A stretch of 64,000 nucleotides of DNA from an uncultured virus (IMG/VR IMGVR_UViG_3300032180_000385). Taxonomy: Duplodnaviria > Heunggongvirae > Uroviricota > Caudoviricetes. The notes beneath the pieces were generated by a model that ran no database searches, was not told where the DNA came from, and was given only the letters and a program-made list of their open reading frames with translations. The translations under genes and the position numbers were made by a program. The stretch is from positions 62,001 to 126,000 of IMG/VR virus record IMGVR_UViG_3300032180_000385; one strand, 5' to 3'. Positions 1 to 64,000 of this stretch are shown here, piece by piece (positions within the stretch are counted from its first letter, which is position 1; each line of letters begins with the position of its first letter).

Positions 1-9
1 GATGGGTAC

Positions 10-381
10 TTGCGTGTCAACCTCAGTCGTTATGGTGCTACTCGAAGTGTTACCATCCACACTCTCGTGCTGACAGCATTCGACCGTCCCCCTGCAAGCG
101 GGGAGCAAGGCAGGCACGGACTCGGCGGGAAAACTGACAACCATCTAGAGAACCTGGAATGGGGAACGCCACAGGAAAACAGTGACGATAAATACAGAGA
201 CGGCACGATGGCCTGTGGCGAGAAGCAGGGAAATTCAAAACTTACCGCTACTGATATAAAATCAATCAGAACTCGTCGTGCTGCCGGGGAGGAAGCAAGT
301 TCACTAGCTCTTAACTTTAAAATAAGTGAGACACATGTAAACCGAATCGTAAAGCGTGAATCGTGGCGTCACATACCGTAG
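10..381 (+). CDS. HNH endonuclease with C-terminal HTH-like segment (probably 5'-truncated by the window edge)
   Basis: H-x-GGKTDNHLENLEWGTPQEN HNH motif; KLT...IR...LA..F.IS helix-turn-helix-like tail. Confidence 0.8.
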   Translation: MRVNLSRYGATRSVTIHTLVLTAFDRPPASGEQGRHGLGGKTDNHLENLEWGTPQENSDDKYRDGTMACGEKQGNSKLTATDIKSIRTRRAAGEEASSLALNFKISETHVNRIVKRESWRHIP

Positions 382-391
382 CTCAGTACAT

Positions 392-814
392 TTAAATCAC
401 GCCGCACTGCACACCAATCCTGGCTCCAAAGAAAGTCACTCCATTAAAAAGCAATCGCCCGTAGCTCTCAATTGCGATAGGCTCAGCGAAATGACAGGCT
501 CCGCCCAAGGTTGGATCAACCATAATGGCTTCTGGAATACTACTCGATGTTATATTTTCTCCTATACCGAGAAAACTATCCAGGGCGCGTTGGACAGCCT
601 CGCTAGGCGCTGCATCACTGATCGCAATAAGCACCCTTAGATTACAGGTGAACGCCCCGTCCATCGTAGCACCATAGGTAACGTATGGTTGGCCTGGCAA
701 AATCACCGCGACAGGAGGCTGGATCGAGTCTTTCGCCTCGGCCATAACCCGCAGACCCGTCTTCGCGGCGATCTGATTCGCCAGGGCTGCCCGAACCGCA
801 CCAAGATCAGCCAC
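392..814 (-). CDS. tail terminator / tail completion-like protein
   Basis: GTG start overlaps the upstream TAG; ADLGAVRAALA...PPVAVILPG...DPTLGG pattern typical of actinophage tail terminators; lies downstream of the head-tail adaptor. Confidence 0.6.
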   Translation of the reverse strand: MADLGAVRAALANQIAAKTGLRVMAEAKDSIQPPVAVILPGQPYVTYGATMDGAFTCNLRVLIAISDAAPSEAVQRALDSFLGIGENITSSSIPEAIMVDPTLGGACHFAEPIAIESYGRLLFNGVTFFGARIGVQCGVI

Positions 815-1272
815 TAGTTCTCTCCTCCGCTTGCTTGCTCTCCCGAATGGTGCCGCAGGCGCTCCTCGACGTGCGCGAGATGCCGGGCATGAACGTCCGC
901 AACAAACGCGGCCGTTATCGATCGGGTACCGGGGTGATCTGGATGATGACGGCGGCACAGGTTATAGGTCATTCCGGTAATGGGATCAGTCAGGGCATGA
1001 TGTCCTAGCCGCCAGCACCAGCGCTGATGACAATTGTGTTTCTTATAGATGGCAATTAGACCACCGATAATTGTCACTTCCGCCAGATCGCTGCCGAAAC
1101 CCGAGAAAAACCCATAGTAGGGACCTGGCTCGTTAATGGTACCGGTATGAAACTGAAGCCAGTAGCCCAGGCCGAAATGAGTCACGTTCCACTGCCAGAT
1201 TCCGTACGCTAGTACGCCTAGCAAGGCAACCGGAACAAGATACCAGAAAGTTTTCACACAAGTATGTCCCAT
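814..1272 (-). CDS. membrane protein with C-terminal Cys/His cluster
   Basis: Two hydrophobic segments; HNCHQRWCWRLGHH...LCRRHHP. Confidence 0.55.
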   Translation of the reverse strand: MGHTCVKTFWYLVPVALLGVLAYGIWQWNVTHFGLGYWLQFHTGTINEPGPYYGFFSGFGSDLAEVTIIGGLIAIYKKHNCHQRWCWRLGHHALTDPITGMTYNLCRRHHPDHPGTRSITAAFVADVHARHLAHVEERLRHHSGEQASGGEN

Positions 1273-1877
1273 TCCAGCGCCCAGGCTTCTTCCCGCTGGC
1301 CTGTGAACGGCATTAGCCTGCCCCAGGACACCATCCCCGCCGGATGTGTCAGGACCGCATGCCCGTCGTGCGGCAGGGAAATACCCATAACCAGGCCGGG
1401 TACCGGAGCATCCTCCGCAACCCGGAAGAAATCTCGCAGTCGCACCCGGCAGCCGCCACTCCTTGCCGCTTCCAGCGCGGCCTCGATCGACGTACCGCTG
1501 TCTACGGTCCCGCCGGCTAGGCGGTGCAAGGCCAGGATCTCATCGTCGGCTAGGACAATGCCGGTCACGGTCGCGAGATGGTAGGCGATCGCCAGGGCAG
1601 AGCAGGTTGGATAGACGTCGTTGAAGCCAGGCACTTTCGACATCACATCGGATGCCATGGCAGCTCGCTTAGCCGCCGTGTTCGCGGTAACCAGCGGGGA
1701 GACACTCGCCTTGTACAACGCCGCCTGGTGCTTCTGCTGCGCGGTCTGCTTCGCCTGTAGTGCGGCAAACTGCTTCTGTCCCGTCGGCAGCAGCGTGCGG
1801 GTTACCCACGACCGGGATCTCCGCGGGGTGTAGACCCGCTGCCACGGCCCGCCGCCCCACCCTTTTCCCCGGGCCAT
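1254..1877 (-). CDS. putative papain-fold cysteine peptidase-like protein
   Basis: NDVYPTCSALAIAYHL (candidate catalytic Cys), GHAV (His), downstream SWG. Confidence 0.45.
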   Translation of the reverse strand: MARGKGWGGGPWQRVYTPRRSRSWVTRTLLPTGQKQFAALQAKQTAQQKHQAALYKASVSPLVTANTAAKRAAMASDVMSKVPGFNDVYPTCSALAIAYHLATVTGIVLADDEILALHRLAGGTVDSGTSIEAALEAARSGGCRVRLRDFFRVAEDAPVPGLVMGISLPHDGHAVLTHPAGMVSWGRLMPFTGQREEAWALEWDILV

Positions 1878-2028
1878 AACCGGCCCTTACCGCTGGTGCG
1901 AGGACCCGCTACCCGGAGCATGACCACTGTGCCCGACGGAGTGAGGATCTGCGGGACAATACCCCAGCAGTTGGTCGTCGTCAGCACAGGTCTCGTCCTG
2001 TCCACACCAGAGCCTCCTGTTCGAAGTC

Positions 2029-2058
2029 CCGGCTCCGGCTGTGACAAGCTGGCCGCAG
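2029..2058 (-). promoter_or_regulatory. late-leader hairpin motif, copy a
   Basis: CTGCGGCC-N14-GGAGCCGG followed by AGGAGG. Confidence 0.6.
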
Positions 2059-2067
2059 GCTACAGTA

Positions 2068-2880
2068 TCAGTGTAGACGTTCGAGCAGCTCGTCGCGGTA
2101 GTTCGTCACCACAAAGTCAAGCAGAGCCCCTCGGTAGTTCGCCACCACAAAGCTCAGCAGATCATCGACGCGCTGCCCCTTCCAGGACACCCATAGTTCT
2201 AGATTGTCAGGCCGATTATCAGTCTTGATGCCATTCTTGTGATGAACCTCCTCTTCTCGAAGTAGCGGACGCCCTAGCTGTTCCTCCATGACTAGACGGT
2301 GTTCGAATCGATCCCTGCCATTAACCTTAATTTTTCGATAACCATTTTCTGTAACCCAGCCGCGATCATCGTGATAGTAGGCCGGGCCATCCATCGGGCT
2401 GCCTGCCTTGCGTCGTCGCTCATGCCGAGGGCAGAGACCGCTTGCCGAACTTATCTTGGGCTGGTCGCATCCTTCCCAGACGCACTCCGGAACGGGTTCG
2501 TCTTTCCGGCGATGCGGTCGGATTGGCGCGTTCATATCTGAATGCAGAATGTACTTTCGATGATAATGCACCGAGCAGTATCCACGTGAGCTATGCGGAC
2601 GATCACAGCCAGGGTGACTACACAGCTTCTTTTCAGCAAACGGTACGTCCATGTTCCGGCCATTACGAACCCGCTGATAGTGTGCCGAACAGTATCCGCC
2701 CGCATGATGTGGCCGATCACAACCAGGATGATTGCAGTTTCGTTGACTGCCCCTGAACGGTATGTTCATGTCCCGACCCGTGAGCTGACGCTGGTAGTGC
2801 GCGTTGCACAGACCTGTTTTCTTATAAGAACGAGGCCGGTCGCAGCCAGGCCACGTGCAGGTAGACTGATCTTGTGTCAT
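2068..2880 (-). CDS. HNH homing endonuclease with tandem Cys/His zinc-finger repeats
   Basis: Repeats of CxxPGCDRP...GxCxxHY; EHRLVME...VHHKNGIKTDNRPDNLELW; TGT-TAAAAT 6 nt before the ATG (leaderless-type promoter). Confidence 0.9.
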   Translation of the reverse strand: MTQDQSTCTWPGCDRPRSYKKTGLCNAHYQRQLTGRDMNIPFRGSQRNCNHPGCDRPHHAGGYCSAHYQRVRNGRNMDVPFAEKKLCSHPGCDRPHSSRGYCSVHYHRKYILHSDMNAPIRPHRRKDEPVPECVWEGCDQPKISSASGLCPRHERRRKAGSPMDGPAYYHDDRGWVTENGYRKIKVNGRDRFEHRLVMEEQLGRPLLREEEVHHKNGIKTDNRPDNLELWVSWKGQRVDDLLSFVVANYRGALLDFVVTNYRDELLERLH

Positions 2881-2929
2881 ACCCTTATTTTAACACACCG
2901 ACCAGAATTTCAAAAACCAACAAATTCGA

Positions 2930-3871
2930 TCACACGCCGACTTTCAGGCGCTGATCGGTATACGGGCGAAGCATTTCGATGATCCACGGATTGGCCTGAA
3001 TTCTCACGACACCAAGGTCTCCTGCCCCAGCAATGCCAAAAGGCGCATCCTTGCGCTTAAACCATTCGGTGGCCAGCTCCAGGCAGGCCTGCGATACTGT
3101 CGGCGGAACAGATGGCCATCCCCAGGTGCCGGTAATCTGCACTCGGTCCATGTGCGCGAACGGGTAAATATACGGGAACCACTTACCGTTCTGCAGTACC
3201 TGTACCTTCTTGAACGGGCGCTGGACTCCGAGAGCGTTCAGGTTGTAGCGATCTTTGCCAAACTTGAGCTGGTAGTCCACGTTCTGCGTCCACGCCTCAG
3301 CGAACACGCCATTCCCGGTCTGATCGACGTTAAGAGAGGTGATGCTGACCAGAGGGTCAATCGTCAGTTCCCGGATGTCGTAGGGTACGAACGTCCGCGT
3401 CTCGGTAATCCGGTAAAAATGGGTGGCGCAATGCTCATTGATCCACGTACTCGCCGCCTGGATGGCCTGCTGCATGGCGAAATCGTCGGAACCGTCTTCA
3501 ACGCTGATCCGGTCTCGCAGCTCCTCCAGTCCGCAGTACCAGTTGCCGAGTTGGGGCGGGAACACGCGCCAGGTGCCTGGTTGAACGTCGGAAACAGCTC
3601 CGGTACCGATCCAGATGTAGCTCCACAGCCCGTCGATTCCGGTGATGGCCGGGGAACAGGGCACGATAAGCTCATAATGCCCAACCAGTGGCTTGGTGAT
3701 GTCTGCGGGAGAGGCACCGTTGTACGTATGAACAACCTGATTTCCTGATGGATCAGTGACAACACAGGAAACAGTTGTCGGATCGGTGTCGACGAGTGGG
3801 TCGCCCGCCTGAAACTCGTTGCTGAGCAGGGCTATCTCGTTCTGGTTGTCATAGTAGATAGTGCTGGTCAT
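2930..3871 (-). CDS. head-to-tail adaptor with extra N-terminal beta-rich domain
   Basis: C-terminal half YCGLEELR...AASTWINEHC...VQITGTWGWPSVPPTVSQACLELA...KDAPFGIAG matches actinophage head-to-tail adaptors. Confidence 0.75.
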   Translation of the reverse strand: MTSTIYYDNQNEIALLSNEFQAGDPLVDTDPTTVSCVVTDPSGNQVVHTYNGASPADITKPLVGHYELIVPCSPAITGIDGLWSYIWIGTGAVSDVQPGTWRVFPPQLGNWYCGLEELRDRISVEDGSDDFAMQQAIQAASTWINEHCATHFYRITETRTFVPYDIRELTIDPLVSITSLNVDQTGNGVFAEAWTQNVDYQLKFGKDRYNLNALGVQRPFKKVQVLQNGKWFPYIYPFAHMDRVQITGTWGWPSVPPTVSQACLELATEWFKRKDAPFGIAGAGDLGVVRIQANPWIIEMLRPYTDQRLKVGV

Positions 3872-3893
3872 CAGGGCCTCCTGCGCGAGAACC

Positions 3894-3914
3894 CTGGCTC
3901 CATGACGGCCGCAG
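3894..3914 (-). promoter_or_regulatory. late-leader hairpin motif, copy b
   Basis: TATCAT-N14-CTGCGGCC-GTCAT-GGAGCCAG, then AGGAGG and the adaptor ATG. Confidence 0.65.
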
Positions 3915-3926
3915 CGGTACGTACCC

Positions 3927-6377
3927 TCATGATACTCCGCTTAGGCTTCGTGCCGGGGAGGTGACAGTACTCGCGCCTGGCGCACCACCCGACACCGCCC
4001 CGTTCCGGCTCGACGCGGACTGGTTAACCGCACTCTGCGCAGGTACCAGAGCCAGTATGCTGTCCTGGCTTACCATCGGCTGTCCGATCGACGTCGCCGT
4101 GCTGTGCCCCTTAATGGTGCTGATCTCTAGGGTTCCCGGACGCAGTACGACAGACAGTGCCTCGGCAGCCTGCGCATGTGCCGCCAGCAGTAGCGAAGCA
4201 GCGGTTATCCCTGTTCCTGTCGCTACGCCGGCAGTTAGGGCAACCTCGGTTGAAGGTGACAGCACCGATCCGGTCCCGCTGGCAAGAGAAGGAGTCACCG
4301 CAGGAGCCGCAGGCAAGACGGTTCCGGTTCCAGTTGCAAGACCAGCAACGGTAACGAAGTCGGCCGAAGCGTCCGGAGCAGTACTCACCCCGTTGGCCAC
4401 TCCGGCAGTGATAGCTGTCGCGATCCCCGCATCCAGAGCGAGTCCAGACCCGAGAGCCCCCGGATCACCGCAGAATCCCGCTTCAGATGCCAATGCAACC
4501 CCGATGCCGACAGCGAGTACGGCGTCAGTAGCGATCGCGGCAGCTACAGGCAATACGGTTCCGGTTCCTACAGCGACCCCGAGCGTGGTCTGACTATCAA
4601 TCGCAGAAGCCGGGGTGGCACCTGTCCCGCTGGCAAGTCCCGCACCCGCCTGATTATCAGCATCCGACGCTAGGCTAGTTCCGCTTCCGGTTGCGGTATC
4701 AGCTACAAGCGCGAAAGAAACAACAGAAGCCTGACCCGTACCGGTAACAAGTCCAGCGGCAGTAAGCGCAGCAGTTACAGACGATACAGTCCCGATTCCG
4801 GTAGCGGTCCCCGCTGTAATCGCAATCACGGCTGGAGTCGTAACAATACTTGTTCCTGGCGCAAAACCAGCATTCCCAACGTTATCGGCATCAGGTGCCT
4901 GGCTCGCACCCGTTCCAGTCGCGAATCCAGGGGCTAGGCCAATTCCGGTAATACCAAGGCCGTAGAAACCTTCGCCGTAAGAACCTCCACCGTAAATGAT
5001 CTCCGTCAGGGCGCTCGCAAGATCGGCAAAACCTTGACTGCCCGCACTAGCTGACGGGACACCCCCGGTTCCGCTGGCAGATCCCGCTGCAAGGCCGATT
5101 CCTGGTGCTTGCACAGTGACGAGGCCGTCAGCAAGCCCCGTGCCTGCAGCTACCGCGGATCCGGATGGCTGCGCAATGGCGAGACCGGTCGCAGATCCTG
5201 CCGCTAGGCTGATTCCCGGTGCTAGTGCTAGGCCCGTGCCCGATGCGAGTCCTACGAAGCCCTGATTATCGGCATCCGGTGCCTGCGCAGCTCCGGTTCC
5301 AATGGCAAGCCCCGCAGCTACGAATACCGGAATCTGAGCTGTTGGTGCCTGTGCCGTACCGGTGGCGGATGCGAAGCCGGGGGTCAGTTCTGCTCCAGGG
5401 GCTCCTGCCGTGCCCGTGCCTGAAACGAGTCCTGCGCCCCCCTGGTTGTCGGCATCAGAGGTCTGCGCTATTCCGGTTCCGGTGGCGAGACCTGGTGTCA
5501 GTCCGACCGCAAGCCCGTCAACAACGGGAGCCCCCGTACCGATCCAGGTTTGATCTGAAGCAGCAAGGTTATCCATCCAAAACGTGTTCGTGCTGTTCGA
5601 TACGCTGGAGCCGATAAGGGCGAAGTTAAGTGCGGAAACGTTGTTGTTAGCTGCGTTGTTGACTGAATCCTGCAGAGTACCAGAAGCGTCGTAAAGTCGA
5701 GCGAAAGTCTGCGCATTTCCTGCCCCGGAAACAAACATGCCTTCAATTCGGTACCAGGTGTTCAGTGACATGGCGGTACCGGTACCGTTAACATTGCCGC
5801 CAGGTCCTATGGCAGAAATATGCCCGGTGCCTGTGATACCCAGCCCTAGTGCACCGGCTCCTGCACGGAATACGTACCCGATTGAATAGTTTGTCAGGTA
5901 GATATAAGCCCGCAGATAGAGGATAGCCGAGTTATACGGAAGCGGGTTCCAGCCGGTATAGCTGAGGCTCGCGGACGTGACAAACTTATAAGCCAGGGAG
6001 CCAGCGAAAACCTGAGAGTTGTCAAAGGTAATTGTTCCCACGCCACCTTGGGTAAGCGCATCACCTGACACTCCGCCGGAGTTCCCCGCTGTTACGGCCG
6101 TAGTGTTCGAGCCGCCTTCAGCTGTGTTTTTCAGCGCTAGAAAGCGAGCGCAGGCTACTCCGGTGCCTGTGGCGAGTCCGGCAGCCAGTCCTATTCCGGA
6201 AGACTGTACAGCACCGGTTCCGTGGGCGAGTCCTGCAGTGACGAATAGAGATGCCTCGCTATACAAAACAGGTGAGGCAACCGTCGTGCAGGCCGGCCAT
6301 GGGAACTGCGGGACGACAATCTTACTAGTGCCGGGAACAAGTGCGACACCGCCGTCGAGCTGGATGACTACTGCCAT
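3927..6377 (-). CDS. Gly/Ala/Thr-rich virion fibre/decoration protein with a lectin-like beta-sandwich domain
   Basis: Many GLATGTG and APDADNQ repeats; ~200-aa globular domain shared with 9676..13098. Confidence 0.6.
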   Translation of the reverse strand: MAVVIQLDGGVALVPGTSKIVVPQFPWPACTTVASPVLYSEASLFVTAGLAHGTGAVQSSGIGLAAGLATGTGVACARFLALKNTAEGGSNTTAVTAGNSGGVSGDALTQGGVGTITFDNSQVFAGSLAYKFVTSASLSYTGWNPLPYNSAILYLRAYIYLTNYSIGYVFRAGAGALGLGITGTGHISAIGPGGNVNGTGTAMSLNTWYRIEGMFVSGAGNAQTFARLYDASGTLQDSVNNAANNNVSALNFALIGSSVSNSTNTFWMDNLAASDQTWIGTGAPVVDGLAVGLTPGLATGTGIAQTSDADNQGGAGLVSGTGTAGAPGAELTPGFASATGTAQAPTAQIPVFVAAGLAIGTGAAQAPDADNQGFVGLASGTGLALAPGISLAAGSATGLAIAQPSGSAVAAGTGLADGLVTVQAPGIGLAAGSASGTGGVPSASAGSQGFADLASALTEIIYGGGSYGEGFYGLGITGIGLAPGFATGTGASQAPDADNVGNAGFAPGTSIVTTPAVIAITAGTATGIGTVSSVTAALTAAGLVTGTGQASVVSFALVADTATGSGTSLASDADNQAGAGLASGTGATPASAIDSQTTLGVAVGTGTVLPVAAAIATDAVLAVGIGVALASEAGFCGDPGALGSGLALDAGIATAITAGVANGVSTAPDASADFVTVAGLATGTGTVLPAAPAVTPSLASGTGSVLSPSTEVALTAGVATGTGITAASLLLAAHAQAAEALSVVLRPGTLEISTIKGHSTATSIGQPMVSQDSILALVPAQSAVNQSASSRNGAVSGGAPGASTVTSPARSLSGVS

Positions 6378-6417
6378 AACACTACCAGCATGTGATCACG
6401 CACTTATAATCACAACC

Positions 6418-6885
6418 CTACTTTCTAGGTGTACCGTTATAAACTCTCCCCTTATGCAAACCACATGTGCAGCCTGGAAGACAAGGTTGCTTCCTTGGAG
6501 CATTATGCTTTCCACAATCACAGCCAGGAAGACAAGGAGGGGACCCAGGAAGACCATGTTTTGCGCATTCGCAGCCCGGAAAACATGGTGGAGATGGTCT
6601 AAGATTTCCAACTGTTCCATCATAAACTCCGTGACAGCTATAGCACAACGGCCTGTAGTGCCAAACATCTGAACCATCTAGTCCGTGAATTTGAGACCAT
6701 TGCTTAGCAAAGTCGTTACAAAACGTGCATCCATAACCAGTAGCTTTGCCTCTTACTTTCTTAACAAGAGAATGGAGGTTAAAGTAGTCTAGTTCACCAT
6801 CGTATGCCCTACCTTTGTGTCTACCGCACTCGCACCCTGGAAGGCATTTTTTACCGGGGTGATTACTTCGATTTCCTTTAGTCAT
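6418..6885 (-). CDS. HNH-like Cys-rich protein with its own leaderless-type promoter
   Basis: TTGAAT-N17-TATAAT-ACTACT-ATG (6920-6883); LH..V...RGKA..Y.C..C...YRPLCYSCH; CLPGCxCGxH repeats. Confidence 0.65.
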   Translation of the reverse strand: MTKGNRSNHPGKKCLPGCECGRHKGRAYDGELDYFNLHSLVKKVRGKATGYGCTFCNDFAKQWSQIHGLDGSDVWHYRPLCYSCHGVYDGTVGNLRPSPPCFPGCECAKHGLPGSPPCLPGCDCGKHNAPRKQPCLPGCTCGLHKGRVYNGTPRK

Positions 6886-6932
6886 AGTAGTATTATACAA
6901 CATTCCTTGAATAAATTCAACCATTGAAATTC

Positions 6933-7893
6933 CTAACCAGCATGTTATACAGACGAGTCCATTACCACCGTTCCCGCCTGCACCGCCTGTAACTCCACCG
7001 CCTCCGCCTCCGCCGCCACAGCCGATAGCACCATCGCCACCACGGCCACCGATACCAGCGCTAGCCGATCCGCCACCCGTTCCCCCGAAGAATACCCAGG
7101 TTAGATTGGTATAACTAGCTCCGGACACTCCGGCACCTCCCCCGCCTGCGACCCCGGTACCCCCAGGAAAATTAGCCGGAAAAAAATTAGGCCCTACACC
7201 TGAATATGTATTCGAATACGGTGTTATACTACCGCCATTTGTATCGCCATTTGCAGCTGATGCGCCCCCTCCGCCGCTGCCTCCGGTTGTCATTATTCCG
7301 CCTGCAGCAAGAGTCACACCTGTAGCATTTCCTGTTCCATTCCCGCCAGCGGAGGCGGAGGCGATAATGGAACTAGCTGATACCATCCCGACCATACCAT
7401 AACCAGCATAAGACTGACTTCCATTTTCACTAGCCCCAGCTGCACCGCCCACACTAGCTGTCCCGGCTGATCCGAAAGCTGCCGACTGGTTTGAATTAGT
7501 TACAGCAAGAGCAGGGGCCTGACCGCCTATATTACTGCCGCGCATGATGTCACCAAATAGTCCTACGGCAGTAACATCGCCCGAAGAGCCGTTTGAACCA
7601 GCCGCACCGCCCGCACCGCCAGTCCCTGCATAAACATATAGAGAGGCAGGCAAGAGAAATGCCGGGACCAGGTACCGTACAGATGCCCCGGCGCCGCCAC
7701 CGCCTCCGCCGCCACGTAGTGTAGAAGTGGCTCCAGAATAGCCTCCTCCGCCACCAGCCCCGGGTCCGATCAGCATCATCCAGACCATGGTAATCCCTTT
7801 TGGTTTTGTCCATATCTGACAGGAGTTTAGACCGATATTGTAAAACACCTGCTGCCGGTCACCTGTATCTGGCCAGCCAAAAAAATCAGGCAT
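6933..7893 (-). CDS. glycine-rich virion fibre protein (reads through in frame into the downstream HNH-like ORF)
   Basis: WTKPKG.TMVWM.LIG.GAGGGGG...GGNGGNGLVCITCW; same family as the C-terminal domain of 16891..19260. Confidence 0.65.
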
Positions 7894-7894
7894 G

Positions 7895-8335
7895 TCAGTA
7901 ATCACCGCCGACGACTGATACCCGCACTCCGGCTGCTACAGCAGTTCCTAGCGTACAGTTAATGACATATCCAGCGGGGATGGCAAAATTAAAGGCGATC
8001 TCGCTTGTCTGAAGAGCTGCTGCCGCATTCGCGGTAGATGCAGGAATAGTCAGCTCTGAGATCAAGACGTTGTTCGCTTGCGTCGCGTTAGTAGACCCAT
8101 TATTAAGAAAAACACGGAGAACAGTAGTAACATTCGTACCGACCGGACGGCAGACTAGCTTCTGAATGTACGAGCCATTCGCCCCGGCGGTGAAGACCGA
8201 AGTTACATAACCTGTACCATCCATCGCTGTGTTAGCAGACAGTATCGGTCCTGCGGTTGCCGCCGCATTGTCGTCGACTGAACCCCAGCTGATATGCGGC
8301 GTGAGGGTAAACAGGGGGGCGGTGTTAGCAGGCAT
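7895..8335 (-). CDS. virion structural protein (beta-sandwich)
   Basis: MPANTAPLF...VFTAGANGS...VLRVFLNNG...VVGGDY; located in the structural cluster. Confidence 0.55.
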   Translation of the reverse strand: MPANTAPLFTLTPHISWGSVDDNAAATAGPILSANTAMDGTGYVTSVFTAGANGSYIQKLVCRPVGTNVTTVLRVFLNNGSTNATQANNVLISELTIPASTANAAAALQTSEIAFNFAIPAGYVINCTLGTAVAAGVRVSVVGGDY

Positions 8336-8343
8336 CTCGGCTC

Positions 8344-8556
8344 CTACTCGTGATCCCGGTCGTCACCCTGGGCGGTAACGCCTGGCTGGCTGCTCGCTGG
8401 GTAGACGCGGGTTAGCTCGGAGCCGTCCGGGTAGACGCGAGCCGAGTCGGGGTTGCCGTCAGCGGCGAAGTACGAGCCGGTGACCGTCAGGTCGGTGAGG
8501 TTCAGGGCGGCAGCAACCGCAGACGCGAGTCCCGAGGGGAGACTGAGGTTTGCCAT
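8344..8556 (-). CDS. small protein with RVYP / PGVTAxGDDRDH C-terminal motif
   Basis: GGAG RBS before the ATG; C-terminus nearly identical to that of 30259..31176. Confidence 0.6.
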   Translation of the reverse strand: MANLSLPSGLASAVAAALNLTDLTVTGSYFAADGNPDSARVYPDGSELTRVYPASSQPGVTAQGDDRDHE

Positions 8557-8581
8557 GTCGTCTCCTGCAGGTCGAGGGAAC

Positions 8582-8608
8582 CTGGCTCCAGGATGGCGCT
8601 GGCCGCAG
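8582..8608 (-). promoter_or_regulatory. late-leader hairpin motif, copy c
   Basis: TACGAT-N16-CTGCGGCC-N11-GGAGCCAG. Confidence 0.65.
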
Positions 8609-8686
8609 ATGGCACTTCTCGTCCATCGTACCGTCAACCGGCCCGATCGTACCTCCGCGCTCCCGAAGACTTGCCGAGCTGCACCG

Positions 8687-9154
8687 CTATGCCGCCATCT
8701 GAATCGTAAGAATCCCGAGCACATTCCATGAAATGGCGAATGTTCCGGCTACCGTCGAATACCCGGTGCCGCCGAAATAAATGCCGCAGATTTTAGCCTT
8801 CGGACTAAGACCATTAGCATATATATAGCAGCCATAGGCAGGGGCGGTTGTAGTGGTGCTCCCGACGCTAACATTATTCATTGACCACATAAGTGTTTTA
8901 CTTGGTGATTGCGTCAGGGTCGGGGCATAGGAACCAGTGCTCAGGTTGATGCCGCCCGTCGGCCAATTCGAACCCGCAGTCACCTCATTCCCATTAGTCC
9001 AGGTAGACGGATCAGTAGCTGAAATATAGTCAGGTGTCTCCGAGTTTGTAGATAGCGACAAATTATTGTTTGTATCGAGAAGACTCATCGCGATGACTTG
9101 CTTAAGGGTATCTCTAAAAGTGGCGTAAAAGATACCACTCTCCGTCCAGGCCAT
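8687..9154 (-). CDS. virion structural protein; intein-free paralog of 14993..15943
   Basis: GNEVT..NW..GGI.L, YGC..Y, YFGG...AGTF.I.W shared with the extein of 14993..15943. Confidence 0.65.
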   Translation of the reverse strand: MAWTESGIFYATFRDTLKQVIAMSLLDTNNNLSLSTNSETPDYISATDPSTWTNGNEVTAGSNWPTGGINLSTGSYAPTLTQSPSKTLMWSMNNVSVGSTTTTAPAYGCYIYANGLSPKAKICGIYFGGTGYSTVAGTFAISWNVLGILTIQMAA

Positions 9155-9155
9155 A

Positions 9156-9410
9156 TCACCCTCCGTTACTCGGTAGCACGCCCGCTGCCACGCCCTGCGC
9201 GGCCCGGACCGGTGCCAGCTCGTCAGCGAGAGCCTGCGCAGCGGTGTGATCTCCGTCTGCCATCGCCTCCGCGTACAGAGCGACCAGCTCATTCAGCGGA
9301 CGGGATGCGCCCAGGTGCCCGACTGCGGCCTTGCGCAGCACGGCAGGGTCAGCGTCTGGCTGATGCTCGCGCAGCGCCTTATCAAAAATCGCCTGGCTCT
9401 GCCAGCTCAT
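9156..9410 (-). CDS. hypothetical protein
   Basis: Translationally coupled ORF within the operon. Confidence 0.5.
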   Translation of the reverse strand: MSWQSQAIFDKALREHQPDADPAVLRKAAVGHLGASRPLNELVALYAEAMADGDHTAAQALADELAPVRAAQGVAAGVLPSNGG

Positions 9411-9691
9411 ATCAGCCCCGTCTTCGTCTCGATAGTCTGGGGATGGATGTTCACATCTTGCCGACAGGAAACTCCTGAGCCGGGATTACTATGTTCGGTT
9501 ACCATGTTTCCAAGCGTGTCAGTAGTTTCCTTGAAAGGCAGGTGCGACTCGGGGTGCTCACGGCCTGATTTTTCTGTTACCCGTGTTCGTCCATGGGACA
9601 GATGACCGATTGACTTCATCCGGTCCAGCTGCTTACGCCACTCATCCGTCATCGCGATGTCCTCTCCAACTGCTCTCAGGGTACCGTCCAC
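9407..9691 (-). CDS. hypothetical protein (start may be the internal MTDEW)
   Basis: ORF in the operon; GGAGAGG upstream of the internal ATG. Confidence 0.5.
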   Translation of the reverse strand: MDGTLRAVGEDIAMTDEWRKQLDRMKSIGHLSHGRTRVTEKSGREHPESHLPFKETTDTLGNMVTEHSNPGSGVSCRQDVNIHPQTIETKTGLI

Positions 9692-12600
9692 ACAGCGTTA
9701 GAATTATCCGGTACGCCAATTACGCCAGGTGCGTTCGTCCAGGCTCCCTCCCCCGCAGTCACCGGCAGGTCTTCAGCCGTGGCCCAGCTGAGCGATGTCA
9801 CGTCGGTGATGACTGGGAACGCCGGCACGACGGCAAGAGTAGCCGGGTGCACGGTGGCGTTCGCATCGGCCACGACCGCCGGTACCGGGATCACCGCAGA
9901 GACGCTCAGCGCACTCGCGAAGATATGCGCGGCCTCGAACCCGGCAGTAGCGGCCGGTAGCGCTGAGGCAACGGCAAGCGTACTCGGAGCGACCGACGCG
10001 TTCACGATCCCGCTAGCCGATGGTGCCTGAATTGCGGTGAGCACGTTGAACGTCTCCGGGAAAACAATCGCGCTGTGGCCTGGCAGCCAGACGACAGACA
10101 GGCTTACAGCGTCAACGTTCACCGTTGCGCCGTGATTGCCCAGAAGAGTGCCGGCGATCACCCGCAGCCGGAGCGTGGCAAGCTGGCTGTAGGCTACCCC
10201 ACTGAATTCAACGACATCGGCGTGGCCGGGAACGGTAGACACGGTGCCCATCTGGGGAGAGCCGATCCGTGCAGAGGTTCCGTCCCACAGTTCGTACGAG
10301 GGCGCAACGATACTCGCGTTGGAACCGTATTGCACGATAGTGGCGATTACGGACTGGATGAGAGAACCGGCCGGTACCTGCGGGAATGAGCTGAACCCGT
10401 AGCCTTCTAGCGCTGGAGACATAGTCGCCACGCTTGGCGGCAGTGCCGTGCCCGCTCCGGCGACGGATCCCGCGATTACCCTGCTCGCGGGCGCGGGAGC
10501 CTGTGCAGCAGCAATGCCCGAAACCAATCCAGGAGCCAATCCCATCCCGGTAATTCCGAGACCGTAGAAACCTCCTCCGTAAGAACCTCCGCCATAGGTA
10601 ATTTCCGTCAAAGCGCTTGCAAGCCCGGTACTAGCGGCCTGGTTATCAGCATCGGGCGCCTGGCTTACGCCCGTCCCGGTAACAAGACCGACGGTAAGCC
10701 CGATACCGATAAGACTGAAACCATACACTCCCGCGCCGTACACGCCACCGCTGTACACAGGTCCTGTCAACCCAGCGGCGAATCCGGCAGCGACCTGATT
10801 ATCAGCATCTGGCGACAGAACCGTACCCGTACCGCCCGCAGTCCCTGAGCTAATCCCTCGACCGACTACCTGCGCCGTGCCCGTGCCTGAAACGAGTCCT
10901 GCGCCCCCCTGGTTATCGGCATCCGGTGCCTGCGCAGCTCCGGTTCCGGTGGCAAGACCTGGTGTCAGTCCGACCGCGAGCCCGGCAACGAGAGGAGCCC
11001 CTGTACCGATCCAGGCCTGATCAGAGGCGGCCAGGTTATCCAGCCAGAGCGTGGTCGTGCTGTTCGAGATGCTGGAACCAATAAGAGCGAAGCCAAATGT
11101 TGAAACATTATTGTTAGCCGCGTTGTTTACCGAGTCCAGCAAGGTGCCAGAGGTATCGTACATGCGGACAAATGCCTGCGCATTACCAGCTCCGGCTACG
11201 AACATACCTTCAATTCGGTACCAGGTATTCAAAGAGGCCGCCGTACCGGTACCAGTAACGTTACCGCCAGGGCCTGCTGCGAGCAAATGCCCCGAGCTAT
11301 TAATGAGCAACCCCAGTGCCCCGGTTCCAGCCCGGAATATATACCCGACAGAGTAGTTCGTCAGGTAAATATACGCCCGCATGTAAAGAATCGCCGGGTT
11401 GTATGGACATGGGTTCCAGCCGGTATAGCTGAGGCTCGCAGCAGTGACGAACTTATAAGCCAGAGAGCCGGCGAAAACCTGAGAGTTGTCAAAGGTAACT
11501 GTTCCCACGCCACCTTGGGTAAGCGCATCACCTGACACTCCGCCGGAGTTCCCTGCTGTTACGGCAGTTGTGTTCGAGCCGCCCTCGGCCGTGTTTTTCA
11601 GCGCCAGGAAGCGAGCGCAGGCGATTCCGGTACCTGTGGCGAGTCCGGCGGTGATCTGAACGTTCGAAGAAGGTGACTGCGATACCCCTGTTCCGGTAGT
11701 CAGTCCCGGTGTCAGCTCCGTACTCGGTACCTGAGCGGTTCCGGTGCCTGTCGCGAGTCCCGGAGTTAGCTCGATGCCCGATGCCGAAACGGATCCAGTA
11801 CCTGTTGCCAAACCGGGCGTCAGCTCGATGCCCTGTCCTGGCGGGGTAAGGACAGAAGCGTCGTCAATATACAGCTGGATGGTCGAGTCTGGCGTCCCGT
11901 TAAATCCTACGCTGGCATGAACCTTGTAAGTGCCTGCGGGTATAGTAAACGCGCCTGACGTGTAGAATCCAGCCGTCGCGGCGGGAAGGTTAAAAGAGGC
12001 AGGATAGTATCCGCCCAGGTAGTTGCTCCCGGAATAATCAAAGTAGTCCATGGTAAATCGGGTAAGAGAGTAACCTTGCGGGCTGTAAAGATAAGCCTGA
12101 ACCTGAAGAACCTGACCAGGGACAACGTTTATTGTCTCAATGGTGACGATGCCTGACGATACCCCAGTTGTTGTCATCAACCAGGACTGGGTGCCGTCGT
12201 TCGACCACCCAGAAGAAAGCGCTCCGGTCACGCCAGTTTGGAATACATTCCACAGCCCGGTACTGCCCTCGAAATTGTCGAAGGTGATGACCGTGGTTCC
12301 GGTGCCGGTAGCGAAAGAGGTTGCCTGTGGTGGTGTCAGCCCAATGCTCGTTGCCCGAGCTGTACCTGTACCGGTGGCTAGCCCCGCGGTCACCGTGAAA
12401 GTTTCCTTTGCCAGCAAAAGATAAGAGTTGCTGGAAACGGCTTCGTTGAACGTCTGACCACCGGGCGTGACCGTTCCCGTAGACGACAAGGTCTCCGTGT
12501 AAGCTGACACCGAGTTCGCGAAGGCCCCGCCCGCCCCCGCATATCCGCCCAGGGCGACAACTGAGAAACCACTGGACGGCGTGGTCATCGAGATAGCGGA

Positions 12601-13098
12601 AGAACCGCTTGTCTGGTAGCGCGCCGCGTTGAGAATGATCGCCATATCGGCTGCATACGTAGCAACAGCGGTATTAGGCGTATTCACCGTGCCTGGCGAT
12701 GTGATGACATGGACGCTGCTCTCAGCATCAAAAACAGCAGTAGCCGGAGCGTTCGCAGCCGTAGAGCGCAAGGCGAGCATCATATAGGCATAGGCAGCGC
12801 TGGTACCCCAGCTAAAGGTCGGAGCGGTATCTCCGGTAGCGTATGTTTTATACGCAAGCATGGACGTAAACGGGGCGTTCGTCGCAGCATTGCTGTCGCT
12901 GCTCGTGATCGTCCAGGTACCTGTGCCTGCACTCTGGGTGAAGGTCAGGCCGGAGGCAGTGACCAGGAAGATGACGAGAACGAGGTCGCCGTTGCTGGCT
13001 CCAGCTGTCGTCCAGCCCGTATACTGGGTTGCCTGCGAGGTGACACCGGCCGTTCCGCTGTTACTCGGCGCTAGGTACCCGCGTAGTGCTACGGCCAC
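9676..13098 (-). CDS. large Gly/Ala/Thr-rich virion fibre/decoration protein with carbohydrate-binding-like domains
   Basis: 1140 aa; GLATGTG and PDADNQ repeats; CBM-like segment (FEGS..LW...LYIDDASV); GAGGAGG RBS. Confidence 0.65.
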   Translation of the reverse strand: MAVALRGYLAPSNSGTAGVTSQATQYTGWTTAGASNGDLVLVIFLVTASGLTFTQSAGTGTWTITSSDSNAATNAPFTSMLAYKTYATGDTAPTFSWGTSAAYAYMMLALRSTAANAPATAVFDAESSVHVITSPGTVNTPNTAVATYAADMAIILNAARYQTSGSSAISMTTPSSGFSVVALGGYAGAGGAFANSVSAYTETLSSTGTVTPGGQTFNEAVSSNSYLLLAKETFTVTAGLATGTGTARATSIGLTPPQATSFATGTGTTVITFDNFEGSTGLWNVFQTGVTGALSSGWSNDGTQSWLMTTTGVSSGIVTIETINVVPGQVLQVQAYLYSPQGYSLTRFTMDYFDYSGSNYLGGYYPASFNLPAATAGFYTSGAFTIPAGTYKVHASVGFNGTPDSTIQLYIDDASVLTPPGQGIELTPGLATGTGSVSASGIELTPGLATGTGTAQVPSTELTPGLTTGTGVSQSPSSNVQITAGLATGTGIACARFLALKNTAEGGSNTTAVTAGNSGGVSGDALTQGGVGTVTFDNSQVFAGSLAYKFVTAASLSYTGWNPCPYNPAILYMRAYIYLTNYSVGYIFRAGTGALGLLINSSGHLLAAGPGGNVTGTGTAASLNTWYRIEGMFVAGAGNAQAFVRMYDTSGTLLDSVNNAANNNVSTFGFALIGSSISNSTTTLWLDNLAASDQAWIGTGAPLVAGLAVGLTPGLATGTGAAQAPDADNQGGAGLVSGTGTAQVVGRGISSGTAGGTGTVLSPDADNQVAAGFAAGLTGPVYSGGVYGAGVYGFSLIGIGLTVGLVTGTGVSQAPDADNQAASTGLASALTEITYGGGSYGGGFYGLGITGMGLAPGLVSGIAAAQAPAPASRVIAGSVAGAGTALPPSVATMSPALEGYGFSSFPQVPAGSLIQSVIATIVQYGSNASIVAPSYELWDGTSARIGSPQMGTVSTVPGHADVVEFSGVAYSQLATLRLRVIAGTLLGNHGATVNVDAVSLSVVWLPGHSAIVFPETFNVLTAIQAPSASGIVNASVAPSTLAVASALPAATAGFEAAHIFASALSVSAVIPVPAVVADANATVHPATLAVVPAFPVITDVTSLSWATAEDLPVTAGEGAWTNAPGVIGVPDNSNAVWTVP

Positions 13099-13151
13099 GG
13101 CTGGTCACCTCCTCGGTGCGCTGCTACCGTCTATTATGCGGCTTGACGCTT

Positions 13152-14540
13152 CTAGTGATAATTGAGACCACGAACCGAAGCGTAGGTACTCACTCCATCC
13201 GGTGTCCACACATCGCAGACGTCCTCGTACCCGTTCGTCGATGACAGCGTGACCACTCCTGACCCGACGGTGGTAGCCGCCCCCGTTATCGTCAGTGTCC
13301 CTGCGGCTCCTGAAGCTGGCTGCTTGACGTGAAGAACAATCTTCTGGGCATACCCGGCGATGATATTCTTGAAAGAGATGGTATTCGCTCCGTTAGCAAG
13401 AGTAATCTTGAACGTATTTCCTTCGGCGTTGTAGATACCGTCACCGACCGCTGCGTAAACAGTCTGGGATCCTGCCTCCAGTACTCCGCCCATAAGTATA
13501 GCAGAAAACCCCAGGCCTCTCGTATTCGCCAGGAAATCTCCGGAGGTATTGCAGTCCATTATCCCGTTGAAGCTAAACTGGTACGTAAACTCCAGGCCGC
13601 TTGTCTGCTTGTATGCGGCAGGCGAGCTGCTGTAGATCCTGATGACTCCTATGTTTCCGTAGAAGTTAAAGCTACCCCCGGCGTTAATCGGGACCGGCCC
13701 GACGTTTCCGGCTCCGGCATCCGCTTCCATGTTGATGTTGATGATGGACTCAAGGATTCCTGCTCCGGTATTCCCGAAGTCAATTCCCTTGCCCGTGTCC
13801 GAGGTCCCGCACTTGTTGTTCAGCGAGAAGTTAAATACGGGACAGGCAAAGAATCTCGATCCGCCCTGGAAGGCCAGTCCTGTCTGATTCGGGTTACAGA
13901 GGGTCTTAATGTTGACTGAAGCTCCACCGATAACATTCAGACCGGAAGTGTTCCTAGCTAGAACGCCTGTTGTGCAATTACTAGTGTTGAAATCAAAAAC
14001 ACCCCAGTTAGTCCACCCGACCAGGCTGTCTACCACGATTCCAAGCTGGCCTGCGGCCGAATAATTCTGTGCGCTCACCGATGACTTAGGGCTGTTGATA
14101 TCTCCGCACACGAACCCTATCGCGTTAGCCCCGGCATTAGTCCCGTCAACGATAAAACCTGATACATAACCGCCGAGAGAAACAGTCGGGCTGGTAGAAC
14201 CAATGTTGAACGCTGAGTCGTACTGATGAAGCCAGGTATTGTTTCCGGTATGGTTGATTGTCGCGCCGGGAGAGATAAAGTTCTGCTGAACACCAAGAAC
14301 GTGACCACCGCTGTCCTTATACGTTCCCGGAGGCAGGAAGATGGTGCCTGGCGACGTCCCAAGTGAAGTGAAAGCGGCAGCGATGGCAGTGCTGCTGTCA
14401 TTGACTCCGGTAGAATCAGCACCCTGAACGGTAATCTGCCCAGCTGTCGACCCGTCAGCATTGTGACCAACCAGCAGCCAATTGTTGAGCTGCGTCCCCC
14501 AGATATTAGTGCTGCCGCTAACCGTCGGCAGGGATGCCAT
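13152..14540 (-). CDS. tailspike/fibre with pectate-lyase-3-like beta-helix
   Basis: GADSTGVNDSSTAIAAAF....TIFLPPGTY motif; N-terminal WGTQLNxWLxVxHxADGS anchor. Confidence 0.7.
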   Translation of the reverse strand: MASLPTVSGSTNIWGTQLNNWLLVGHNADGSTAGQITVQGADSTGVNDSSTAIAAAFTSLGTSPGTIFLPPGTYKDSGGHVLGVQQNFISPGATINHTGNNTWLHQYDSAFNIGSTSPTVSLGGYVSGFIVDGTNAGANAIGFVCGDINSPKSSVSAQNYSAAGQLGIVVDSLVGWTNWGVFDFNTSNCTTGVLARNTSGLNVIGGASVNIKTLCNPNQTGLAFQGGSRFFACPVFNFSLNNKCGTSDTGKGIDFGNTGAGILESIININMEADAGAGNVGPVPINAGGSFNFYGNIGVIRIYSSSPAAYKQTSGLEFTYQFSFNGIMDCNTSGDFLANTRGLGFSAILMGGVLEAGSQTVYAAVGDGIYNAEGNTFKITLANGANTISFKNIIAGYAQKIVLHVKQPASGAAGTLTITGAATTVGSGVVTLSSTNGYEDVCDVWTPDGVSTYASVRGLNYH

Positions 14541-14567
14541 GCCACCTCCGCGAGCAACGAGAACCGG

Positions 14568-14591
14568 CTGGCTCCACGCTTACGGCCGCAG
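14568..14591 (-). promoter_or_regulatory. late-leader hairpin motif, copy d
   Basis: TGG-TACGCT-N13-CTGCGGCC-N8-GGAGCCAG, then GGAGG and ATG. Confidence 0.65.
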
Positions 14592-14694
14592 CATCTTGCT
14601 CTTCAGCGTACCAGTCCTGGCTGTCTCTCGACTGTCTCTGCCAGAAATCTGCCTCAAAACGCTGAGCACCATTGTCACAGCAGCCCCTCCTGGT

Positions 14695-14931
14695 CTACTC
14701 CGCCCCAGGCTCTGCTCTGCGAGATGCTTCTTCCAGGTACACAGCTGCTGCACGCAACCGGATCGGATCATGACCGGCATGACCAATGAAAAGGTTGCAG
14801 TTTCCGCAAAGAAGACCCCTGATTACACCGGTTCCATGATCATGGTCGACATGCGGACTTTTACCCTTACCCGTACTGCGGAGAACTCCCTGGAAGCCCC
14901 AGCACGTATTTAAGCGGTGTACTGCCCGCAT
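14695..14931 (-). pseudogene. truncated endonuclease VII-like gene
   Basis: VDHDHGTGVIRGLLCGNCN..IG...D...LRAAAVYL; the N-terminal CxxC is missing. Confidence 0.65.
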
Positions 14932-14992
14932 CTAGTTCGCCTGACCCGTATTGCTGCTGCGTCCATACTCTCAGCATTTTCTGTCCTGCCCT

Positions 14993-15943
14993 CTAAACGG
15001 CGATGTTAAAGACTGCGGTAACGAGTGCTCCACCAGGTGTCGCCCAAAGGATCGTATTCCCGGTGAAGTACTGAGTCCCGTTGAGGCGAGCATACCAGGT
15101 GCGATTCGGCGTTTGCACGCACCACACCAGATCAGCCGTCTCGGCAGTAGCGGTCAGGTCGGCTACCTTGTCCGTTCGCTCCGTTTCACTAATGCAGAGC
15201 TGCGCATCCGACGGAAGAGTCTGGGTCGTGTACCACTCGATTCCGTCTGCGCCCGGGGTTGTAGCCGGCCAGCGATGACCTGGAGTAGTAACCGACGAGT
15301 GCGAGGGGCCGTCCATCCGGATGACATCGTAAGGACCGTCGTGGAAAACGTGCACCGATGTAACGGGCTGCCATTCCGCTTGCCCGGTAACCGTGTTCAG
15401 AGTCAGGCAGATATCGCCAGGGATTACCTCGTCGTAACGAAGCCAGCCGCGCTCCGTCATAATTTCAGTATCCGGGCTAACGCAGAACGTTCCGGCCGTG
15501 ACCGTTTGCGATCCGCCGAAGTAGTTGAAGCAGAGGCCCTGTTGTGCCGTGCCCGCCCCAGTAATGGTATTATCGTATACCAAACATCCGTAAAAACCGG
15601 TCAGCGTTACCGTTCCGCCGCCTGGGGTGTTTGCCGCCGTAAAGCAGATAGAACTAGAACCGGTGTCGATGGCGAATGCCTTGCCGGTGAGCGCGATACC
15701 ACCGGCCGCCCAGTTTGTGCTAGTGACCTCATTACCAGTGACCCACTGGGCGACAGCGTAGGCTGAGTTGGCAACCGAGACTGTCTTGTCCGGCGCCGTG
15801 GTGTTGTTGAATAGCGCGACTTTAATCGAGTCGGCGGACAGGCTGCCATAAGTAGGCGGGGCTGCGGTAGTCCAGCACCTGCCCAGAATTGGGTTAAGCG
15901 CGGCCTGCTGGAAAATAGCCGATCCTGCGGTGGCCCAGCTCAT
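14993..15943 (-). CDS. virion structural protein containing a mini-intein
   Basis: Extein is paralogous to 8687..9154; intein inserted at GTF|TILW. Confidence 0.75.
   Translation of the reverse strand: MSWATAGSAIFQQAALNPILGRCWTTAAPPTYGSLSADSIKVALFNNTTAPDKTVSVANSAYAVAQWVTGNEVTSTNWAAGGIALTGKAFAIDTGSSSICFTAANTPGGGTVTLTGFYGCLVYDNTITGAGTAQQGLCFNYFGGSQTVTAGTFCVSPDTEIMTERGWLRYDEVIPGDICLTLNTVTGQAEWQPVTSVHVFHDGPYDVIRMDGPSHSSVTTPGHRWPATTPGADGIEWYTTQTLPSDAQLCISETERTDKVADLTATAETADLVWCVQTPNRTWYARLNGTQYFTGNTILWATPGGALVTAVFNIAV
15056..15484 (-). mobile_element. mini-intein (143 aa, no endonuclease)
   Basis: Begins CVSPDTEIMTERGW, block B TPGHRW, ends YFTGN followed by Thr. Confidence 0.85.
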
Positions 15944-15950
15944 AATCGCA

Positions 15951-16136
15951 TCATTCCTTCATTTTCTTCTCGTTGCTGTTTTCTGGCTTGACCGCACCTT
16001 GGGCGGCTGCCAAGCCTGCCTGAACGGTAAAGGCTGGAGGTTCCGGAGACGCCGTCATTGAAGCAGACGCGACTCCACCCAGGGCGAGTGCCTGCTCTCG
16101 TTCGGTTTTCAGCCGACGTCGCTGACGCTTTCCCAT
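15951..16136 (-). CDS. hypothetical protein
   Basis: Small ORF in the operon with an AGLAAA motif. Confidence 0.4.
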   Translation of the reverse strand: MGKRQRRRLKTEREQALALGGVASASMTASPEPPAFTVQAGLAAAQGAVKPENSNEKKMKE

Positions 16137-16138
16137 GT

Positions 16139-16459
16139 TCAGTCTCCCCGCTTGCCGCTAGCCACTGACAGCCCCTGATCGCGCAAGATGCACGCAGCCG
16201 CGTCGAGGGAAACCCAGCCGTACTGATAGCCGGCAACCGCAACACTGCCGATGTGGACCTTCTCGCGCTCCTGACGTACATTAGCCAGCTCCGCGCGCAG
16301 CGCCCGGACGGTCTTCCGGCGGAAACCGAGGTGCTCGGCAATCAGCGGGATATAGTCAACTGATACCCAGCCGGGATTTTCGCGCTCGATCAGGCCCATT
16401 CGCTGCAGCTCGCGCACCGCTCGGATCGTCGTGTCCATGTCAACGTCGGCAGGATTCAT
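16139..16459 (-). CDS. hypothetical protein
   Basis: ORF in the operon. Confidence 0.45.
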   Translation of the reverse strand: MNPADVDMDTTIRAVRELQRMGLIERENPGWVSVDYIPLIAEHLGFRRKTVRALRAELANVRQEREKVHIGSVAVAGYQYGWVSLDAAACILRDQGLSVASGKRGD

Positions 16460-16465
16460 GAGCCG

Positions 16466-16795
16466 TCAGTCCCCGAGCCTGAGCTGCGCGAGCCCGGCGT
16501 TAGCGGCTAGATCGGTACCCTCGTCGCGAGTTGTCCTGATCGACATGTACGGCCGGCCATCGTCTCCGGTCGCCTGGATCTCACCGTTCAGGTAATCCTC
16601 GCGCTCGACAGCCTCCACCTTGCAGGCAGTCCCGGCGCGAACGAGAGGCGCGGTGAGGTAATGCAGCCGCGGGCAGGTATGGAACCGTGAAGAGCCGGGG
16701 GGTAGCGCGGGGACTCGCTCTGACAGCCCGCAGTTGGGACATGACCAGTCTTCAAACGGCGTTCGCAGCAGCGGTACGTTCCGCGGCACGTCCAT
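16466..16795 (-). CDS. Zn-ribbon-containing hypothetical protein
   Basis: WSCPNCG...FHTCP; ATG follows leader motif copy e. Confidence 0.6.
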   Translation of the reverse strand: MDVPRNVPLLRTPFEDWSCPNCGLSERVPALPPGSSRFHTCPRLHYLTAPLVRAGTACKVEAVEREDYLNGEIQATGDDGRPYMSIRTTRDEGTDLAANAGLAQLRLGD

Positions 16796-16821
16796 GCGGC
16801 AGCTCCCGGGTTCGGAATCCG

Positions 16822-16842
16822 CCGGCTCCTGGGTGGCCGCAG
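16822..16842 (-). promoter_or_regulatory. late-leader hairpin motif, copy e
   Basis: TGC-TATGCT-N14-CTGCGGCC-ACCCA-GGAGCCGG. Confidence 0.7.
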
Positions 16843-16890
16843 CGCTACTGACCTTCAGCATAGCAGCCTGGACAACACTCGTTCCGCTGG

Positions 16891-19260
16891 CTACTGGAAA
16901 TAGGTAATCACGAGCGCGTACCCGGCGGCGCCCTGAGCGCCCGCACCTGAAGACGTGCCGCCTGAGCATGCTCCTCCGCCTCCGCCACCGCCGCCAGTGT
17001 TCGCCTGAGGAGATGCCCCCGCCTGTGCCGCTCCGGTGATCGCCGCCGCCCCGCCACCGCCACCAGGCCCAGTTCCGCCTTGAAAGGCCGGAGCCGTACC
17101 GCTAGTCGGAGATGCCCCGCCGACAATACCGCCAGCAGAAGTATTGGCACTTGATCCCAGGAATGTATAATAACCGACTCCGCCATTGGCAGCCGTCGGC
17201 CCGGAAGCGATCACCCCGCCACCTCCGCCGCCGCCGCTTGTCGCACCTTGGACTGCGGCATCACTGGTTCCGCCGGTTCCTGTCGTTCCGGTACCACCCG
17301 CTCCACCGGTTGTCAGCCCGGATCCGCCTCCACCGCCGGCTGCCGTTCCCGACGCACCCGGCCCAGCCGCGCCTGCTGCTCCACCGTGCGCCCACAGATA
17401 AGAACCGAAAAACGTTCCTGATCCGGCAACGCCTGGGTTACCCGCGCCAGCCCCCGTAACGGCCGCTCCGCCCGCTCCCCCGGTGCCGAGGGTGACCGCG
17501 ACCGTGCCGGATAGCTGTGACGCCTGAAACATGGCCGTCGAATAGCCGCCTCCTCCGCCGCCACTACCGCCGACTGCGGCTCCGCTTGCCTCGAATGCCC
17601 CGGATCCGCCGCCACCGCCGTCCGCGACGAGGGCGACATAAACAGTCTGCGCTCCAGCTGGCTTCGTCCATGTTGCCGTGGAGGTATAAAAATTGACTTG
17701 CGGAGTGACAATTGAAGATCCGGGGGTGTCTAGATTAGTCCACGAGCCACCCGAACCGGTACCGGTAAAAATAGATTCGAGGTCTCCGGAAGCGACAGCG
17801 GTATAAACCCCGGTAGCAGGAGCGTAGTTAGCGTAGTTCCGGACCGAAATGCTCACCGGGCTGGCGCCGGCTGGAACGATGCAGGTAGCTTTCGGGCCAT
17901 TCAGCGTCACCAGGTCCAGGTTGACTCTGCACGGCCGTGTGCTCGCCGATCCGCTGATCGATATAATCGGAGCCTGATAAGCACCTGAGGAATACATCAG
18001 AGCTGATATACTATTAAAACTCCACTGACCGCCGATGACAGTAATAAGCGGATTACCAGCCTGCGGATAAACAGTTGTAAAGGCAATATCCTCAAATGAT
18101 ACCGGAGTCGGACTGAAACTATTGGTACCAAGGATAAATTGTGAACTGTTCTGCGACTGAATATTTTTAATTGTCGTCTGACCAGCACTATTATCAGTGA
18201 AATAAAAATCACACCAGTTCTGCGCTGGCTGGGCTCCGAGCAGAGCGAAACTAGAGCAATTTATCTTGTATCCGTAGTAGCACAGGTTAGCATCAACTCC
18301 GAGACCCCGGTGATCATAGTTGTTCCCGTTGCCGCCGCAGCCGAAGGCAAAAGCCACCAACCAGTTCCCGGTGCTGCTCCAGGATCCACCTGCCTGTCCT
18401 CCGGTTACGATAACATTTTCTAGCGTCGTGCCGTCGACCTGTCGGGCACCGTTTCCTTCTAGCGAGAGCCCAGTAATGAATTTAAGAGTACGAATACGAA
18501 TATCCCGGAAGCAGTTTCCCGAAGTCGACCGAGCTGCGACATTAGCCGATACAACAGCGACCGTTACGGTAACGGTTCCGGTGGCCGTGCAGTTCTGCGA
18601 CAGCGTCCACCCGACACCGGAAGTGGAGGTGAGAACAGTCGTCCCGCCGGGGATGCCGGTACCCGTTACCGTCGCGCCGACGTCGTAGGCCTGAGCCAGA
18701 GTGTTAGTTACGACCGCCGACCCGGAAATAGTTCCGCAGCCCGCGTCGGTCCGGCTGGCCGTCACCCAGTCGAGCCGGATGCCGTCAATGACCTGCTCGG
18801 TTCCGTCACCCGTGACCTCGAAGCCCTCGAACACCCCGTCCGCAGATCCGTTAACGAACAGCACCGCCTGGGTGAACCCGGTTCCGGACGCGCGGATGTT
18901 GGTCATCGCCGGGCCGTCGCCGATCAGCTTGAAGTTCTGCACCGACTGGATAATCAGGTCCGACGTTACTTTGTACGTACCGCGTGGGAGGTAGACCGGT
19001 GCGAGCGCTCCCCGGGTATGTGTGGCTGGAGCAGCATTGCCGGTGGCGGCGTTAATGGCCGCCTGAATCGCAGCGGTGTCATCGGTGGTGCCGTTGCCGG
19101 TCGCCCCGTACTGCGGGTCCTGCACGTTGATGACACCGCTGACACCGTTGACGCTGGCCAGGGATCCGTCAGCCTTGTGCGCGACCCGCAGCCAGGTATT
19201 GAGCTGCGTGCCCCATGAGTTCTGGCTAGCGCCCTGGCTGGGAAGGCTCGGCGTTGTCAT
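16891..19260 (-). CDS. tailspike/fibre: anchor + pectate-lyase-3-like beta-helix + C-terminal glycine-rich domain
   Basis: INVQDPQYGATGNGTTDDTAAIQAAI...VYLPRGTYKV; WTKPAGA...GGGGG C-terminal domain. Confidence 0.75.
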   Translation of the reverse strand: MTTPSLPSQGASQNSWGTQLNTWLRVAHKADGSLASVNGVSGVINVQDPQYGATGNGTTDDTAAIQAAINAATGNAAPATHTRGALAPVYLPRGTYKVTSDLIIQSVQNFKLIGDGPAMTNIRASGTGFTQAVLFVNGSADGVFEGFEVTGDGTEQVIDGIRLDWVTASRTDAGCGTISGSAVVTNTLAQAYDVGATVTGTGIPGGTTVLTSTSGVGWTLSQNCTATGTVTVTVAVVSANVAARSTSGNCFRDIRIRTLKFITGLSLEGNGARQVDGTTLENVIVTGGQAGGSWSSTGNWLVAFAFGCGGNGNNYDHRGLGVDANLCYYGYKINCSSFALLGAQPAQNWCDFYFTDNSAGQTTIKNIQSQNSSQFILGTNSFSPTPVSFEDIAFTTVYPQAGNPLITVIGGQWSFNSISALMYSSGAYQAPIISISGSASTRPCRVNLDLVTLNGPKATCIVPAGASPVSISVRNYANYAPATGVYTAVASGDLESIFTGTGSGGSWTNLDTPGSSIVTPQVNFYTSTATWTKPAGAQTVYVALVADGGGGGSGAFEASGAAVGGSGGGGGGYSTAMFQASQLSGTVAVTLGTGGAGGAAVTGAGAGNPGVAGSGTFFGSYLWAHGGAAGAAGPGASGTAAGGGGGSGLTTGGAGGTGTTGTGGTSDAAVQGATSGGGGGGGVIASGPTAANGGVGYYTFLGSSANTSAGGIVGGASPTSGTAPAFQGGTGPGGGGGAAAITGAAQAGASPQANTGGGGGGGGACSGGTSSGAGAQGAAGYALVITYFQ

Positions 19261-19290
19261 GCGGCTGCTCCCGGATCGCGAGTGTCCCCG

Positions 19291-19312
19291 CCGGCTCCGT
19301 CTCAGGCCGCAG
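19291..19312 (-). promoter_or_regulatory. late-leader hairpin motif, copy f
   Basis: TGA-TACGCT-N14-CTGCGGCC-TGAGAC-GGAGCCGG. Confidence 0.7.
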
Positions 19313-19332
19313 CGCTACTGGCCTCTAGCGTA

Positions 19333-19620
19333 TCAGCCTTGGTTCCGCCCGTTTCGCTGGCTGAGCGCCGCCACATCGAAAACCGTGGCCGGAACCACCT
19401 TGCTGCCGCCTCCGGCCATAGAATCACGGAGACCCGTCAGGACATCCAGCCAGTTGCCTAGATCTTCAGCGCTGAGCAACGCGGTGAACGTAGTCGAGGC
19501 AGACCGCAGCGTGATCACGGCGAAAGTACCGGCAGGCGCATCGATGGTACCGGTCTCCAGGCGGACGGGCACCTGAGTGAGCAGCTGGTTCGCAGAATCG
19601 ACGAACGACGGAGTTGTCAC
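19333..19620 (-). CDS. hypothetical protein
   Basis: GTGA coupling to the upstream methyltransferase gene. Confidence 0.55.
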   Translation of the reverse strand: MTTPSFVDSANQLLTQVPVRLETGTIDAPAGTFAVITLRSASTTFTALLSAEDLGNWLDVLTGLRDSMAGGGSKVVPATVFDVAALSQRNGRNQG

Positions 19621-21107
19621 GGCTTCTGCCAGATGCCTCGAATGACGTCTACATCATCGAGCACGACCCACCAGCTGTCCGGCGGCCTGGCAAGCAAGTT
19701 AACGCCGATGAGCACCGCTCCCCGCTTCATGTCCTCCTGCACCTTCCGCTCAAGCTGCGCCTGAAGCTCCCGGTCATGGAACGTCAGGTTGAGGAAGATG
19801 ATGTCCTGATCCCCGTACCCTTCGTAGCTAAGGGCATCACGACGGCGTACCCCGTCGAGGCCGAGCTTCCGCGCTTGATCGAGATACTCGGGTACTCGCT
19901 CGATGCCGGCTACCTCGAGACCAAAAATCTCCTGCGCGAGCAGCATCTTAGTACCGATCCCGCAGTTCCCGGTCATCACTACGTTCCCGCCGCGACGCAT
20001 AACCCAGAAGCCTGTCGGCACGGTAAAGCAGTAGGCCTTCCCGTCTTCGCTCGGCACCTTCAGGATATCCGTTTTCGGACGGCCTGCCATACCAACCATA
20101 GTGTTAGTATTGGCAAACACAGTGTAGTCAGTAGCATCCCCACGTCGATCTTCACGAAGTACCGCTCGGTACCCGCTGGCGGTCATCGCATACTGAATGA
20201 AGTCCGCTGATTCTCGGATACGCGTGCTAAATCGCCCGGCCCGTGATTCAGTTACACTGCCATCCCAGTGCAGGCATTCCTCTGAGATTACGCGAAGCTG
20301 CTCGGTCGAAGCAGGCCAGAACCCTTCATATGACTTCGTAGACCACGGCGGGATGAAACTGAAACGCACTGTTCGCGTATTGTCGAGTGATTCATGATAA
20401 GAAATTCCTGCTGCCGCAAGCAGTTCACGTGCACGTTCGATTTTTCGTGGCTTGCGAAACTTCAGAACCGCATTTTCAGGTCGCCGCAGATACCCGTCTG
20501 CGTTCACCATAACCTGAACCCTGATCTGTTCATCGGACAGCTCTACCTTGGTGCTGATCTGCGGGATAAACGTCGTCTGAAACTCGCCACTAACGCCTAG
20601 CGCTAGACGACCGTGCTCTGCTGCGAACTTTTCCGCCGTCCACACCGTAGGAACGCGACGCCTCTCTGCACCGGTGATCTTCCAGAACAGTACTCGGTGC
20701 TCTGCGGACAGACGCTGATTGATACCGTATTTGGTATGCAGGTCATAAAACTCATCGCATGACTTGACGATATAGCGCTCCGGCTGTACTAGCGCGCCCT
20801 CTCCAGTGTCCGGATCGTACTGCATCACCGGGCCGCCATCGTAGTCGACGATCCTGCACCAACCTGTCGGCGACAGGTACTCGCTGTCCGCATCAACGCA
20901 ACCGACCTCGAAGAAAACATCACCAGAAGCTTCCGGCAGTGCCTCAGCGAGCAAGGAGATGAACTCAGGTACCGAGAACGGCATCCACGGCAGGCTGTCC
21001 GGCTTCTCACGTCCGGCCGGATTGGTCATCCACTCGCGGTCCAGCTTTGCGACCGTGCGAAGCGTGTCAGCGATGTTCTTTGCGATGTGCTTACTGTTCG
21101 CGCTCAC
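19617..21107 (-). CDS. class I SAM-dependent methyltransferase containing an intein
   Basis: After splicing motif I reads FFEVG|CGIGTK; GIERVPEY; DALSY...DIIFLN. Confidence 0.75.
   Translation of the reverse strand: MSANSKHIAKNIADTLRTVAKLDREWMTNPAGREKPDSLPWMPFSVPEFISLLAEALPEASGDVFFEVGCVDADSEYLSPTGWCRIVDYDGGPVMQYDPDTGEGALVQPERYIVKSCDEFYDLHTKYGINQRLSAEHRVLFWKITGAERRRVPTVWTAEKFAAEHGRLALGVSGEFQTTFIPQISTKVELSDEQIRVQVMVNADGYLRRPENAVLKFRKPRKIERARELLAAAGISYHESLDNTRTVRFSFIPPWSTKSYEGFWPASTEQLRVISEECLHWDGSVTESRAGRFSTRIRESADFIQYAMTASGYRAVLREDRRGDATDYTVFANTNTMVGMAGRPKTDILKVPSEDGKAYCFTVPTGFWVMRRGGNVVMTGNCGIGTKMLLAQEIFGLEVAGIERVPEYLDQARKLGLDGVRRRDALSYEGYGDQDIIFLNLTFHDRELQAQLERKVQEDMKRGAVLIGVNLLARPPDSWWVVLDDVDVIRGIWQKP
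19965..20900 (-). mobile_element. intein with LAGLIDADG-like endonuclease (312 aa)
   Basis: CVDADSEYLSPTGW...SAEHRV...VNADG...HWDG...VMTGN followed by Cys. Confidence 0.85.
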
Positions 21108-21274
21108 GCGCTGTCCTCCGGCTCGTAGTCGTTGTCGATCTTCAGCGGCAAGACCGCGTCCGGGAGTTCCGGCAGCTCCTCGCCTGGCCTAGCGTTGCTC
21201 CAGTCGGGCTTGTCACCACCGCGGTGCTCCTCGGGCGGCAGCTTCGGCTTCTTGACTTCCCTTGTCTCTTCCAC
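21104..21274 (-). CDS. small acidic/proline-rich protein (not in the ORF track)
   Basis: GGAGG RBS, GTG start, VEETREVKKPKLPPEEH...EPEDSA*, GTGA overlap with the next gene. Confidence 0.5.
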   Translation of the reverse strand: MEETREVKKPKLPPEEHRGGDKPDWSNARPGEELPELPDAVLPLKIDNDYEPEDSA

Positions 21275-21298
21275 GGTTTCCTCCGCTCCTGCTGGTGC

Positions 21299-21336
21299 CG
21301 GTCCGCTGCAGCGGCAACCTACGCTGCAGCGGACCG
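21299..21336. terminator. perfect 15-bp GC-rich hairpin after the GT4 gene
   Basis: cggtccgctgcagcg-N8-cgctgcagcggaccg; no U-tract. Confidence 0.45.
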
Positions 21337-21349
21337 AACTGCTGCCACC

Positions 21350-22423
21350 CTACGTCAGACCCCGTACCTGCGGAAAGAGGTTCTGATACGCATCGCGCCA
21401 TCGGGTCCAGTTTTTCTCGATCGTCCAGCTTCGAGCATCATCGCGGGCAGCCTCACCCAGCTTCAGGCGAAGGTTTTCGTCAGAAGCCAAAATGCTGAGA
21501 TACTTGAGCCACTCATGTTCATAGCGAACGAGGAATCCGTTCTCACCATGCCGGATAAAACCACTGTAAACCGGACAGTCAGTAGCGATCGACGGAATGC
21601 CGCGAGCTGCCGCCTCCAAAACCTTAATATTGCTCTTAGACAGATCGAATTCGGTAACGGCGAGCGGTGCGAGATTGATGTCGAAGTCAAGCGTCGCGTA
21701 ATAGCCTTCAGGGTCCTCGTACACCGGAACCCAGGGGCGGAACTTTGCCCGGTTCCCGACCTTGAAGGTTGGCCGGTAGTCAGTACCGCCGAGATGGAAA
21801 TCCCAGCCTGAAAATCGCTTCAGGAACCTGCGGACTGAACTGGTGATCAGGCTGACATCGATACCGTGACTGGCGCCTCCCTGCCAGCCGATGGACGGGC
21901 GCGACCTGACTCGGGGCGTTTCCGCTGAGCCTGTAACCTGACTGGGCGGTACCGTATCCAGCAGCCAAGCGGGGATGCAATTTGGCAGCACGGCGATGTT
22001 CTCGTTCCCGGTATGCTCATGGATAACCCGAGCCAGCTGATCGGTGGTCACGGTAACCAGGTCGGAAACTTCGGCCATGTGCGTCACAGCATCCTGGACA
22101 TCTCCCCGCTGGTAGAGGCTGTAAGCCTGGAAGTTGATCGGCGAGATGCTGAACACGTCGTCGTCGGTCTCATAGACGAGCCGTGATTGCGGGGTCCGAG
22201 CGCGACGCCAGGTTTCCAGCCCACGGTGCGTATTAAAACGCTGTCCGATGATGATGTCAAAGCCCTGCATGTCCCGGAGCGTGACCGGCGTCCTGTTGCC
22301 CTTGTCGTCGCTGGCCGACCGGAAGGTTACCTCATGACCGTGCTTTTCGAGCTGACGCAAAGGCAATTCAATCCGGTACCAGCAACATCCGCTTCCACCG
22401 TCATGACCTGCGAAGATCCTCAC
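21350..22423 (-). CDS. glycosyltransferase, GT-B fold (GT4-like)
   Basis: YETDDD, IGWQGGASH, DINLAPL...KSNIKVLEAAARGIPSIATD...NGFLV. Confidence 0.85.
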   Translation of the reverse strand: MRIFAGHDGGSGCCWYRIELPLRQLEKHGHEVTFRSASDDKGNRTPVTLRDMQGFDIIIGQRFNTHRGLETWRRARTPQSRLVYETDDDVFSISPINFQAYSLYQRGDVQDAVTHMAEVSDLVTVTTDQLARVIHEHTGNENIAVLPNCIPAWLLDTVPPSQVTGSAETPRVRSRPSIGWQGGASHGIDVSLITSSVRRFLKRFSGWDFHLGGTDYRPTFKVGNRAKFRPWVPVYEDPEGYYATLDFDINLAPLAVTEFDLSKSNIKVLEAAARGIPSIATDCPVYSGFIRHGENGFLVRYEHEWLKYLSILASDENLRLKLGEAARDDARSWTIEKNWTRWRDAYQNLFPQVRGLT

Positions 22424-22435
22424 TGTGCTCCCTCC

Positions 22436-22654
22436 TTACCGCTGTACTGACCCTGTTGACCAGATGCCCTGCTCGTAGTGCGTTTTCATCCGGTGGTAGA
22501 GAGCGTCCAGCTCAGCGCGGGTCATCACGAGAAGCTGACAGCGCAGTTCCTCGTCCGGCTCATCCTCTCGTTCGATGAAGATGCTCGCCTCTACCCAGTC
22601 GGTCTCCGCTTCGTTCAGCTCGCTTGCCTCAAGAGAAATCCGGGACTTACTCAC
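22436..22654 (-). CDS. hypothetical protein
   Basis: Small ORF between the relic junction and GT4. Confidence 0.45.
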   Translation of the reverse strand: MSKSRISLEASELNEAETDWVEASIFIEREDEPDEELRCQLLVMTRAELDALYHRMKTHYEQGIWSTGSVQR

Positions 22655-22780
22655 AGCTTTCCCTCCGCCTGCAGTCTCCGGGTCAGGCCAATTCTGTGCT
22701 CGACATCAAGCCGGACTCCGAACCTGGCGATGAACACCGGATTGGCAGTTATCACCGTCATGACCTGCGAAGATCTTCAC
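22651..22780 (-). pseudogene. chimeric relic: copy of the GT4 5' end joined to a copy of the PLD 3' end
   Basis: GTGAAGATCTTCGCAGGTCATGACGGTG (cf. GT4 start), then ANPVFIARFGVRLDVEHRIGL (cf. PLD ANPVFLARFGARLDTEHRTGL). Confidence 0.7.
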
Positions 22781-22882
22781 CGCGCTGTCTCCTAACATAC
22801 GTAAGGCCGATACCATCGGGGTGATACCAGTCGCCAAACCACGCCGGAGCGCCAAGAAACCGAAGAAAGCACCAGAGATCCT

Positions 22883-23077
22883 TCACCTGAACACCCCTCT
22901 CCGCTTTGCCGTCATCCGTTCAGCCTGCGTTCCGAACAGGGTAACTCGCTGCGCGTGCGGGTGCTCACGGGAGACAGTTCCGGTCCTAGTCGTGCATTTA
23001 GTTCCAGCTCGGGCATGGCAATACGGGCAGGCTACTCCGCTTTCCACCAGGCGCCGTGCGTCCCTGAGCGTGCTCAC
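22883..23077 (-). CDS. small zinc-finger protein
   Basis: CPYCHARAGTKC...HPHAQR. Confidence 0.55.
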   Translation of the reverse strand: MSTLRDARRLVESGVACPYCHARAGTKCTTRTGTVSREHPHAQRVTLFGTQAERMTAKRRGVFR

Positions 23078-23697
23078 TTCTTCGCTGCCCTCGCCTGCTT
23101 TTTAGCCTGCCGTGATAGTCCGGTGCGGTGCTCCGTATCAAGCCGCGCGCCAAACCTGGCCAGGAACACCGGATTAGCGCTCACCAGCAATGTATTGTTT
23201 TGAGCCTTGTAGCCAGGAGCGGGCTTTACCGTCGGATCGAGACTGATGCCGGTTCCCTCACCGGACGCCGACCAGTTCGTTGAGCCCTCCCAGCCGAGAC
23301 CCTGCCCGACCAGTACCCCGCCCTTGGTATGGCTGATCTGACCCGTCGCGGACTCTGTGACTACGAACGAATTATAAAAACCCGGATCCGCTACCTCATC
23401 GGCTGCGAGGATAACCCTCTCATAACGACCCTGCGCCTGATAGCTGTCCAGAGTACCCTGAACGGACACGTTCGGATTCTTCAGCAAAGCCATGATGGCA
23501 TCGTTCAGCTCCCTGTCGTCATAGCCGAACATATCGATTTTCAGGCCCATTCTTTCATTAACAAGCAAATCGAGAAGAATGCCATGAACATCATCGCGGC
23601 CGACGAGAAACAGGTAATGATCACCGTAGCCGAGAGTCAAGACGCCTTCCGATGTATAACGGCCGAAACGAGCGAGTCGTGGGTCATCGTAAGTCAT
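23074..23697 (-). CDS. phospholipase D-like (single HxK motif) protein
   Basis: MFGYDD, ISHTKGGV...GSTNWS...QNN. Confidence 0.65.
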   Translation of the reverse strand: MTYDDPRLARFGRYTSEGVLTLGYGDHYLFLVGRDDVHGILLDLLVNERMGLKIDMFGYDDRELNDAIMALLKNPNVSVQGTLDSYQAQGRYERVILAADEVADPGFYNSFVVTESATGQISHTKGGVLVGQGLGWEGSTNWSASGEGTGISLDPTVKPAPGYKAQNNTLLVSANPVFLARFGARLDTEHRTGLSRQAKKQARAAKK

Positions 23698-24254
23698 GGC
23701 AAGAACCCCCAGGCTAGATGCCCGACCTGCCCCTGAACGCCTGTCACGTCGTCAGCTGCCTCCGTCACACCGAACCCCGGATGCCCAGTGGCGGCGCAGC
23801 GCCCGTAATCGTGATAAGCAATAAATCCGCCAGGCCGGATCAGCGGCAGTGTGAATGAAAGATCGGCTCGCACCGATTCCTCGCTATGATGAGCATCGAG
23901 GAACACGCCATCGAAAATAGGCGGATCGTGCCGCATTCTGGGCAGGGCATCCTCGAACCGCTCTTTCACCGGCGTAACGCGATCTGCTACCCCGTACCGG
24001 TGGATGGTGTTCCAGAAGATGTCCCAGGTGTCACCGCGGCCGGCCATGTCGTCACCCTGATGCCAGTCGACGGACACCACGTGATCCGCAACCGAAGCAA
24101 TCACCACCGTCGAGTAGCCATGGTAGGCACCCAGCTCCAGCACATACTTGTCCCGGCACAGTGCCGCCAGCGCGGTTGCCTCGGCCGGGGTAACAGCGGA
24201 GCTGACGTCGTACGGAAAAATGATCTGACGCTCGGGGCTATCTGTTTCGCTCAC
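23694..24254 (-). CDS. class I SAM methyltransferase (Methyltransf_24-like)
   Basis: VLELGAYHGYST, FDGVFLDAHH...LIRPGGFIAYHDY. Confidence 0.8.
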   Translation of the reverse strand: MSETDSPERQIIFPYDVSSAVTPAEATALAALCRDKYVLELGAYHGYSTVVIASVADHVVSVDWHQGDDMAGRGDTWDIFWNTIHRYGVADRVTPVKERFEDALPRMRHDPPIFDGVFLDAHHSEESVRADLSFTLPLIRPGGFIAYHDYGRCAATGHPGFGVTEAADDVTGVQGQVGHLAWGFLP

Positions 24255-24263
24255 TAGCTCATC

Positions 24264-24929
24264 CTAATCATTCCAGGCGCTCTTCCCTCTCGGTGCCCAG
24301 TGGCTGAGACCTCGCTCGGCGTGGTCATAGTACCAGCGCTGCTCATCGGTCGGATTTTCCAGATCCTCATACCAGGCAAGATGCTCGCCAATATAGGGAG
24401 GCCCGGTACGCAGCGCGCCATCCAGGTCGAACCCAGATCCTTCCCGGTACAGGGCGAGCGTGGTATCGATATCTGCCCGGTAGGCACCATCACCCAGTGG
24501 ATACTGCCAGAACTGAGTTTCGTGCCCGACGACCTGCTGCTTACGGGAGTAGTGATCTGGGAGGTTGTCGATGCGCAGCCCGAGTCCGGCCTTCGTTCGA
24601 TCCGGGTACTTATCCAGCAGGGAACCGAGATGCTGCGGCCAGTCCGGTGGGCAGTCGAGCGCAGGCACGACATCCGGATCAGTGACGATATATCGTTCGC
24701 TGCCGCGTGCCACGTTGAACGGCTCCCAGCCCCAGAGACCTCGCGGGTGGCCGCCGCCCCGGCGCAGAACCGTGATACCTCGTGCTTCCCAGGACCTAAG
24801 CAAGCTGAGCGCAGCAGGCCAGGTGCTGCCGTGATCAACGATGACAACTTCCAGCTGCGCGTCCATTAGTGCCTTCAGGCAGTACCGGGCATACGTTACC
24901 CGATCTCGGAAGATTACGAAGGCCTTCAA
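24264..24929 (-). CDS. glycosyltransferase, GT-A fold
   Basis: VIVDHGST, YIVTDPDV, DTTLALY, HLAWY. Confidence 0.75.
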   Translation of the reverse strand: MKAFVIFRDRVTYARYCLKALMDAQLEVVIVDHGSTWPAALSLLRSWEARGITVLRRGGGHPRGLWGWEPFNVARGSERYIVTDPDVVPALDCPPDWPQHLGSLLDKYPDRTKAGLGLRIDNLPDHYSRKQQVVGHETQFWQYPLGDGAYRADIDTTLALYREGSGFDLDGALRTGPPYIGEHLAWYEDLENPTDEQRWYYDHAERGLSHWAPRGKSAWND

Positions 24930-25276
24930 CCGCTCACGACTCCTGCTTCCGGCGCCCGGCGTCGGCGCCTCTTACGCGAAACTTCCGGCTCAACGACCAA
25001 CGCGACTTCTGGTTCCCGCGCAGCTTCCGGCACCTGCTCCGGCACCTCCATAACCGGCACAACTGCGGGCGTCTTATACCGCTGGCCGTCCAGGTAATAC
25101 GACTCGCTATAGCCGATGTGCTCCCGGGCAAGGATGGCCACCGGAGTCCAGGTACGCCCGCCGATCACTACTTCGGATGACTCACATCGATAACCGTCCT
25201 GACGGTGCACGATCGCAGCCGTAGCATCGATTAGCTGAACGCGCCGGTGATGCAGCTTGCAAGTGAGTCTCGTCAT
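24926..25276 (-). CDS. hypothetical protein
   Basis: Translationally coupled ORF. Confidence 0.45.
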   Translation of the reverse strand: MTRLTCKLHHRRVQLIDATAAIVHRQDGYRCESSEVVIGGRTWTPVAILAREHIGYSESYYLDGQRYKTPAVVPVMEVPEQVPEAAREPEVALVVEPEVSRKRRRRRAPEAGVVSG

Positions 25277-25932
25277 TGTTTACACAGCTTCCTTGATGGC
25301 CAGCCTGGCAGCAAGTCGAACGCTTTCGGCTTATTCTGGCCAACCCATTCCTCCGCCTGGTGACGGTACTCATTCTCCGGCGGCGGTAGTTCCCGAAGGT
25401 ATTGCGTTCTAGCCCACCAGTAATTACCACCGTACATCGGTACCGTGACCGGATAATCTGGCGGGTTGTGATGCTCTTCCGGGGTCAGCCAGTGGCAGCC
25501 GACAGTGTCATAATCGTGCAGCAGAGCCGCGCACGCCCGCCAGTTGCTGACGACATGCCTAGTCATCGACCGGCGCCAGATCGCGTTCCACTCCGAATCG
25601 TCATGAGCGCCCTTAGTGTGCGCGTACAGCACAGGGAAATTACCCGGAATATTATGGATATCGCAGTGAAGCTTCGAGAGGGTAAGCTGCTCAAATCCCT
25701 CATCTGCTTCAACCCACACCTCCGGAATTGGCACGCCGTTGCTCCCGAACCGCATCACGATATGGTTTTTAGCCCGCTCCCGGTCTTCCGGATACCCGAC
25801 CAGGCCGACAACCGTTTCACCCTCGAATCCGGATTTCCCGAGAGCCTCGGCATGCTCGCGAACCGGAGTCGACCAGGCTCCAGAAGCGTAAACATGGTAG
25901 AAGTGGCGAATGTAAGAACTGATGTAACTCAC
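25273..25932 (-). CDS. putative glycosyltransferase-associated protein
   Basis: FEQLTL, VLYAHTKG, YGGNYWWAR..YL, RHQAEEWVG; motif set seen in phage glycan clusters. Confidence 0.55.
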   Translation of the reverse strand: MSYISSYIRHFYHVYASGAWSTPVREHAEALGKSGFEGETVVGLVGYPEDRERAKNHIVMRFGSNGVPIPEVWVEADEGFEQLTLSKLHCDIHNIPGNFPVLYAHTKGAHDDSEWNAIWRRSMTRHVVSNWRACAALLHDYDTVGCHWLTPEEHHNPPDYPVTVPMYGGNYWWARTQYLRELPPPENEYRHQAEEWVGQNKPKAFDLLPGWPSRKLCKQ

Positions 25933-26579
25933 GTTTGTTCCTTCTCCCGCCAGCGGTAAGCACTCGGCCAGGAATCGCAGGTGATCTCGCTGACCCGTAC
26001 GTACGGCACTTCTTCGTTCAGCCAGAGCAGCACCATGTCCCAGTCTTCCCAGCAGCTGCCTGGCTCGCTCCATGTCCCCCGCTCCAGAGTCTCCCGACGG
26101 TGCATGATCATCGGCGTACCGACATTTCCGGCGGAAATCTGACCATGACCGACCTCGTGCACACCATGCGGAGCGTGACTGGCTAGCAGGGACACCGCGA
26201 ATCCGGCCTTCGGGTTCTCGTCCAGCGCGCGAGCCAGCACCTCGCAGTGCTGCGGCCGGAGCGTGTCGTCGTCGTCACAGTAGGCGATGTACTCGCCGCT
26301 GGCGTATTCTAGGCCGTGCAGCCTAGCCGGGGCGCCCCAGTGCTTATCCTCGGTATGCTCCGGCAGCTCAAAATACCAAAGCTGCTGCCCCCGACGGAAA
26401 CGAAGTGCCAACGGGGTGTTTTCTATGCGCTTCCGCAACTCCGGATCCGGGCCATCGCTGATGATGATATGCTCGACTGCTGGATATGTCTGTGCCTGTA
26501 CACTCGGAATACACCTGCTCACCAGTAGCTCGTGCCGTTTCCAGGTTGGGGTGATCACCGAAATCAGGGGCGTGCTCAT
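25929..26579 (-). CDS. glycosyltransferase family 2
   Basis: ISVITPT...SVQAQTY..EHIIISDG...GEYIAYCDDDD...EDWD. Confidence 0.9.
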   Translation of the reverse strand: MSTPLISVITPTWKRHELLVSRCIPSVQAQTYPAVEHIIISDGPDPELRKRIENTPLALRFRRGQQLWYFELPEHTEDKHWGAPARLHGLEYASGEYIAYCDDDDTLRPQHCEVLARALDENPKAGFAVSLLASHAPHGVHEVGHGQISAGNVGTPMIMHRRETLERGTWSEPGSCWEDWDMVLLWLNEEVPYVRVSEITCDSWPSAYRWREKEQT

Positions 26580-26734
26580 TGTCTCCTCGCTGGTGGGTAG
26601 AGGGCGATCCAGATCAGAACAAGCATGACAACCGTCCAGCCCCAGTAGCCCGGTATGCCAAGGATGCCCAACGCAATAATCACCGCTATCCCAGCTAGCA
26701 GTCCGGTAATGTGAACGGCTGTTCTCCGGGTCAT
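26576..26734 (-). CDS. small two-TM membrane protein
   Basis: MTRRTAVHITGLLAGIAVIIALGILG...WTVVMLVLIWIALY. Confidence 0.5.
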   Translation of the reverse strand: MTRRTAVHITGLLAGIAVIIALGILGIPGYWGWTVVMLVLIWIALYPPARRQ

Positions 26735-26822
26735 CGCAGTAGCACCTGGGCAGCCACGAGAATCAGCGCCAAGGTGCAGGCCCATGCACCAAAAGCATAA
26801 TAAAAAGCACGTAGGGCAAGCC

Positions 26823-27452
26823 TCATGACGGCCACGGTTCCGTCCATTCCCCTCTCGTAACCTTTCGCAGCGCCTCATAATACAGCGCCCGATCGTAATT
26901 GGTCCGTGCTTCCTCCGACCCCATGCCCGCCCCGCGTTTATGCATCGCCCAGTGATGGTTAAATGAGTACTTGTTGCACATCTTCGGCGGAAATCCAGCC
27001 TGCCGTCCCCTATCGCTGAAAAAATCATCAGAGTAATAATGCGACAAAAGCAGCGGACTTATTTTCTCCCACTGCTGACGGCTGCAGAACGGAATAACAG
27101 TAATACCAGTATCGATGCCGTCCGGGAACTCGGAACTGGCATATGGCCGCGACTGAAGTATTCCCAGGTGAACGTTCAGTACCCGCGGAGCCGGCAGGAA
27201 TCCACGGTCAGTCAGCTCGATTGCCGCGAGATCCCAGCCGTCCATGGGCTCCAAATCATCACATGTCAGGTGAATGTAGTCGCCTTTCGCCTTATCCGCA
27301 CCGGCCTGCCAGGCCTTACCGCATGTCGAATGATCATACTCGGTAATGATCTCGTTCGGAGTGCTGGTGCGATCGCGGTAGGCGTTCAGGCAGCGCTCAT
27401 AGTGATCTTCGCGGCCGGGAATCGTCGGAATGATGATCGAGAGCAGGGTCAC
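26823..27452 (-). CDS. glycosyltransferase family 2
   Basis: LSIIIPT, AKGDYIHLTCDD, YYSDD. Confidence 0.8.
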   Translation of the reverse strand: MTLLSIIIPTIPGREDHYERCLNAYRDRTSTPNEIITEYDHSTCGKAWQAGADKAKGDYIHLTCDDLEPMDGWDLAAIELTDRGFLPAPRVLNVHLGILQSRPYASSEFPDGIDTGITVIPFCSRQQWEKISPLLLSHYYSDDFFSDRGRQAGFPPKMCNKYSFNHHWAMHKRGAGMGSEEARTNYDRALYYEALRKVTRGEWTEPWPS

Positions 27453-27640
27453 GGGAACTCCGATTTCATTGTCCGCAACGCCTCAATCAAAGCATCGAGA
27501 TCTTCACGATCTATGCTTATAGCTTCATAACCCTCATCGCGGATAACTATATCAACATCCCGGCCTTCGACATAGATACGCTCTGAGCCATCTTCCGCTA
27601 CTCCGATCCGCTTAACGGTCACCCCTCCACCTCCACGAAG

Positions 27641-27943
27641 CTAGACCGCCGTCAGTAGTATGTAAAGATTCAAAGCACCAGAATACGTATTCTTCACGTA
27701 TACAGGGTCGCGATCTGTAATGAATGAATACGAATTAGTGCCGACAGGCGTTCCTTCTGCATTCGGAATAGCGAACGACAGCGACGTTCCTGTGGAATCT
27801 TGCGACAGAACATTTTCTCCAGTAATACCTCCCGTGTCCCCGCTGTGCAGGCTCACCGTGCAGCGTATTGGGCTGATACCGAGAGCCGTGAACACCTCGA
27901 CAACAGCTCCTCCTGCGACAGTTACTGTAGCTGCATAAATCAT
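27641..27943 (-). CDS. hypothetical beta-rich protein
   Basis: AGGAGG RBS before the ATG. Confidence 0.45.
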   Translation of the reverse strand: MIYAATVTVAGGAVVEVFTALGISPIRCTVSLHSGDTGGITGENVLSQDSTGTSLSFAIPNAEGTPVGTNSYSFITDRDPVYVKNTYSGALNLYILLTAV

Positions 27944-27969
27944 GACTACCCCTCCTGCGATTTTCTTGA

Positions 27970-28806
27970 TTAACTAATCCTACCCTCAAATGACTGTTCT
28001 GTCATTGAGAGCCTTTCATCGAGAAGCGACATAGCATAAATATCATACTCGTCTAGATCAAAATCAAAGATACTAATATTCTCCTGAAGCCGTTCAAATG
28101 TACCTGTCTTCGGAATCACCGAATTACCAAGCTGCAAACTCCAACGCAGTACTATTTGTGCTGGGGACCGCCCATACTTGCTCGCAATAGAAACTAGTAT
28201 CGGCGAATCAAGATTCTTTCTTCCCCGACCAAGCGGACCCCATGCCTGGGTAATAATATCAAACCTATTATGAAAAGTTCGTTGCGCAGCCTGGGGACAC
28301 CAAGGATTTAGCTGTATCTGATTCACGGAAGGCGGAGTAGAAGCATAACTAAGAAGACAGGTAAGATCATCAAACTTAAAGTTAGAAACACCGATACTCC
28401 GGCATCTGCCATCATTCAGAAGCCGTTCAAACGCCCGCCACGCTCCCTTGGTCAACGCTACCTCCATCCTGGGCCAGTGCATCAAGTAGAGATCAATCAC
28501 GTCAAAGCCAAGACGTATCATACTGGCATCGAATGCCCGAAGCGTAGAATCGTACCCGTCCGCAGCCCATACCTTACTCGTAACAAATAGCTCATCACGA
28601 GGAAGTCCCGATTCAGCAACAGCCCGACCTATTCCCGCCTCATTGCGATACTGATCGCTCGTGTCGAACATTCGGTATCCGATATTTATAGCCTCGCCAA
28701 CTATAAGTTGAGCCTGATCATCGGACAATTTCCACGTACCTAGTCCAAAATTTGGCATAGCCCTACCAGAGTTAAGTTGGACTGTCGGAACCACCGTTAC
28801 TGTCAT
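27970..28806 (-). CDS. aldo/keto reductase (DkgA-like family)
   Basis: LNSG..MP.FGLGTW, GYR.FDT...Y.NE..IG, DLYLMHWP, IGVSNF, PAQIVLRW...VIPKT. Confidence 0.9.
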   Translation of the reverse strand: MTVTVVPTVQLNSGRAMPNFGLGTWKLSDDQAQLIVGEAINIGYRMFDTSDQYRNEAGIGRAVAESGLPRDELFVTSKVWAADGYDSTLRAFDASMIRLGFDVIDLYLMHWPRMEVALTKGAWRAFERLLNDGRCRSIGVSNFKFDDLTCLLSYASTPPSVNQIQLNPWCPQAAQRTFHNRFDIITQAWGPLGRGRKNLDSPILVSIASKYGRSPAQIVLRWSLQLGNSVIPKTGTFERLQENISIFDFDLDEYDIYAMSLLDERLSMTEQSFEGRIS

Positions 28807-29747
28807 CCCAGCCACGTGCCTTCACTATCAAATCTTGACACGTAACCTAGCGTCTCCTTCATTCCATCGTCCAGGCTTTTCTCCGGTCGCCATCCCATCT
28901 TCCACAGCCGGTCACTATCAAGCATCTTACGCAGCGTAATCTGACTATCCGGGAGAATCTCAGTCAGCGACGATCTACAGCCTGGAACGAGGGCCATGCA
29001 CCGACTGGCCAGCTCCCCCGTAGTGATATGCTGGTCATTCCGGTTAACGTTCCATACCCCAGATAGTCCTGATTCTACAATCAAGGCCAGTCCTCGGCAA
29101 GTATCACCCACATACGTAAAACAGCGCATACAACCCTTATGAACGATAATTGGCAGACCATGATGCGCCTGCCAGAGCATAGTATGCAAAGCGTTGTACC
29201 CGATAACCCCCGTGCGCCCGGAAAAACGCGGCACCGTACCAGGCAGCGGCAGAACAGCGGCTGGACCGTAGGGCATGTTCAATCGAGTAATCATCAGCCC
29301 ATCGGGGGCATACAACCGACACGCTTCTTCTCCCCACTTCTTGGACAACCCATACATATTCAGCGGCTCTAGCGGCATGGACGTCAGAATATCTCCCCGC
29401 TGATCAGTGGTTTTACCATACACCTCAGACGATGACATAAACATGAGCCTAGCCCCCGTCTCCGCAGTATCCCGAGCTAGCTCAGCAGTCAGTCCAACAT
29501 TAGCCTTCACCGTAAGCTGCAGATTCTTTTCACCCCACACACGCCCGTACAAAGCAGCAAGATGAATCACAACATCTGGACGCGCGTAAGCCAGCCAGCT
29601 TCGCCGAGCATCATCATCATGCAAATCAAACAGCATATCCGCCCCCGCTTGAATATCCTGCCCGAACACCTCGTGACCGCGTTCAGCAAAAGTTTTCACT
29701 AGCCAGCCACCGATATATCCAGCCGCACCAGTTATCGCGATCCTCAT
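28803..29747 (-). CDS. NAD-dependent epimerase/dehydratase (extended SDR)
   Basis: ITGAAGYIG, IHLAA, SSSEVYG, YGLSK. Confidence 0.9.
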   Translation of the reverse strand: MRIAITGAAGYIGGWLVKTFAERGHEVFGQDIQAGADMLFDLHDDDARRSWLAYARPDVVIHLAALYGRVWGEKNLQLTVKANVGLTAELARDTAETGARLMFMSSSEVYGKTTDQRGDILTSMPLEPLNMYGLSKKWGEEACRLYAPDGLMITRLNMPYGPAAVLPLPGTVPRFSGRTGVIGYNALHTMLWQAHHGLPIIVHKGCMRCFTYVGDTCRGLALIVESGLSGVWNVNRNDQHITTGELASRCMALVPGCRSSLTEILPDSQITLRKMLDSDRLWKMGWRPEKSLDDGMKETLGYVSRFDSEGTWLG

Positions 29748-30124
29748 TGCCCGACCTCCCGCCAGCGCGCCTCGACCAGCCGCTCAGCCAGCACCGTAGC
29801 ATCATAATCCCAGATCTGCTCATTGCGGTACAGCGGGTGTCCCAGCGGAAGCGTCTTCGCGCGGAAGTTCTCCAGGTACCGGATGTTCTCCCAAATCTGG
29901 ATCCAGCGCCCGCCCCGGGACTTAACCAGCACCTCGACCCGCTCATTGGCGCTGCCCGGATTCGGTCGCGTCACATAGGCCCGCGCCCCGACCGCCGCAA
30001 CGTTCCTCGGGACGGTGAAGTTGCACTGCACGACGATCCGGTCTCCTGGCTCAGGCATCATCCGGAACCTTCCGCAGCCGGGGCAGCCGTGACCGCACCA
30101 GGTCATCCCAGCGGTAGTGAGCAC
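29744..30124 (-). CDS. hypothetical protein (start uncertain)
   Basis: ATGA coupling to the epimerase gene. Confidence 0.45.
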   Translation of the reverse strand: MLTTAGMTWCGHGCPGCGRFRMMPEPGDRIVVQCNFTVPRNVAAVGARAYVTRPNPGSANERVEVLVKSRGGRWIQIWENIRYLENFRAKTLPLGHPLYRNEQIWDYDATVLAERLVEARWREVGQ

Positions 30125-30258
30125 CCAGGAAGTGCCGGGTCATCCCCGTGGGCGTGAAGAACATCCTCCGGCAGGACACGCACCGGATACTGCGGCTGCT
30201 TCCTCGCATGGAGAGACTGTATCAGACGGGAAGCTCGCTAGAAACTAGCCTGACAGGG

Positions 30259-31176
30259 TCACATGTGATCACGGTCATCACCCCTGGCAGTGACCCCGGG
30301 TTCCATTCCCCGCGAGTACACGCGTGCACTTTCGGGACGCCCGTCGGCACTGAACCCGGTTGGCAGAACGGCAACTGTCGGGACTGAAGACGGAGAGTAT
30401 GGCACCAGAGAACCACCTGTGTCCGTCACAGCAAAACCAACGTTAAACTGCTCGAACGGAAAATTCGCCTGCATGTCATCGTTATATCCCGGAGTCAGGA
30501 CACCAGCGGACGAATTAACCGTGTAAAGCCATGATCCCCCAAATCCAGCCGGCCCGGTAACCCAGATGTTAAAGCCGAACGAATAGTGCGCCGAGTCATC
30601 TGCCGCCGGGGAATCCTGGAACGCACTGCTAAATTCCCAGGCAGCAAAGCACCCGGCACCAGGCGCAAGAGCTGGCATGGGAACTGGATAGCTGTTTGCA
30701 ATACTAGTGTTTGAAACAAAGAAGGTGTCTACAGCAGGATACCCCCATTGCGGACTACCCCGAGTGGATCGTAGGATAAAGCCAGACGGCTCTACTGCAT
30801 AGTCAGAATTCGCTGGAACAGTAACAGAGCAACTGATCCCGGTGACCGTACCAGTAACAATCCCGAACCATACCTCGGTGCTAACAGGAATATCCGAACC
30901 AAGCGGCGGCGGAGATGTCAAAACTCGATGCCATGTGACATTAGCACTGCTGACGGTACTCGATCCCGGAACGTATCCGGTCGTCAATACATGCAAGAAC
31001 ACCAGGATGCAGTCACCCGAATGAACTAGGGTAAAATCGCAAGGCCAGCTGTCAGCTGTCACAACCAGGTCTCCTGAACCATTGCTAAGAGGCTGCCCCA
31101 CCCCTGTTCCGGATCCCCAGAAGGGATTCTGGTTATTACCGCCTGGACCATCATTACTAATGAGGCTAATAGTCAT
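30259..31176 (-). CDS. putative virion decoration protein with RVY / PGVTAxGDDRDH C-terminal motif
   Basis: Beta-rich body; C-terminus ADGRPESARVYSRGMEPGVTARGDDRDHM. Confidence 0.55.
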   Translation of the reverse strand: MTISLISNDGPGGNNQNPFWGSGTGVGQPLSNGSGDLVVTADSWPCDFTLVHSGDCILVFLHVLTTGYVPGSSTVSSANVTWHRVLTSPPPLGSDIPVSTEVWFGIVTGTVTGISCSVTVPANSDYAVEPSGFILRSTRGSPQWGYPAVDTFFVSNTSIANSYPVPMPALAPGAGCFAAWEFSSAFQDSPAADDSAHYSFGFNIWVTGPAGFGGSWLYTVNSSAGVLTPGYNDDMQANFPFEQFNVGFAVTDTGGSLVPYSPSSVPTVAVLPTGFSADGRPESARVYSRGMEPGVTARGDDRDHM

Positions 31177-31222
31177 GACGGACCGCCTCTCTCACGCCCC
31201 CACTGACGTACCTTACCAGTAA

Positions 31223-31366
31223 CTACACCGTGATGTCAGTTACCTTATCGCTGTGGGCACCCTTGTTCGTCGCCTTCTCACTGCCGTTCTTCTCCGGCAG
31301 GCCACCAGTCTGGCCACCGAGAGCCTTCTCGCTCCCGTTCGGATAGACTCGGGAAAGATCGCTCAC
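31223..31366 (-). CDS. 47-aa peptide with RVYPNGSE motif (not in the ORF track)
   Basis: GTGA overlap with the upstream stop; VSDLSRVYPNGSEK...DITV*. Confidence 0.5.
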   Translation of the reverse strand: MSDLSRVYPNGSEKALGGQTGGLPEKNGSEKATNKGAHSDKVTDITV

Positions 31367-32588
31367 GTCTGCTCCCAGTCCCCGCCACTGGAAGCGCCGT
31401 TGTCCGACCAGCCGCCTGCGATGTTCCCGGCGCGATCAGCGGCGCCGCCATCCGGAATCTTCTCCCACTTGCCGATCGAGCCCTCGCCCGTAGCGTCGTA
31501 CGGCTGCCCTGGAACGTTCGGCGGGCTGGTGATCGGGTTCGGTGCGTCTGCCATGTCAGTCTCCTTGCTCGTTATGTCTGCTTCCATCGTCCGACATCCG
31601 GAAACGCTGCGGTAACGTTCCCGCTCAGGTCTATCTCCCCGCTGTCACCGTCGACGGCCTTCCACCGACCAGCGGGAGTCTTGTCGGTGGCATCCCAGTC
31701 GCGGGGTGTCGCGCCATTCGTTCCCGTCGCCGTAACAACGTGCGGAGAATCAGTAGCCGGTCCGTTCGTCGCTGGATTGCCTGCCATCTAGGTCTCCCGG
31801 ACTACTTCCAGGCGGGCGGGCTCGGACTCCACCCTTGCTGCCCGCTCGCCTGCGGCTTCCCGTCCGTTCCCGGCTTAATCGGAGCGCTGTTGCTCGGCCC
31901 CTCGCGAACAGACTGGATATCGTCCGAGGTAACCGATTCTGAGTCCGTGCCCGGCGCCCCAAAATCCGGCTGTTCCGAGATAGTGTTCGTAGCCGCCATC
32001 GACCCAGCCTTAACACCAAGACTGTCCTTTGCCAAGCTACTGAGATCCTGCATGTCCTCAGCCCCGAACCGCCCGGCCACCGCGGAGAACCCTGCCGCCG
32101 GCACCCGGCTGGAAGCGTCCCGAGCCGGCCTCAGGCTCGTTGCCCCTGATGCCTTCAAGCTGCGGACCGCCGGTCGCGTAACCCTGGTCGTTGGCGTCCG
32201 TCGAGTCCCGCGGGCCGGAAACGTCATCGCTCACAGTCGTCGTGGTGTACGGGCCGATGCCGTCATTGGGAGTCGTGTAAGTGATCGAGTCCGCACCGCC
32301 CGTGCTGTCAGTTGCGCCCTGCGTACCGGGAGCGCCCGTGCTAGTGATGTCCGCATCGCTGACGCCGGTCACGCTGTCGCTAACCTGACCGATTTCGTTG
32401 GTCGGGTCGAGTCCTGCCGTCCTGCCGCCCTGCGTGCCAGGCGCACCTGTGCCGGTAGGAAGAGGACCGCCGAAGATCGCGGTGCTCCAGTCGCCGGGCG
32501 GGTAGCCTTCGTTTCCGGTGGGGTCGCCTGCCTTGCTGGTACCCGAGTACGGCCTGCCGCTCGTCGGGGTCTTTCCTGAGTCAGCCAT
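31363..32588 (-). CDS. run of four small low-complexity G/D/T/P-rich proteins (32058-32588, 31802-32053, 31572-31787, 31363-31554), probably capsid-associated
   Basis: Each has a purine-rich RBS; W-x-Q-T C-termini shared by two of them; follows the capsid gene. Confidence 0.5.
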
Positions 32589-32624
32589 TTCGGGCTCCTA
32601 TCGTCATGTCCTGCCATGTCTATC

Positions 32625-33068
32625 TTACAGCCGGCCGCCGAACGCCGACTGAAGCTGGGCCTTGGTCAGCGCCCCGGCCTCATCAAGGCTGGTGCCCTGA
32701 CTGACCGCGTACGCTACCCAGGCTGATTTCGGATCCGCCGGGGCCGGACGCGGAACCTCGGGAGAAGGGGCCGGCGGCGGAGGCTCGTGATGCGGAACAG
32801 GCGGTGCGGCTTCCGCTGCCTTCACCGCTGCGGGCGTCTGGGTAACTTCCGTCACCGAAACCGGAGTCTCCCATGACTGAGCGGCTGGCGGCGCTGACGG
32901 CGGTGGAGCAGGACGTGCCCAGTCCGGTGCCGCTACCTGCCTGGCCAGCTGACCGCGGACAAGCGCAATGCCTTCATCATCATCGACCTCGAACACCGCG
33001 TACTTCGGCGGCCACGCGTCCCCGCCCGGACGGCCCCCGGAGATCCCCTCGAGCATCTGAACCCACAT
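32625..33068 (-). CDS. capsid-adjacent protein with Pro-rich linker and C-terminal HeH/LEM-like helix pair
   Basis: KSAWVAYAVSQG...EAGALTKAQL. Confidence 0.55.
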   Translation of the reverse strand: MWVQMLEGISGGRPGGDAWPPKYAVFEVDDDEGIALVRGQLARQVAAPDWARPAPPPSAPPAAQSWETPVSVTEVTQTPAAVKAAEAAPPVPHHEPPPPAPSPEVPRPAPADPKSAWVAYAVSQGTSLDEAGALTKAQLQSAFGGRL

Positions 33069-33070
33069 GC

Positions 33071-33379
33071 CTATGCTTCCCTCCGGAAGTCGTTAATATC
33101 GACAAGCTGCCTCGTGCCCGATGACGAGCAGTCGGTACACACGAATGTCTTCCCATCGCCATTCTCGCTGATGATCCGGGCGCCGGGAAGAGCGAAATGA
33201 CCGCAGGCCAGCCGCTGCAGGCCACCCGTCTCCCGGCACTTAGCGCACGCGAGCTGACCTGTCTTCAGCCGGAGTGCCCGCCGCACCGAACCCGACCCAA
33301 GCGACCGCCCGCAGAACGCGCACCGTTCCCGAGGAGCCGACGGTGCCTGCCGGATCCTGGCTCGACGCGTATTACTCAT
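33071..33379 (-). CDS. zinc-finger protein
   Basis: CAFCG, CAKC, ACGH, CTDC. Confidence 0.55.
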   Translation of the reverse strand: MSNTRRARIRQAPSAPRERCAFCGRSLGSGSVRRALRLKTGQLACAKCRETGGLQRLACGHFALPGARIISENGDGKTFVCTDCSSSGTRQLVDINDFRREA

Positions 33380-34247
33380 GTCGGGTCACCGTCTCCAAAG
33401 CCTCGCGCACCTCATCAGGATAATTCTCGACAACGAACGCGATAAGGTCTGAAACCCGCTGCCCCCGCGGCTGGCGCTGGTTCGTCCACAGTTCCAGGTT
33501 CTCCGGCCGGTTGTCGCTGCGGATACCGTTCTTGTGATGCGGTTCCTCGAACGTGCGCAGCTCGCGCCCGAGCATCTGCTCCATCACTAGCCGATGCTCC
33601 AGGATCGGGCGACCGTTCCGACGCTCGGGTGACATCCTGTAGCCATCGGTAGTGGTATATCCCTGGCTCTTGCGAGGCTGCGCGCCCCACTTGCCTTCCG
33701 GATCGCCGGTAAGCTTCCACCGACTATAGTGCATCCGACACCAACCGCGTGACGTAGCCTGCCTGGGACACTCTTCAATAGAGCAAGACTTACCCTTGTA
33801 CTTAGACTTACGTTCCTGCTGAGGAGTAACTAGCTCCGGTCCCCCAGGATCTCCGGTTCGCCGTACGCGGGCGTAATGCCCCTGACAGTAACCGCGCGCT
33901 TTAGCAGGATTATCACAGCCTCCTACCGAGCACTCCGCACCTGGATTCCAGATCCGAGTAGGTTCTGGCGTCCCCCGTCGCTGCACTCTCATATAATGCG
34001 CTTTGCAGTAACCCTTGGCGTAGGGCTTTTCATCGCAATCATCAGCCTGGCATTCGGAAGCCTGCCGTACATACTCCCGCAACGGATGCAGTGGCTTACC
34101 ACTCATGAACTGCTTATAGTGCTGCGTACAGTAACTACGACTGTAGTACGGCCTGCCGCAATCCTCGTAGTCACAGATTCGATCTGAGGCTGGCATCTCC
34201 TGGTGTGTCCTTCCGTGAGATGGTACGAAGGCAAACGGCATCTGCAC
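33372..34247 (-). CDS. HNH homing endonuclease with four Cys/His zinc-finger repeats (paralog of 2068..2880)
   Basis: CxxxxC....A.GYC..HY repeats; EHRLVMEQ.LGR.L...E.HHKNG...DNRPENLELW; AGGAGG-N6-GTG start. Confidence 0.9.
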   Translation of the reverse strand: MQMPFAFVPSHGRTHQEMPASDRICDYEDCGRPYYSRSYCTQHYKQFMSGKPLHPLREYVRQASECQADDCDEKPYAKGYCKAHYMRVQRRGTPEPTRIWNPGAECSVGGCDNPAKARGYCQGHYARVRRTGDPGGPELVTPQQERKSKYKGKSCSIEECPRQATSRGWCRMHYSRWKLTGDPEGKWGAQPRKSQGYTTTDGYRMSPERRNGRPILEHRLVMEQMLGRELRTFEEPHHKNGIRSDNRPENLELWTNQRQPRGQRVSDLIAFVVENYPDEVREALETVTRHE

Positions 34248-34354
34248 CGTGCGCCTCCTAAACTGTACCATCTCACGGACTGACATGTAAATCCCGACTT
34301 TCCCCTGTCCGACCTAATCGAACGAGTTCTCGAAAAAACTCTTTGAACTGCTGA

Positions 34355-35608
34355 TCAGGTAGAAGCTCCCTTAAAGAGCTTCACGGCGCCGGTGCGATCG
34401 ACCATAGTCCCATCACCACGGAGGATGGCCCTAAATGTCACGAGATCAGTGGAAAATGCGAAATCATCGCTACGCTCGAAGCGGACCCCGCCGACGAGCC
34501 GGACGAAATACTGGCTGAAGTCACCGAACGCGATGGGGGTCGCGCCGGTGGCGAGAGCGGGCATGAACGGGTCCGCGACGAGGGGCTTGCCGAGTAGCAG
34601 GTCGGGCGATCCGAGCACCGCGGAGGGCTCCCAGATCGGCCTGCCTACGGTGTCCGTGATCTTGCGGAATCCGCCGATGGTCTTGTCCGCCGCGAGCCAG
34701 TAGCAGCTGCGTGACTGACGATACGGTGCGATGACCGAGTACTCCAGGTCCACCAGGTTGGCGTAGCTGGGGGCACCCGCAACGCCGGTCGTAGCGCCGG
34801 TGACGCCGACCGAGTTGTTGATGATCCCGTAAGGCTGACCGGAACCGGTGCCGTTCACCAGGTCGGTGCCGAATGCGTTGCCCAGCGCGCGGCCGGCCTG
34901 CATGGCGAGATAGCCGAGCAGGTCGACGGCAGTGTCATCGATCAGCTCGCGAGCCACCTGCAGCATGATGCCGTACTTGTAAGCCGACAGCTGCTGCATG
35001 CTGAACGCCGGGTCGGAGGTAGCGAGGGCACCCGCCTGGGCCGCCGACGCCGCCGTGGAGTGCGCGGTCGTCTTCGGCACCTGCAGCGTCTCGCCGCCCC
35101 CGGTGTTGAGCACCGTAGGACCGCACTGCATGACCCCGGACACCTCGATGAGGTGCGCGATGAGCATGTCGTAGAAGTCTGTAGGCACAATGCTCGACGC
35201 GTTGGTGCCCTGTGTGCCTGTGGTCAGGACACGATAGTTGACCGGACCGCGGGCACTGGTGTCGTGCCGGAATTCCATCGCCCGGGGTGCGCCATCCTCG
35301 CCACGCGCCCACTTGCGGAATTCGCCTTCCAGGCCCTGCATCGCTGCCGGGACCGGGCGCTGATCGGCTGGCTTGCCGGAAAGCGCATCATAAGCAGCGT
35401 CCGCATCCTTGGCCCTCTTCTCGGTGTCGAGAACGGCCTTGATGCGAGTATCGAGGGTACCCATCTCCTCCTGCATGGCGTCCCAGCGGCCCTGCTCTTC
35501 GGGAGTGAAGGCCCTGTTCTCCTCGGCCGCGGTCTCGGCGATCTTCCTTGCCTCGTTCCAGACGCCGAGACGCCGGTCACGAAGCTTCTTCGCAACTTCA
35601 CTAGCCAT
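34355..35608 (-). CDS. major capsid protein, HK97 fold
   Basis: N-terminal coiled-coil delta domain; L.AYKYG...V.RELIDD, LVNGTG.GQP.GI, LLGKP, IAFGDFS.Y. Confidence 0.95.
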   Translation of the reverse strand: MASEVAKKLRDRRLGVWNEARKIAETAAEENRAFTPEEQGRWDAMQEEMGTLDTRIKAVLDTEKRAKDADAAYDALSGKPADQRPVPAAMQGLEGEFRKWARGEDGAPRAMEFRHDTSARGPVNYRVLTTGTQGTNASSIVPTDFYDMLIAHLIEVSGVMQCGPTVLNTGGGETLQVPKTTAHSTAASAAQAGALATSDPAFSMQQLSAYKYGIMLQVARELIDDTAVDLLGYLAMQAGRALGNAFGTDLVNGTGSGQPYGIINNSVGVTGATTGVAGAPSYANLVDLEYSVIAPYRQSRSCYWLAADKTIGGFRKITDTVGRPIWEPSAVLGSPDLLLGKPLVADPFMPALATGATPIAFGDFSQYFVRLVGGVRFERSDDFAFSTDLVTFRAILRGDGTMVDRTGAVKLFKGAST

Positions 35609-35666
35609 AGCTAGCCCCTCCTTCTACGGGGGATCGGTTGAAACACCCACATCGGATGTCTCGGTA

Positions 35667-35707
35667 CCGGCTCCGTCCGCACCCTGGAAGGGCAGCTACG
35701 GCCTCGG
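35667..35707 (-). promoter_or_regulatory. late-leader hairpin motif, copy g (covariant), upstream of the capsid gene
   Basis: CCGAGGCC-[GTAGCTGCCCTTCCAGGGTGCGGAC]-GGAGCCGG. Confidence 0.55.
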
Positions 35708-35738
35708 AAATTTTGTTGTCAGCTACCTGCGCGGACTG

Positions 35739-36752
35739 CTAGATCTCGTCTGCGTAGGGGTCTTCCTGGTTGGCCTGCAGCGCGAGCATGGCCTGCGCCC
35801 CGGACAGCACCGGCTTGGGCGGCGGCTTCGGAGCCGGGATGTTCCGCTTGTCCGGGCCGATATTGTCGGTACGCTTGAAGAATTCGAGTACACGCCCGTC
35901 GTTCACCCTGGAACGAACTTCCTCGACGTCGGCCTGCACCCAATTGGCGAGGGATTCGACCGCACCGTTCATGGCCCTGGCTGCGGCCGTCGCGTCGGGG
36001 TAGGCCGGGTCGAGCACCGGCGCCACGTCGACGAGCTGCACGGACACGAGGGTCCGCATCGGGAAGTTGAAGTCCGTGACGCCCCATTCGTCACCGCCGG
36101 GGAAGACCCGGAATGCAAAGCTGGAATGCCGGACGTCTCCGCGATCGACGTATTCGAGAATGTCAGCCCGGGACTGCGGCGGCAGGACGTCGTAGAGAAG
36201 GCCCTGCTGATCGACTCGAAGCGAGAGCGTGTTGGCGTGCGTGGTGCCAAGTAGCAGGTCATCCTTGTGGTTGAATCGGCACACGACATCCGGCCAGTTC
36301 TCAGTGCGCGACTGGTCGAAGGCGGTAGTGTCGACCTGCTCCACGAAGCCGCTCATCCGTCGGGACAGCTTGTTGAAGCACGCGGCGTAGCCGTAGATAC
36401 GCTTCGGACCACCGGAATGCTCTTCCCTGGTCTCCAGCGGGAACTTGGTGAACCGGCGCTCCGGCCACGCATCACCCGAGGTGGTTGCCCCGAGAGCGTC
36501 ACGCTGCGCTCCCGACACCTTGATGCCGAAACGCCTCGCGGCCGTCATGATCTTCGGCATTGCCTGCTTGCCGAACGGAGACTGCGGTGCCCGCGCGAGA
36601 GCATTACGAGCATGTGCCTCATCATGCACCGGGAAATGCCGCTTGCTTCGCGGCGATGTCCGACCTGACGGGTCCTTTATGCCACCCGGCTCGATAAATG
36701 CGAATGCGCTGTCTTCGAGGTCGTTGATTGCTTGAGATGATAGTGTGCTCAC
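35739..36752 (-). CDS. HK97-family prohead protease with extra N-terminal domain
   Basis: IYGYAACFN..S...GFVEQV...AF, FNH...LLG, RGDV..SSFAF, L.DVAPVLDPAYPD. Confidence 0.9.
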   Translation of the reverse strand: MSTLSSQAINDLEDSAFAFIEPGGIKDPSGRTSPRSKRHFPVHDEAHARNALARAPQSPFGKQAMPKIMTAARRFGIKVSGAQRDALGATTSGDAWPERRFTKFPLETREEHSGGPKRIYGYAACFNKLSRRMSGFVEQVDTTAFDQSRTENWPDVVCRFNHKDDLLLGTTHANTLSLRVDQQGLLYDVLPPQSRADILEYVDRGDVRHSSFAFRVFPGGDEWGVTDFNFPMRTLVSVQLVDVAPVLDPAYPDATAAARAMNGAVESLANWVQADVEEVRSRVNDGRVLEFFKRTDNIGPDKRNIPAPKPPPKPVLSGAQAMLALQANQEDPYADEI

Positions 36753-36781
36753 AGATCTTCCTTCCATGTTATACTTAGGTC

Positions 36782-37474
36782 ATGACCAGTGGACGTAACC
36801 CTGACTACATCCCGGGCAAGACCTGCGAGAACTGCGGGAAGCCTATTCCGTGGCGTCCCGGGATAGAGGTGCGAGCGAGAGCCCGCTGGTGCAGCAAAGA
36901 CTGCTTCCAAACCGCTGGACGCGATGCTGCACCTAAGCCGTGTGAAAACTGCGGCAAGCCAATCCCGTGGCGGGAAGGCCGCGCAGCCCGTACTAAGGCT
37001 CGCTTCTGCTGCGACGCCTGTAAATTCGCTTGGCAGAAGCTCCACCCGCCGAATCCACGACAACCTCGGGAAACGAAGCCATGCGACACATGCGGCAAGC
37101 CTGTCGAGTACCTTCCATCCCAGAAGCTGGCAAGTAAGTACCCGAACGGAAACATCTACTGCTCCCGAGAATGCTTCGGTATCGGGCATTCTAAAACCAT
37201 GACGGGACGCCGTCCCAGCGGAGGCATCTATACCTCGCCCAGCACCTTCCGACTGATGATCCGACGCGAATTCTTCGACCGCTGCGCCATCTGCGGCTGG
37301 GACACAACCCCGTGCGACGTCGCGCACATCATCGATCGGAAAGACGGCGGACCCGACTCGCTGGAGAACGTTGTGATGCTGTGCCCGAACCACCACCGGG
37401 CCTTCGACATGAAGTTGATCCCCGTCGAGACAATCCGGCTGGCACGAGAAACGATCCTGCGTAATCATCAGTGA
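36782..37474 (+). CDS. HNH endonuclease with CxxCGK...CS..C repeats, antisense to the head operon
   Basis: CAICGW...DVAHI...GG.D..ENVVMLCPNHHRAFD; TGT-TATACT-N6-ATG. Confidence 0.85.
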   Translation: MTSGRNPDYIPGKTCENCGKPIPWRPGIEVRARARWCSKDCFQTAGRDAAPKPCENCGKPIPWREGRAARTKARFCCDACKFAWQKLHPPNPRQPRETKPCDTCGKPVEYLPSQKLASKYPNGNIYCSRECFGIGHSKTMTGRRPSGGIYTSPSTFRLMIRREFFDRCAICGWDTTPCDVAHIIDRKDGGPDSLENVVMLCPNHHRAFDMKLIPVETIRLARETILRNHQ

Positions 37475-40159
37475 TCACCGTGCCCGTTTCCGTTACCATT
37501 CATTGATCCGGCCAGGACTGACCGCTCCGCATCGGACGGTATCCACGCCCCAACGTATTCAGGCTCGACCTTTTCCGCACGAGCCCGTCCTTCACGCGCC
37601 AGCGCCCGCAGGACAGCTATCAGACCATCCGTGGACAGATCTCCGGCATCTCGCGTCTTCGTCAGAACGGCTGCAAGCAATGATGCGGGAGATTTCGCAG
37701 ACGGCTCAATATTAGGCTGCGCGATACCTTCCTGCTGAAGCTTTTCCAGCCGGTCTGCGGCTAGGTCCATCTCCAGCGTAATCTGGGGAAGCATGGAGTT
37801 CGGAATGCCGCGAATAGAGTGAGCCATCGCGACCATGACATCCGCCGGGATAACCTCATTGCCTGCCCCGCCTGGAAGTGGCCCCATGTCTTCCTTCTCG
37901 CGAATCTCGTCGATGGTCAGGATCCCCGTGTCCCGCTGAGACTCGTAGATCTCCGTCCGGGTCTTCAGATCAGTCTTCAGCAGCGCGTCAGAATTAAAGC
38001 GAACGTACCGGTTAGCGGGAATAATATCGAAGAACGCGGTCTCTAGCCTAACCATCCACGGACGCAAGGATTCAATGACCTGAAGGGTACTCATCTCTAC
38101 CGTGTTGCCAGTAAAATAGCAGGTGCCGTTCCGACGCGCATACCAAGACTTACTTGGCGTACTTACACACCATACAAGATCTGTAACCTCGTCGGTCACG
38201 TACTCCGGATGACCCTTCGGCTTACGCCACGGTGAAATCTGAATCGGCATAACATACATACCATGCTTATTCGGTCCCCGTACCACGCCCGAGCGTCCAG
38301 ACAGTGCGCAGGCAACCTGGAACGCATCAAGCCGCGCTTTATCCTTCTGTGCCATCGTCCAACTTGCGGCATGCCGAGAGCCATCAGCATCGAGGGACGT
38401 TTGAATGAAAAGCTCAAGCTGTGCCCTGGTAAGCTGGCTCAGAAATTCCGTAGAAACTACCTTAGCAGGAGCATGCTTTGTCAGCACCTGCCCAGCTTGC
38501 GCGTTCAACCTGAAATGCACGTGCCCCCGCTCGTCCAGGTCTTCCTGCCATGCCGGACCGCCATCGTGCTGTCCCGTAAGACCATTTCGCAGATTTCGCA
38601 CCACACTCGCGTGTGAACCGCACTTCCGAGCTATTCCCCGATTCGTCCCACTCGGATCACGAAGTAGCTCAACCCGGATAAGATCCCGCTTCTTCCGCCC
38701 ACGCCCGCCTAGCAACGAAACGCCACGCTCTACAGCACTTGGCCCAAACATCTCCGTCAGCGCTGCCCTAATCCGCATTACGTTCAGCGGGTTCACTCGC
38801 TCCGACTGAGCAATTGTCACGGCACCTGATTCCCCGATCCATCCCTCTGTCCAGAACCAAGCCACCAACTCAGCTAGTGCGTCCGACCACTTCGGCTCTA
38901 CCGGAGTCACAACCGGAGCCGCCGCGCAGACCCGCGAATTAATCGGCATAGTTTCTGTAGTTCGCCACTGGTAACCTTCGTTTCTGCGCCTTTCCCCAGA
39001 CAACATCACAGGCCAACGATGATTTGGCGTGGTTACCGACGAATGTGACAGGTTCTCCAGGCGGATAACCGGATAAGACGCGTCATCAAAAACATGTACC
39101 TTTTGAACTGGCTGCCATTCAGCCATACCCGTTTCAGTATTCAGTCCAAGACAAGTGTCCCCGGCAAGCACCTGATCGTGCCTCAGCCAACCGCGCAAGG
39201 TTAGGATTTCCGTCTCAGCATCAGCGCAGTTGTAGGTTAGACTGTCAGCCCTTTTCCCGCCAACGCGATCCGGAGGAAGCCCATAAATGGCAGCAAGCTG
39301 GGTAGCGCTAAACTGCTGACTCTCGATGAATTGAGCTTCAGACGGCGGAACTGTTATCGGCTTGTATTCCCAGTCTCGACCGTAGACGAGTGGCGTATGG
39401 TTCCGGATCGCATCGACTAGCTGCTCCTTGATCTGGTCAGACGCATCCTTATCCACTTCCAGCTGATTATTCTGAAAGGTGCCTGGTGGAAAACCACCGG
39501 AAGCGAACCAGTCGTTGCCAAACCGCTGGGCTTCCGTTCCCGACGAGATCGTCAGCATGAAATGCCGTAGCGGAGAAATACCCTCCGTACGGCCGGGGAG
39601 CGTAAATGCCCGGATATGAAAAAGCTCGTCACGCCAGTTTTCAATCAACCGTCCGTAGACGTACACCCGGGTACGAAGGGGATTCCATGGCTGCTGCGGG
39701 TCATCAATGACGTTAACCATGTCCGGCGGAATCCAATCGATTCCAGTCGGGTAACTAAAGCCATCGCGACCGGTGACGAAACCCCAGGCGTTTCCGTGCA
39801 GGAGCAGTGATGTCATGCACTGGTACACCCAGTCAAAGGTGTTCGCGCTGACTGATGGCCGATCAAAAATAGACGGTCCCCAGTACCTGGCCGCAACGCC
39901 ACCGCCGGGGGCTCGTGTGTAAAGCTTGATTGGCAGGCTGGCGAGAGATTCGGCTAGCAACCGGACGCAGGAATAGAGTGCCGGAAGACCGAGTGCCTGA
40001 TCCTGGCCGTAGAACGCCCGGGACGGATGAATCGGCCCACCTTGCGAAAATTTGAAGTAAATAGGGTGAATCCCATGGACGAATTAATCGCCATGGAACT
40101 CCGCCGATAACGCGCTGCTCAACACTTCTGTCAGCCAAGATGCGATCAAGGAAACCCAT
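37468..40159 (-). CDS. portal protein (HK97 family) with an intein; 5' end frameshifted near 40060
   Basis: ALYSCVRLLAESLASLP, LLLHGNA, ELFHIR...GISPL, EAQFIES...IYGLPP, GILTIDEIR; N-terminal MGFLDRI...EQR lies in a different frame. Confidence 0.9.
38104..39228 (-). mobile_element. intein with LAGLIDADG-like endonuclease (375 aa) in the portal
   Basis: TYN|CADAETEILTLRGW...TTPNHRW...WFWTEG...LDADG...YFTGN|TVE. Confidence 0.9.
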
Positions 40160-40200
40160 AACCCCTACCACCTCCCTCCGCCTACTGCTAGAATGGAACT

Positions 40201-40893
40201 ATGGGTAGAGGGACGCCGGACCTGGCAGATCAAAAATTCGGGCGCCTGCGGGTGCTGACGCGAGACTGGGACGCTCCTGGTCCACATGCTCAATGGCTGT
40301 GCTGGTGCGACTGTGGCACGATGACTTCGGTAGCTAGCAGCGCTCTGCGCTCGGGTGCAACACAAAGCTGCGGCTGCCTGCACAGTGAACGAACGGCAAC
40401 ATCGAACGCAGCTCGCGCAGGCTATAGCGCGCCTATCCGCAGGAACACAAAGCCCCGACCTAGCTTGGCTGACCCAACAGTATGGCGCAGTAGCTCCCGA
40501 TCCTACGGAAGCTGGATTAACATGATTCGCCGTTGCACGCACATGAACGATCCGCGATACCCCGAATGGGGTGGACGAGGTATCACTGTCTGCGAACGCT
40601 GGTTGTCCTTCGACAATTTTCTGGCCGATATGGGAGAACGTCCGCCTAAAATGTCCCTGAACAGAATCGATAACAACGGGAACTACGAACCCGAAAACTG
40701 CAACTGGGCTACATCTCATGAGCAACAGATGAACACCAGGAGCTTTAAACTGATACCCGAAGTGGTAGCCGAGATCAAACGTCTCCGCACAACTGGACTG
40801 ACACTGGACGCGATTGGAACGAAGCTCAACCTGCATCGCAATACTGTGTCGCGAGCCCTGAGCGGGAAGACGCGGCAGCGTAGCGGTAAGTAG
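40201..40893 (+). CDS. HNH endonuclease, antisense, inserted between the portal leader and the portal start
   Basis: FGRLRVL...WLCWCDCG...SCGC, YGSW.NM..RC...[19 protein letters not shown]...[26 protein letters not shown]6-ATG. Confidence 0.9.
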
Positions 40894-40960
40894 CTTTGAC
40901 CTACCGTTCACCTGCTCGACTTGCCTCACCTGACAACAGACCCTTCGCTGGAACGAGGGC

Positions 40961-40982
40961 CTGGCTCCGACGCTGGCCGCAG
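40961..40982 (-). promoter_or_regulatory. late-leader hairpin motif, copy h (portal leader)
   Basis: TACTCT-N14-CTGCGGCC-AGCGTC-GGAGCCAG. Confidence 0.65.
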
Positions 40983-41081
40983 GCACTATTGGCTACAGAG
41001 TACGTCATGGACGCCGTTCCGCAAACCATTCTAGGCACTTATCTCGGATCAGCGACGCTTACAGACTTTACGATACAGTCT

Positions 41082-41384
41082 TTAAACTTTGCTGTTGTCC
41101 TGAGATCGCGACCCGGCTGCCGCCTGCCGAACTGACTTTTCGGTCTGCCGAACGTCCCACCCGGTACCATCCCGCCAGCCACGGCGTACCGCTATCGCAA
41201 AAATAACCAGGCCGTTATGCCACACCCATAGCGCACCGATGACAAGCACAAGCCACACGCGCCCCAATACAAAACCTGGAACCCAGCAAAGCCAGAGAAC
41301 CACGGCAAGAACTATCTGCGAAAACCTGACCTTCTTAGCGCGGACCGTAATCTCGCTCAGCGGCAGAAACTTCAGCGTTGTCAT
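41082..41384 (-). CDS. small membrane protein between terminase and portal
   Basis: Long hydrophobic/Trp-rich segments; ATGA coupling to TerL. Confidence 0.6.
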   Translation of the reverse strand: MTTLKFLPLSEITVRAKKVRFSQIVLAVVLWLCWVPGFVLGRVWLVLVIGALWVWHNGLVIFAIAVRRGWRDGTGWDVRQTEKSVRQAAAGSRSQDNSKV

Positions 41385-43129
41385 ACCGGCATCCTAAGGC
41401 AGATGTTCTCCGCTAAGCGCACAGAGCTGAGAAGGTCGTAGCCGCGCCTCTTCTTCCCGAGCGCCCAGCTAGCCAGGGTAACGGCAACGATCGGCGTAAT
41501 ATCAGCCTCGCTGTCGCGTCGTGACCAGCCGCGCCCGCCATCTCCGATCTGCCGGGTTTCGGCACTGCCGATCGCAGACCACAGCACAGGTGCCTGCTCC
41601 CTGCCGAGATGAATGACCTGGCGATCACGGATGCCGGTGACAATCTGAGCAAATGCAGCAGCCTCATCAGCACTGCCGGCCGCCAGCACTTCAATCCCTG
41701 CCTGCTCTGCCGCGTCAATCAGCCCGGCCGCCGGTCCGTTCTTCGGAATGCAGACAGCAGCAGGATGGTACTCGCGGTTCAGCTCGACAAGCCGGGGGAT
41801 GACCCAGTCCGTACCCTCGCGAGAGCAGCCGCGGGGGATCTCCAGCACCGTTCGATACCTCGTCCTCGGTGGTGACAGAGGAAATTTTTCCTCGAGCTTC
41901 GGCTCTGGCCGTTCCCAGGCCGCTCCGATAGTAGTGACAGTCATCTCCGGGTTGACATCAACCGCGAAGGCCAACGGTCGGACCGCACCACCGGGATCTC
42001 CCAGGGCACACTGACTCCAGGCTTCTTCGGAGACGACCGCCCAGGCTTCCTCTTCGGCCGGCCAGTCGCCAACGCTGAGGATCTCACGGTCAAACTGCGC
42101 CATGGTCATCGTCGCGAATTCCTTGGCCGTCTGCTCATAGCTGATCCTGGTACCCAGGGCAGGATTCGCCTTCGCCCAGGATCGCGGGTCATCCCGGTCA
42201 TCATGTCGGTCGCAGACGATGTACCGATTGGTCTTCCGGCCAAGCACCTCATCGCGCGGGCAGGTATCGAGGTGCGGGTCGATCGACCACTCGGCACCCA
42301 TCAGCGTCTGATCTTGACGCATGATCCGGCGCCGGACGAGGGCAAGCTGAATGCTATCGTGGTAGCCCGCTGAAGCGGTATAAATGACCTGCGGATTAGG
42401 AACCGCGCGCATGGTCGGCAAAGACGCCCCAACTTGCTCATCGGTCAAAAACATTGCCTCGTCATAGACGACCGTATCAGCTGTGAAACTTCGCCCGGAA
42501 CCGCGAGAGCGAGCCAGAAAACGAAGTCGGCTACCAACGCTACGCCGAATCATCTTGCCGCCTTGTCCAAAGATAAGCGTCGGCGCTGGCTTCAACTCGA
42601 TTGACTCTTCACCATGACTGGTAATAACCCGGTGAACGCGCCTTCTCAGCTCATCATAAGCGGAGATAGTATCCTGAACCCGGCGGAAATGCTCAGCAGC
42701 AGCCTTGAACTCATGCGCGGTATGAATAATCATCCGCTCGCCGAATACAAAAAGCCCGCCTATCTCCCGAACTTCCAAATTTTGGTTCTTACCGTTCTGC
42801 CTGGCAACAATTGCAGCGTTCTCAAAAGCAGCCCACCTTCCATCAGGCTTAGTCCCGCAGCATTCGCCGAGCCACCATTCCTGCCATTCATCAAGGCTGT
42901 ACCCGACGGTAGGAGCCCAGTCCAGTAGCTCTTCCGATGCGTGGTTCCCGCAACCTGACTGGTACCCGTTCTGCTTACCGCGCCAGCACGCCCCGCACTT
43001 CGGGTCGATCTCCCGATGCCTGGGGGGAGCGGTCCAGAACCGCGGCATCTGGCTGCCGACTAGCTGACCGTGCAGGATCGACCCGTCGGGCAGGTAAACG
43101 TCAGGCACCGCGACGAGGTGAACGCTCAT
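41381..43129 (-). CDS. terL: terminase large subunit
   Basis: LDEWQ, Walker A VARQNGKN, HTAHEF, Walker B VVYDEA, YTASAG, WAKANPALG, nuclease FAVDV and DITP.VA.TLA. Confidence 0.95.
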   Translation of the reverse strand: MSVHLVAVPDVYLPDGSILHGQLVGSQMPRFWTAPPRHREIDPKCGACWRGKQNGYQSGCGNHASEELLDWAPTVGYSLDEWQEWWLGECCGTKPDGRWAAFENAAIVARQNGKNQNLEVREIGGLFVFGERMIIHTAHEFKAAAEHFRRVQDTISAYDELRRRVHRVITSHGEESIELKPAPTLIFGQGGKMIRRSVGSRLRFLARSRGSGRSFTADTVVYDEAMFLTDEQVGASLPTMRAVPNPQVIYTASAGYHDSIQLALVRRRIMRQDQTLMGAEWSIDPHLDTCPRDEVLGRKTNRYIVCDRHDDRDDPRSWAKANPALGTRISYEQTAKEFATMTMAQFDREILSVGDWPAEEEAWAVVSEEAWSQCALGDPGGAVRPLAFAVDVNPEMTVTTIGAAWERPEPKLEEKFPLSPPRTRYRTVLEIPRGCSREGTDWVIPRLVELNREYHPAAVCIPKNGPAAGLIDAAEQAGIEVLAAGSADEAAAFAQIVTGIRDRQVIHLGREQAPVLWSAIGSAETRQIGDGGRGWSRRDSEADITPIVAVTLASWALGKKRRGYDLLSSVRLAENICLRMPV

Positions 43130-44246
43130 GACTCAGCCCAGGCACTCCTTGTCCGAAGGTTGCCTGGCTCCGGTTCCGAGAGGAACGGCCGCAGGATAAC
43201 GCTAGTTTAAACCCCATCAAGGCACGAGCCTCATCGATGGTCATCATCCCCCGGTTAATCTTAACCATAATCCGTGCCAGTGCTCGGCCGAATTCCTGGT
43301 CCGGCTCGGGCAGCTCGCCGCGTCGCACGGTCCCATCGGGCAGAAAGACATCCGGTACGACAACAAGATGCGCAGCCATGGCTCAGACCCCGTTGCCACT
43401 AATAAGACTGACCTGGTTCGTCCGGCAGACCGGCATGCCCACAAGAGCATCCAGATACAGGGACCTCCGGAAAGACGAATCTGAAAACTGTGAACTCATG
43501 AAATTAAACGGAAGGGGCGCGGAAAGGAAGCCCGGAATGATCCCGGCTGTCAGGGCAGGCTCATATGTGTACTCGCCACCGCCCCCGCCCGCAGGCAGCT
43601 CGCCACGTCGCACAGTCCCATCGGGCAGAAAGACATCCGGTACGGCAACAAGCCTCATGACCATTGTTCCTCGCTGAGCAGAAGAATCTGAGCCTCATGA
43701 TAAGTAATCCACCCATAACTGAGTGCTGTCTTAACTTGCCTTATACGCCGCTCCCTGCTCGTCTCAGGTGGCTTCCCGCGCCGCACAGACCCATCCGGCA
43801 GGAAGACATCGGGCACAGCGACAAGACGAATGGTCATGCCAGATCACTCATCTGGGTCTTGAGTTTTTCCATGATCGCAGCCTGGCTTTTCAGTGTCTGT
43901 TGCAGCTTGTCCGCAACCTCCGTTACCGCCGCAATAGCCATGATGATCTGACACATCTGAGGTACCCGATGCTTTCGCTGCTCCAGCCAGTCGGCCAGAT
44001 CACCACGCCGCGCTGTGCCATCGGGCAGGAAAACATCGGGTACGGCAACGAGGCGAACGGTCATAACTCTCTTCGCCCCTTGCTGATCCGAAATGTCGGC
44101 TCAAAGCCAGCCTCAACGAGCAAATTCTTGAAGACAGCCAGTCTCCCGAGCCGATGTTTCCACTTGTAAGGCAACGCCTGCTCCCCATGCAAAACGGTAC
44201 CGTCGGGCAGGAAAACATCGGGTACGACAACGAGGTGAACGGTCAC
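43101..44246 (-). repeat. tandem array of five mini-ORFs (44061-44246, 43834-44064, 43655-43837, 43383-43664, 43101-43379), each starting with a copy of the TerL N-terminal ~22 codons
   Basis: MxxxLV[AV]VPDVFLPDG[TS]xxxG at every start; TerL itself starts MSVHLVAVPDVYLPDGSILHG. Confidence 0.85.
43164..43194 (-). promoter_or_regulatory. late-leader hairpin motif, copy i (terL leader)
   Basis: TAAACT-N9-CTGCGGCC-[GTTCCTCTCGGAACC]-GGAGCCAG, then AAGGAG. Confidence 0.65.
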
Positions 44247-44530
44247 TGCGACGCTGCCCCCGCAAGACGCTTCTCCCGCCGCGCCCGGATCTCATCTGTC
44301 TGATCGCCCTTCACCTCGCCAGGCGCCATCTTCCGAAGCTGGTCGAGAGACAACCGGACCTCCCGAGCGAACCCGGCCGCATCACGCGGAGCGAGACCGC
44401 CTTCATCCAGGATCCTGGCAGCATGGAGTGCTACAGCGGCTACTCCGCCGCTTCGCATCTTCACCGGCAGCTCCAGCAGATCGGAGAGTACCGCCGTCTC
44501 GATCGGTCCGCAGTACTTAGAAGTTGTCAT
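44243..44530 (-). CDS. terS: terminase small subunit (actinophage type)
   Basis: Helical protein ending ARILD...A...RE.R..L...DEIRARREKR; upstream of terL. Confidence 0.65.
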   Translation of the reverse strand: MTTSKYCGPIETAVLSDLLELPVKMRSGGVAAVALHAARILDEGGLAPRDAAGFAREVRLSLDQLRKMAPGEVKGDQTDEIRARREKRLAGAASQ

Positions 44531-44983
44531 TCCTCATCATCGTCCTTACCGCAGCATTCCCTGCGTTCCCAGCCTCCGTCGCCATCCGTGATACGCTATG
44601 AGAACCCAGGAGCAAGAGTGTCCATGTCCCTCACGATACCCCCAGAAAGTCGTCATGACCCTCGTAACTATCCGGATTCTCTGGATGGACGACAAGAAAA
44701 CCACTCTGAAGGATGTCACCACCAGCGTGCGCGAAGGCGTCCTGCACGTCCATCGGTACCGTGACAATAGCATCATCCACGAGTGGCACCTCCCCATCGC
44801 CAACATCCGGTGGTGGACACCTGTACGAAACGGCGATCCGGAGCCTACCCTAGAGACATAAAGAGCTACTGCCATGCCTGCCATACCTGGGCTTCACTCG
44901 ACCTCGCCTGGATGTGCTCACCGTGCTCCGCCGGCTGGTACGCCCGGCCCCGTCGCTCTGCCCTACTGATGGAAGAGTCACTC

Positions 44984-45697
44984 ATGCCCTTGCTCCTCGA
45001 CGGCTGCTGTGGTGCAGGAGGTGCCGCACGGGGGTACACCGAGGCCGGATTTGAAGTCTGGGGTGTCGACAGCAACCCGCGGCTCGAACGGGACTACCTC
45101 GCCTCCGGTGCCACCCGGTTCTTCTGCGCAGACATCCTCGAAGTCCTGGAAGACCCGTTCTTCCTTCGCAGCTTCGACCTCGTCCACGTAAGCCCGCCTT
45201 GCCAGGGCTACTCAAAAATGTCAAATTGCCGACCGGGACTCGCTGACAGGTACCAGAAACTGATCAGCCCAGTACGCGACCGGCTGGAAGCAAGCGGCAA
45301 GCCCTTCGTCATCGAGAACGTCTCCGGTGCCCGCCCGTGGCTTCGCGATCCGGTAACGCTGTGCGGGGAGATGTTCGGCCGCCGGGTCTACCGGCACCGG
45401 CTGTTCGAGCCCGGCGGAGGACTCACGCTGTCAGCGCCTGTGCCCGGACAACTAAGACAGCTCGCTGAAAAGCAACCTAACAGGGAATGCGGCTGGGTGC
45501 ACCCCGTAGCGGCGGCGAAGGCCGGGCACTGGCGGCCAGGCGCGTACGTATCGGTAAGCGGACACGAAAGGAAAGAACCCGTCCGCGAAGCGATGGCTAT
45601 TGACTGGATGAGCAATCGGGAAGACATCAAGGAAGCAATCCCCCCATACATGAGCAACTTTCTAGGACTTCAAGTACTAGAACAACTAACAGCATAG
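44984..45697 (+). CDS. short C5-cytosine DNA methyltransferase-like protein
   Basis: LLDGCCGAGGA..GY..AGF.V.GVD, SPPCQ, IENV, RHRLFE, EAIPP. Confidence 0.8.
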   Translation: MPLLLDGCCGAGGAARGYTEAGFEVWGVDSNPRLERDYLASGATRFFCADILEVLEDPFFLRSFDLVHVSPPCQGYSKMSNCRPGLADRYQKLISPVRDRLEASGKPFVIENVSGARPWLRDPVTLCGEMFGRRVYRHRLFEPGGGLTLSAPVPGQLRQLAEKQPNRECGWVHPVAAAKAGHWRPGAYVSVSGHERKEPVREAMAIDWMSNREDIKEAIPPYMSNFLGLQVLEQLTA

Positions 45698-45708
45698 GAG
45701 TTAACCAG

Positions 45709-46359
45709 ATGATGCGAGACGTCCAGATGGAACTAGGGCGTGCTATCAGATTTATTGACGGCGCTCCCGACATTACCGGACTGCCTTGCGATAAAATAGA
45801 ATCGGAAGAAGCGGGGGAGTACATGCGCCGCTATCATCTAGAATTTTCTCGGGACCGCTGCATCCGCTTCCATCACATACTAACCTCTGACCCCGAGATT
45901 GACCTGCATGATCATCCTTGGGATTTTGCATCAGTCATGCTAGCTGGTTCCTACGTCGAAATTACCCCTGACGGGCCGGTAACGTACGAGGCTCCGTGCG
46001 TCATCACCCGGACAGCCAGGCAGCTGCACCGCCTAGTGCTAGCCGAACCTGTGTGGACCTACGTCATCTGCGGCAAGGTTCAACGCAAATGGGGTTTTGC
46101 TACTGACCATGGGTGGGTGCCCTGGGATCAGCACGGGAATACCCGCGACACCAGCTCCTGCGGAAACTTAATGCACCTTACCGTACGAGAAAAAGCCCTC
46201 ATCGCTCATTCTCTCCGGGCGACCGCCGCAAACCTTGACCAAGAAGCCAGATCACATAGATTCAGGCACGGTCGGTGGGCAGAACACCGTACGGCTCTTC
46301 ACGAAGAAGCACACGAACTGCGCGAGCTAGCCGAAAGATTCGAAAACGGAAAACCGTAA
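45709..46359 (+). CDS. cupin-like metal-binding protein
   Basis: FHHILTSD...LHDHPWDF.S..L.G.Y.E...HRL...WGF. Confidence 0.6.
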   Translation: MMRDVQMELGRAIRFIDGAPDITGLPCDKIESEEAGEYMRRYHLEFSRDRCIRFHHILTSDPEIDLHDHPWDFASVMLAGSYVEITPDGPVTYEAPCVITRTARQLHRLVLAEPVWTYVICGKVQRKWGFATDHGWVPWDQHGNTRDTSSCGNLMHLTVREKALIAHSLRATAANLDQEARSHRFRHGRWAEHRTALHEEAHELRELAERFENGKP

Positions 46360-46367
46360 CCCGTAGA

Positions 46368-46559
46368 TCAGAGTAGCAAGTTCGCAGGATCTATTCCCTC
46401 TCGGAGACGAGCAGCGATGGCGCGGCGTTCCTCCGCAATCTTGCGCAGCCGATCACGCTCCCGTTGCTTCTGCTGCCGTGCAGCCCGGTCAGCAAGGCGC
46501 GCAGCCTGCTCATCAAGCGCACCAGCAGCCATCAGCCGGTCAAATTCTGTTATCTCCAC
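46368..46559 (-). CDS. hypothetical coiled-coil protein
   Basis: AAGGA RBS; charged helical ORF. Confidence 0.4.
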   Translation of the reverse strand: MEITEFDRLMAAGALDEQAARLADRAARQQKQRERDRLRKIAEERRAIAARLREGIDPANLLL

Positions 46560-46802
46560 GAATAATCCTTCTAGTAACCAAGCGGGCCAACAGCCGTGCT
46601 AGTCTCTTCGTCGTAACTGCCAACGGCTTCCTTCAGGTCATTCTTATCCTGCTCGCTCATCTTCTTCCACTCCTTGGAGAAGTCTCCTGGCTTCATCCCA
46701 AAGTAGGCCATAACCGCGCTCATACCTGTCTTCACTGCCATATCTCTTTCCCTCTTCCTTTCACTGATCTGAGCCGATCCAGCTCACCCGCCATCACAAG
46801 CC

Positions 46803-47027
46803 TTACCACGGGCGCTCCTCGAGAACACGGAGATCAGCCTCATTCTCCCAGACGGGCGGATACTGCGCCTGATGCCAGCGGACAAGAACCGATCCATCAT
46901 AGGGCTGATCTGGGTCCGGCCCTTCCACGCCAATCCAGGTGGTGTTCACCGTCTGCCCCTGAACACCGACAACGAGTCCAGTGTCATGCGTGTCAAGGTG
47001 CTCGACGTATGCGTGATAAGCGATCAC
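46803..47027 (-). CDS. hypothetical protein (SH3-like beta)
   Basis: G.QGQTV...VLVRW...WENEADL. Confidence 0.4.
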   Translation of the reverse strand: MIAYHAYVEHLDTHDTGLVVGVQGQTVNTTWIGVEGPDPDQPYDGSVLVRWHQAQYPPVWENEADLRVLEERPW

Positions 47028-47039
47028 CCTAGCCTCTTC

Positions 47040-47906
47040 TCACCGCGGTGCCAGGTAAGGGACACTGTGGCCGAGGCCGATCCAGTGCTGGGCTAGCAGC
47101 CCGAGCAAGATAAGGATTGTGCAGACGAAGATGAGCACGGTAATCAGCCATTTGCTCGCCTGATCACGTACCCGAACGGAAATGTCGTGTTCCTTCATCT
47201 GCCACCAGCGCTCCCGCAGAACCGGCGGGCTGATCGGGGCGCGCGTCCACACAGGGGGATTGCTCCTGCTGCTGACCTTGAACCGGTCAACGGACCGGTC
47301 GACGATAAAACCCTGAATGGTGGCCCCGACGGGTGCCCACAACCGGTGCAGTACCAGGCCAATCACGATGCCGAGAAGAATCACCTGCCAGGAGGAATGC
47401 GAAATCCACGACGGTGCGGTTACCGTACCGAGTTTCAGCGCATGCCACGCATTCGGCAGACCAAAGTCGAGCAGCCAGACGCCGCCCGCGGCCAATCCTA
47501 CGGCGAGCGCCACAAGCAGCACGGGAGTCGCGATCAGCCGAAACCGGCCGCAGCGAATCCCCCACCACTTTGGCTTGGCAAGCAGCGTCTTCACGAACAT
47601 GGTGGCCATGGCGGGTTCGAGCAGATCCCGCTCACCGTGCCGGTAGAGAACCCAGCTCTTATACCGATTGAAGACGCCCATACCACTGTCGAACCAGTGC
47701 TTCAGGTAGAAGATCTGGAAGTGCACGCTGGCGACGTGAACGTACCAGCGCACCTGGAAGACCCCGAAATAGATGCCTGCGATGAGCGCGGAGCCGAGCG
47801 CCGCAGCCACGGCTCCCCAGATGACCGTCTGTACTAGCCGGAGCCGGACTGGCTTCCCGTTGACGAGAAGTTCCCCGGCTTGCGGTTCGGCGGTAGCGGC
47901 GCTCAT
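47040..47906 (-). CDS. multi-pass membrane protein
   Basis: Four hydrophobic segments; ATGA coupling to the upstream lipoprotein gene. Confidence 0.65.
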   Translation of the reverse strand: MSAATAEPQAGELLVNGKPVRLRLVQTVIWGAVAAALGSALIAGIYFGVFQVRWYVHVASVHFQIFYLKHWFDSGMGVFNRYKSWVLYRHGERDLLEPAMATMFVKTLLAKPKWWGIRCGRFRLIATPVLLVALAVGLAAGGVWLLDFGLPNAWHALKLGTVTAPSWISHSSWQVILLGIVIGLVLHRLWAPVGATIQGFIVDRSVDRFKVSSRSNPPVWTRAPISPPVLRERWWQMKEHDISVRVRDQASKWLITVLIFVCTILILLGLLAQHWIGLGHSVPYLAPR

Positions 47907-48247
47907 GCCCTGATGGCGATAGCCACGCACGCCTGCGCCCCCGTGTGCTTGAAGTACGTCGGCCCGCGGAGCGCTGCCGTTGCCAGGCACTTCCCTAGCG
48001 CGGTACGAGCCGGCGCAGGTACCTGCTTCTCGAGGCAGGGCTTCATGTCCGCAATATGAGCGGATCCGCTGACGCAGGCCTTCAGGATCTTCGCTGCCGC
48101 CGCCTCATCGGTCTTCACCGCGGTAGACGTCGCAAGCGCCGACACACGCGCGCTCGTCTTACCGCTGGCCGACGAATGACACCCTGCCACTGCCGCAACC
48201 ATCGCCAGCGCTACTGCCGACACTGCCGTGATCCCCCGTATGCTCAC
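47903..48247 (-). CDS. lipoprotein
   Basis: Signal peptide with lipobox VAGC. Confidence 0.65.
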   Translation of the reverse strand: MSIRGITAVSAVALAMVAAVAGCHSSASGKTSARVSALATSTAVKTDEAAAAKILKACVSGSAHIADMKPCLEKQVPAPARTALGKCLATAALRGPTYFKHTGAQACVAIAIRA

Positions 48248-48303
48248 TGATTTTACCCCTTACGCCGCAGGGAACTCTTCCAGTACCTAGCCTATCCTAC
48301 TGG

Positions 48304-50107
48304 CTACCTCTGTCGCAGCCGTGCGGCAACATTCTTGTTAAGAACGTAGCGCCTAGTGTGAACCCACTGGCAGGTACCGCACCAGAATCCTCCCTCGTGC
48401 CCGCACGGACACTGGCACAGAGCAGCCGCCCGGCACTCCTGGCAGTCTGCTGGACCGCAGAACCGCCCGACCGAATTCCGGTGCCTGGGAGGGTAGTGCT
48501 CGAACATCCCCGCCTAACCTTCCATGCCAATACCTCGCTGCTGATGGTAGTCCCGCCATGCCGTCAAGGCCTCCGGTGTCGTCCACCGTGACCGCACCTC
48601 AATCGGAGCCTCAGACCGACAGCAGTTGCAAGTCACCTCAATCTGCCCGCTCCTGCTCCCGTAACGCCTGCTACTAGCATTCTGATAAAACCTGATCACA
48701 ATCTGATGAGCAGCAGACAAATCCTCCGGCAGCGGCAGATAAGGAAGAACCCCCGGCATTAGCCTCCTGACCTCTTCCTGAGCGCATCAATTTTTTCCAG
48801 AACATCCGCGTACGCGTCTGATCTGCCTCGCTTGTAGTCAACCTGCACCCCGGCGCATCCGTCATCGGCACGGGCCTTCATGTAGGTATCACGCCAGCCT
48901 TCCGCCGAAGACCACAGCTCGCGCCGAAGGGCGACTACCGTGAACGGATCGACCCCGTATCTCCGGAACAGCCAGCCTCTCAGCCTGATGATCACACTCA
49001 TCCGAGCACCTCCGCCCGAAACGGATCGCCTGGATCCCACCCGCAATGCCGTGCCATCATCAGATCGTACCGTTCCTGGAACTTCTGGTTCCTCACATGT
49101 GCCTGCCGCGCGGGGCACCCGACCCCCTCACAATGCCACCAGCCTGCCGCCACGGCCTCCGTAGTCTGCGCTACAGCGATCAGCCTGTCCCGGGTCCTTG
49201 GTGAGATGTCCTGCGCAGCTTTCTCGACGATCCGCAGCAAGTCGGCCCTGCTGATAGTAAAGCTCATGTCCCCGGCTGCCCTCTCCGCACGGTTCCGTCA
49301 GGCAGGATAACATCCGGAACGACGACGAGACGAGGCTGACCCAGCAGCCAAACTTTCTCCAGCGAGAAAATCTTCCGGATAAGAATATCTCCCTGTGAAT
49401 CGTCCCACTCATCAGCAGTAACAATATAGCTCGATCCCAGCGGGGGAGGCTCGGTATGCCATTCCTCGATATACCGAAAGCCTGATGCTTGCACCAAAAC
49501 CCTGGAAACTACCTCACTCATCCAAACGCCCCCGGGCTGGTCATCGCGTGCAACCGTCGGCCTACCTCACCGGCCACCGCCAGCTGGAACGCTGCCTGAG
49601 TACGCTCTAGTCCGAGATCGGCCGGAATCGGTACCCTCGTACTCTCCTGGCAGAAGACGACCTGACCATGCGTCGCGCCGCCCATCACCCGTCCGACCAC
49701 AGTCGCGGTCGCCCGATCCGCTGTTTCCCGGACCGCCGCGTCCCATGCCTGCCGGAAGTCATCGTGCTCCAGCGCGAACAGTGTCACGTGGATAAGGTCG
49801 TTCGTCTCTTCCATGCTTACTCCCGCCCTTCAGCGTAGCCTGGACCGCGAAGCTCCTGCTGTCCCTTCCAGCTCACTCTACGCTCCAGCTCGTCCTGCGC
49901 TGCCTGTTTCAGCAGCCCGGCCGCCTTCGCCAGCCGCTGCAAATCCTTACTGTCTTCTAGCCAGCGCATCTCAGCATAGACCTCACCCGGAATATCATTC
50001 AAAGCGTAGGCGAGTGCCCTGGCGGAAACCGCCGTTATCTGCGTTGCCGGATCTCTGCCTGAATCGTCCATAACAGCTTTCCTTTCCAGATGCCGGAACC
50101 CGGCCAC
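48304..50107 (-). CDS. run of small coupled hypothetical genes (48304-48507, 48514-48759, 48759-49001, 48998-49267, 49264-49521, 49518-49814, 49817-50107)
   Basis: ATGA-type overlaps; 49264-49521 ends in a TerL-N-like peptide. Confidence 0.45.
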
Positions 50108-50145
50108 GAGCTTTCGCGTGACCGGGTTCCAGTGCTCTTCCGAAG

Positions 50146-50685
50146 TTACGCCGCAGGAAGCGTGAACGTACCCGTCACCGTGAAGGTGGTCAACGCGCTA
50201 CCGGGAACCGGGTTGACGTTCTGCGAATTATCGCACCCGCGCCCGCCCGTTAGCCGCGGCATGGTAGCGGTGAAAACAACCCAGTACGTCCCCTTCCCGG
50301 TGATCCCCTTGTACGCGCCCGTGCTGCCAGGCACTAGATGGAACGTCCCGGTCTCGGAAAACTTAATCGAGCAGGTTCGAGGATTGAAGATCGTTCCCGG
50401 GCTGCGGGTCTGCTTGTGGTAAACGCGGAGACCGCCCTTGCTGAGCTTCAGCGTGTCGGTACCGGCATTGCTATTGCCGCTGAGGGTGATGCTCCCGGTG
50501 TCGGCAAACAGGCCGCTGGCCTTCAACGGGATCGTCGGGGCGTTCGCCACACTCGTTGTCGTCCCAGTGATGACCTCCGTACCCGTTCGCGGCACTGGCG
50601 CCGTCGAACTGCTGCTCGACGAGCTGGAGCAGGCCGCCAGCCCGGCCGTAGCGAGAACAGCGATTACTGCGAGGATCTTTCTCAC
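50146..50685 (-). CDS. lipoprotein
   Basis: Lipobox LAAC followed by a Ser-rich linker. Confidence 0.7.
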   Translation of the reverse strand: MRKILAVIAVLATAGLAACSSSSSSSSTAPVPRTGTEVITGTTTSVANAPTIPLKASGLFADTGSITLSGNSNAGTDTLKLSKGGLRVYHKQTRSPGTIFNPRTCSIKFSETGTFHLVPGSTGAYKGITGKGTYWVVFTATMPRLTGGRGCDNSQNVNPVPGSALTTFTVTGTFTLPAA

Positions 50686-51920
50686 GTTGTCACCTTCCAG
50701 GTGAACGTTGCGGTGGCGTGCACCGTGGTAACCGCTTCGGTTCCGGTGACGTGGACGGTATAAGTAGCAATATGCGTGGGTGTGCCGGTGATCTTGCCTG
50801 TAGAACTGATGTGCAGTCCAGCCGGAAGTCCGCTGGCAGTAAAGCTAACCGATCGGTGGACAGTAACTGGCGAGGTGCAGGCGCTACCGAAAGGCTCAGT
50901 GCAGTAGACGGTCGTCGCCGAAGCATGAATCTGCAGGCTAACCGCGTGATTAACACGAGTCGTCTGAGTACCTGGGCTCGGCACGAACACCCCATCCGAC
51001 AGGGCACACGCGCTGCCGACATTACTCCACTCAGGCTGCTCAACGTACTTGCTGCTGCCAATGCTCTGGGTGAAGACACCCGACCATGCGCACTTGTCGC
51101 CATTCTCGAAACCGGCCGCATCCCACCATGCGCTCAGCTGCGGGTCGTTGACCGATTCCGCGAACTCGTGACCGCCGACAATCGACCAGCCCTGAAGCGC
51201 CGGAGACGGGCCGGACGGAAGGAAGTCCGCCCCGCAATTGCCGCCCTGATCAGGCATGTACGGCTCGTTGGTGTAGGACAACTCAAGTGAGCCATCACTA
51301 GCCCAGCTATGCCAGGCGCAGTAGGAAGAGCCGAAGCCGCCACCAGGATTAGTGCCGGACGGGCTGACCACGATAATCTGGGTGTTGGCGTTGATCAGCT
51401 GCCCATGTGCCTTGAAGTAGTTAGCGTAGGCGACGGCGACCGCAGCGAGCTGTGCCTGCGTCGCGCTGGCGGGCGGGTTACTGCAGTCCGCGACCGCACC
51501 GTAAAGAACCTTGCCGCTGAACTCCGAACGCTGACCCGGAACACCGTGATACTGAGTCATGGTGTTTGACAGCAGATCCGGACCAGTACCCCGGGCATTG
51601 AAGAAGTTGATCAGGTAATTCTCGTCAGCCAGCCCGTGACCTTGCTGACCAACGCACGCGGAATGCCACCACTTACCCCAGAAGACGAGGTAGACGCGCG
51701 GGGTAGTCTGAACCGGCCCGCCGTGATAGGCGAGGTTGCCGCTGCCGAGCTTCCCGAGGGTAGCAAGCGACGCGGCACCGCCCTTCGTTGGAAGATAGTT
51801 GATCGGAGAAGTAGCCGTCGGTGGTGCACTGCGGCGCATGGCGCTAGCAGCCCCGGCGGGGATAGCCATCGTCATCGCTACGGCTGCGATTGAGATGAGA
51901 GCCAGGATGATCTTTTTCAC
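50682..51920 (-). CDS. secreted protein with HExxE putative metallopeptidase-like domain and C-terminal Ig-like (He_PIG) domain
   Basis: Signal peptide; L.YHGGPV...VYLVFWG, YCAWHS, HEFAES.NDP, ENGDKCAW; ASGLPAGL.ISSTGKITGTPT. Confidence 0.65.
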   Translation of the reverse strand: MKKIILALISIAAVAMTMAIPAGAASAMRRSAPPTATSPINYLPTKGGAASLATLGKLGSGNLAYHGGPVQTTPRVYLVFWGKWWHSACVGQQGHGLADENYLINFFNARGTGPDLLSNTMTQYHGVPGQRSEFSGKVLYGAVADCSNPPASATQAQLAAVAVAYANYFKAHGQLINANTQIIVVSPSGTNPGGGFGSSYCAWHSWASDGSLELSYTNEPYMPDQGGNCGADFLPSGPSPALQGWSIVGGHEFAESVNDPQLSAWWDAAGFENGDKCAWSGVFTQSIGSSKYVEQPEWSNVGSACALSDGVFVPSPGTQTTRVNHAVSLQIHASATTVYCTEPFGSACTSPVTVHRSVSFTASGLPAGLHISSTGKITGTPTHIATYTVHVTGTEAVTTVHATATFTWKVTT

Positions 51921-52157
51921 TCTTGTCCTTTCGAGTACTTTCTGTCCCTAAGGGGACCACGTACCCCACCACGATACCCTACCTTGACCGTCGCGGGTAG
52001 CGCCTCGCCCGACGACCGCATGAACACCGGGAAATTTCCTCGACAGTGACGCCGTTCCAGCGATTTTCCAGCCAGAACATCTCCCGGTGACGGCGGAGCG
52101 CACACGACGGCCACAGTAGCCAGCGGCGCAGCTCCCAGTTGTCAAGCAGGACGCCCT

Positions 52158-52391
52158 TCACCCGAAGTCTTCCCGCTCATCGGGCTCCAGAGCACACCCG
52201 CAAACGTAAGCAATCAACTGTTTGCTGACACCGACCTCCCGGGCCAGCCGGCCGAAGGTCCAGCGCTTCGGATCTTCCTGGCGAAGCTGGCGGATGATGA
52301 TATCACGCAGGTAGCGGCGGCGGTGGGCCTGATCATCCAGGTCCGCTGCCGCCGCGTGGTGCTCCCTCGCCTGCGCTATCCGGACATCCAC
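52158..52391 (-). CDS. small HTH DNA-binding protein
   Basis: WTFGRLAREVGVSKQLIAY. Confidence 0.6.
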   Translation of the reverse strand: MDVRIAQAREHHAAAADLDDQAHRRRYLRDIIIRQLRQEDPKRWTFGRLAREVGVSKQLIAYVCGCALEPDEREDFG

Positions 52392-52415
52392 GGCCGACTA
52401 CCTGCCTGCACCTGT

Positions 52416-54017
52416 TCAGATATCTCCTCGCGCGTGATCTGCAAGCAGGGTCGGAATAGCTGAGTCAAAACCCGAGACATCGAGTTCTCGTCCATCCTCG
52501 GGACGAGCGATGCTGAACTCAGTCGGCGAGATCGCGATGACCTGAAGCCGGGCGTCGATGCCCATCTTCTGCCGGTACTCTTCCAGAGCCTGATGCGGGT
52601 GAATCGGACCGTACCAGGTCTCCCCATCCGTCCACACTCTGAAAACATCCGCTTGCACTCGGTGACGAGTCGCCCAGGTCATCGGCGCCGCGCAGTCAGT
52701 GGATCCGCCCCAGACGCTCATGATCTTGGCGATAACGGCGTCAAGGCGCATCCGCGGCGACAGGTCGATCGGAAGCAGTTCGGTGCTGAAGGTGAACATG
52801 CCGGAATACGGCTCGGTCTTCTGGGTGACCATGGCCATGGCAGCGACCGCCTCGACGGCGGTGAACGGGTACCCGGCAATCGCCCAGCCCATCGAGCCAG
52901 ACGTGTCGGTGGCGTTGACGATCCGCTTTCCGGACGGCTCAACCGAACCGTAGGCCGCGTAGAATCCCGCATCGCAGGCGTCGGTGATGACCGGAACCGG
53001 GGTCCAGGTGCCGCCCCTGCCGCGCATCGGACGGCCGGCCGCGTATGCCTTCAAGGTGAGCAGCATCTCAACAGGATGGATGCGAGCCTTCGCCAGTCCG
53101 GCCGAGTCGGCGATCCTGGTGGCGACGTCGCTGGTCAGGCTGTCCATCGGGGCGAGCACGCCGAGCCGGGTCAGCTTGGCCAGGTTGCGAGTCAGCGCGC
53201 CCAGCGGAACGTTGCCGTTCGCGATCAGCGCCCGCCATACGTCAGCGTTCCCCGTTGCCTCGGACGGCAGCATCTCGTGCGACAGGGAGCGACAGCCCTC
53301 GATGATCGAAACCCACTCGCTGACGTCCTGGGTGGCGTGCGCAGCTGCAGCAGCCTGGACAACCGGAATCCCGGCCAGCTCATCGCCGAGAACGCCCTTA
53401 GCGATGTAATTCCACAGAGCCTGCTGCCGCGTGTTGCCGTGGTGCTGGACGTGCGCGAGCCGGATCAGGTCACGCTGCGCCCACTTATCCCGCTGCTTGT
53501 ACTTGAGCACCTGGTAGGCGGCACCCTCAGTGCTCTGGCCGGTGTACCAGTTACGGACGCCCTTGATAAGCTGCGGACCCCAGCCGCGGAACATCTCCGC
53601 GTACAGCGCGTACTTCAGGATGTGACCGCCGGTGCGCGCGACCTGCGGCAGTGCCCACAGGGCATGAGCGCGAGCCTCAGTGCTGCCCAGGCCGGATGCC
53701 GCCGCGAGAGCGAAGAGCGCTGGGTCGTTGCACGGTGCCCGGCCCGCCTGGCTGATCGCTACCGCATCGTTGACGAGTCGCGGATCGGATGCCTTTGCGA
53801 GCTTGGTGACTACCCCGGCATTATCACGGGTGAGATCACGCTCGGTAACGTAGTACGTTCCGCCTTCGACCCCCAATGTCAAAAACCTGTTGAGCCGCGC
53901 GTAATCGTCGATGACGAAGACAAACCCGCCCGCGTTGTTCTTGACCTGGTCCTCACGGGCCGGCTCGGACTGCGGAGTGCGCCTCGGGGTGACATGACGC
54001 TCCAGCGCGCTGCTCAT
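52416..54017 (-). CDS. rsr: Ro60/Rsr ortholog (TROVE + vWA domains)
   Basis: QVKNNAGGFVF...RLNRFLTLG.EGGTYY, GWG, KY.QR..W..RDL.RLAH, AL.RNL.KLT, ARIHP, MIDAS DTSGSM, GSTDCAAPM, TDGETW.G.IHP..AL..YR; GAAAGGA RBS. Confidence 0.95.
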   Translation of the reverse strand: MSSALERHVTPRRTPQSEPAREDQVKNNAGGFVFVIDDYARLNRFLTLGVEGGTYYVTERDLTRDNAGVVTKLAKASDPRLVNDAVAISQAGRAPCNDPALFALAAASGLGSTEARAHALWALPQVARTGGHILKYALYAEMFRGWGPQLIKGVRNWYTGQSTEGAAYQVLKYKQRDKWAQRDLIRLAHVQHHGNTRQQALWNYIAKGVLGDELAGIPVVQAAAAAHATQDVSEWVSIIEGCRSLSHEMLPSEATGNADVWRALIANGNVPLGALTRNLAKLTRLGVLAPMDSLTSDVATRIADSAGLAKARIHPVEMLLTLKAYAAGRPMRGRGGTWTPVPVITDACDAGFYAAYGSVEPSGKRIVNATDTSGSMGWAIAGYPFTAVEAVAAMAMVTQKTEPYSGMFTFSTELLPIDLSPRMRLDAVIAKIMSVWGGSTDCAAPMTWATRHRVQADVFRVWTDGETWYGPIHPHQALEEYRQKMGIDARLQVIAISPTEFSIARPEDGRELDVSGFDSAIPTLLADHARGDI

Positions 54018-54057
54018 CAGAAAAATCCTTTCTCGTACTGCGATATAAAAGCAGAAG

Positions 54058-54129
54058 CCCTGCGGGCATAAGAACGGCTGACGGATTGCCATGGTTTGAG
54101 TGATAACCGTCTGCCTCCGGCTCGCAGGG
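54058..54129 (-). ncRNA. Y-RNA-like unit 1 (minimal, no tRNA domain), ~40 nt upstream of the rsr start
   Basis: CCCTGCGAGCCGGA...GGTTATC...TATGCCCGCAGGG; termini pair. Confidence 0.65.
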
Positions 54130-54135
54130 TGCTGC

Positions 54136-54432
54136 TCAGAACTGCGTCTCGGTAAGAGCCTCAACGATGGTGATCTCCGGCGGGCCTTGCGCACCGACTT
54201 CCGCGATGAATGACTGCAGAGCAGGGTTGGCGAAGAACTGCTGGAACTGCTCCGCGGTCTCCCACTCGTCGACGACCACGACGATGCCGTCGCCGATGCC
54301 GAACTGGTGATGGAGCGCGCCCTGTGACTGGCTTGAATCGGTGATTTCCGTGAACACAGCGGCCCGATCGGTCAGGGCCTGACGGAACACTGCGGTATCA
54401 CCGGGGAACTTCATGATGACGAGTACGCTCAT
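54136..54432 (-). CDS. ABM-like dimeric alpha+beta barrel protein inside the Y-RNA array
   Basis: MSVLVIMKF...GALHH...VVVVDEWETAEQFQQFF; RBS region duplicates that of rsr. Confidence 0.6.
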   Translation of the reverse strand: MSVLVIMKFPGDTAVFRQALTDRAAVFTEITDSSQSQGALHHQFGIGDGIVVVVDEWETAEQFQQFFANPALQSFIAEVGAQGPPEITIVEALTETQF

Positions 54433-54460
54433 CGGATAAATCCTTTCGTGGCTGACTAAA

Positions 54461-54528
54461 GCCCTGCGGGCGTAAGAACGACTGACGGGTTTCGTCCAAG
54501 ATAACCGTCTGCCTCCGGCTCGCAGGGC
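54461..54528 (-). ncRNA. Y-RNA-like unit 2 (minimal, near-copy of unit 1)
   Basis: GCCCTGCGAGCCGGAGGCAGACGGTTATC...CCGTCAGTCGTTCTTACGCCCGCAGGGC. Confidence 0.65.
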
Positions 54529-54547
54529 CTCGGCATGCGTGCGGGTA

Positions 54548-54661
54548 CGGCGGGCGTAAAGCTTCTTCCGGGTGCTCGGCCAATTGAGCATGCAGACCAA
54601 ACCTTTCGGATGGACTGCGGAGGAATCGAACCTTCGATAACCGGAGGATTCCGGCTCGCCG
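54548..54661 (-). ncRNA. YrlA-like RNA unit 3 with permuted tRNA domain
   Basis: GCGAGCCGGA..GGTTATC, T-arm AGG-TTCGATT-CCT, closed acceptor-like stem, D-arm GCTC-AATTGGCC-GAGC, TACGCCCGC. Confidence 0.8.
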
Positions 54662-54681
54662 CGATGTAGTTGTGTGTAAGT

Positions 54682-54795
54682 GCGGCGGGCATATGTCGTA
54701 TCCGGAAGTGGAGAAGCCGCACTCCCTAACCCTTGCAGGCCGGGGGATTCGAACCCCATATCCCATCAGATAACCGGACGCGTCCGGCTCGCCGC
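54682..54795 (-). ncRNA. YrlA-like RNA unit 4
   Basis: GCGGCGAGCCGGA..GGTTATC, T-arm GGGG-TTCGAAT-CCCC, divergent D-arm GGAG/CTCC, TATGCCCGCCGC. Confidence 0.75.
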
Positions 54796-54815
54796 GATGT
54801 AGTTGTGTGTTAATC

Positions 54816-54960
54816 AGCATAGCGGGCATAAAATCCGTCCCGGCATATATCATGCTGGTGCTCTATCCATTGAGCTACCCGATCTTACAACCGGAGCGAG
54901 GATTCGAACCTCGCTACCCCCAGCTCCCGCGATAACCAGGTCGATCCGGCTCGCCATGCT
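54816..54960 (-). ncRNA. YrlA-like RNA unit 5 (clearest permuted tRNA mimic)
   Basis: GCTGG/CCAGC anticodon-equivalent stem, T-arm GCGAGG-TTCGAAT-CCTCGC, acceptor stem closed by GTAA, TA-GCTC-AATGGATA-GAGC D-arm; AGCATGGCG/CGCTATGCT termini. Confidence 0.85.
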
Positions 54961-54989
54961 AAGTCCGTGAACACTATGCGGTTGTCAGT

Positions 54990-55123
54990 GACAGCAGGCA
55001 TAAGTTCAGTCCCGGCATTTTCGGTGCTCCATCCTGAGCTACCCCGGTCTCCCGGGAGCAGGGACTCCCACCCCGCGTCCACCGGCTTAGAAGGCGATAA
55101 CCAGGTCGATCCGGCTTGCTGTC
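54990..55123 (-). ncRNA. YrlA-like RNA unit 6 (non-canonical T-loop)
   Basis: GACAGCAAGCCGGA..GGTTATC, T-arm GCGGGG-TGGGAGT-CCCTGC, acceptor stem closed by GAGA, TA-GCTC-AGGATG-GAGC, TATGCCTGCTGTC. Confidence 0.8.
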
Positions 55124-55130
55124 GTACAGC

Positions 55131-55158
55131 AGCTTACACGGTTCCTGACGGAGCGCAA
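55131..55158 (-). promoter_or_regulatory. putative sigma70-type promoter for the Y-RNA/rsr operon
   Basis: TTGCGC-N16-TAAGCT; predicted +1 falls at the 5' end of unit 6 (~55123). Confidence 0.55.
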
Positions 55159-55237
55159 GGGGGATTTTCCCCGCTACAGCCATCGTGTACCGTGAGCATC
55201 GCAGACGAGCAGACAGGACAAGGAGAAGGGCGAGATC

Positions 55238-55594
55238 ATGCTGGAAGTGAAGAACCTCGGCACACCCGACGACCACCGCGTGTTCCCGAACGGGCAGCTG
55301 GATGTCGTAACCGTGGGCGCGATGACCTTCGGGTTCGCTACCTTCGAGCCCGGTTGGCGCTGGACGCAGTCGCTGCGGTCGATCGTCGGCACGGACACTT
55401 GCCAGGCGGCGCACAACGGATACTGCGCGAGCGGAAGCATGCACATCCTCATGGATGATGGAACAGAATCCGACATCGGGCCAGGCGACGCGTTCGTCAT
55501 CTCGCCGGGACATGACGCCTGGGTGACCGGGAACGAGCCATGCATCGCCTACGACTTCTCTGGCTACGCGAACTACGCCAAGCCTCAGGAGTAG
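55238..55594 (+). CDS. cupin domain protein
   Basis: FEPGWRW..S...I.GT..CQ..H.GY..SG.M...DDG.E..I.PGD.F.I.PGHDAWV.G.EPC...DF. Confidence 0.85.
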   Translation: MLEVKNLGTPDDHRVFPNGQLDVVTVGAMTFGFATFEPGWRWTQSLRSIVGTDTCQAAHNGYCASGSMHILMDDGTESDIGPGDAFVISPGHDAWVTGNEPCIAYDFSGYANYAKPQE

Positions 55595-55606
55595 TCCTCG
55601 CACAGC

Positions 55607-55638
55607 GAAGGCCCCCGACGTTCTCGTCAGGGGCCTTC
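55607..55638. terminator. hairpin between convergent genes
   Basis: gaaggcccc-cgacg-ttct-cgtca-ggggccttc. Confidence 0.55.
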
Positions 55639-55649
55639 ATCTTGCCCGG

Positions 55650-56186
55650 CTAGGCCGACGGCGGCACCGCCGTGTGGCTCTCAACATAGGCACGAACCAC
55701 GGAGTAGAGAGCCCGCTGGCCCGCCACGATCGCCGCAGCCAGTCCGATGAAAGCACCAAAGCCCCAGCCGATGGAGAGTCCTGGTATCCCCGAGTCCGGC
55801 TTGTCGAAAAACGCGATCAGCACGAGAAGCAGCTGAACGGCGGTCCCGATGGCGAGCAGGTTCCCGTGCGCAGCAGGAGAGATCAGCCGGCCCCAGGCCG
55901 TGGTTGCCACTAGGTAACCGATCAGCGCGAGCGCGACAAGGAACTCGACCCACATCCATCCGTAGTAGGTGGCGTCCGTACTTCCCCCGATCGAGTACCC
56001 GAATCCGCTAATCGAAGCGGTGTACCAGGGCAGGAAAAGCGCGATCAGCGCGACGAGGGACGCCACTCCGACAACCTTGTCGACGTTGGTCAGCCGACTC
56101 AGATCGAAACTGACCGGGGCCTGGCTCACCGAACGCGGCGCTGGTTCTGGTGCCGGTGTCCCGTTGTCCTTATTTTCTATGGGCAT
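55650..56186 (-). CDS. four-TM membrane protein
   Basis: LIALFLPWY...GWGFGAFIGLAAAIV hydrophobic segments. Confidence 0.7.
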   Translation of the reverse strand: MPIENKDNGTPAPEPAPRSVSQAPVSFDLSRLTNVDKVVGVASLVALIALFLPWYTASISGFGYSIGGSTDATYYGWMWVEFLVALALIGYLVATTAWGRLISPAAHGNLLAIGTAVQLLLVLIAFFDKPDSGIPGLSIGWGFGAFIGLAAAIVAGQRALYSVVRAYVESHTAVPPSA

Positions 56187-56273
56187 CTTCCGCCTCTTCC
56201 TCTTTCTTTCGTCACATCTTAGACTCTATGATACTACTAGACCAACACTACAGGGAAGGTAGCCGTGCAACAG

Positions 56274-56732
56274 TCACGCATCAGGAAACCATCCGTTCCC
56301 AGAAGAGTAACCGCCGTCACCGTCATCGAAGTTCCGGCAGACCTCCGCGATGAGCAGTTGAGCGATGACGTAAGCTGCTGCCTCGGTGAGATCGACGAGC
56401 TGCTCGCTGACAACTAGGCACCGCCACTCTAACCGTTCGATCCGGTGCGTGGTGTCTGTCAGTCCTTTTGCCAGTCCGGCCCGGTAGTTCTGTTCCAACG
56501 CGAGCCAAAACCGGGCCGGGATGAAAGTCCCCATAGCGAGACAGTCCGCGTGCGACTTAAGCAGGGGCTTCCGATCCAGAACTTCACGGATCAGCGTGAC
56601 CGCGTACTGCTTGTTCTCCCTGCCCACGCAGGCAACGGCGAGCACATCCACGGACAAGCCGTTCTCCTGCATCCAGTCGTCCAGCGTCGCGGCCGGGGCG
56701 ATCGTCCAATCCGGATCGAAGGGGATTGTCAT
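56274..56732 (-). CDS. HigA-like XRE HTH protein
   Basis: FDPDWTIAP..TL..WM.E.GLS...LA...IPARFWLALEQNYR. Confidence 0.6.
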   Translation of the reverse strand: MTIPFDPDWTIAPAATLDDWMQENGLSVDVLAVACVGRENKQYAVTLIREVLDRKPLLKSHADCLAMGTFIPARFWLALEQNYRAGLAKGLTDTTHRIERLEWRCLVVSEQLVDLTEAAAYVIAQLLIAEVCRNFDDGDGGYSSGNGWFPDA

Positions 56733-57217
56733 AACAGCGCCGCCGACTCGATCATCCCTTGGTACGGAGGCGTGACGCAGTGCCACTCACGGAGCTTCCC
56801 GACCCGTTTTGCAAATCGCAATGTTTGCCAGGTCCCGCTCCGCAGCGACTGCGGATCCTCCTCGGAATAGGCAGGAAAGCCGAACACCATCGTGCTCTCG
56901 TCGACGATACGCCGATTCCGGTCGGCATACGTGGTGCCCGGCGGCATCTCAATCACCGTGATCCTACGCAGCCCTGTCGGAACAGCTCCCCACCAGGGAT
57001 CCACCCGACTACGGTCTGCCGGAACAACGATCACATGCTCAGCAGTATCCCGATGATAACAAAGCCACTTGCCGATAAAGGCGTCCCCGCCGATGCAGGC
57101 ACCCGTAATGTAACGATCGGCATCCGGAACCCGGGCAGTCAGCACGTTAGTCACCACGCCGTTCCGCGCCTCGGCGGACAGCTCCCGTGAAGCACTAAAG
57201 CCAACGCTGGTGATCAC
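56729..57217 (-). CDS. SLOG/DprA-like Rossmann-fold protein
   Basis: VGFSASR, ITGACIGGDA, RNRRIVD....GFP, SGTWQTLRFA. Confidence 0.6.
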   Translation of the reverse strand: MITSVGFSASRELSAEARNGVVTNVLTARVPDADRYITGACIGGDAFIGKWLCYHRDTAEHVIVVPADRSRVDPWWGAVPTGLRRITVIEMPPGTTYADRNRRIVDESTMVFGFPAYSEEDPQSLRSGTWQTLRFAKRVGKLREWHCVTPPYQGMIESAALL

Positions 57218-60200
57218 AGATACGGCCCATCTTGGGGAGGCTCGCCGTTGAGAATCCTGTCGACTTCTGCCTCGACCAGTGCGGACGTCCAGTTGTAGTG
57301 ATCATCGATCACGTAGGTACGAAGGATCTGCCGTTCGATCCGCTCATCCGACCAGTCCGGGTTCCGCTCGCGCAGCCACCGAGCACAGTCCCTGTCCGCA
57401 GCGGGATTCCGGCCCTCGGCATTCCTACGCTTATCAGCGCCTGCTCTTGCTCTCATTATTCTTCTTCCTCTTTTGACAGGATAACTTCGGTAAACCCGCC
57501 CAGCCGGGCCATGACCCGAATAAAGTTGTTTTTATACCCGTAAGTGTCATAAAACCAGCGACACAAAGCCCCGCCAACCTCCCGGTGAACGCCATAGGAA
57601 AGCGTTTCGTGGCAGATGATCCCCTGACTGCCTTCCTGCATCCCGTCTCGCACCATCTGCCGGAGCCGTCCTGACTGCAAATACATCGAATTCCCTGGTC
57701 GGCCGATGCACGTTGGGCATTGCTCGGACAGTACCCGCGGCCTGGATTCCCCGCGAACGAAGCATGATTCCCTGCTTGGCGGTTCGTCTCCGTCGTCATA
57801 GCTCATCTATATTACCCCCGTAATTCTCAGAACAATCACAATTATCGCAAGGATGCAGCCGATAGCCGCTTCCAGGTCGTCACGCCAGACCGGCTCGGTG
57901 ACCGTCCGCTCACACTCGGAGCACCAGAACTGGTAGCGTGCGAGCCAGAGGCGTTTCCATGACCGGTACGGAACGATCATAAGCACATGGCTCTCACAGT
58001 ACTGCTTCGATCTCATCCCGCCGATCCTTCCCCGCAAGGCGCTCTGGTCATTCTACCCTCTGCGGAGCACTTCAGCTACACATCTGCCCGTTTGACGAAC
58101 AGCATCTTACGGTATAGAACAGGCAGACCACCCGCGGCCTGGAGGAGCGCATGTCTGATCTCGCTGTTTCCCTCACTGTCACCGGCCTGCACGGAACGCT
58201 GATCCTGATCGCCGTCATCCTGATCGCGATCGGGGCCATCATCACCGTGTTCGTGAATCCGCGAACCCCCTGGGCGACGTTCGTAGCGCTCGGCCTGTGC
58301 CTTGCTACCCTGGCGTTGCTGATCACCGGCTAAAACAGAGTACCCATCCGGCCAAAGTTCCCGCGGCGGAAGCGCGCTCAGCAGCACGTGCTCCGGCTCC
58401 GCCCTAGCCGCCTCCCCGGTCGCATCGTCCCGGAACCTGAAACCACCCTCGTTCCGTCGATACCGATAGACAACAGCGCTATACCCGTCGAGAATGTAGA
58501 ACTCGATGCGGTAAATGCACCGCTCGACGGGCTCGGGGATGTTCTGTCTCACCCAGGTAAACACCTCTGGCGAGTTCGATATCCGAAAGACAGCCGGGTC
58601 GCCACCGCTGTTACAATCCCAGACAAGAACAGGCGCGGCCGGAATCACCTGGCAAGATCACCGCGCTCCAGCCGGTCAGCGTTTAGCTCGAGAACCCGAA
58701 TGATCCCCCACGGCCAGAACGTCTTCGGCCTCGTCGTCCGACGCCGGATCACCTCTGCGGCCTCACGCAGCTTCCGGGCATCCGCCTCCCGTCCCAACCG
58801 GACGACATCCTCCACGTACTCACTGTCCATCCGCCTGCCCGGCCCTCTCATCTCATGCGGTCCCATCTTGTTCTCCTATCGTCCGCATGCCGAATTCCAC
58901 CGCTTGCCCGTTCGCTTCCAGTGGCACTGCCCAGCCTTCACGGCATCATCGACCGAAAAAGATGACCCGTCCGCCATCACCGGGTTAATGAACGCGAATG
59001 CGCTGATCCCGTCGAGGGTAACTATTTTTCCGCACATGCATTTCGCGCCGGTTAGCAGCTTCACCGCCAGCGCCTCAGCGGCCTCGCACGGGTCAGAGTG
59101 ATTTTCAGCAATGATGCGCATACCTTTATAATAAGCAGTGGCGTACCAGCCTGCCTCGGCAACAGGAACATCCTCATGGAGACATCCAAGCTCGAACGAT
59201 GTCGCTCCGGTTCGCCCGGTCAGATCAGCGGCGGCTATTACTCGGTTCTCATCGTCGGGCGTCATGACCATACTGAAAACAACACCTTCATCATAGTCCT
59301 GATAAGCCCCTCGAAATTATCCAGGATTTTCGTGTACGGCGAACCGTCTCCGCTGACCGACCACGCATCCCAGTCTTGCTCCGAGTACCGCTCCAAGGGG
59401 ATGTTACCTGCTCGGGCTGCTGACGCGTACCAGTCATCGTTATCGCGTGCCATTAGCATCCTTCGCGTGATCAGGACAGAAATCCAGCCGCGTGCCGTAC
59501 TCAACCTCACGTTCGCTCACCCGGATGATGTTTTCCACACCTGTTTTCCAGCCGAGCGGGCGCAGCCTGGCCCGGACCGCCGTTACCGTCATACCCTCCC
59601 CGAGTTGAAGCTGCGAACCGTAGCGCATCTCCGCGCAACCCTCATGATTGCACATCACGCCCATGTCGGTGAAGCGGATCGCGCTCATTGCTGTTCCCTT
59701 GCCGGCACGAGCGAGCGAAGCAGCTCTTCCACGTGCTCCTCGTCGAGATGGTGACCATGATACTCACACACCTTACACAGCCGAACGCCTTCCGCGATAG
59801 AAACATCCCCAGGGATACCATCGAGTCCGCAGCACGGGCAGCTTCCGGCCAGCCAGCGCTCCCGCACCCGGCAGTAATAGGCCTCATTCAGCCCTCTCCG
59901 CCACTTTTCCTCAGGCATTGCTATCCGATTCAGTATATAGCTCCAAGTCTTCCAAATAATCACAAGCGGCTAGCTTTCCCTCAAGGTATGTCACGACCCA
60001 CGCTATAAAACGAGCATCGTCCTCCAAACTGTTTTTCTCCGCCAAAATAACAGTTAGAGAGCACCTCCCGCTACCTCCATTATGGGTACGCAGACCTGAC
60101 GCCTTCACCCTCAGCATCCGAAGAGGCTGCCCGCCGGATCCCCCTCCATATTTTTCATCCAGACGAATTTCCGTCGTTATCGTTGCTGCAATCACTGTTG

Positions 60201-60225
60201 TCCGTCTTTCAGTTCGTTTAGACAC
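57214..60225 (-). CDS. run of small hypothetical early genes, several Cys-rich (57214-57456, 57456-57806, 57807-58037, 58645-58866, 58876-59271, 59440-59688, 59685-59963)
   Basis: Coupled stop/start overlaps; CxxC motifs. Confidence 0.45.
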
Positions 60226-61211
60226 GTCGCATTTGCATCAGTAATCATAGCGATGGCCGACCCGTGTCGAGCAGCCGTCTCAACAATTCCGGACGCGTTC
60301 TTAGCTAGCATCTCTATGCGCTGCCGATGCTGCTCAACAGTTGCCGTACCCCAGGTAACCATCGTACCATCACCGAGCGCTATCTGGGTATTCAACAGCT
60401 CAGTTGTAACTTCCAGACGAGTCTGCGCAGCTACCTCATAGATCAGCTTATAAATTTGTTTTCTTCGAAGCTCCTCGTAATACGCCATTGGCCCATCCGG
60501 ATGCCAATTAGATTCAAAAAAAGCAACACTCCTCTCATCGGTATTTGCAGCAGCAGCACGCGCACGCTCATACCAGTCGGCAAAATCCTTGCCAAGCCAC
60601 CTGCGGAACTTCTTTCGTTCATGTGCATCCAGCCATACGCCTGGCCCCGCCAAGCAGTCTCTATACTTGATAAACTCCGGTGGTGTGGGGGCGACCGCAT
60701 GCTGCGGATCATCTCGACGCCACTCAACCAAATTTTCTCTCGCCGTAGCCGTATATACATACTCCACGCCGATAGCCTCCGCGTACTCTTGCCTGATTCC
60801 CTCTGGTATAGCACCACGATCCGGTACTACGCGACCTGTCCTAACCCCCCATTCCCGAATAACACGAGCCGGATGAGCTGCTACGAAATCACTTCGCTGA
60901 CGACACCACTCCCGATGCTGTTCTTCCTTGAGCCTCTGCTCTGAACGTCGTACCTCTCGTGCCGTCTGCTGTGCTGTTTCATATTCGATTCGCTGCGCTT
61001 CCCTAGCTGCACGATCCTCCGCTACGCGCGCCTGCTGACGACGATGACCTGCCACATAAGAACTAAGCATCCCGATAGCAAACTCGCGAAGCCGATCCTG
61101 ATTCATTCCTCTCGCCACAGTAGCAGCAATGACTTCCGGGTCATCATCCTGACGCTCATCAGCTAGCTGAAGTGCCTGCGTGATCCAGGCGGAATACGTG
61201 TCCTCAGGCAT
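60192..61211 (-). CDS. protein with an internal Lsr2-like DNA-binding domain
   Basis: ARVIREWGVRTGRVVPDRGAIPEGIRQEY resembles the Lsr2 C-terminal domain (IREWA..NG..VS.RGRIP). Confidence 0.6.
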   Translation of the reverse strand: MPEDTYSAWITQALQLADERQDDDPEVIAATVARGMNQDRLREFAIGMLSSYVAGHRRQQARVAEDRAAREAQRIEYETAQQTAREVRRSEQRLKEEQHREWCRQRSDFVAAHPARVIREWGVRTGRVVPDRGAIPEGIRQEYAEAIGVEYVYTATARENLVEWRRDDPQHAVAPTPPEFIKYRDCLAGPGVWLDAHERKKFRRWLGKDFADWYERARAAAANTDERSVAFFESNWHPDGPMAYYEELRRKQIYKLIYEVAAQTRLEVTTELLNTQIALGDGTMVTWGTATVEQHRQRIEMLAKNASGIVETAARHGSAIAMITDANATCLNELKDGQQ

Positions 61212-61530
61212 TACGGTGCATCCATCCCACGAAAATCCTCGCTGACGTGCTTGCCTGCTGTCACTCTTCCCAGCCTCCCTCGCACGGGCAGTCATCGACG
61301 TTGCAGTGCCCCCAGCCGTGCTCCTCAGAGTCATGCTCGCAGGTGCAGTCGCTGAAGCTCGCCGAGTACTCCCACTCGCCGCCTTCGTCATCATCCGGGT
61401 CGATCACCGTCACCCTCCCCTGTAGGGCGTTACAATACTCCGATGCTACGGCGAGCGATACAGGCGGTACCCGAATGACAACCGTGAAATTTTCGAACTA
61501 CAGTAATGCAAGTATCGAACAGTAGCAGCA

Positions 61531-62052
61531 GTGTCACTCATCCACGTCAGAGGTGAAGACTGGCCCAGCCTGCCACCCGATCTGGCTTACTACCTGGGCT
61601 GGTATTTTTGGTCACCCTGGGTGCTCGACAACGCCCCGCACGACGACCGGCTGTTCCGCGGGTACGCCGAAATGATGACCAACATCGCCTGGTGGCTCGT
61701 CGCGTACCATCGCCTGCCCGCGGACGTCGCCGTTGCCTGGCTCCCGTGGTATCACCGGCTGGGGCTCGCTGCCGCTGCGGCCATGCCACCCGCCCCCGTG
61801 GCTGCCGCAGTAACCAGTCCGGGCGGAGAGCCTAGCCCAAGACAACCAGCTAAGCCCGTCCGCCCGATAAGCCCCGCCAGTGCCGAAGGACGACGAGGAG
61901 CAATAGGCACACTCTACCGCATGAAAGGCCCGTGGTTCTACGCCGCCTACCGAGGGCTGTGCTCCAGGTGCGGATCTCCCATCGAGCCTGGCGAGAAGAT
62001 CCGGGCGGACGGTGACGGCGGGTGGGAGTGCCGAGAATGTGACGAGCAGTAA
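61531..62052 (+). CDS. hypothetical protein with C-terminal zinc finger
   Basis: A.YRG.CSRCGSPIEPGE.I.......CREC. Confidence 0.5.
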   Translation: MSLIHVRGEDWPSLPPDLAYYLGWYFWSPWVLDNAPHDDRLFRGYAEMMTNIAWWLVAYHRLPADVAVAWLPWYHRLGLAAAAAMPPAPVAAAVTSPGGEPSPRQPAKPVRPISPASAEGRRGAIGTLYRMKGPWFYAAYRGLCSRCGSPIEPGEKIRADGDGGWECRECDEQ

Positions 62053-62061
62053 CCTGCCTTA

Positions 62062-62352
62062 CTACCAGGCGCGCAGAACATCGAGGTTGCGGAAGACCGG
62101 CGGAGTTCCGGACAGCTGCTGGTACCGCTCGGCCGCAGCCTGAGTCTCGGGCAGGGCAGAGTTCTCCATCGCGGACTCGTAGGAGTCGAAGACCACCGCC
62201 ATGCGGTAGAGCTGAGAATCGGAGCGATCGCGGGTCACCGTTATCGATCGTGCCGTGCGTTTTCCCTCGGTGGCAGCCCACCAGTCATCGTTAATCGTGT
62301 ACGCCGCGCTGATGTCAGACGTACGAAATTCGATAACCTGAACGAATGTCAT
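62062..62352 (-). CDS. ABM-like dimeric alpha+beta barrel protein
   Basis: MTFVQVIEF.T...WWAATEGKRT...DR....Y...V.F.SYE.AM.NS.LPET. Confidence 0.6.
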   Translation of the reverse strand: MTFVQVIEFRTSDISAAYTINDDWWAATEGKRTARSITVTRDRSDSQLYRMAVVFDSYESAMENSALPETQAAAERYQQLSGTPPVFRNLDVLRAW

Positions 62353-62365
62353 GATCCTGCTCCTG

Positions 62366-62665
62366 TCAGTTCGCCACCCTGGGGCGAGCATCTCCTACAT
62401 ACTGACCGGGCTGAGCGCCTAGCTCGAACAGATCGAAACACGGAAAATCCTCTGAGATACCGCCTGAAAGATCGAGGCGAGACTTGCCGCCTCCCGATTC
62501 TGGTACGTACTGCACGACCGTAACGCGCACTTCCGCCGACGGCAGCATCTCGAGGCCTACCACCACCATCGTACCGCCTGCTGACCCGAAGTAAGAAGAG
62601 GCTAGCTCTCCGTGTATGAGGTTAATTCTATCGCCGAGCCGAAGCTCATGCGCGTGCTTGATCAT
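62366..62665 (-). CDS. hypothetical protein
   Basis: AHELRLGDRI beta-barrel-like start. Confidence 0.4.
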   Translation of the reverse strand: MIKHAHELRLGDRINLIHGELASSYFGSAGGTMVVVGLEMLPSAEVRVTVVQYVPESGGGKSRLDLSGGISEDFPCFDLFELGAQPGQYVGDARPRVAN

Positions 62666-62722
62666 AATTCTCCCTGATAACCCGAACCACTACCGATCCG
62701 GTCTCAGTATCAGAGGATACAC

Positions 62723-62935
62723 TCACGGCACCAGGGCTTCCAGCAGCTCGTCGAGGAAGCCGGGCGGATCTTCGTAGTGCCGATTCCCGATGCAGCGCCC
62801 GCACATGAACACGCCCTCCGCAACAGCGGCCGGCTCGTAGTCCCGATCCCTGCCTGGCCAGGAGGTCAGCTCGCTCCCGCAGCACGGACAGCGGCCTTCC
62901 CGCCAGTACCGTCGACAGTACTCGAGATCACTCAT
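62723..62935 (-). CDS. Cys-rich small protein (paralog of 59685..59963)
   Basis: WREGRCPCCG...VAEGVFMCGRC...ELLEALVP. Confidence 0.5.
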   Translation of the reverse strand: MSDLEYCRRYWREGRCPCCGSELTSWPGRDRDYEPAAVAEGVFMCGRCIGNRHYEDPPGFLDELLEALVP

Positions 62936-63897
62936 TGTGCTAGAACCTCCAAGATCTGCTTTCCGAGATAAAACGTATAAGCCGGAGGAATTGCCTGCGC
63001 TATTTCCTTCGCATCCATCCAGTCGATTCCCATGGCTACCCGGTGAAGATTTACCTGCTCGATACCGTCCAAGTGATCACCATTCCCCGTGCCATACACC
63101 CCGATAGTCCCGGTCATCTTATCACTACCAGGTCCGTACTTCACCTGATAATATGGACGGTGCCTATCCTGCCATTGATGATTACATGCGACGCCTCGCA
63201 ACGGCAAGCTCGACTCGAAAAGCCGATGACGACGAACGCGAAGCGCGAATGACGACCCGCAAAGCTGAACTGGATTTAGCAACGGAGCACCCGGAACATT
63301 TTCGATAATATAGGGAAGACCAATTGATTGCACCATCTCACGAAACGGAACTACTAGATCTGGATAATCATCACGACCGGAATAAATGCCTTTCTTTTTC
63401 TGATGTGTAACTTTCACCAGCTCCGTCATTGCTGAATAATGCTGACATGGCGGACTGCCGACTACTACATCAAAATCCTGTGCGATAGCACTCAGCTCAC
63501 CTGCCGTCAGTTTCGTAAAATCAGCCTTCCAGAACTCAAATGGATAGTGTGGTTGCGGGTCAATGTCCATCCCGGTCACCTCAAACCCAGCCATATGGTA
63601 ACCCATTGAAGCCCCGCCAGCCTTACAGCAGATGTCCAGGAGCTTCTTCGCACTACTCCTAGCACCTGTCGCGCTCGACGACATTTTCGGCACTGACTCC
63701 GAAAATCCACGCTCACGCTGAGCACACCCGCACGAACGGGTATGCCCGGTCCTGAGATGCTCTACTGACACAGCAACCTCGTTGCCGCACTTGCAACGAC
63801 ATATAGCCATCCAGCGGGTCGTGCGTACCTCACGAATCACCGTAAGCCTGCCGAACCGGTTACCCGGGTATACCTGATACTCTCGCGGACGCGCCAT
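62932..63897 (-). CDS. C5 DNA methyltransferase-like protein fused to an HNH-type N-terminal Cys domain
   Basis: RFGRLTV...W...C.CKCG...L..G.T.SCGC, then LLDICCKAGGASMGY, SPPCQ, IENV, RHRLFE, QAIPPAY. Confidence 0.8.
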   Translation of the reverse strand: MARPREYQVYPGNRFGRLTVIREVRTTRWMAICRCKCGNEVAVSVEHLRTGHTRSCGCAQRERGFSESVPKMSSSATGARSSAKKLLDICCKAGGASMGYHMAGFEVTGMDIDPQPHYPFEFWKADFTKLTAGELSAIAQDFDVVVGSPPCQHYSAMTELVKVTHQKKKGIYSGRDDYPDLVVPFREMVQSIGLPYIIENVPGAPLLNPVQLCGSSFALRVRRHRLFESSLPLRGVACNHQWQDRHRPYYQVKYGPGSDKMTGTIGVYGTGNGDHLDGIEQVNLHRVAMGIDWMDAKEIAQAIPPAYTFYLGKQILEVLAQ

Positions 63898-64000
63898 CTA
63901 GCCATTATGCCCGAACGCCCGGGGTTATGCCCCTACGAGGACTTGCTCATCCCGAAGCCTTCCGATCTGAGAGCGCGGTGTTATGCGCGTTCACGGCTGC

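Follow-up and report, generated by a model that had tools for sequence, protein, structure and literature searches.

The timing of late-gene expression in tailed phages is normally transcriptional, and nut and put antitermination sites provide for read-through of downstream terminators. To our knowledge, the protein-activated translational switch documented in the Mu Com/mom system acts on one gene. In the available part of the Mu report, Com recognises a single mRNA, through a CC(N2-3)GAG loop; the hairpin adjoins and overlaps a translation-inhibition stem, and protein binding exposes the start signals (PMC6483171). The accessible text on phage T4 describes the late genes e, soc, 49 and I-TevI as held off by a hairpin that buries the Shine-Dalgarno (SD) sequence, the stem being opened by transcription that starts inside it (PMC3014915). 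The SAS/ESAS motif of cluster K mycobacteriophages is, in the portion of the source at hand, a repeated and oriented motif near starts that has GGAGCC; SAS is the ribosome-binding site itself, a 13-mer located 3-7 nt before the start of non-structural genes (PMC3203893).

The element considered here lies in the late region of an uncultured phage, in a window of 64,000 nt (the whole stretch of DNA analysed) from a 129-kb record. The strict pattern CYGMGGCC-Nx-GGAGCCRG gave nine minus-strand matches and no plus-strand match in the window, and 10 and 0, respectively, in the whole record, compared with a chance level of mean 0.1 and maximum 1 over both strands in 100 order-3 Markov simulations. 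The first-pass annotation had listed nine minus-strand copies with outer pairs CUG/CAG, CUG/CGG and CCG/CGG, and had named equal frequency on the plus strand as grounds for abandoning its proposal; all nine copies were found at its coordinates, and the pairs and the strand asymmetry were as it described (Table 1). Beyond the window, further minus-strand copies are present at genome positions 60449 and 51600, and a variant copy at genome position 22388 lies on the plus strand, ahead of a plus-strand gene. Two gene assignments needed revision. Copies had been placed ahead of both tailspikes, but only that at 19291 precedes a protein matching tailspikes and pectate lyases, the 462-aa gene after 14568 having no family match. 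The 40961 copy is upstream of the portal gene as proposed, but some 800 nt and an antisense HNH gene separate it from the portal start. Of the two starts available to the 2029 copy, GTG 2005 opens an unannotated frame of 67 codons that overruns the start of the 207-aa gene at 1877, and the GTG 2007 frame has 8 codons.

Table 1. Element copies and associated features (window positions; P1 and P2, see text; P2 pairings are predicted).
Feature	Position	Strand	-10 box	Remarks
P1 site	43164..43194	-	TAAACT 43204-43209	P2 buries SD AAGGAG of terL (phrog_9), start 43129
P1 site, portal leader	40961..40982	-	TACTCT 40997-41002	putatively gated start GTG 40929
254-codon open frame from gated start	40165..40929	-		antisense through HNH gene; ends 5 nt before regenerated portal start 40159
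HNH endonuclease gene	40201..40893	+		inserted between portal leader and portal start; phrog_374, E 7e-61
Double P1 site, outer forward and inner inverted loop	35667..35707	-	none nearby	precedes major capsid gene (phrog_10), start 35608
147-aa post-capsid protein	32625..33068	-		bL9-N-like N-domain and Rho_N/SAP-like C-domain
P1 site	19291..19312	-	TACGCT 19327-19332	precedes tailspike-like gene, start 19260
P1 site	16822..16842	-	TATGCT 16857-16862	precedes 109-aa gene 16466-16795
P1 site	14568..14591	-	TACGCT 14605-14610	precedes 462-aa gene, start 14540
P1 site	8582..8608	-	TACGAT 8625-8630	precedes 70-aa gene, start 8556; weak predicted coupling, 0.3 kcal/mol
P1 site	3894..3914	-	TATCAT 3929-3934	P2 buries SD GGAGG of head-tail adaptor, start 3871
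P1 site	2029..2058	-	TACACT 2070-2075	putatively gates GTG 2005 or GTG 2007

On comparative sequence evidence, the element is an RNA internal-loop module, P1, composed of a stem, a bulge of 1-4 nt, GG opposite AGC, and a 2-bp stem, in the order 5'-stem, bulge N1-4, GG, 2 bp / 2 bp, AGC, stem-3', with a spacer of 4-25 nt. Compensatory changes occur at all five pairs, and the loop letters GG/AGC are retained while the stems vary. Among 55 distinct double sites, the bulge-flanking pair is G-C in 48 and U-A in 3, the next pair is C-G in 36, U-A in 10 and U-G in 4, and the loop-adjoining pair is C-G in 47, U-G in 6 and U-A in 2; the bulge is A in 23, U in 11, C in 7 and 2-4 nt long in 14. The second inner pair has become A-U in three leaders, and the outermost pair is U-A in permuted forms. 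Since the sequences are related, these counts do not represent independent events.

The two halves of P1 are also found swapped on the same strand, in 16 of 1861 leaders compared with 4-7 in shuffles. Adaptor leaders carry this permuted form in 8 of 40 cases, every one directly 3' of a TAnnnT box; it is frequent in the leaders orthologous to the adaptor copy at 3894. The double site of the capsid gene has a two-fold form, and in viral contigs all 47 matches to the double-site pattern lie directly ahead of a capsid (43) or tail tube (4) gene. Because of the same-strand permuted copies and the two-fold capsid site, we favour an RNA rather than a DNA element. The same preference, expressed earlier for late-gene leaders, is further backed by the compensatory changes and the variable distance to the -10 box. 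The earlier reading had missed the bulge, the double site, the permuted form and the competing SD-burying stem described below.

To judge from the related genomes, a clade of uncultured soil phages of actinomycetes has conserved the element. Its presence is patchy, with no copy in 30/58 tail-tube leaders and 28/40 adaptor leaders, and G010 and G011 carry a U-bulge variant, so that they do not provide a clean outgroup. There were no cultured relatives, capsid identity being at most 32%. A strict single-site scan of viral contigs was set aside, as it returned mostly chance matches among those listed. Rfam 15 gave no match at or above the gathering threshold in the window; at the capsid leader it produced plus-strand noise only (E ~1). 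No description of the motif was found in the literature searched. The readable tables of the viral candidate structured RNAs from IMG/VR (Fremin 2023; PMC10690425) contain no match, and the motif may sit as a nameless candidate in the alignment archives of that study, which were unreadable. The sequencing runs listed no RNA holder.

A second stem, P2, is predicted to take up the 3' arm of P1 and bury the SD sequence or the start codon. Within the window the 3' end of P1 lies 22-58 nt upstream of the start codon and therefore does not overlap the ribosome site. Predicted coupling between the stems was calculated for 79 of 94 copies, 15 having been dropped because no start was called. With P1 forced, opening the ribosome site was predicted to cost a median of 5.6 kcal/mol less, compared with 1.3 kcal/mol for scrambled P1; the effect exceeded 1 kcal/mol in 66/79 copies against 49/79 scrambled (Wilcoxon p 9e-12), was 1 kcal/mol or less in 13/79 and was negative in at least seven. 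The opening cost stood at 12.7 (n=33), compared with 7.2 in other genes (n=808), and at 7.9 with P1 forced. For the permuted adaptor sites, coupling was 2.7-8.0 kcal/mol in 8/8. Complementarity within P2 is conserved in the terL leaders (n=19), where the base opposite the variable R of the 3' arm is U for A (3) and C for G (15), with one mismatch; a general test of P2 covariation that allowed no gaps gave a weak signal (p 0.045; the best score beat the shuffle in 49/77).

We consider that the element is a ligand-gated translational on-switch for late genes, with a probability of roughly 0.6; it is probably an on-switch because P1 competes with the stem that hides the ribosome-binding site. In this model P1 would be a protein-recognised internal loop at the 5' end of late mRNAs transcribed from host-type TAnnnT promoters. 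In the unbound state P1 would be weak and its 3' arm would pair at or past the SD sequence, and translation would therefore be off. A putative ligand, most likely an RNA-binding protein capable of dimerization, would stabilize P1, shortening or abolishing P2 and freeing the ribosome site. Late units, about a dozen in all, may thereby be turned on together, post-transcriptionally, the capsid gene through its two-fold double site. Of the roles suggested by the first-pass annotation (antitermination site, translational operator or protein-binding leader), translational control is favoured, in an activating rather than a blocking sense, and antitermination is less likely. More tentatively, and with somewhat less than an even chance, the late programme as a whole may be mainly translational, combining host-type promoters, about a dozen default-locked leaders and one two-fold RNA-binding unlocking factor, which could be the conserved post-capsid protein of L9-N fold, giving positive feedback; whether a gene has a single, permuted or double site would then set its dose.

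As in Mu, a candidate binding hairpin adjoins a start-burying stem, on computed and comparative grounds. P1 differs from the Com site, as described in the available part of that report, in being an internal loop that tolerates any apical spacer, recurs about 11 times and exists in permuted and dimerized forms (PMC6483171). P2 resembles the T4 hairpins; however, our leaders require a conserved loop motif, and the presumed transcription start lies upstream of both stems rather than within the 5' arm of an SD-burying hairpin, since P1 lies 9-16 nt beyond the end of the -10 box and the first bases of P2 belong to the 3' arm of P1 (cf. the T4 text accessible in PMC3014915). P1 shares repetition, orientation and GGAGCC with SAS, but it is base-paired, is situated farther from the start and precedes structural genes. 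If the proposed mechanism is correct, a regulon of such switches, with natural permuted, doubled and many compensatory variants, would be a new strategy and would point to an unrecognised RNA-binding activator. Timing by default-locked leaders would differ from timing by late sigma factors, by DNA activators or by antitermination, and the element would offer a compact 20-nt candidate on-switch suited to actinomycete reporters.

Searches for the ligand gave no Com zinc-ribbon gene (PF10122) over cut-off in any of five records, no universal Com-like zinc ribbon and no SRP54 M domain. An Arg-rich peptide of 45-61 aa (3/7 records, absent from this phage), Ro60 (3/7 records only), three Cys/His proteins (3-5 of 7 records) and the 207-aa basic protein (papain/C39-like fold) were not supported as ligands. 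The 147-aa post-capsid protein, itself late, is the only protein conserved in 7/7 records that was seen to have an RNA-binding-like fold, and is a weak candidate. It would also suit a scheme, which we regard as unlikely, where the same protein-bound loop represses, as negative feedback by a late protein of this kind: the anti-SD strand would be occupied by the free GGAG in the P1 arm, serving as a decoy, until protein binding released it onto the true SD. The post-capsid leaders have arm GGAGC followed by GCTCC, able to pair with either GGAG, and the few copies with negative coupling fit such an arrangement. However, net coupling is positive in most copies and in all eight permuted ones, including several with no GGAG in the arm, P1 lies outside the ribosome site, and the leader is already folded shut by default. 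A search for a recurring autoregulatory site across a start codon found none.

The promoters bear on two further explanations. Seven copies had been credited with a -10 box; TAnnnT in fact ends 9-16 nt upstream in 8/9, the capsid copy being the exception, and TGn extension, described as frequent, is present in only 3/8 (in relatives, T at that position in 8/76). Overall, TAnnnT precedes 77/113 matches against a background of 3.9%, with its first base at a variable 15-30 nt before P1 and a purine peak 7-8 nt past the box. No -35 or activator consensus was found, and sigma-70 region 2 was absent in 5/5 records, both in favour of the translational on-switch. The frequency of the boxes and the purine peak would suit a ligand-free folding switch or 5' stabilizer, the inverse of T4 gene e, in which transcripts from the local promoter form P1 first and delay P2 whereas read-through transcripts fold P2. 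We judge this improbable: P1 has no stability advantage over shuffles (z -0.1 to -0.6), the GG/AGC letters are kept despite stem changes, and the capsid copies, which lack a local promoter, still carry the double site. Slightly more doubtful is an N/nut- or put-like antitermination or anti-pausing site that modifies RNA polymerase just past each late promoter. The copies are promoter-proximal, in one orientation per transcript and confined to the late region; however, what is conserved is the distance to the start codon and the overlap with the SD stem, promoterless copies exist, about 11 internal promoters make such a site less necessary, and terminator-like sites are no commoner than chance would give (14 vs 14.8 in window 1-20000).

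Mimicry of rRNA or SRP to recruit a host factor has little to recommend it, and so has a riboswitch-like small-molecule ligand, even though no phage ligand was found. The loop has the GG-CC/GG-AGC letters of actinobacterial 16S helix 44, but that helix pairs in a different register. Together with the absence of an S20 gene, this led us to reject helix 44/S20 mimicry. Nor did two rRNA operons, when scanned, yield a convincing counterpart, none of the rule-matching stretches common to both lying in what we take to be a paired helix of P1 form, and no leader-like double site was seen among at least 120 genome stretches listed. The loop also resembles SRP helix 8 (A-C, G-G, G-A), whose 8b loop sets GG opposite AGC in a short helix (PMC5807370, in the part available; RF00169). 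P1 lacks the GGAA tetraloop and asymmetric loop, and in place of the invariant A-C it has a variable bulge (A, U, C or 2-4 nt; C in 64/77). SRP mimicry was rejected because this key position is a bulge. Finally, binding of a transcription factor to a bipartite site in double-stranded DNA, suggested by repeats adjoining promoters and by the conserved XRE-HTH and WhiB genes, is hardly tenable given the 4-25 nt spacer, same-strand swapping of halves, compensatory pairs and variable -10 spacing.

The portal insertions also speak for the on-switch model. The open frame that runs antisense through the HNH gene (Table 1) may serve as a coupling frame to portal. Where an insertion follows the leader at portal loci, the putatively gated frame is open to the new start in 19/19, compared with 5/38 for the other two frames. 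On the other side, when the insertion is long the frame found open is usually the codon-aligned antisense one. Chance alone leaves that frame open in 2/32 genes of this genome and in up to 32/55 in a 71% GC relative, and the portal insertions share ancestry. A hidden HNH insertion in ShiLan likewise leaves the host frame stop-free; as the accessible part of that report describes it, the ShiLan gene lies out of frame inside a methylase, whereas here the insertion is antisense, at the portal start, and the start is regenerated (PMC11855218).

All nine minus-strand copies of the hairpin motif CYGMGGCC-Nx-GGAGCCRG reported in the first-pass annotation were recovered, and the plus strand of the window holds none. 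The strict pattern matches 10 times in the record, against 0.1 expected, and 11 times in the 185-kb record G001, which contains the 129-kb phage record carrying the window (G000); the G001 matches all lie on a single strand in the late region. A TAnnnT box was correctly placed upstream at 9–16 nt, but it precedes eight of the nine copies rather than seven, and TGn extension, said to be frequent, was seen at only three. TAnnnT precedes 77 of 113 distinct hits, compared with a background of 3.9%, and a purine peak 7–8 nt downstream of the hexamer resembles a start site; no −35 or activator consensus was found upstream of the box.

With a relaxed pattern, 53 terL loci gave 85 hits on the same strand and 12 on the opposite strand, and 14/16 whole records contain the pattern. 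When leaders were picked by gene and not by motif, the strict pattern was present in 23/63 capsid, 16/35 terL, 23/47 post-capsid, 6/35 portal and 0/6 adaptor leaders. Allowing variants, 51/63 capsid leaders satisfy the rule for a double site (two loops before the capsid gene), and 28/58 tail-tube leaders carry a site, versus about 8% in shuffles. By these per-gene counts, the element is near-fixed before the capsid gene, and other genes have gained or lost it.

The motif folds as an internal-loop module, P1, comprising a stem, a bulge, GG opposite AGC and a 2-bp stem. Its M position is in fact the bulge (A 23, U 11, C 7, 2–4 nt in 14), flanked by a pair that is G-C in 48 and U-A in 3; the next pair is C-G 36, U-A 10 or U-G 4, and the loop-adjacent pair C-G 47, U-G 6 or U-A 2, in tallies over 55 distinct double sites; the pool of 110 entries behind them includes 47 chosen by pattern, and the rule itself fixes the loop letters. 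Three leaders have A-U as their second inner pair. In the capsid leader two loops lie head to head, separated by 4 bp, and this arrangement occurs at 47 places in viral contigs, all immediately upstream of a capsid (43) or tail-tube (4) gene. The capsid leaders of loci L192, L219 and L224 have a compact overlapping form (GG-U-AGC opposite GG-AGC), and that of L129 a drifted one. A permuted version of the module, in which the two halves trade places without changing strand, is present in 16/1861 leaders versus 4–7 in shuffles; among adaptor leaders, 8/40 have this permuted form, immediately 3' of a TAnnnT box, and 28 have no site, while the forward form occurs in that of the window and that of one relative. 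Since permuted and doubled forms would be unexpected for a double-stranded DNA site, they argue, together with the paired-base changes, for an RNA element, as first proposed, over a DNA operator, and an RNA internal loop would be expected to show them. Rfam returned no match, and it is strongly supported that P1 is a real, uncatalogued RNA module. On its own, P1 folds no more stably than shuffled sequences and thus probably depends on a partner.

Behind each copy, predicted folds contain a competing stem, P2, that uses the 3' arm of P1 and covers the Shine-Dalgarno (SD) site or start codon. Across 19 terL leaders, a stretch immediately 3' of the SD is complementary to the GGAGCCRG arm, whose variable R covaries (A-U 3, G-C 15, one mismatch); when P2 was tested without gaps on every copy, the signal was weaker (p 0.045). 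Forcing P1 lowered the computed median cost of opening the ribosome site from 13.8 to 7.9 kcal/mol. The computed drop, or coupling, had a median of 5.6 kcal/mol compared with 1.3 for scrambled P1, and exceeded 1 kcal/mol in 66/79 copies versus 49/79 scrambled (15 of 94 copies, with no start called, were dropped); several copies were near zero or negative, and the permuted adaptor sites were positive in 8/8. Opening costs 12.7 kcal/mol for motif genes (n=33) and 7.2 for ordinary genes (n=808). In the window P1 ends 22–58 nt upstream of the start codon and does not overlap the ribosome site, which fits the expectation for an activator site. These data are best explained by ligand-gated activation of late-gene translation, with a probability of roughly 0.6.

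Com/mom of phage Mu (PMC6483171) is most similar in its working, although P1 is not a member; the T4 timing hairpins (PMC3014915), the cluster K SAS (PMC3203893) and SRP helix 8 (PMC5807370) are likewise distinct from P1. PMC5961109 added nothing, and no description of the motif was found in the literature searched, including passages and readable supplements of PMC10690425. The 13-mer at 32594 is probably just a strong RBS.

Searches including Pfam scans of 128 + 100 proteins, plus 25 earlier, identified no ligand; Com, SRP54-M, S20 and sigma-70 region 2 were absent. Ro60, the only clear RNA-binding family in these scans, occurs in 3/7 records and is not supported as the ligand. A 147-aa post-capsid protein, present in 7/7, is a candidate: its modelled N-domain resembles ribosomal protein L9-N (rmsd 1.3 Å over 47 residues, E 0.7) and also GINS domains, and its tail is Rho_N/SAP-like. 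In three loci no copy of it lies near the capsid; the capsid site is absent from two of these. Since many unrelated phages carry similar proteins, annotated as connector, it is only a weak lead. An Arg-rich peptide of 45–61 aa is conserved in G002, G004 and G007 and absent from the window's phage.

The portal leader and a regenerated portal start are separated in the window by an antisense HNH gene. At 19/19 loci with an insertion or remnant, which share ancestry and are not independent, the frame of the old gated start (the one governed by the leader) is open to 3–10 nt before the new start or past it; the corresponding count for the two alternative frames is 5/38. In long insertions the open frame is mostly the codon-aligned antisense frame, which is open by chance in 2/32 genes of the window's genome and in up to 32/55 in GC-rich relatives; chance accounts less easily for the open frames of the short remnants. 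A gated frame kept open through insertions suggests that translation from the gated start is what has to be handed on. The portal frame mismatch is either an assembly error or a real frameshift.

The structural genes, terL, portal, protease, capsid, a tailspike-like gene and adaptor, are on the minus strand. Genes for Lsr2, WhiB and SsgA indicate that the host is an actinomycete, and no cultured phage has a capsid more than 32% identical. The opening words of three short genes suggest that terL starts were duplicated.

Further features (window coordinates unless marked)
Feature	Coordinates	Strand	Remarks
Conserved protein	1254-1877	−	7/7 records; basic N-terminus, papain/C39-like domain, mobile gene position
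GATAGGAGCCC	32594-32606	−	Upstream of 176-aa gene start; resembles cluster K SAS 13-mer
Cys-rich protein	33071-33379	−	Capsid operon; Arg-rich N-terminus; 32 capsid loci, only 3/7 records
Main portal frame	37468-39960		
Region from portal start 40159	39863-40159	−	Out of frame with main portal frame; likeness to relatives ends after about 33 codons
HNH insertion family	40165-40929; portal loci L123, L129, L130, L186, L197	antisense	At portal start; start regenerated, sense frame kept open, decay to short remnants
Three short genes	43101-44246	−	Directly upstream of terL; open with near-identical words to terL (xRLVAVPDVFLPDG)
Ro60/TROVE gene	52416-54194	−	No Y RNA in Rfam search
5176-aa gene	genome 33655-49185	−	Tail region; probably tape measure protein, from position and size
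Group I intron	L253:13279-13534; genome about 51279-51534	−	Inside major tail tube gene; RF00028, 52.5 bits, above gathering

What the first reader, a model, noticed from the sequence alone, without database searches (positions are those of the whole stretch)
43101..44246. Array of five mini-genes between terS and terL, each a TerL N-terminal peptide fused to a different cargo
Seen: five consecutive ORFs, mostly coupled by stop/start overlaps, start with MxxxLV[AV]VPDVFLPDG[TS]xxxG, the first ~22 residues of TerL, then diverge into unrelated 40-70 aa tails. The peptide is conserved despite synonymous nucleotide differences, consistent with selection on protein. Inference: either serial capture of cassettes at the terL 5' end, or functional tags/decoys that dock on TerS or the packaging motor, or that titrate host sensors. 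Known: Avs-type defences detect terminase and portal proteins.
Basis: partly seen in the sequence, partly recalled or inferred. Interest (0 to 1): 0.8.

Follow-up and report, generated by a model that had tools for sequence, protein, structure and literature searches.

The report
Terminase-tagged virion-fragment mini-genes
A large soil phage keeps five tiny genes that each begin with the same short peptide as its DNA-packaging motor, and in it and its relatives that peptide is often joined to a scrap of the phage's own capsid or portal protein, which may act as a decoy.

Summary
The array is real. Five coupled ORFs lie between the presumed terS and terL, each starting with the 22-residue TerL N-terminal peptide; a further copy ends an ORF 5 kb upstream. 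The copies are conserved as protein, not DNA (pS 0.62, pN 0.10). A tag-only search of 1.84 billion proteins found 13 short tagged proteins from elsewhere: 10 carry a diverged piece of the major-capsid N-terminal scaffold coil, 2 a portal-like motif, 1 resembles ORF c4. In the window, c5 and c3 belong to the portal-like class (link to portal weak), c4 may carry a glycine-rich tail-protein motif (p about 0.03), and c1 and c2 are unassigned. The tag also appears at C-termini and inside a TerL loop, so it is a portable module. Best reading (0.5): translated self-mimics that act as decoys for host sensors or parasite proteins that recognise packaging and head proteins. Rivals are own-assembly helpers, address labels or relics. 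No expression or binding is shown. My literature searches found no such system described.

The parts
44243..44530 (-). presumed small terminase (95 aa); stop overlaps c1 start
   Evidence: family conserved upstream of terL in relatives; name inferred, no library hit
44061..44246 (-). c1: tag (44181-44246) + 39-aa cargo of unknown origin
   Evidence: cargo unassigned
43834..44064 (-). c2: tag (43999-44064) + 54-aa cargo that looks coiled-coil by eye, unknown origin
   Evidence: not a capsid-scaffold fragment (102 of 500 shuffles score as high); no homolog in 25 other records
43655..43837 (-). c3: tag (43772-43837) + cargo of the portal-like G-x-I-T-x-x-E-A class
   Evidence: 7.4 bits against a leave-out profile, 0 of 500 shuffles; look-alike P0039 from another contig
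43383..43664 (-). c4: tag (43599-43664; likely start 43658) + cargo that begins like the glycine-rich repeat of the phage's own Gly_rich_2 proteins
   Evidence: best own-genome match is the 1104-aa Gly_rich_2 protein; 10 of 300 G-run-preserving shuffles score as high; look-alike P0011
43101..43379 (-). c5: tag (43314-43379) + portal-like cargo + read-on tail overlapping terL by 29 nt
   Evidence: 29.7 bits against a leave-out profile; only PHROG hit of the 39-aa core is portal phrog_12, E 0.13
41381..43129 (-). large terminase (582 aa); residues 1-22 (43064-43129) are the source tag, a predicted beta-hairpin, followed by a Cys4 insertion
49264..49521 (-). c7: 85-aa ORF upstream of terS with the tag at its C-terminus (about 49276-49341)
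   Evidence: untagged homolog in L038, E 8e-6; look-alike domain with the tag at the N-terminus in G029, by eye
37468..39960 (-). portal protein with a large insertion (probably an intein); likely source family of the c3/c5 cargo motif
   Evidence: Pfam Phage_portal E 2e-48; motif alignment
34355..35608 (-). HK97-type major capsid protein; its residues about 5-61 are the cargo of most tagged mini-genes in relatives (no such mini-gene found in this genome)

Best explanation
The five ORFs are translated late mini-proteins, made in a coupled chain with terminase. Each has two modules. The first is a portable 22-residue beta-hairpin peptide copied from the TerL N-terminus. The second is a fast-evolving cargo that, where it can be traced, is a fragment of one of the phage's own virion proteins: the capsid scaffold coil, a portal motif or N-terminus, possibly a glycine-rich tail repeat. 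SHOWN: the anatomy, protein-level conservation of the tag, its portability, and the capsid origin of the commonest cargo in relatives. INFERRED: that they are expressed, that the tag is a docking peptide (TerS is the first candidate, as in P22), and the function. Most likely they are self-mimics: cheap, abundant decoys that bind non-self factors recognising packaging and head proteins (host sensors or proteases, or the hijacking proteins of a satellite or rival phage) without completing the interaction. The terS-terL gap would then be an expandable decoy locus whose cargoes turn over in an arms race.
For: Tag: pS 0.62 vs pN 0.10; 4 of 6 junctions are 4-nt overlaps. Of 36 hits of a tag-only profile, 6 are the window's own, 15 are tagged proteins from elsewhere and 15 are other proteins, mostly with LPDG-turn repeats (5 read, 10 not read). 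Of the 13 short foreign ones, 10 carry a capsid-scaffold fragment, 2 the portal-like motif and 1 a c4-like cargo. 16 of 16 scaffold-class tails have the MCP N-terminus as top hit among 1229 long frames, 14 of 16 at iE < 0.01 (5 of the 16 were found with a profile of that class). Clear portal fragments occur in variant-tag proteins P0040 (iE 2e-8) and P0041 (iE 3e-4). 4 of the 6 PHROG families hit by the 10 portal-like tails are portals. The fragments are 27-54% identical to their best MCP match and 32% to each other, while the 52 MCP segments average 77%, yet the frames stay open and end at about the same place. Untagged scaffold fragments and a TerL-ATPase copy without the Walker A motif also occur in the clade.
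Against: No expression or binding data. In the window itself c1 and c2 have no traceable cargo and c4 is only suggestive (10 of 300). The portal link of c3/c5 is weak: profile-profile E 0.025, probability 1.9%; no portal among 6 PDB hits; clade portals only at iE 8.5 or worse; 6 of 10 class members, c3 among them, hit no portal family. Characterised Avs sensors bind folded cores such as the MCP A-domain and leave variable extensions unbound (PMC13581612 section 12), so these fragments are poor decoys for them. The tag is a gain of one TerL sub-clade; 13 of 44 aligned TerLs lack it, so it is not an unavoidable trigger that needs a decoy. Such fragments should also disturb the phage's own assembly. 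Most relatives do without: only 4 of 39 other records show a clear extra tag copy outside TerL (many are fragments, and variant tags such as those in L013 are missed).
Confidence: 0.5

Rival explanations
1. Accessory factors of the phage's own head assembly and packaging. The tag binds TerS or the motor and the cargo co-assembles with scaffold or portal, tethering or timing packaging, or tuning prohead nucleation or size.
For: Location in the terminase operon with coupled starts. In HK97, scaffold residues 2-66 form the coiled coils that bind the portal wing (PMC10275583 passages), about the span kept in the fragments. In P22 the TerS site on TerL maps to the first 23 residues (PMC9611059 passage).
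Against: Cargoes diverge far faster than their parent proteins, unlike partners of a conserved machine. Number and type differ between close relatives and most show none. This genome has no scaffold-fragment gene.
Confidence: 0.22
2. The tag is an address label like the T4 capsid-targeting sequence. It delivers arbitrary small effectors to the packaging site or into the virion, and the virion-fragment cargoes are only one subset.
For: One domain carries the tag at the C-terminus here and, by eye, at the N-terminus in G029, and untagged homologs exist. c1 and c2 cargoes match no virion protein. T-even internal proteins share only a targeting sequence (PMC3012670 passages).
Against: 12 of the 13 short foreign tagged proteins from the tag-only search carry capsid- or portal-like cargo, not diverse effectors. 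Terminases are not normally virion components (established knowledge). Tag copies inside a TerL loop (L013, L015, L016) fit avidity better than addressing.
Confidence: 0.12
3. Relics of repeated duplication of the terL 5' end with deletion into downstream genes. They persist because coupled ORFs keep ribosomes moving to terL, and the proteins themselves do little.
For: Tandem tag duplications within TerL in L013, L014 and L024. A tag fused to the end of the gene just before terL in G030. Two ENA proteins share their first 83 residues and then continue into TerL or into another cargo (P0004, P0005). Cargoes are highly diverged.
Against: Relics would lose amino acids as fast as synonymous sites, but the tag does the opposite. 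16 scaffold-fragment proteins with 32% mean identity keep the same register and length, and one folds as a confident helical hairpin (mean pLDDT 87).
Confidence: 0.12
4. A DNA-level cassette array (integron-like or recombination-site repeat) whose repeat merely happens to be coding.
For: Repeat-cargo-repeat layout. c4/c5 share 30 nt and c1/c2 24 nt exactly, so recent duplication or conversion occurs.
Against: Third codon positions vary in 16 of 17 columns. The consensus fold has a covariation term of only -0.14 kcal/mol. No promoter-like site in 42900-45000.
Confidence: 0.03
5. Assembly artefact.
For: Metagenomic record. Laying the one public run gave no contig (about 40% of the run was read).
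Against: Copies are diverged and share at most 30 nt exactly; a second record is letter-identical across the array. Look-alikes of c3 and c4 exist from other data.
Confidence: 0.01

Closest known systems
T-even internal proteins (IPI, IPII, IPIII) with the capsid targeting sequence (PMC3012670, passages read)
   Same: Small, diverse accessory proteins sharing only a short N-terminal peptide; anti-defence role shown for IPI*.
   Different: Here the peptide is the N-terminus of the large terminase, it also occurs at C-termini and inside TerL, and the cargoes are often copies of virion-protein fragments. Packaging into virions is not shown.
T4 vs.8 and the Ksap1/2 non-terminase activators of Avs2 (PMC13601566, passages read)
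   Same: A phage keeps a partial paralog or structural look-alike of its terminase; the authors raise an anti-defence role as one possibility.
   Different: vs.8 is a whole ATPase-like domain with intact Walker motifs and activates Avs2. The ORFs here carry only 22 residues of TerL plus a second fragment, in a coupled array.
P22 TerL N-terminal TerS-binding segment, first 23 residues (PMC9611059, passage read)
   Same: Position and length of the tag.
   Different: No sequence relation was tested, and binding of this tag to TerS is not shown. No copying onto other proteins appears in the passages read.
Satellite capsid-redirecting paralogs such as SaPIbov5 Ccm (PMC8569155, abstract start in listing only); CpmB as a scaffold mimic (recalled)
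   Same: Homologs or mimics of head proteins used to interfere with assembly.
   Different: Those are encoded by the parasite, and Ccm is a capsid-protein homolog. These are 40-60 aa fragments in the phage's own terminase operon.
HK97 MCP scaffold (delta) domain (PMC10275583, passages read)
   Same: The commonest cargo in relatives matches the N-terminal coiled-coil part of an HK97-type MCP.
   Different: Free-standing, lacking the rest of the scaffold and capsid fold, fused to the TerL tag, and far more diverged.

Membership tests
T-even internal proteins with CTS | shared short N-terminal peptide on otherwise diverse small proteins | tested here: met
T-even internal proteins with CTS | peptide is the T4-type CTS, separate from core packaging genes | tested here: not met
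   the peptide is the TerL N-terminus of this clade
T-even internal proteins with CTS | packaged into the head and ejected with DNA | not testable with these tools
   needs virion proteomics
Terminase-like Avs ligands (vs.8, Ksap) | folded terminase-ATPase-like domain | tested here: not met
   c1-c5 share only residues 1-22 with TerL; the tails do not match a TerL profile
Anti-Avs or other anti-defence proteins | binds or blocks a host defence protein | not testable with these tools
   host unknown; no assay
Integron-like cassette array | conserved DNA recombination site with a covarying hairpin | tested here: not met
Integron-like cassette array | adjacent recombinase | tested here: inconclusive
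   none among the neighbours scanned; the whole genome was not searched for one
MCP scaffold-fragment cargo class | tail homologous to MCP residues about 5-61 | tested here: not met
   met for 16 of 16 tagged proteins from relatives but for none of c1-c5 (c5 8 of 500 shuffles at 2.6 bits)
Portal-fragment cargo class | tail homologous to the portal C-terminal G-x-x-T-x-x-E motif | tested here: inconclusive
   c5 and c3 join the class; class-to-portal link weak; clear only for P0040 and P0041
TerS-binding N-terminal segment (P22 type) | binds the small terminase | not tested
   no complex prediction was obtained

The most novel reading that the evidence does not exclude
Phages build modular self-mimic proteins by fusing a docking peptide from an essential protein (here the terminase N-terminus) to fragments of their own capsid, portal and tail proteins. 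They keep them in an expandable, translationally coupled array that works as a rapidly updated decoy library against host pattern sensors or satellite hijackers: a peptide-level repeat-and-spacer system.
Probability: 0.35. Interest if true: 0.9.

Novelty: categorically new. Interest (0 to 1): 0.74.

Why it matters
Bacteria are now known to sense most core phage proteins (PMC13581612). These proteins cannot easily change, so how phages evade such sensing is an open question. A family of natural 55-90 aa proteins made of a conserved tag and fragments of capsid, portal or tail proteins gives direct, cheap reagents to test decoy-based evasion or assembly interference. If they instead help the phage's own assembly, they point to a TerS- or motor-docking peptide and to scaffold and portal surfaces used in prohead nucleation. 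The function is unproven; the architecture is well supported.

Tried and rejected
Pfam and PHROG scans of c1-c5 and their tails: nothing below E 0.009; the best was phrog_2106 minor tail for c5, E 0.0096, not followed up. tblastn of the c4 and c5 tails against the phage collection: no match and E >= 3. PDB sequence searches of the c3, c4 and c5 tails: 0, 1 (E 1.2) and 0 hits. The tag profile finds only generic LPDG turns in PDB. ESM Atlas for c1 and c2: no usable hit. My by-eye ideas that c1 is a portal piece, c2 a scaffold piece and the c4 end a capsid piece failed the profile tests. A tape-measure-like motif seen by eye in P0011 scored 40, near the null mean of 38, and was dropped. Whether each tag tracks its own TerL is mixed: own TerL ranked 1-3 of 25 for 5 of 10 copies and 6-18 for the other 5; the script stopped before 2 further copies. 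An all-against-all search for fragment genes drowned in shadow frames (825 rows, output cut) and was not used. Foldseek of the scaffold-fragment model: no hit at E <= 0.001; a helical hairpin is generic. No RNA holder listed; laying the one DNA run gave 0 contigs. A TerS-tag complex prediction could not be obtained, so there is no verdict on binding. Literature searches for decoys, mimics or fragment paralogs listed 1, 4, 6, 9 and 6 papers; none described this arrangement in title or abstract start. One was read by passages (10.1101/2025.06.06.658234). The library lacks most subscription papers, and no supplements were read.

Full report
Setting. The window lies in G000, a 128,987-base virus record. 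Proteins encoded by the window sit on a 222,744-base contig, and a second record of the same phage, G001, extends about 56 kb further left with ORFs that look phage-like by eye, so the phage is probably larger than G000. TerL is about 28-35% identical to Rhodococcus, Arthrobacter and Mycobacterium phage terminases and 40% to one in a Streptomyces genome; an actinobacterial host is inferred. The head module on the - strand reads presumed terS, array, terL, portal, protease, HK97-type MCP.

Observation. Five ORFs fill the terS-terL gap and each starts with the first 22 residues of TerL. A whole-genome search finds exactly 7 copies; the seventh ends ORF 49264-49521. Four of six junctions are 4-nt stop/start overlaps. 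Across 17 core codons pooled pS is 0.62 and pN 0.10, so the peptide, not the DNA, is conserved; the copies were, however, picked by protein likeness. No covarying RNA or DNA hairpin was found. Copies share at most 30 nt exactly, and the array is identical in G001, so it is not an assembly repeat, though G001 may derive from the same sample.

The tag in relatives. A TerL search gave 53 loci, one of them this phage. In an alignment of 44 TerLs the tag goes together with a Cys4 insertion in one clade (SH-aLRT 99, quick tree); 13 rows outside it lack both, one row inside keeps only a remnant, and three are cut at the N-terminus. AlphaFold2 models the tag as a short beta-hairpin (pLDDT about 80 for residues 11-20). 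It is portable. It is tandemly duplicated at the TerL start in L013, L014 and L024, appears degenerate in a nuclease-domain loop in L013, L015 and L016, and ends the gene before terL in G030. It also starts a gene in G029 whose domain resembles, by eye, the one it ends here. Of 40 records searched, 31 have a match. Only G001 has the array; G003, G011, G029 and G030 have one clear copy outside TerL, and G006 and G018 have weak LPDG-only second matches that I did not examine. Many records are fragments.

The cargo. In L025, L014 and L097 a tagged ORF in the terS-terL gap continues with a diverged copy of the MCP N-terminal coil, and in L013 a variant-tag ORF continues with a portal fragment. A tag-only profile against 1.84 billion representatives gave 36 hits: 6 own, 15 tagged proteins from elsewhere, and 15 others, mostly LPDG-turn repeats, of which 5 were read. 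Of the 13 short foreign ones, 10 carry the MCP fragment, 2 the portal-like motif and 1 a c4-like tail; the 2 longer ones are in-frame fusions of tag, portal-like motif and tag, followed by TerL or another cargo. Follow-up searches added 5 MCP-class and 4 portal-like proteins. All 16 MCP-class tails hit the MCP N-terminus first, 14 at iE < 0.01. They are 27-54% identical to the best MCP match and 32% to each other, against 77% among 52 MCP segments. One models as tag plus helical hairpin, mean pLDDT 87. Untagged MCP fragments occur in G005/G006, G033 and G023, and L135 has a TerL-ATPase copy without the Walker A motif.

The window's own cargoes are less clear. c5 and c3 score 29.7 and 7.4 bits against a profile built without them, 0 of 500 shuffles each. 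That class hit 6 PHROG families, 4 of them portals, best E 0.07, through 4 of 10 members. It aligns to the clade portal at positions 295-317 with E 0.025 but probability 1.9%, and finds no portal in PDB. I therefore call it portal-like. The c4 tail best matches the phage's own Gly_rich_2 protein; 10 of 300 shuffles that keep the glycine run do as well. c1 and c2 stay unassigned. P0039 and P0011, look-alikes of c3 and c4, both have a longest contig of 1414 bases, which suggests a second array; I did not see that DNA.

Mechanism. Coupled starts and protein-level conservation imply translation with the late genes (inferred). A peptide that is kept at either end of a protein and inside a loop behaves like a docking module. 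In P22 the TerS site on TerL is its first 23 residues (PMC9611059, passage), which makes TerS the first candidate partner; this is untested here. The recurring cargoes are interaction surfaces of head proteins: in HK97 scaffold residues 2-66 form the coils that bind the portal (PMC10275583, passages). Fast divergence with intact frames, patchy presence and changing number fit decoys against a non-self binder better than parts of the phage's own machine, so I put that at 0.5. Against it, characterised Avs sensors bind folded cores and not extensions, although Lit and CapRel read short MCP motifs (PMC13581612 sections 12 and 13); the tag is a lineage gain rather than an unavoidable trigger; and two of five cargoes here mimic nothing I could find. 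Own-assembly helper (0.22), address label (0.12) and relic (0.12) remain open.

Comparison and novelty. It works like the T-even internal proteins in having one tag and many cargoes (PMC3012670, passages), and like T4 vs.8 in being a partial terminase paralog (PMC13601566, passages), but it fails the defining tests of both. Five literature searches listed no description of terminase-tagged virion-fragment genes; most subscription papers are not in the library and no supplements were read. Three earlier notes of this scan report capsid- and portal-fragment mini-genes in other large phages, two of them with a shared tail motif. They are unchecked AI notes, I did not test them, and they are leads to convergence, not support. 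The names ThrRS TGS domain, intein, HNH and CpmB are recalled and come from no call.

Verdict. The architecture is well supported and apparently undescribed; the function is unproven. Interest 0.74.

Noticed in passing
L135 15395 onward (G034): A 246-codon frame encodes a diverged copy of the TerL ATPase region (profile positions 62-249, E 9e-18) lacking the Walker A motif, several kb downstream of the real terL; possibly an inactive terminase mimic.
   Followed up: no
L016 7470-8039; L234 657-902; L235: Untagged copies of the MCP N-terminal coil: just after terL in G005/G006, as an 81-aa ORF far from the head genes in G033, and at the start of a roughly 280-aa ORF in the terS-terL gap of G023.
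   Followed up: partly
L013 4452-4894: Two coupled ORFs with a variant tag (V-V-P-D-P-L-x-F-P) and portal fragments; P0041-P0043 share this variant, and P0041 joins the portal N-terminus to the portal-like C-terminal motif.
   Followed up: partly
L080, L082-L084, L086, L090, L091, L093, L098, L100: 10 of 23 metagenome matches to the tag pattern are the N-terminus of a cellular protein that I recall as threonyl-tRNA synthetase (TGS domain). Probably a shared generic beta-hairpin; mimicry of it was not tested.
   Followed up: no
window 43000-43060 (TerL residues about 36-58): A C-x-x-C ... G-C-G insertion, likely metal-binding, is restricted to the same TerL clade as the tag.
   Followed up: partly
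window 37468-39960 and 40201-40893: The portal has an insertion of about 350 aa (probably an intein; a related insertion lies in another gene of the genome). A + strand ORF with an HNH-like look and a C-terminal HTH lies between terL and portal.
   Followed up: no
L223 13936-14766 (G001, outside G000): Phage-encoded 276-aa protein with two Clp_N repeats (E 3e-37), like the N-terminal domain of ClpC; could be an adaptor or decoy for the host protease.
   Followed up: partly
G000 frame starting at genome position 49200, - strand (outside the window): A 5181-codon open frame with a tape-measure-like motif (label recalled), which would mean a very long tail.
   Followed up: no
window 52416-54194, 44984-45697, 45709-46359: RNA-binding protein (phrog_850), DNA methyltransferase (phrog_363) and cysteine-dioxygenase-like gene (phrog_4786) upstream of terS.
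   Followed up: no
P0004 and P0005: Identical for about 83 residues, then one continues as TerL and the other as a different cargo; either alleles with different cassette number or a misjoin at the repeat.
   Followed up: no
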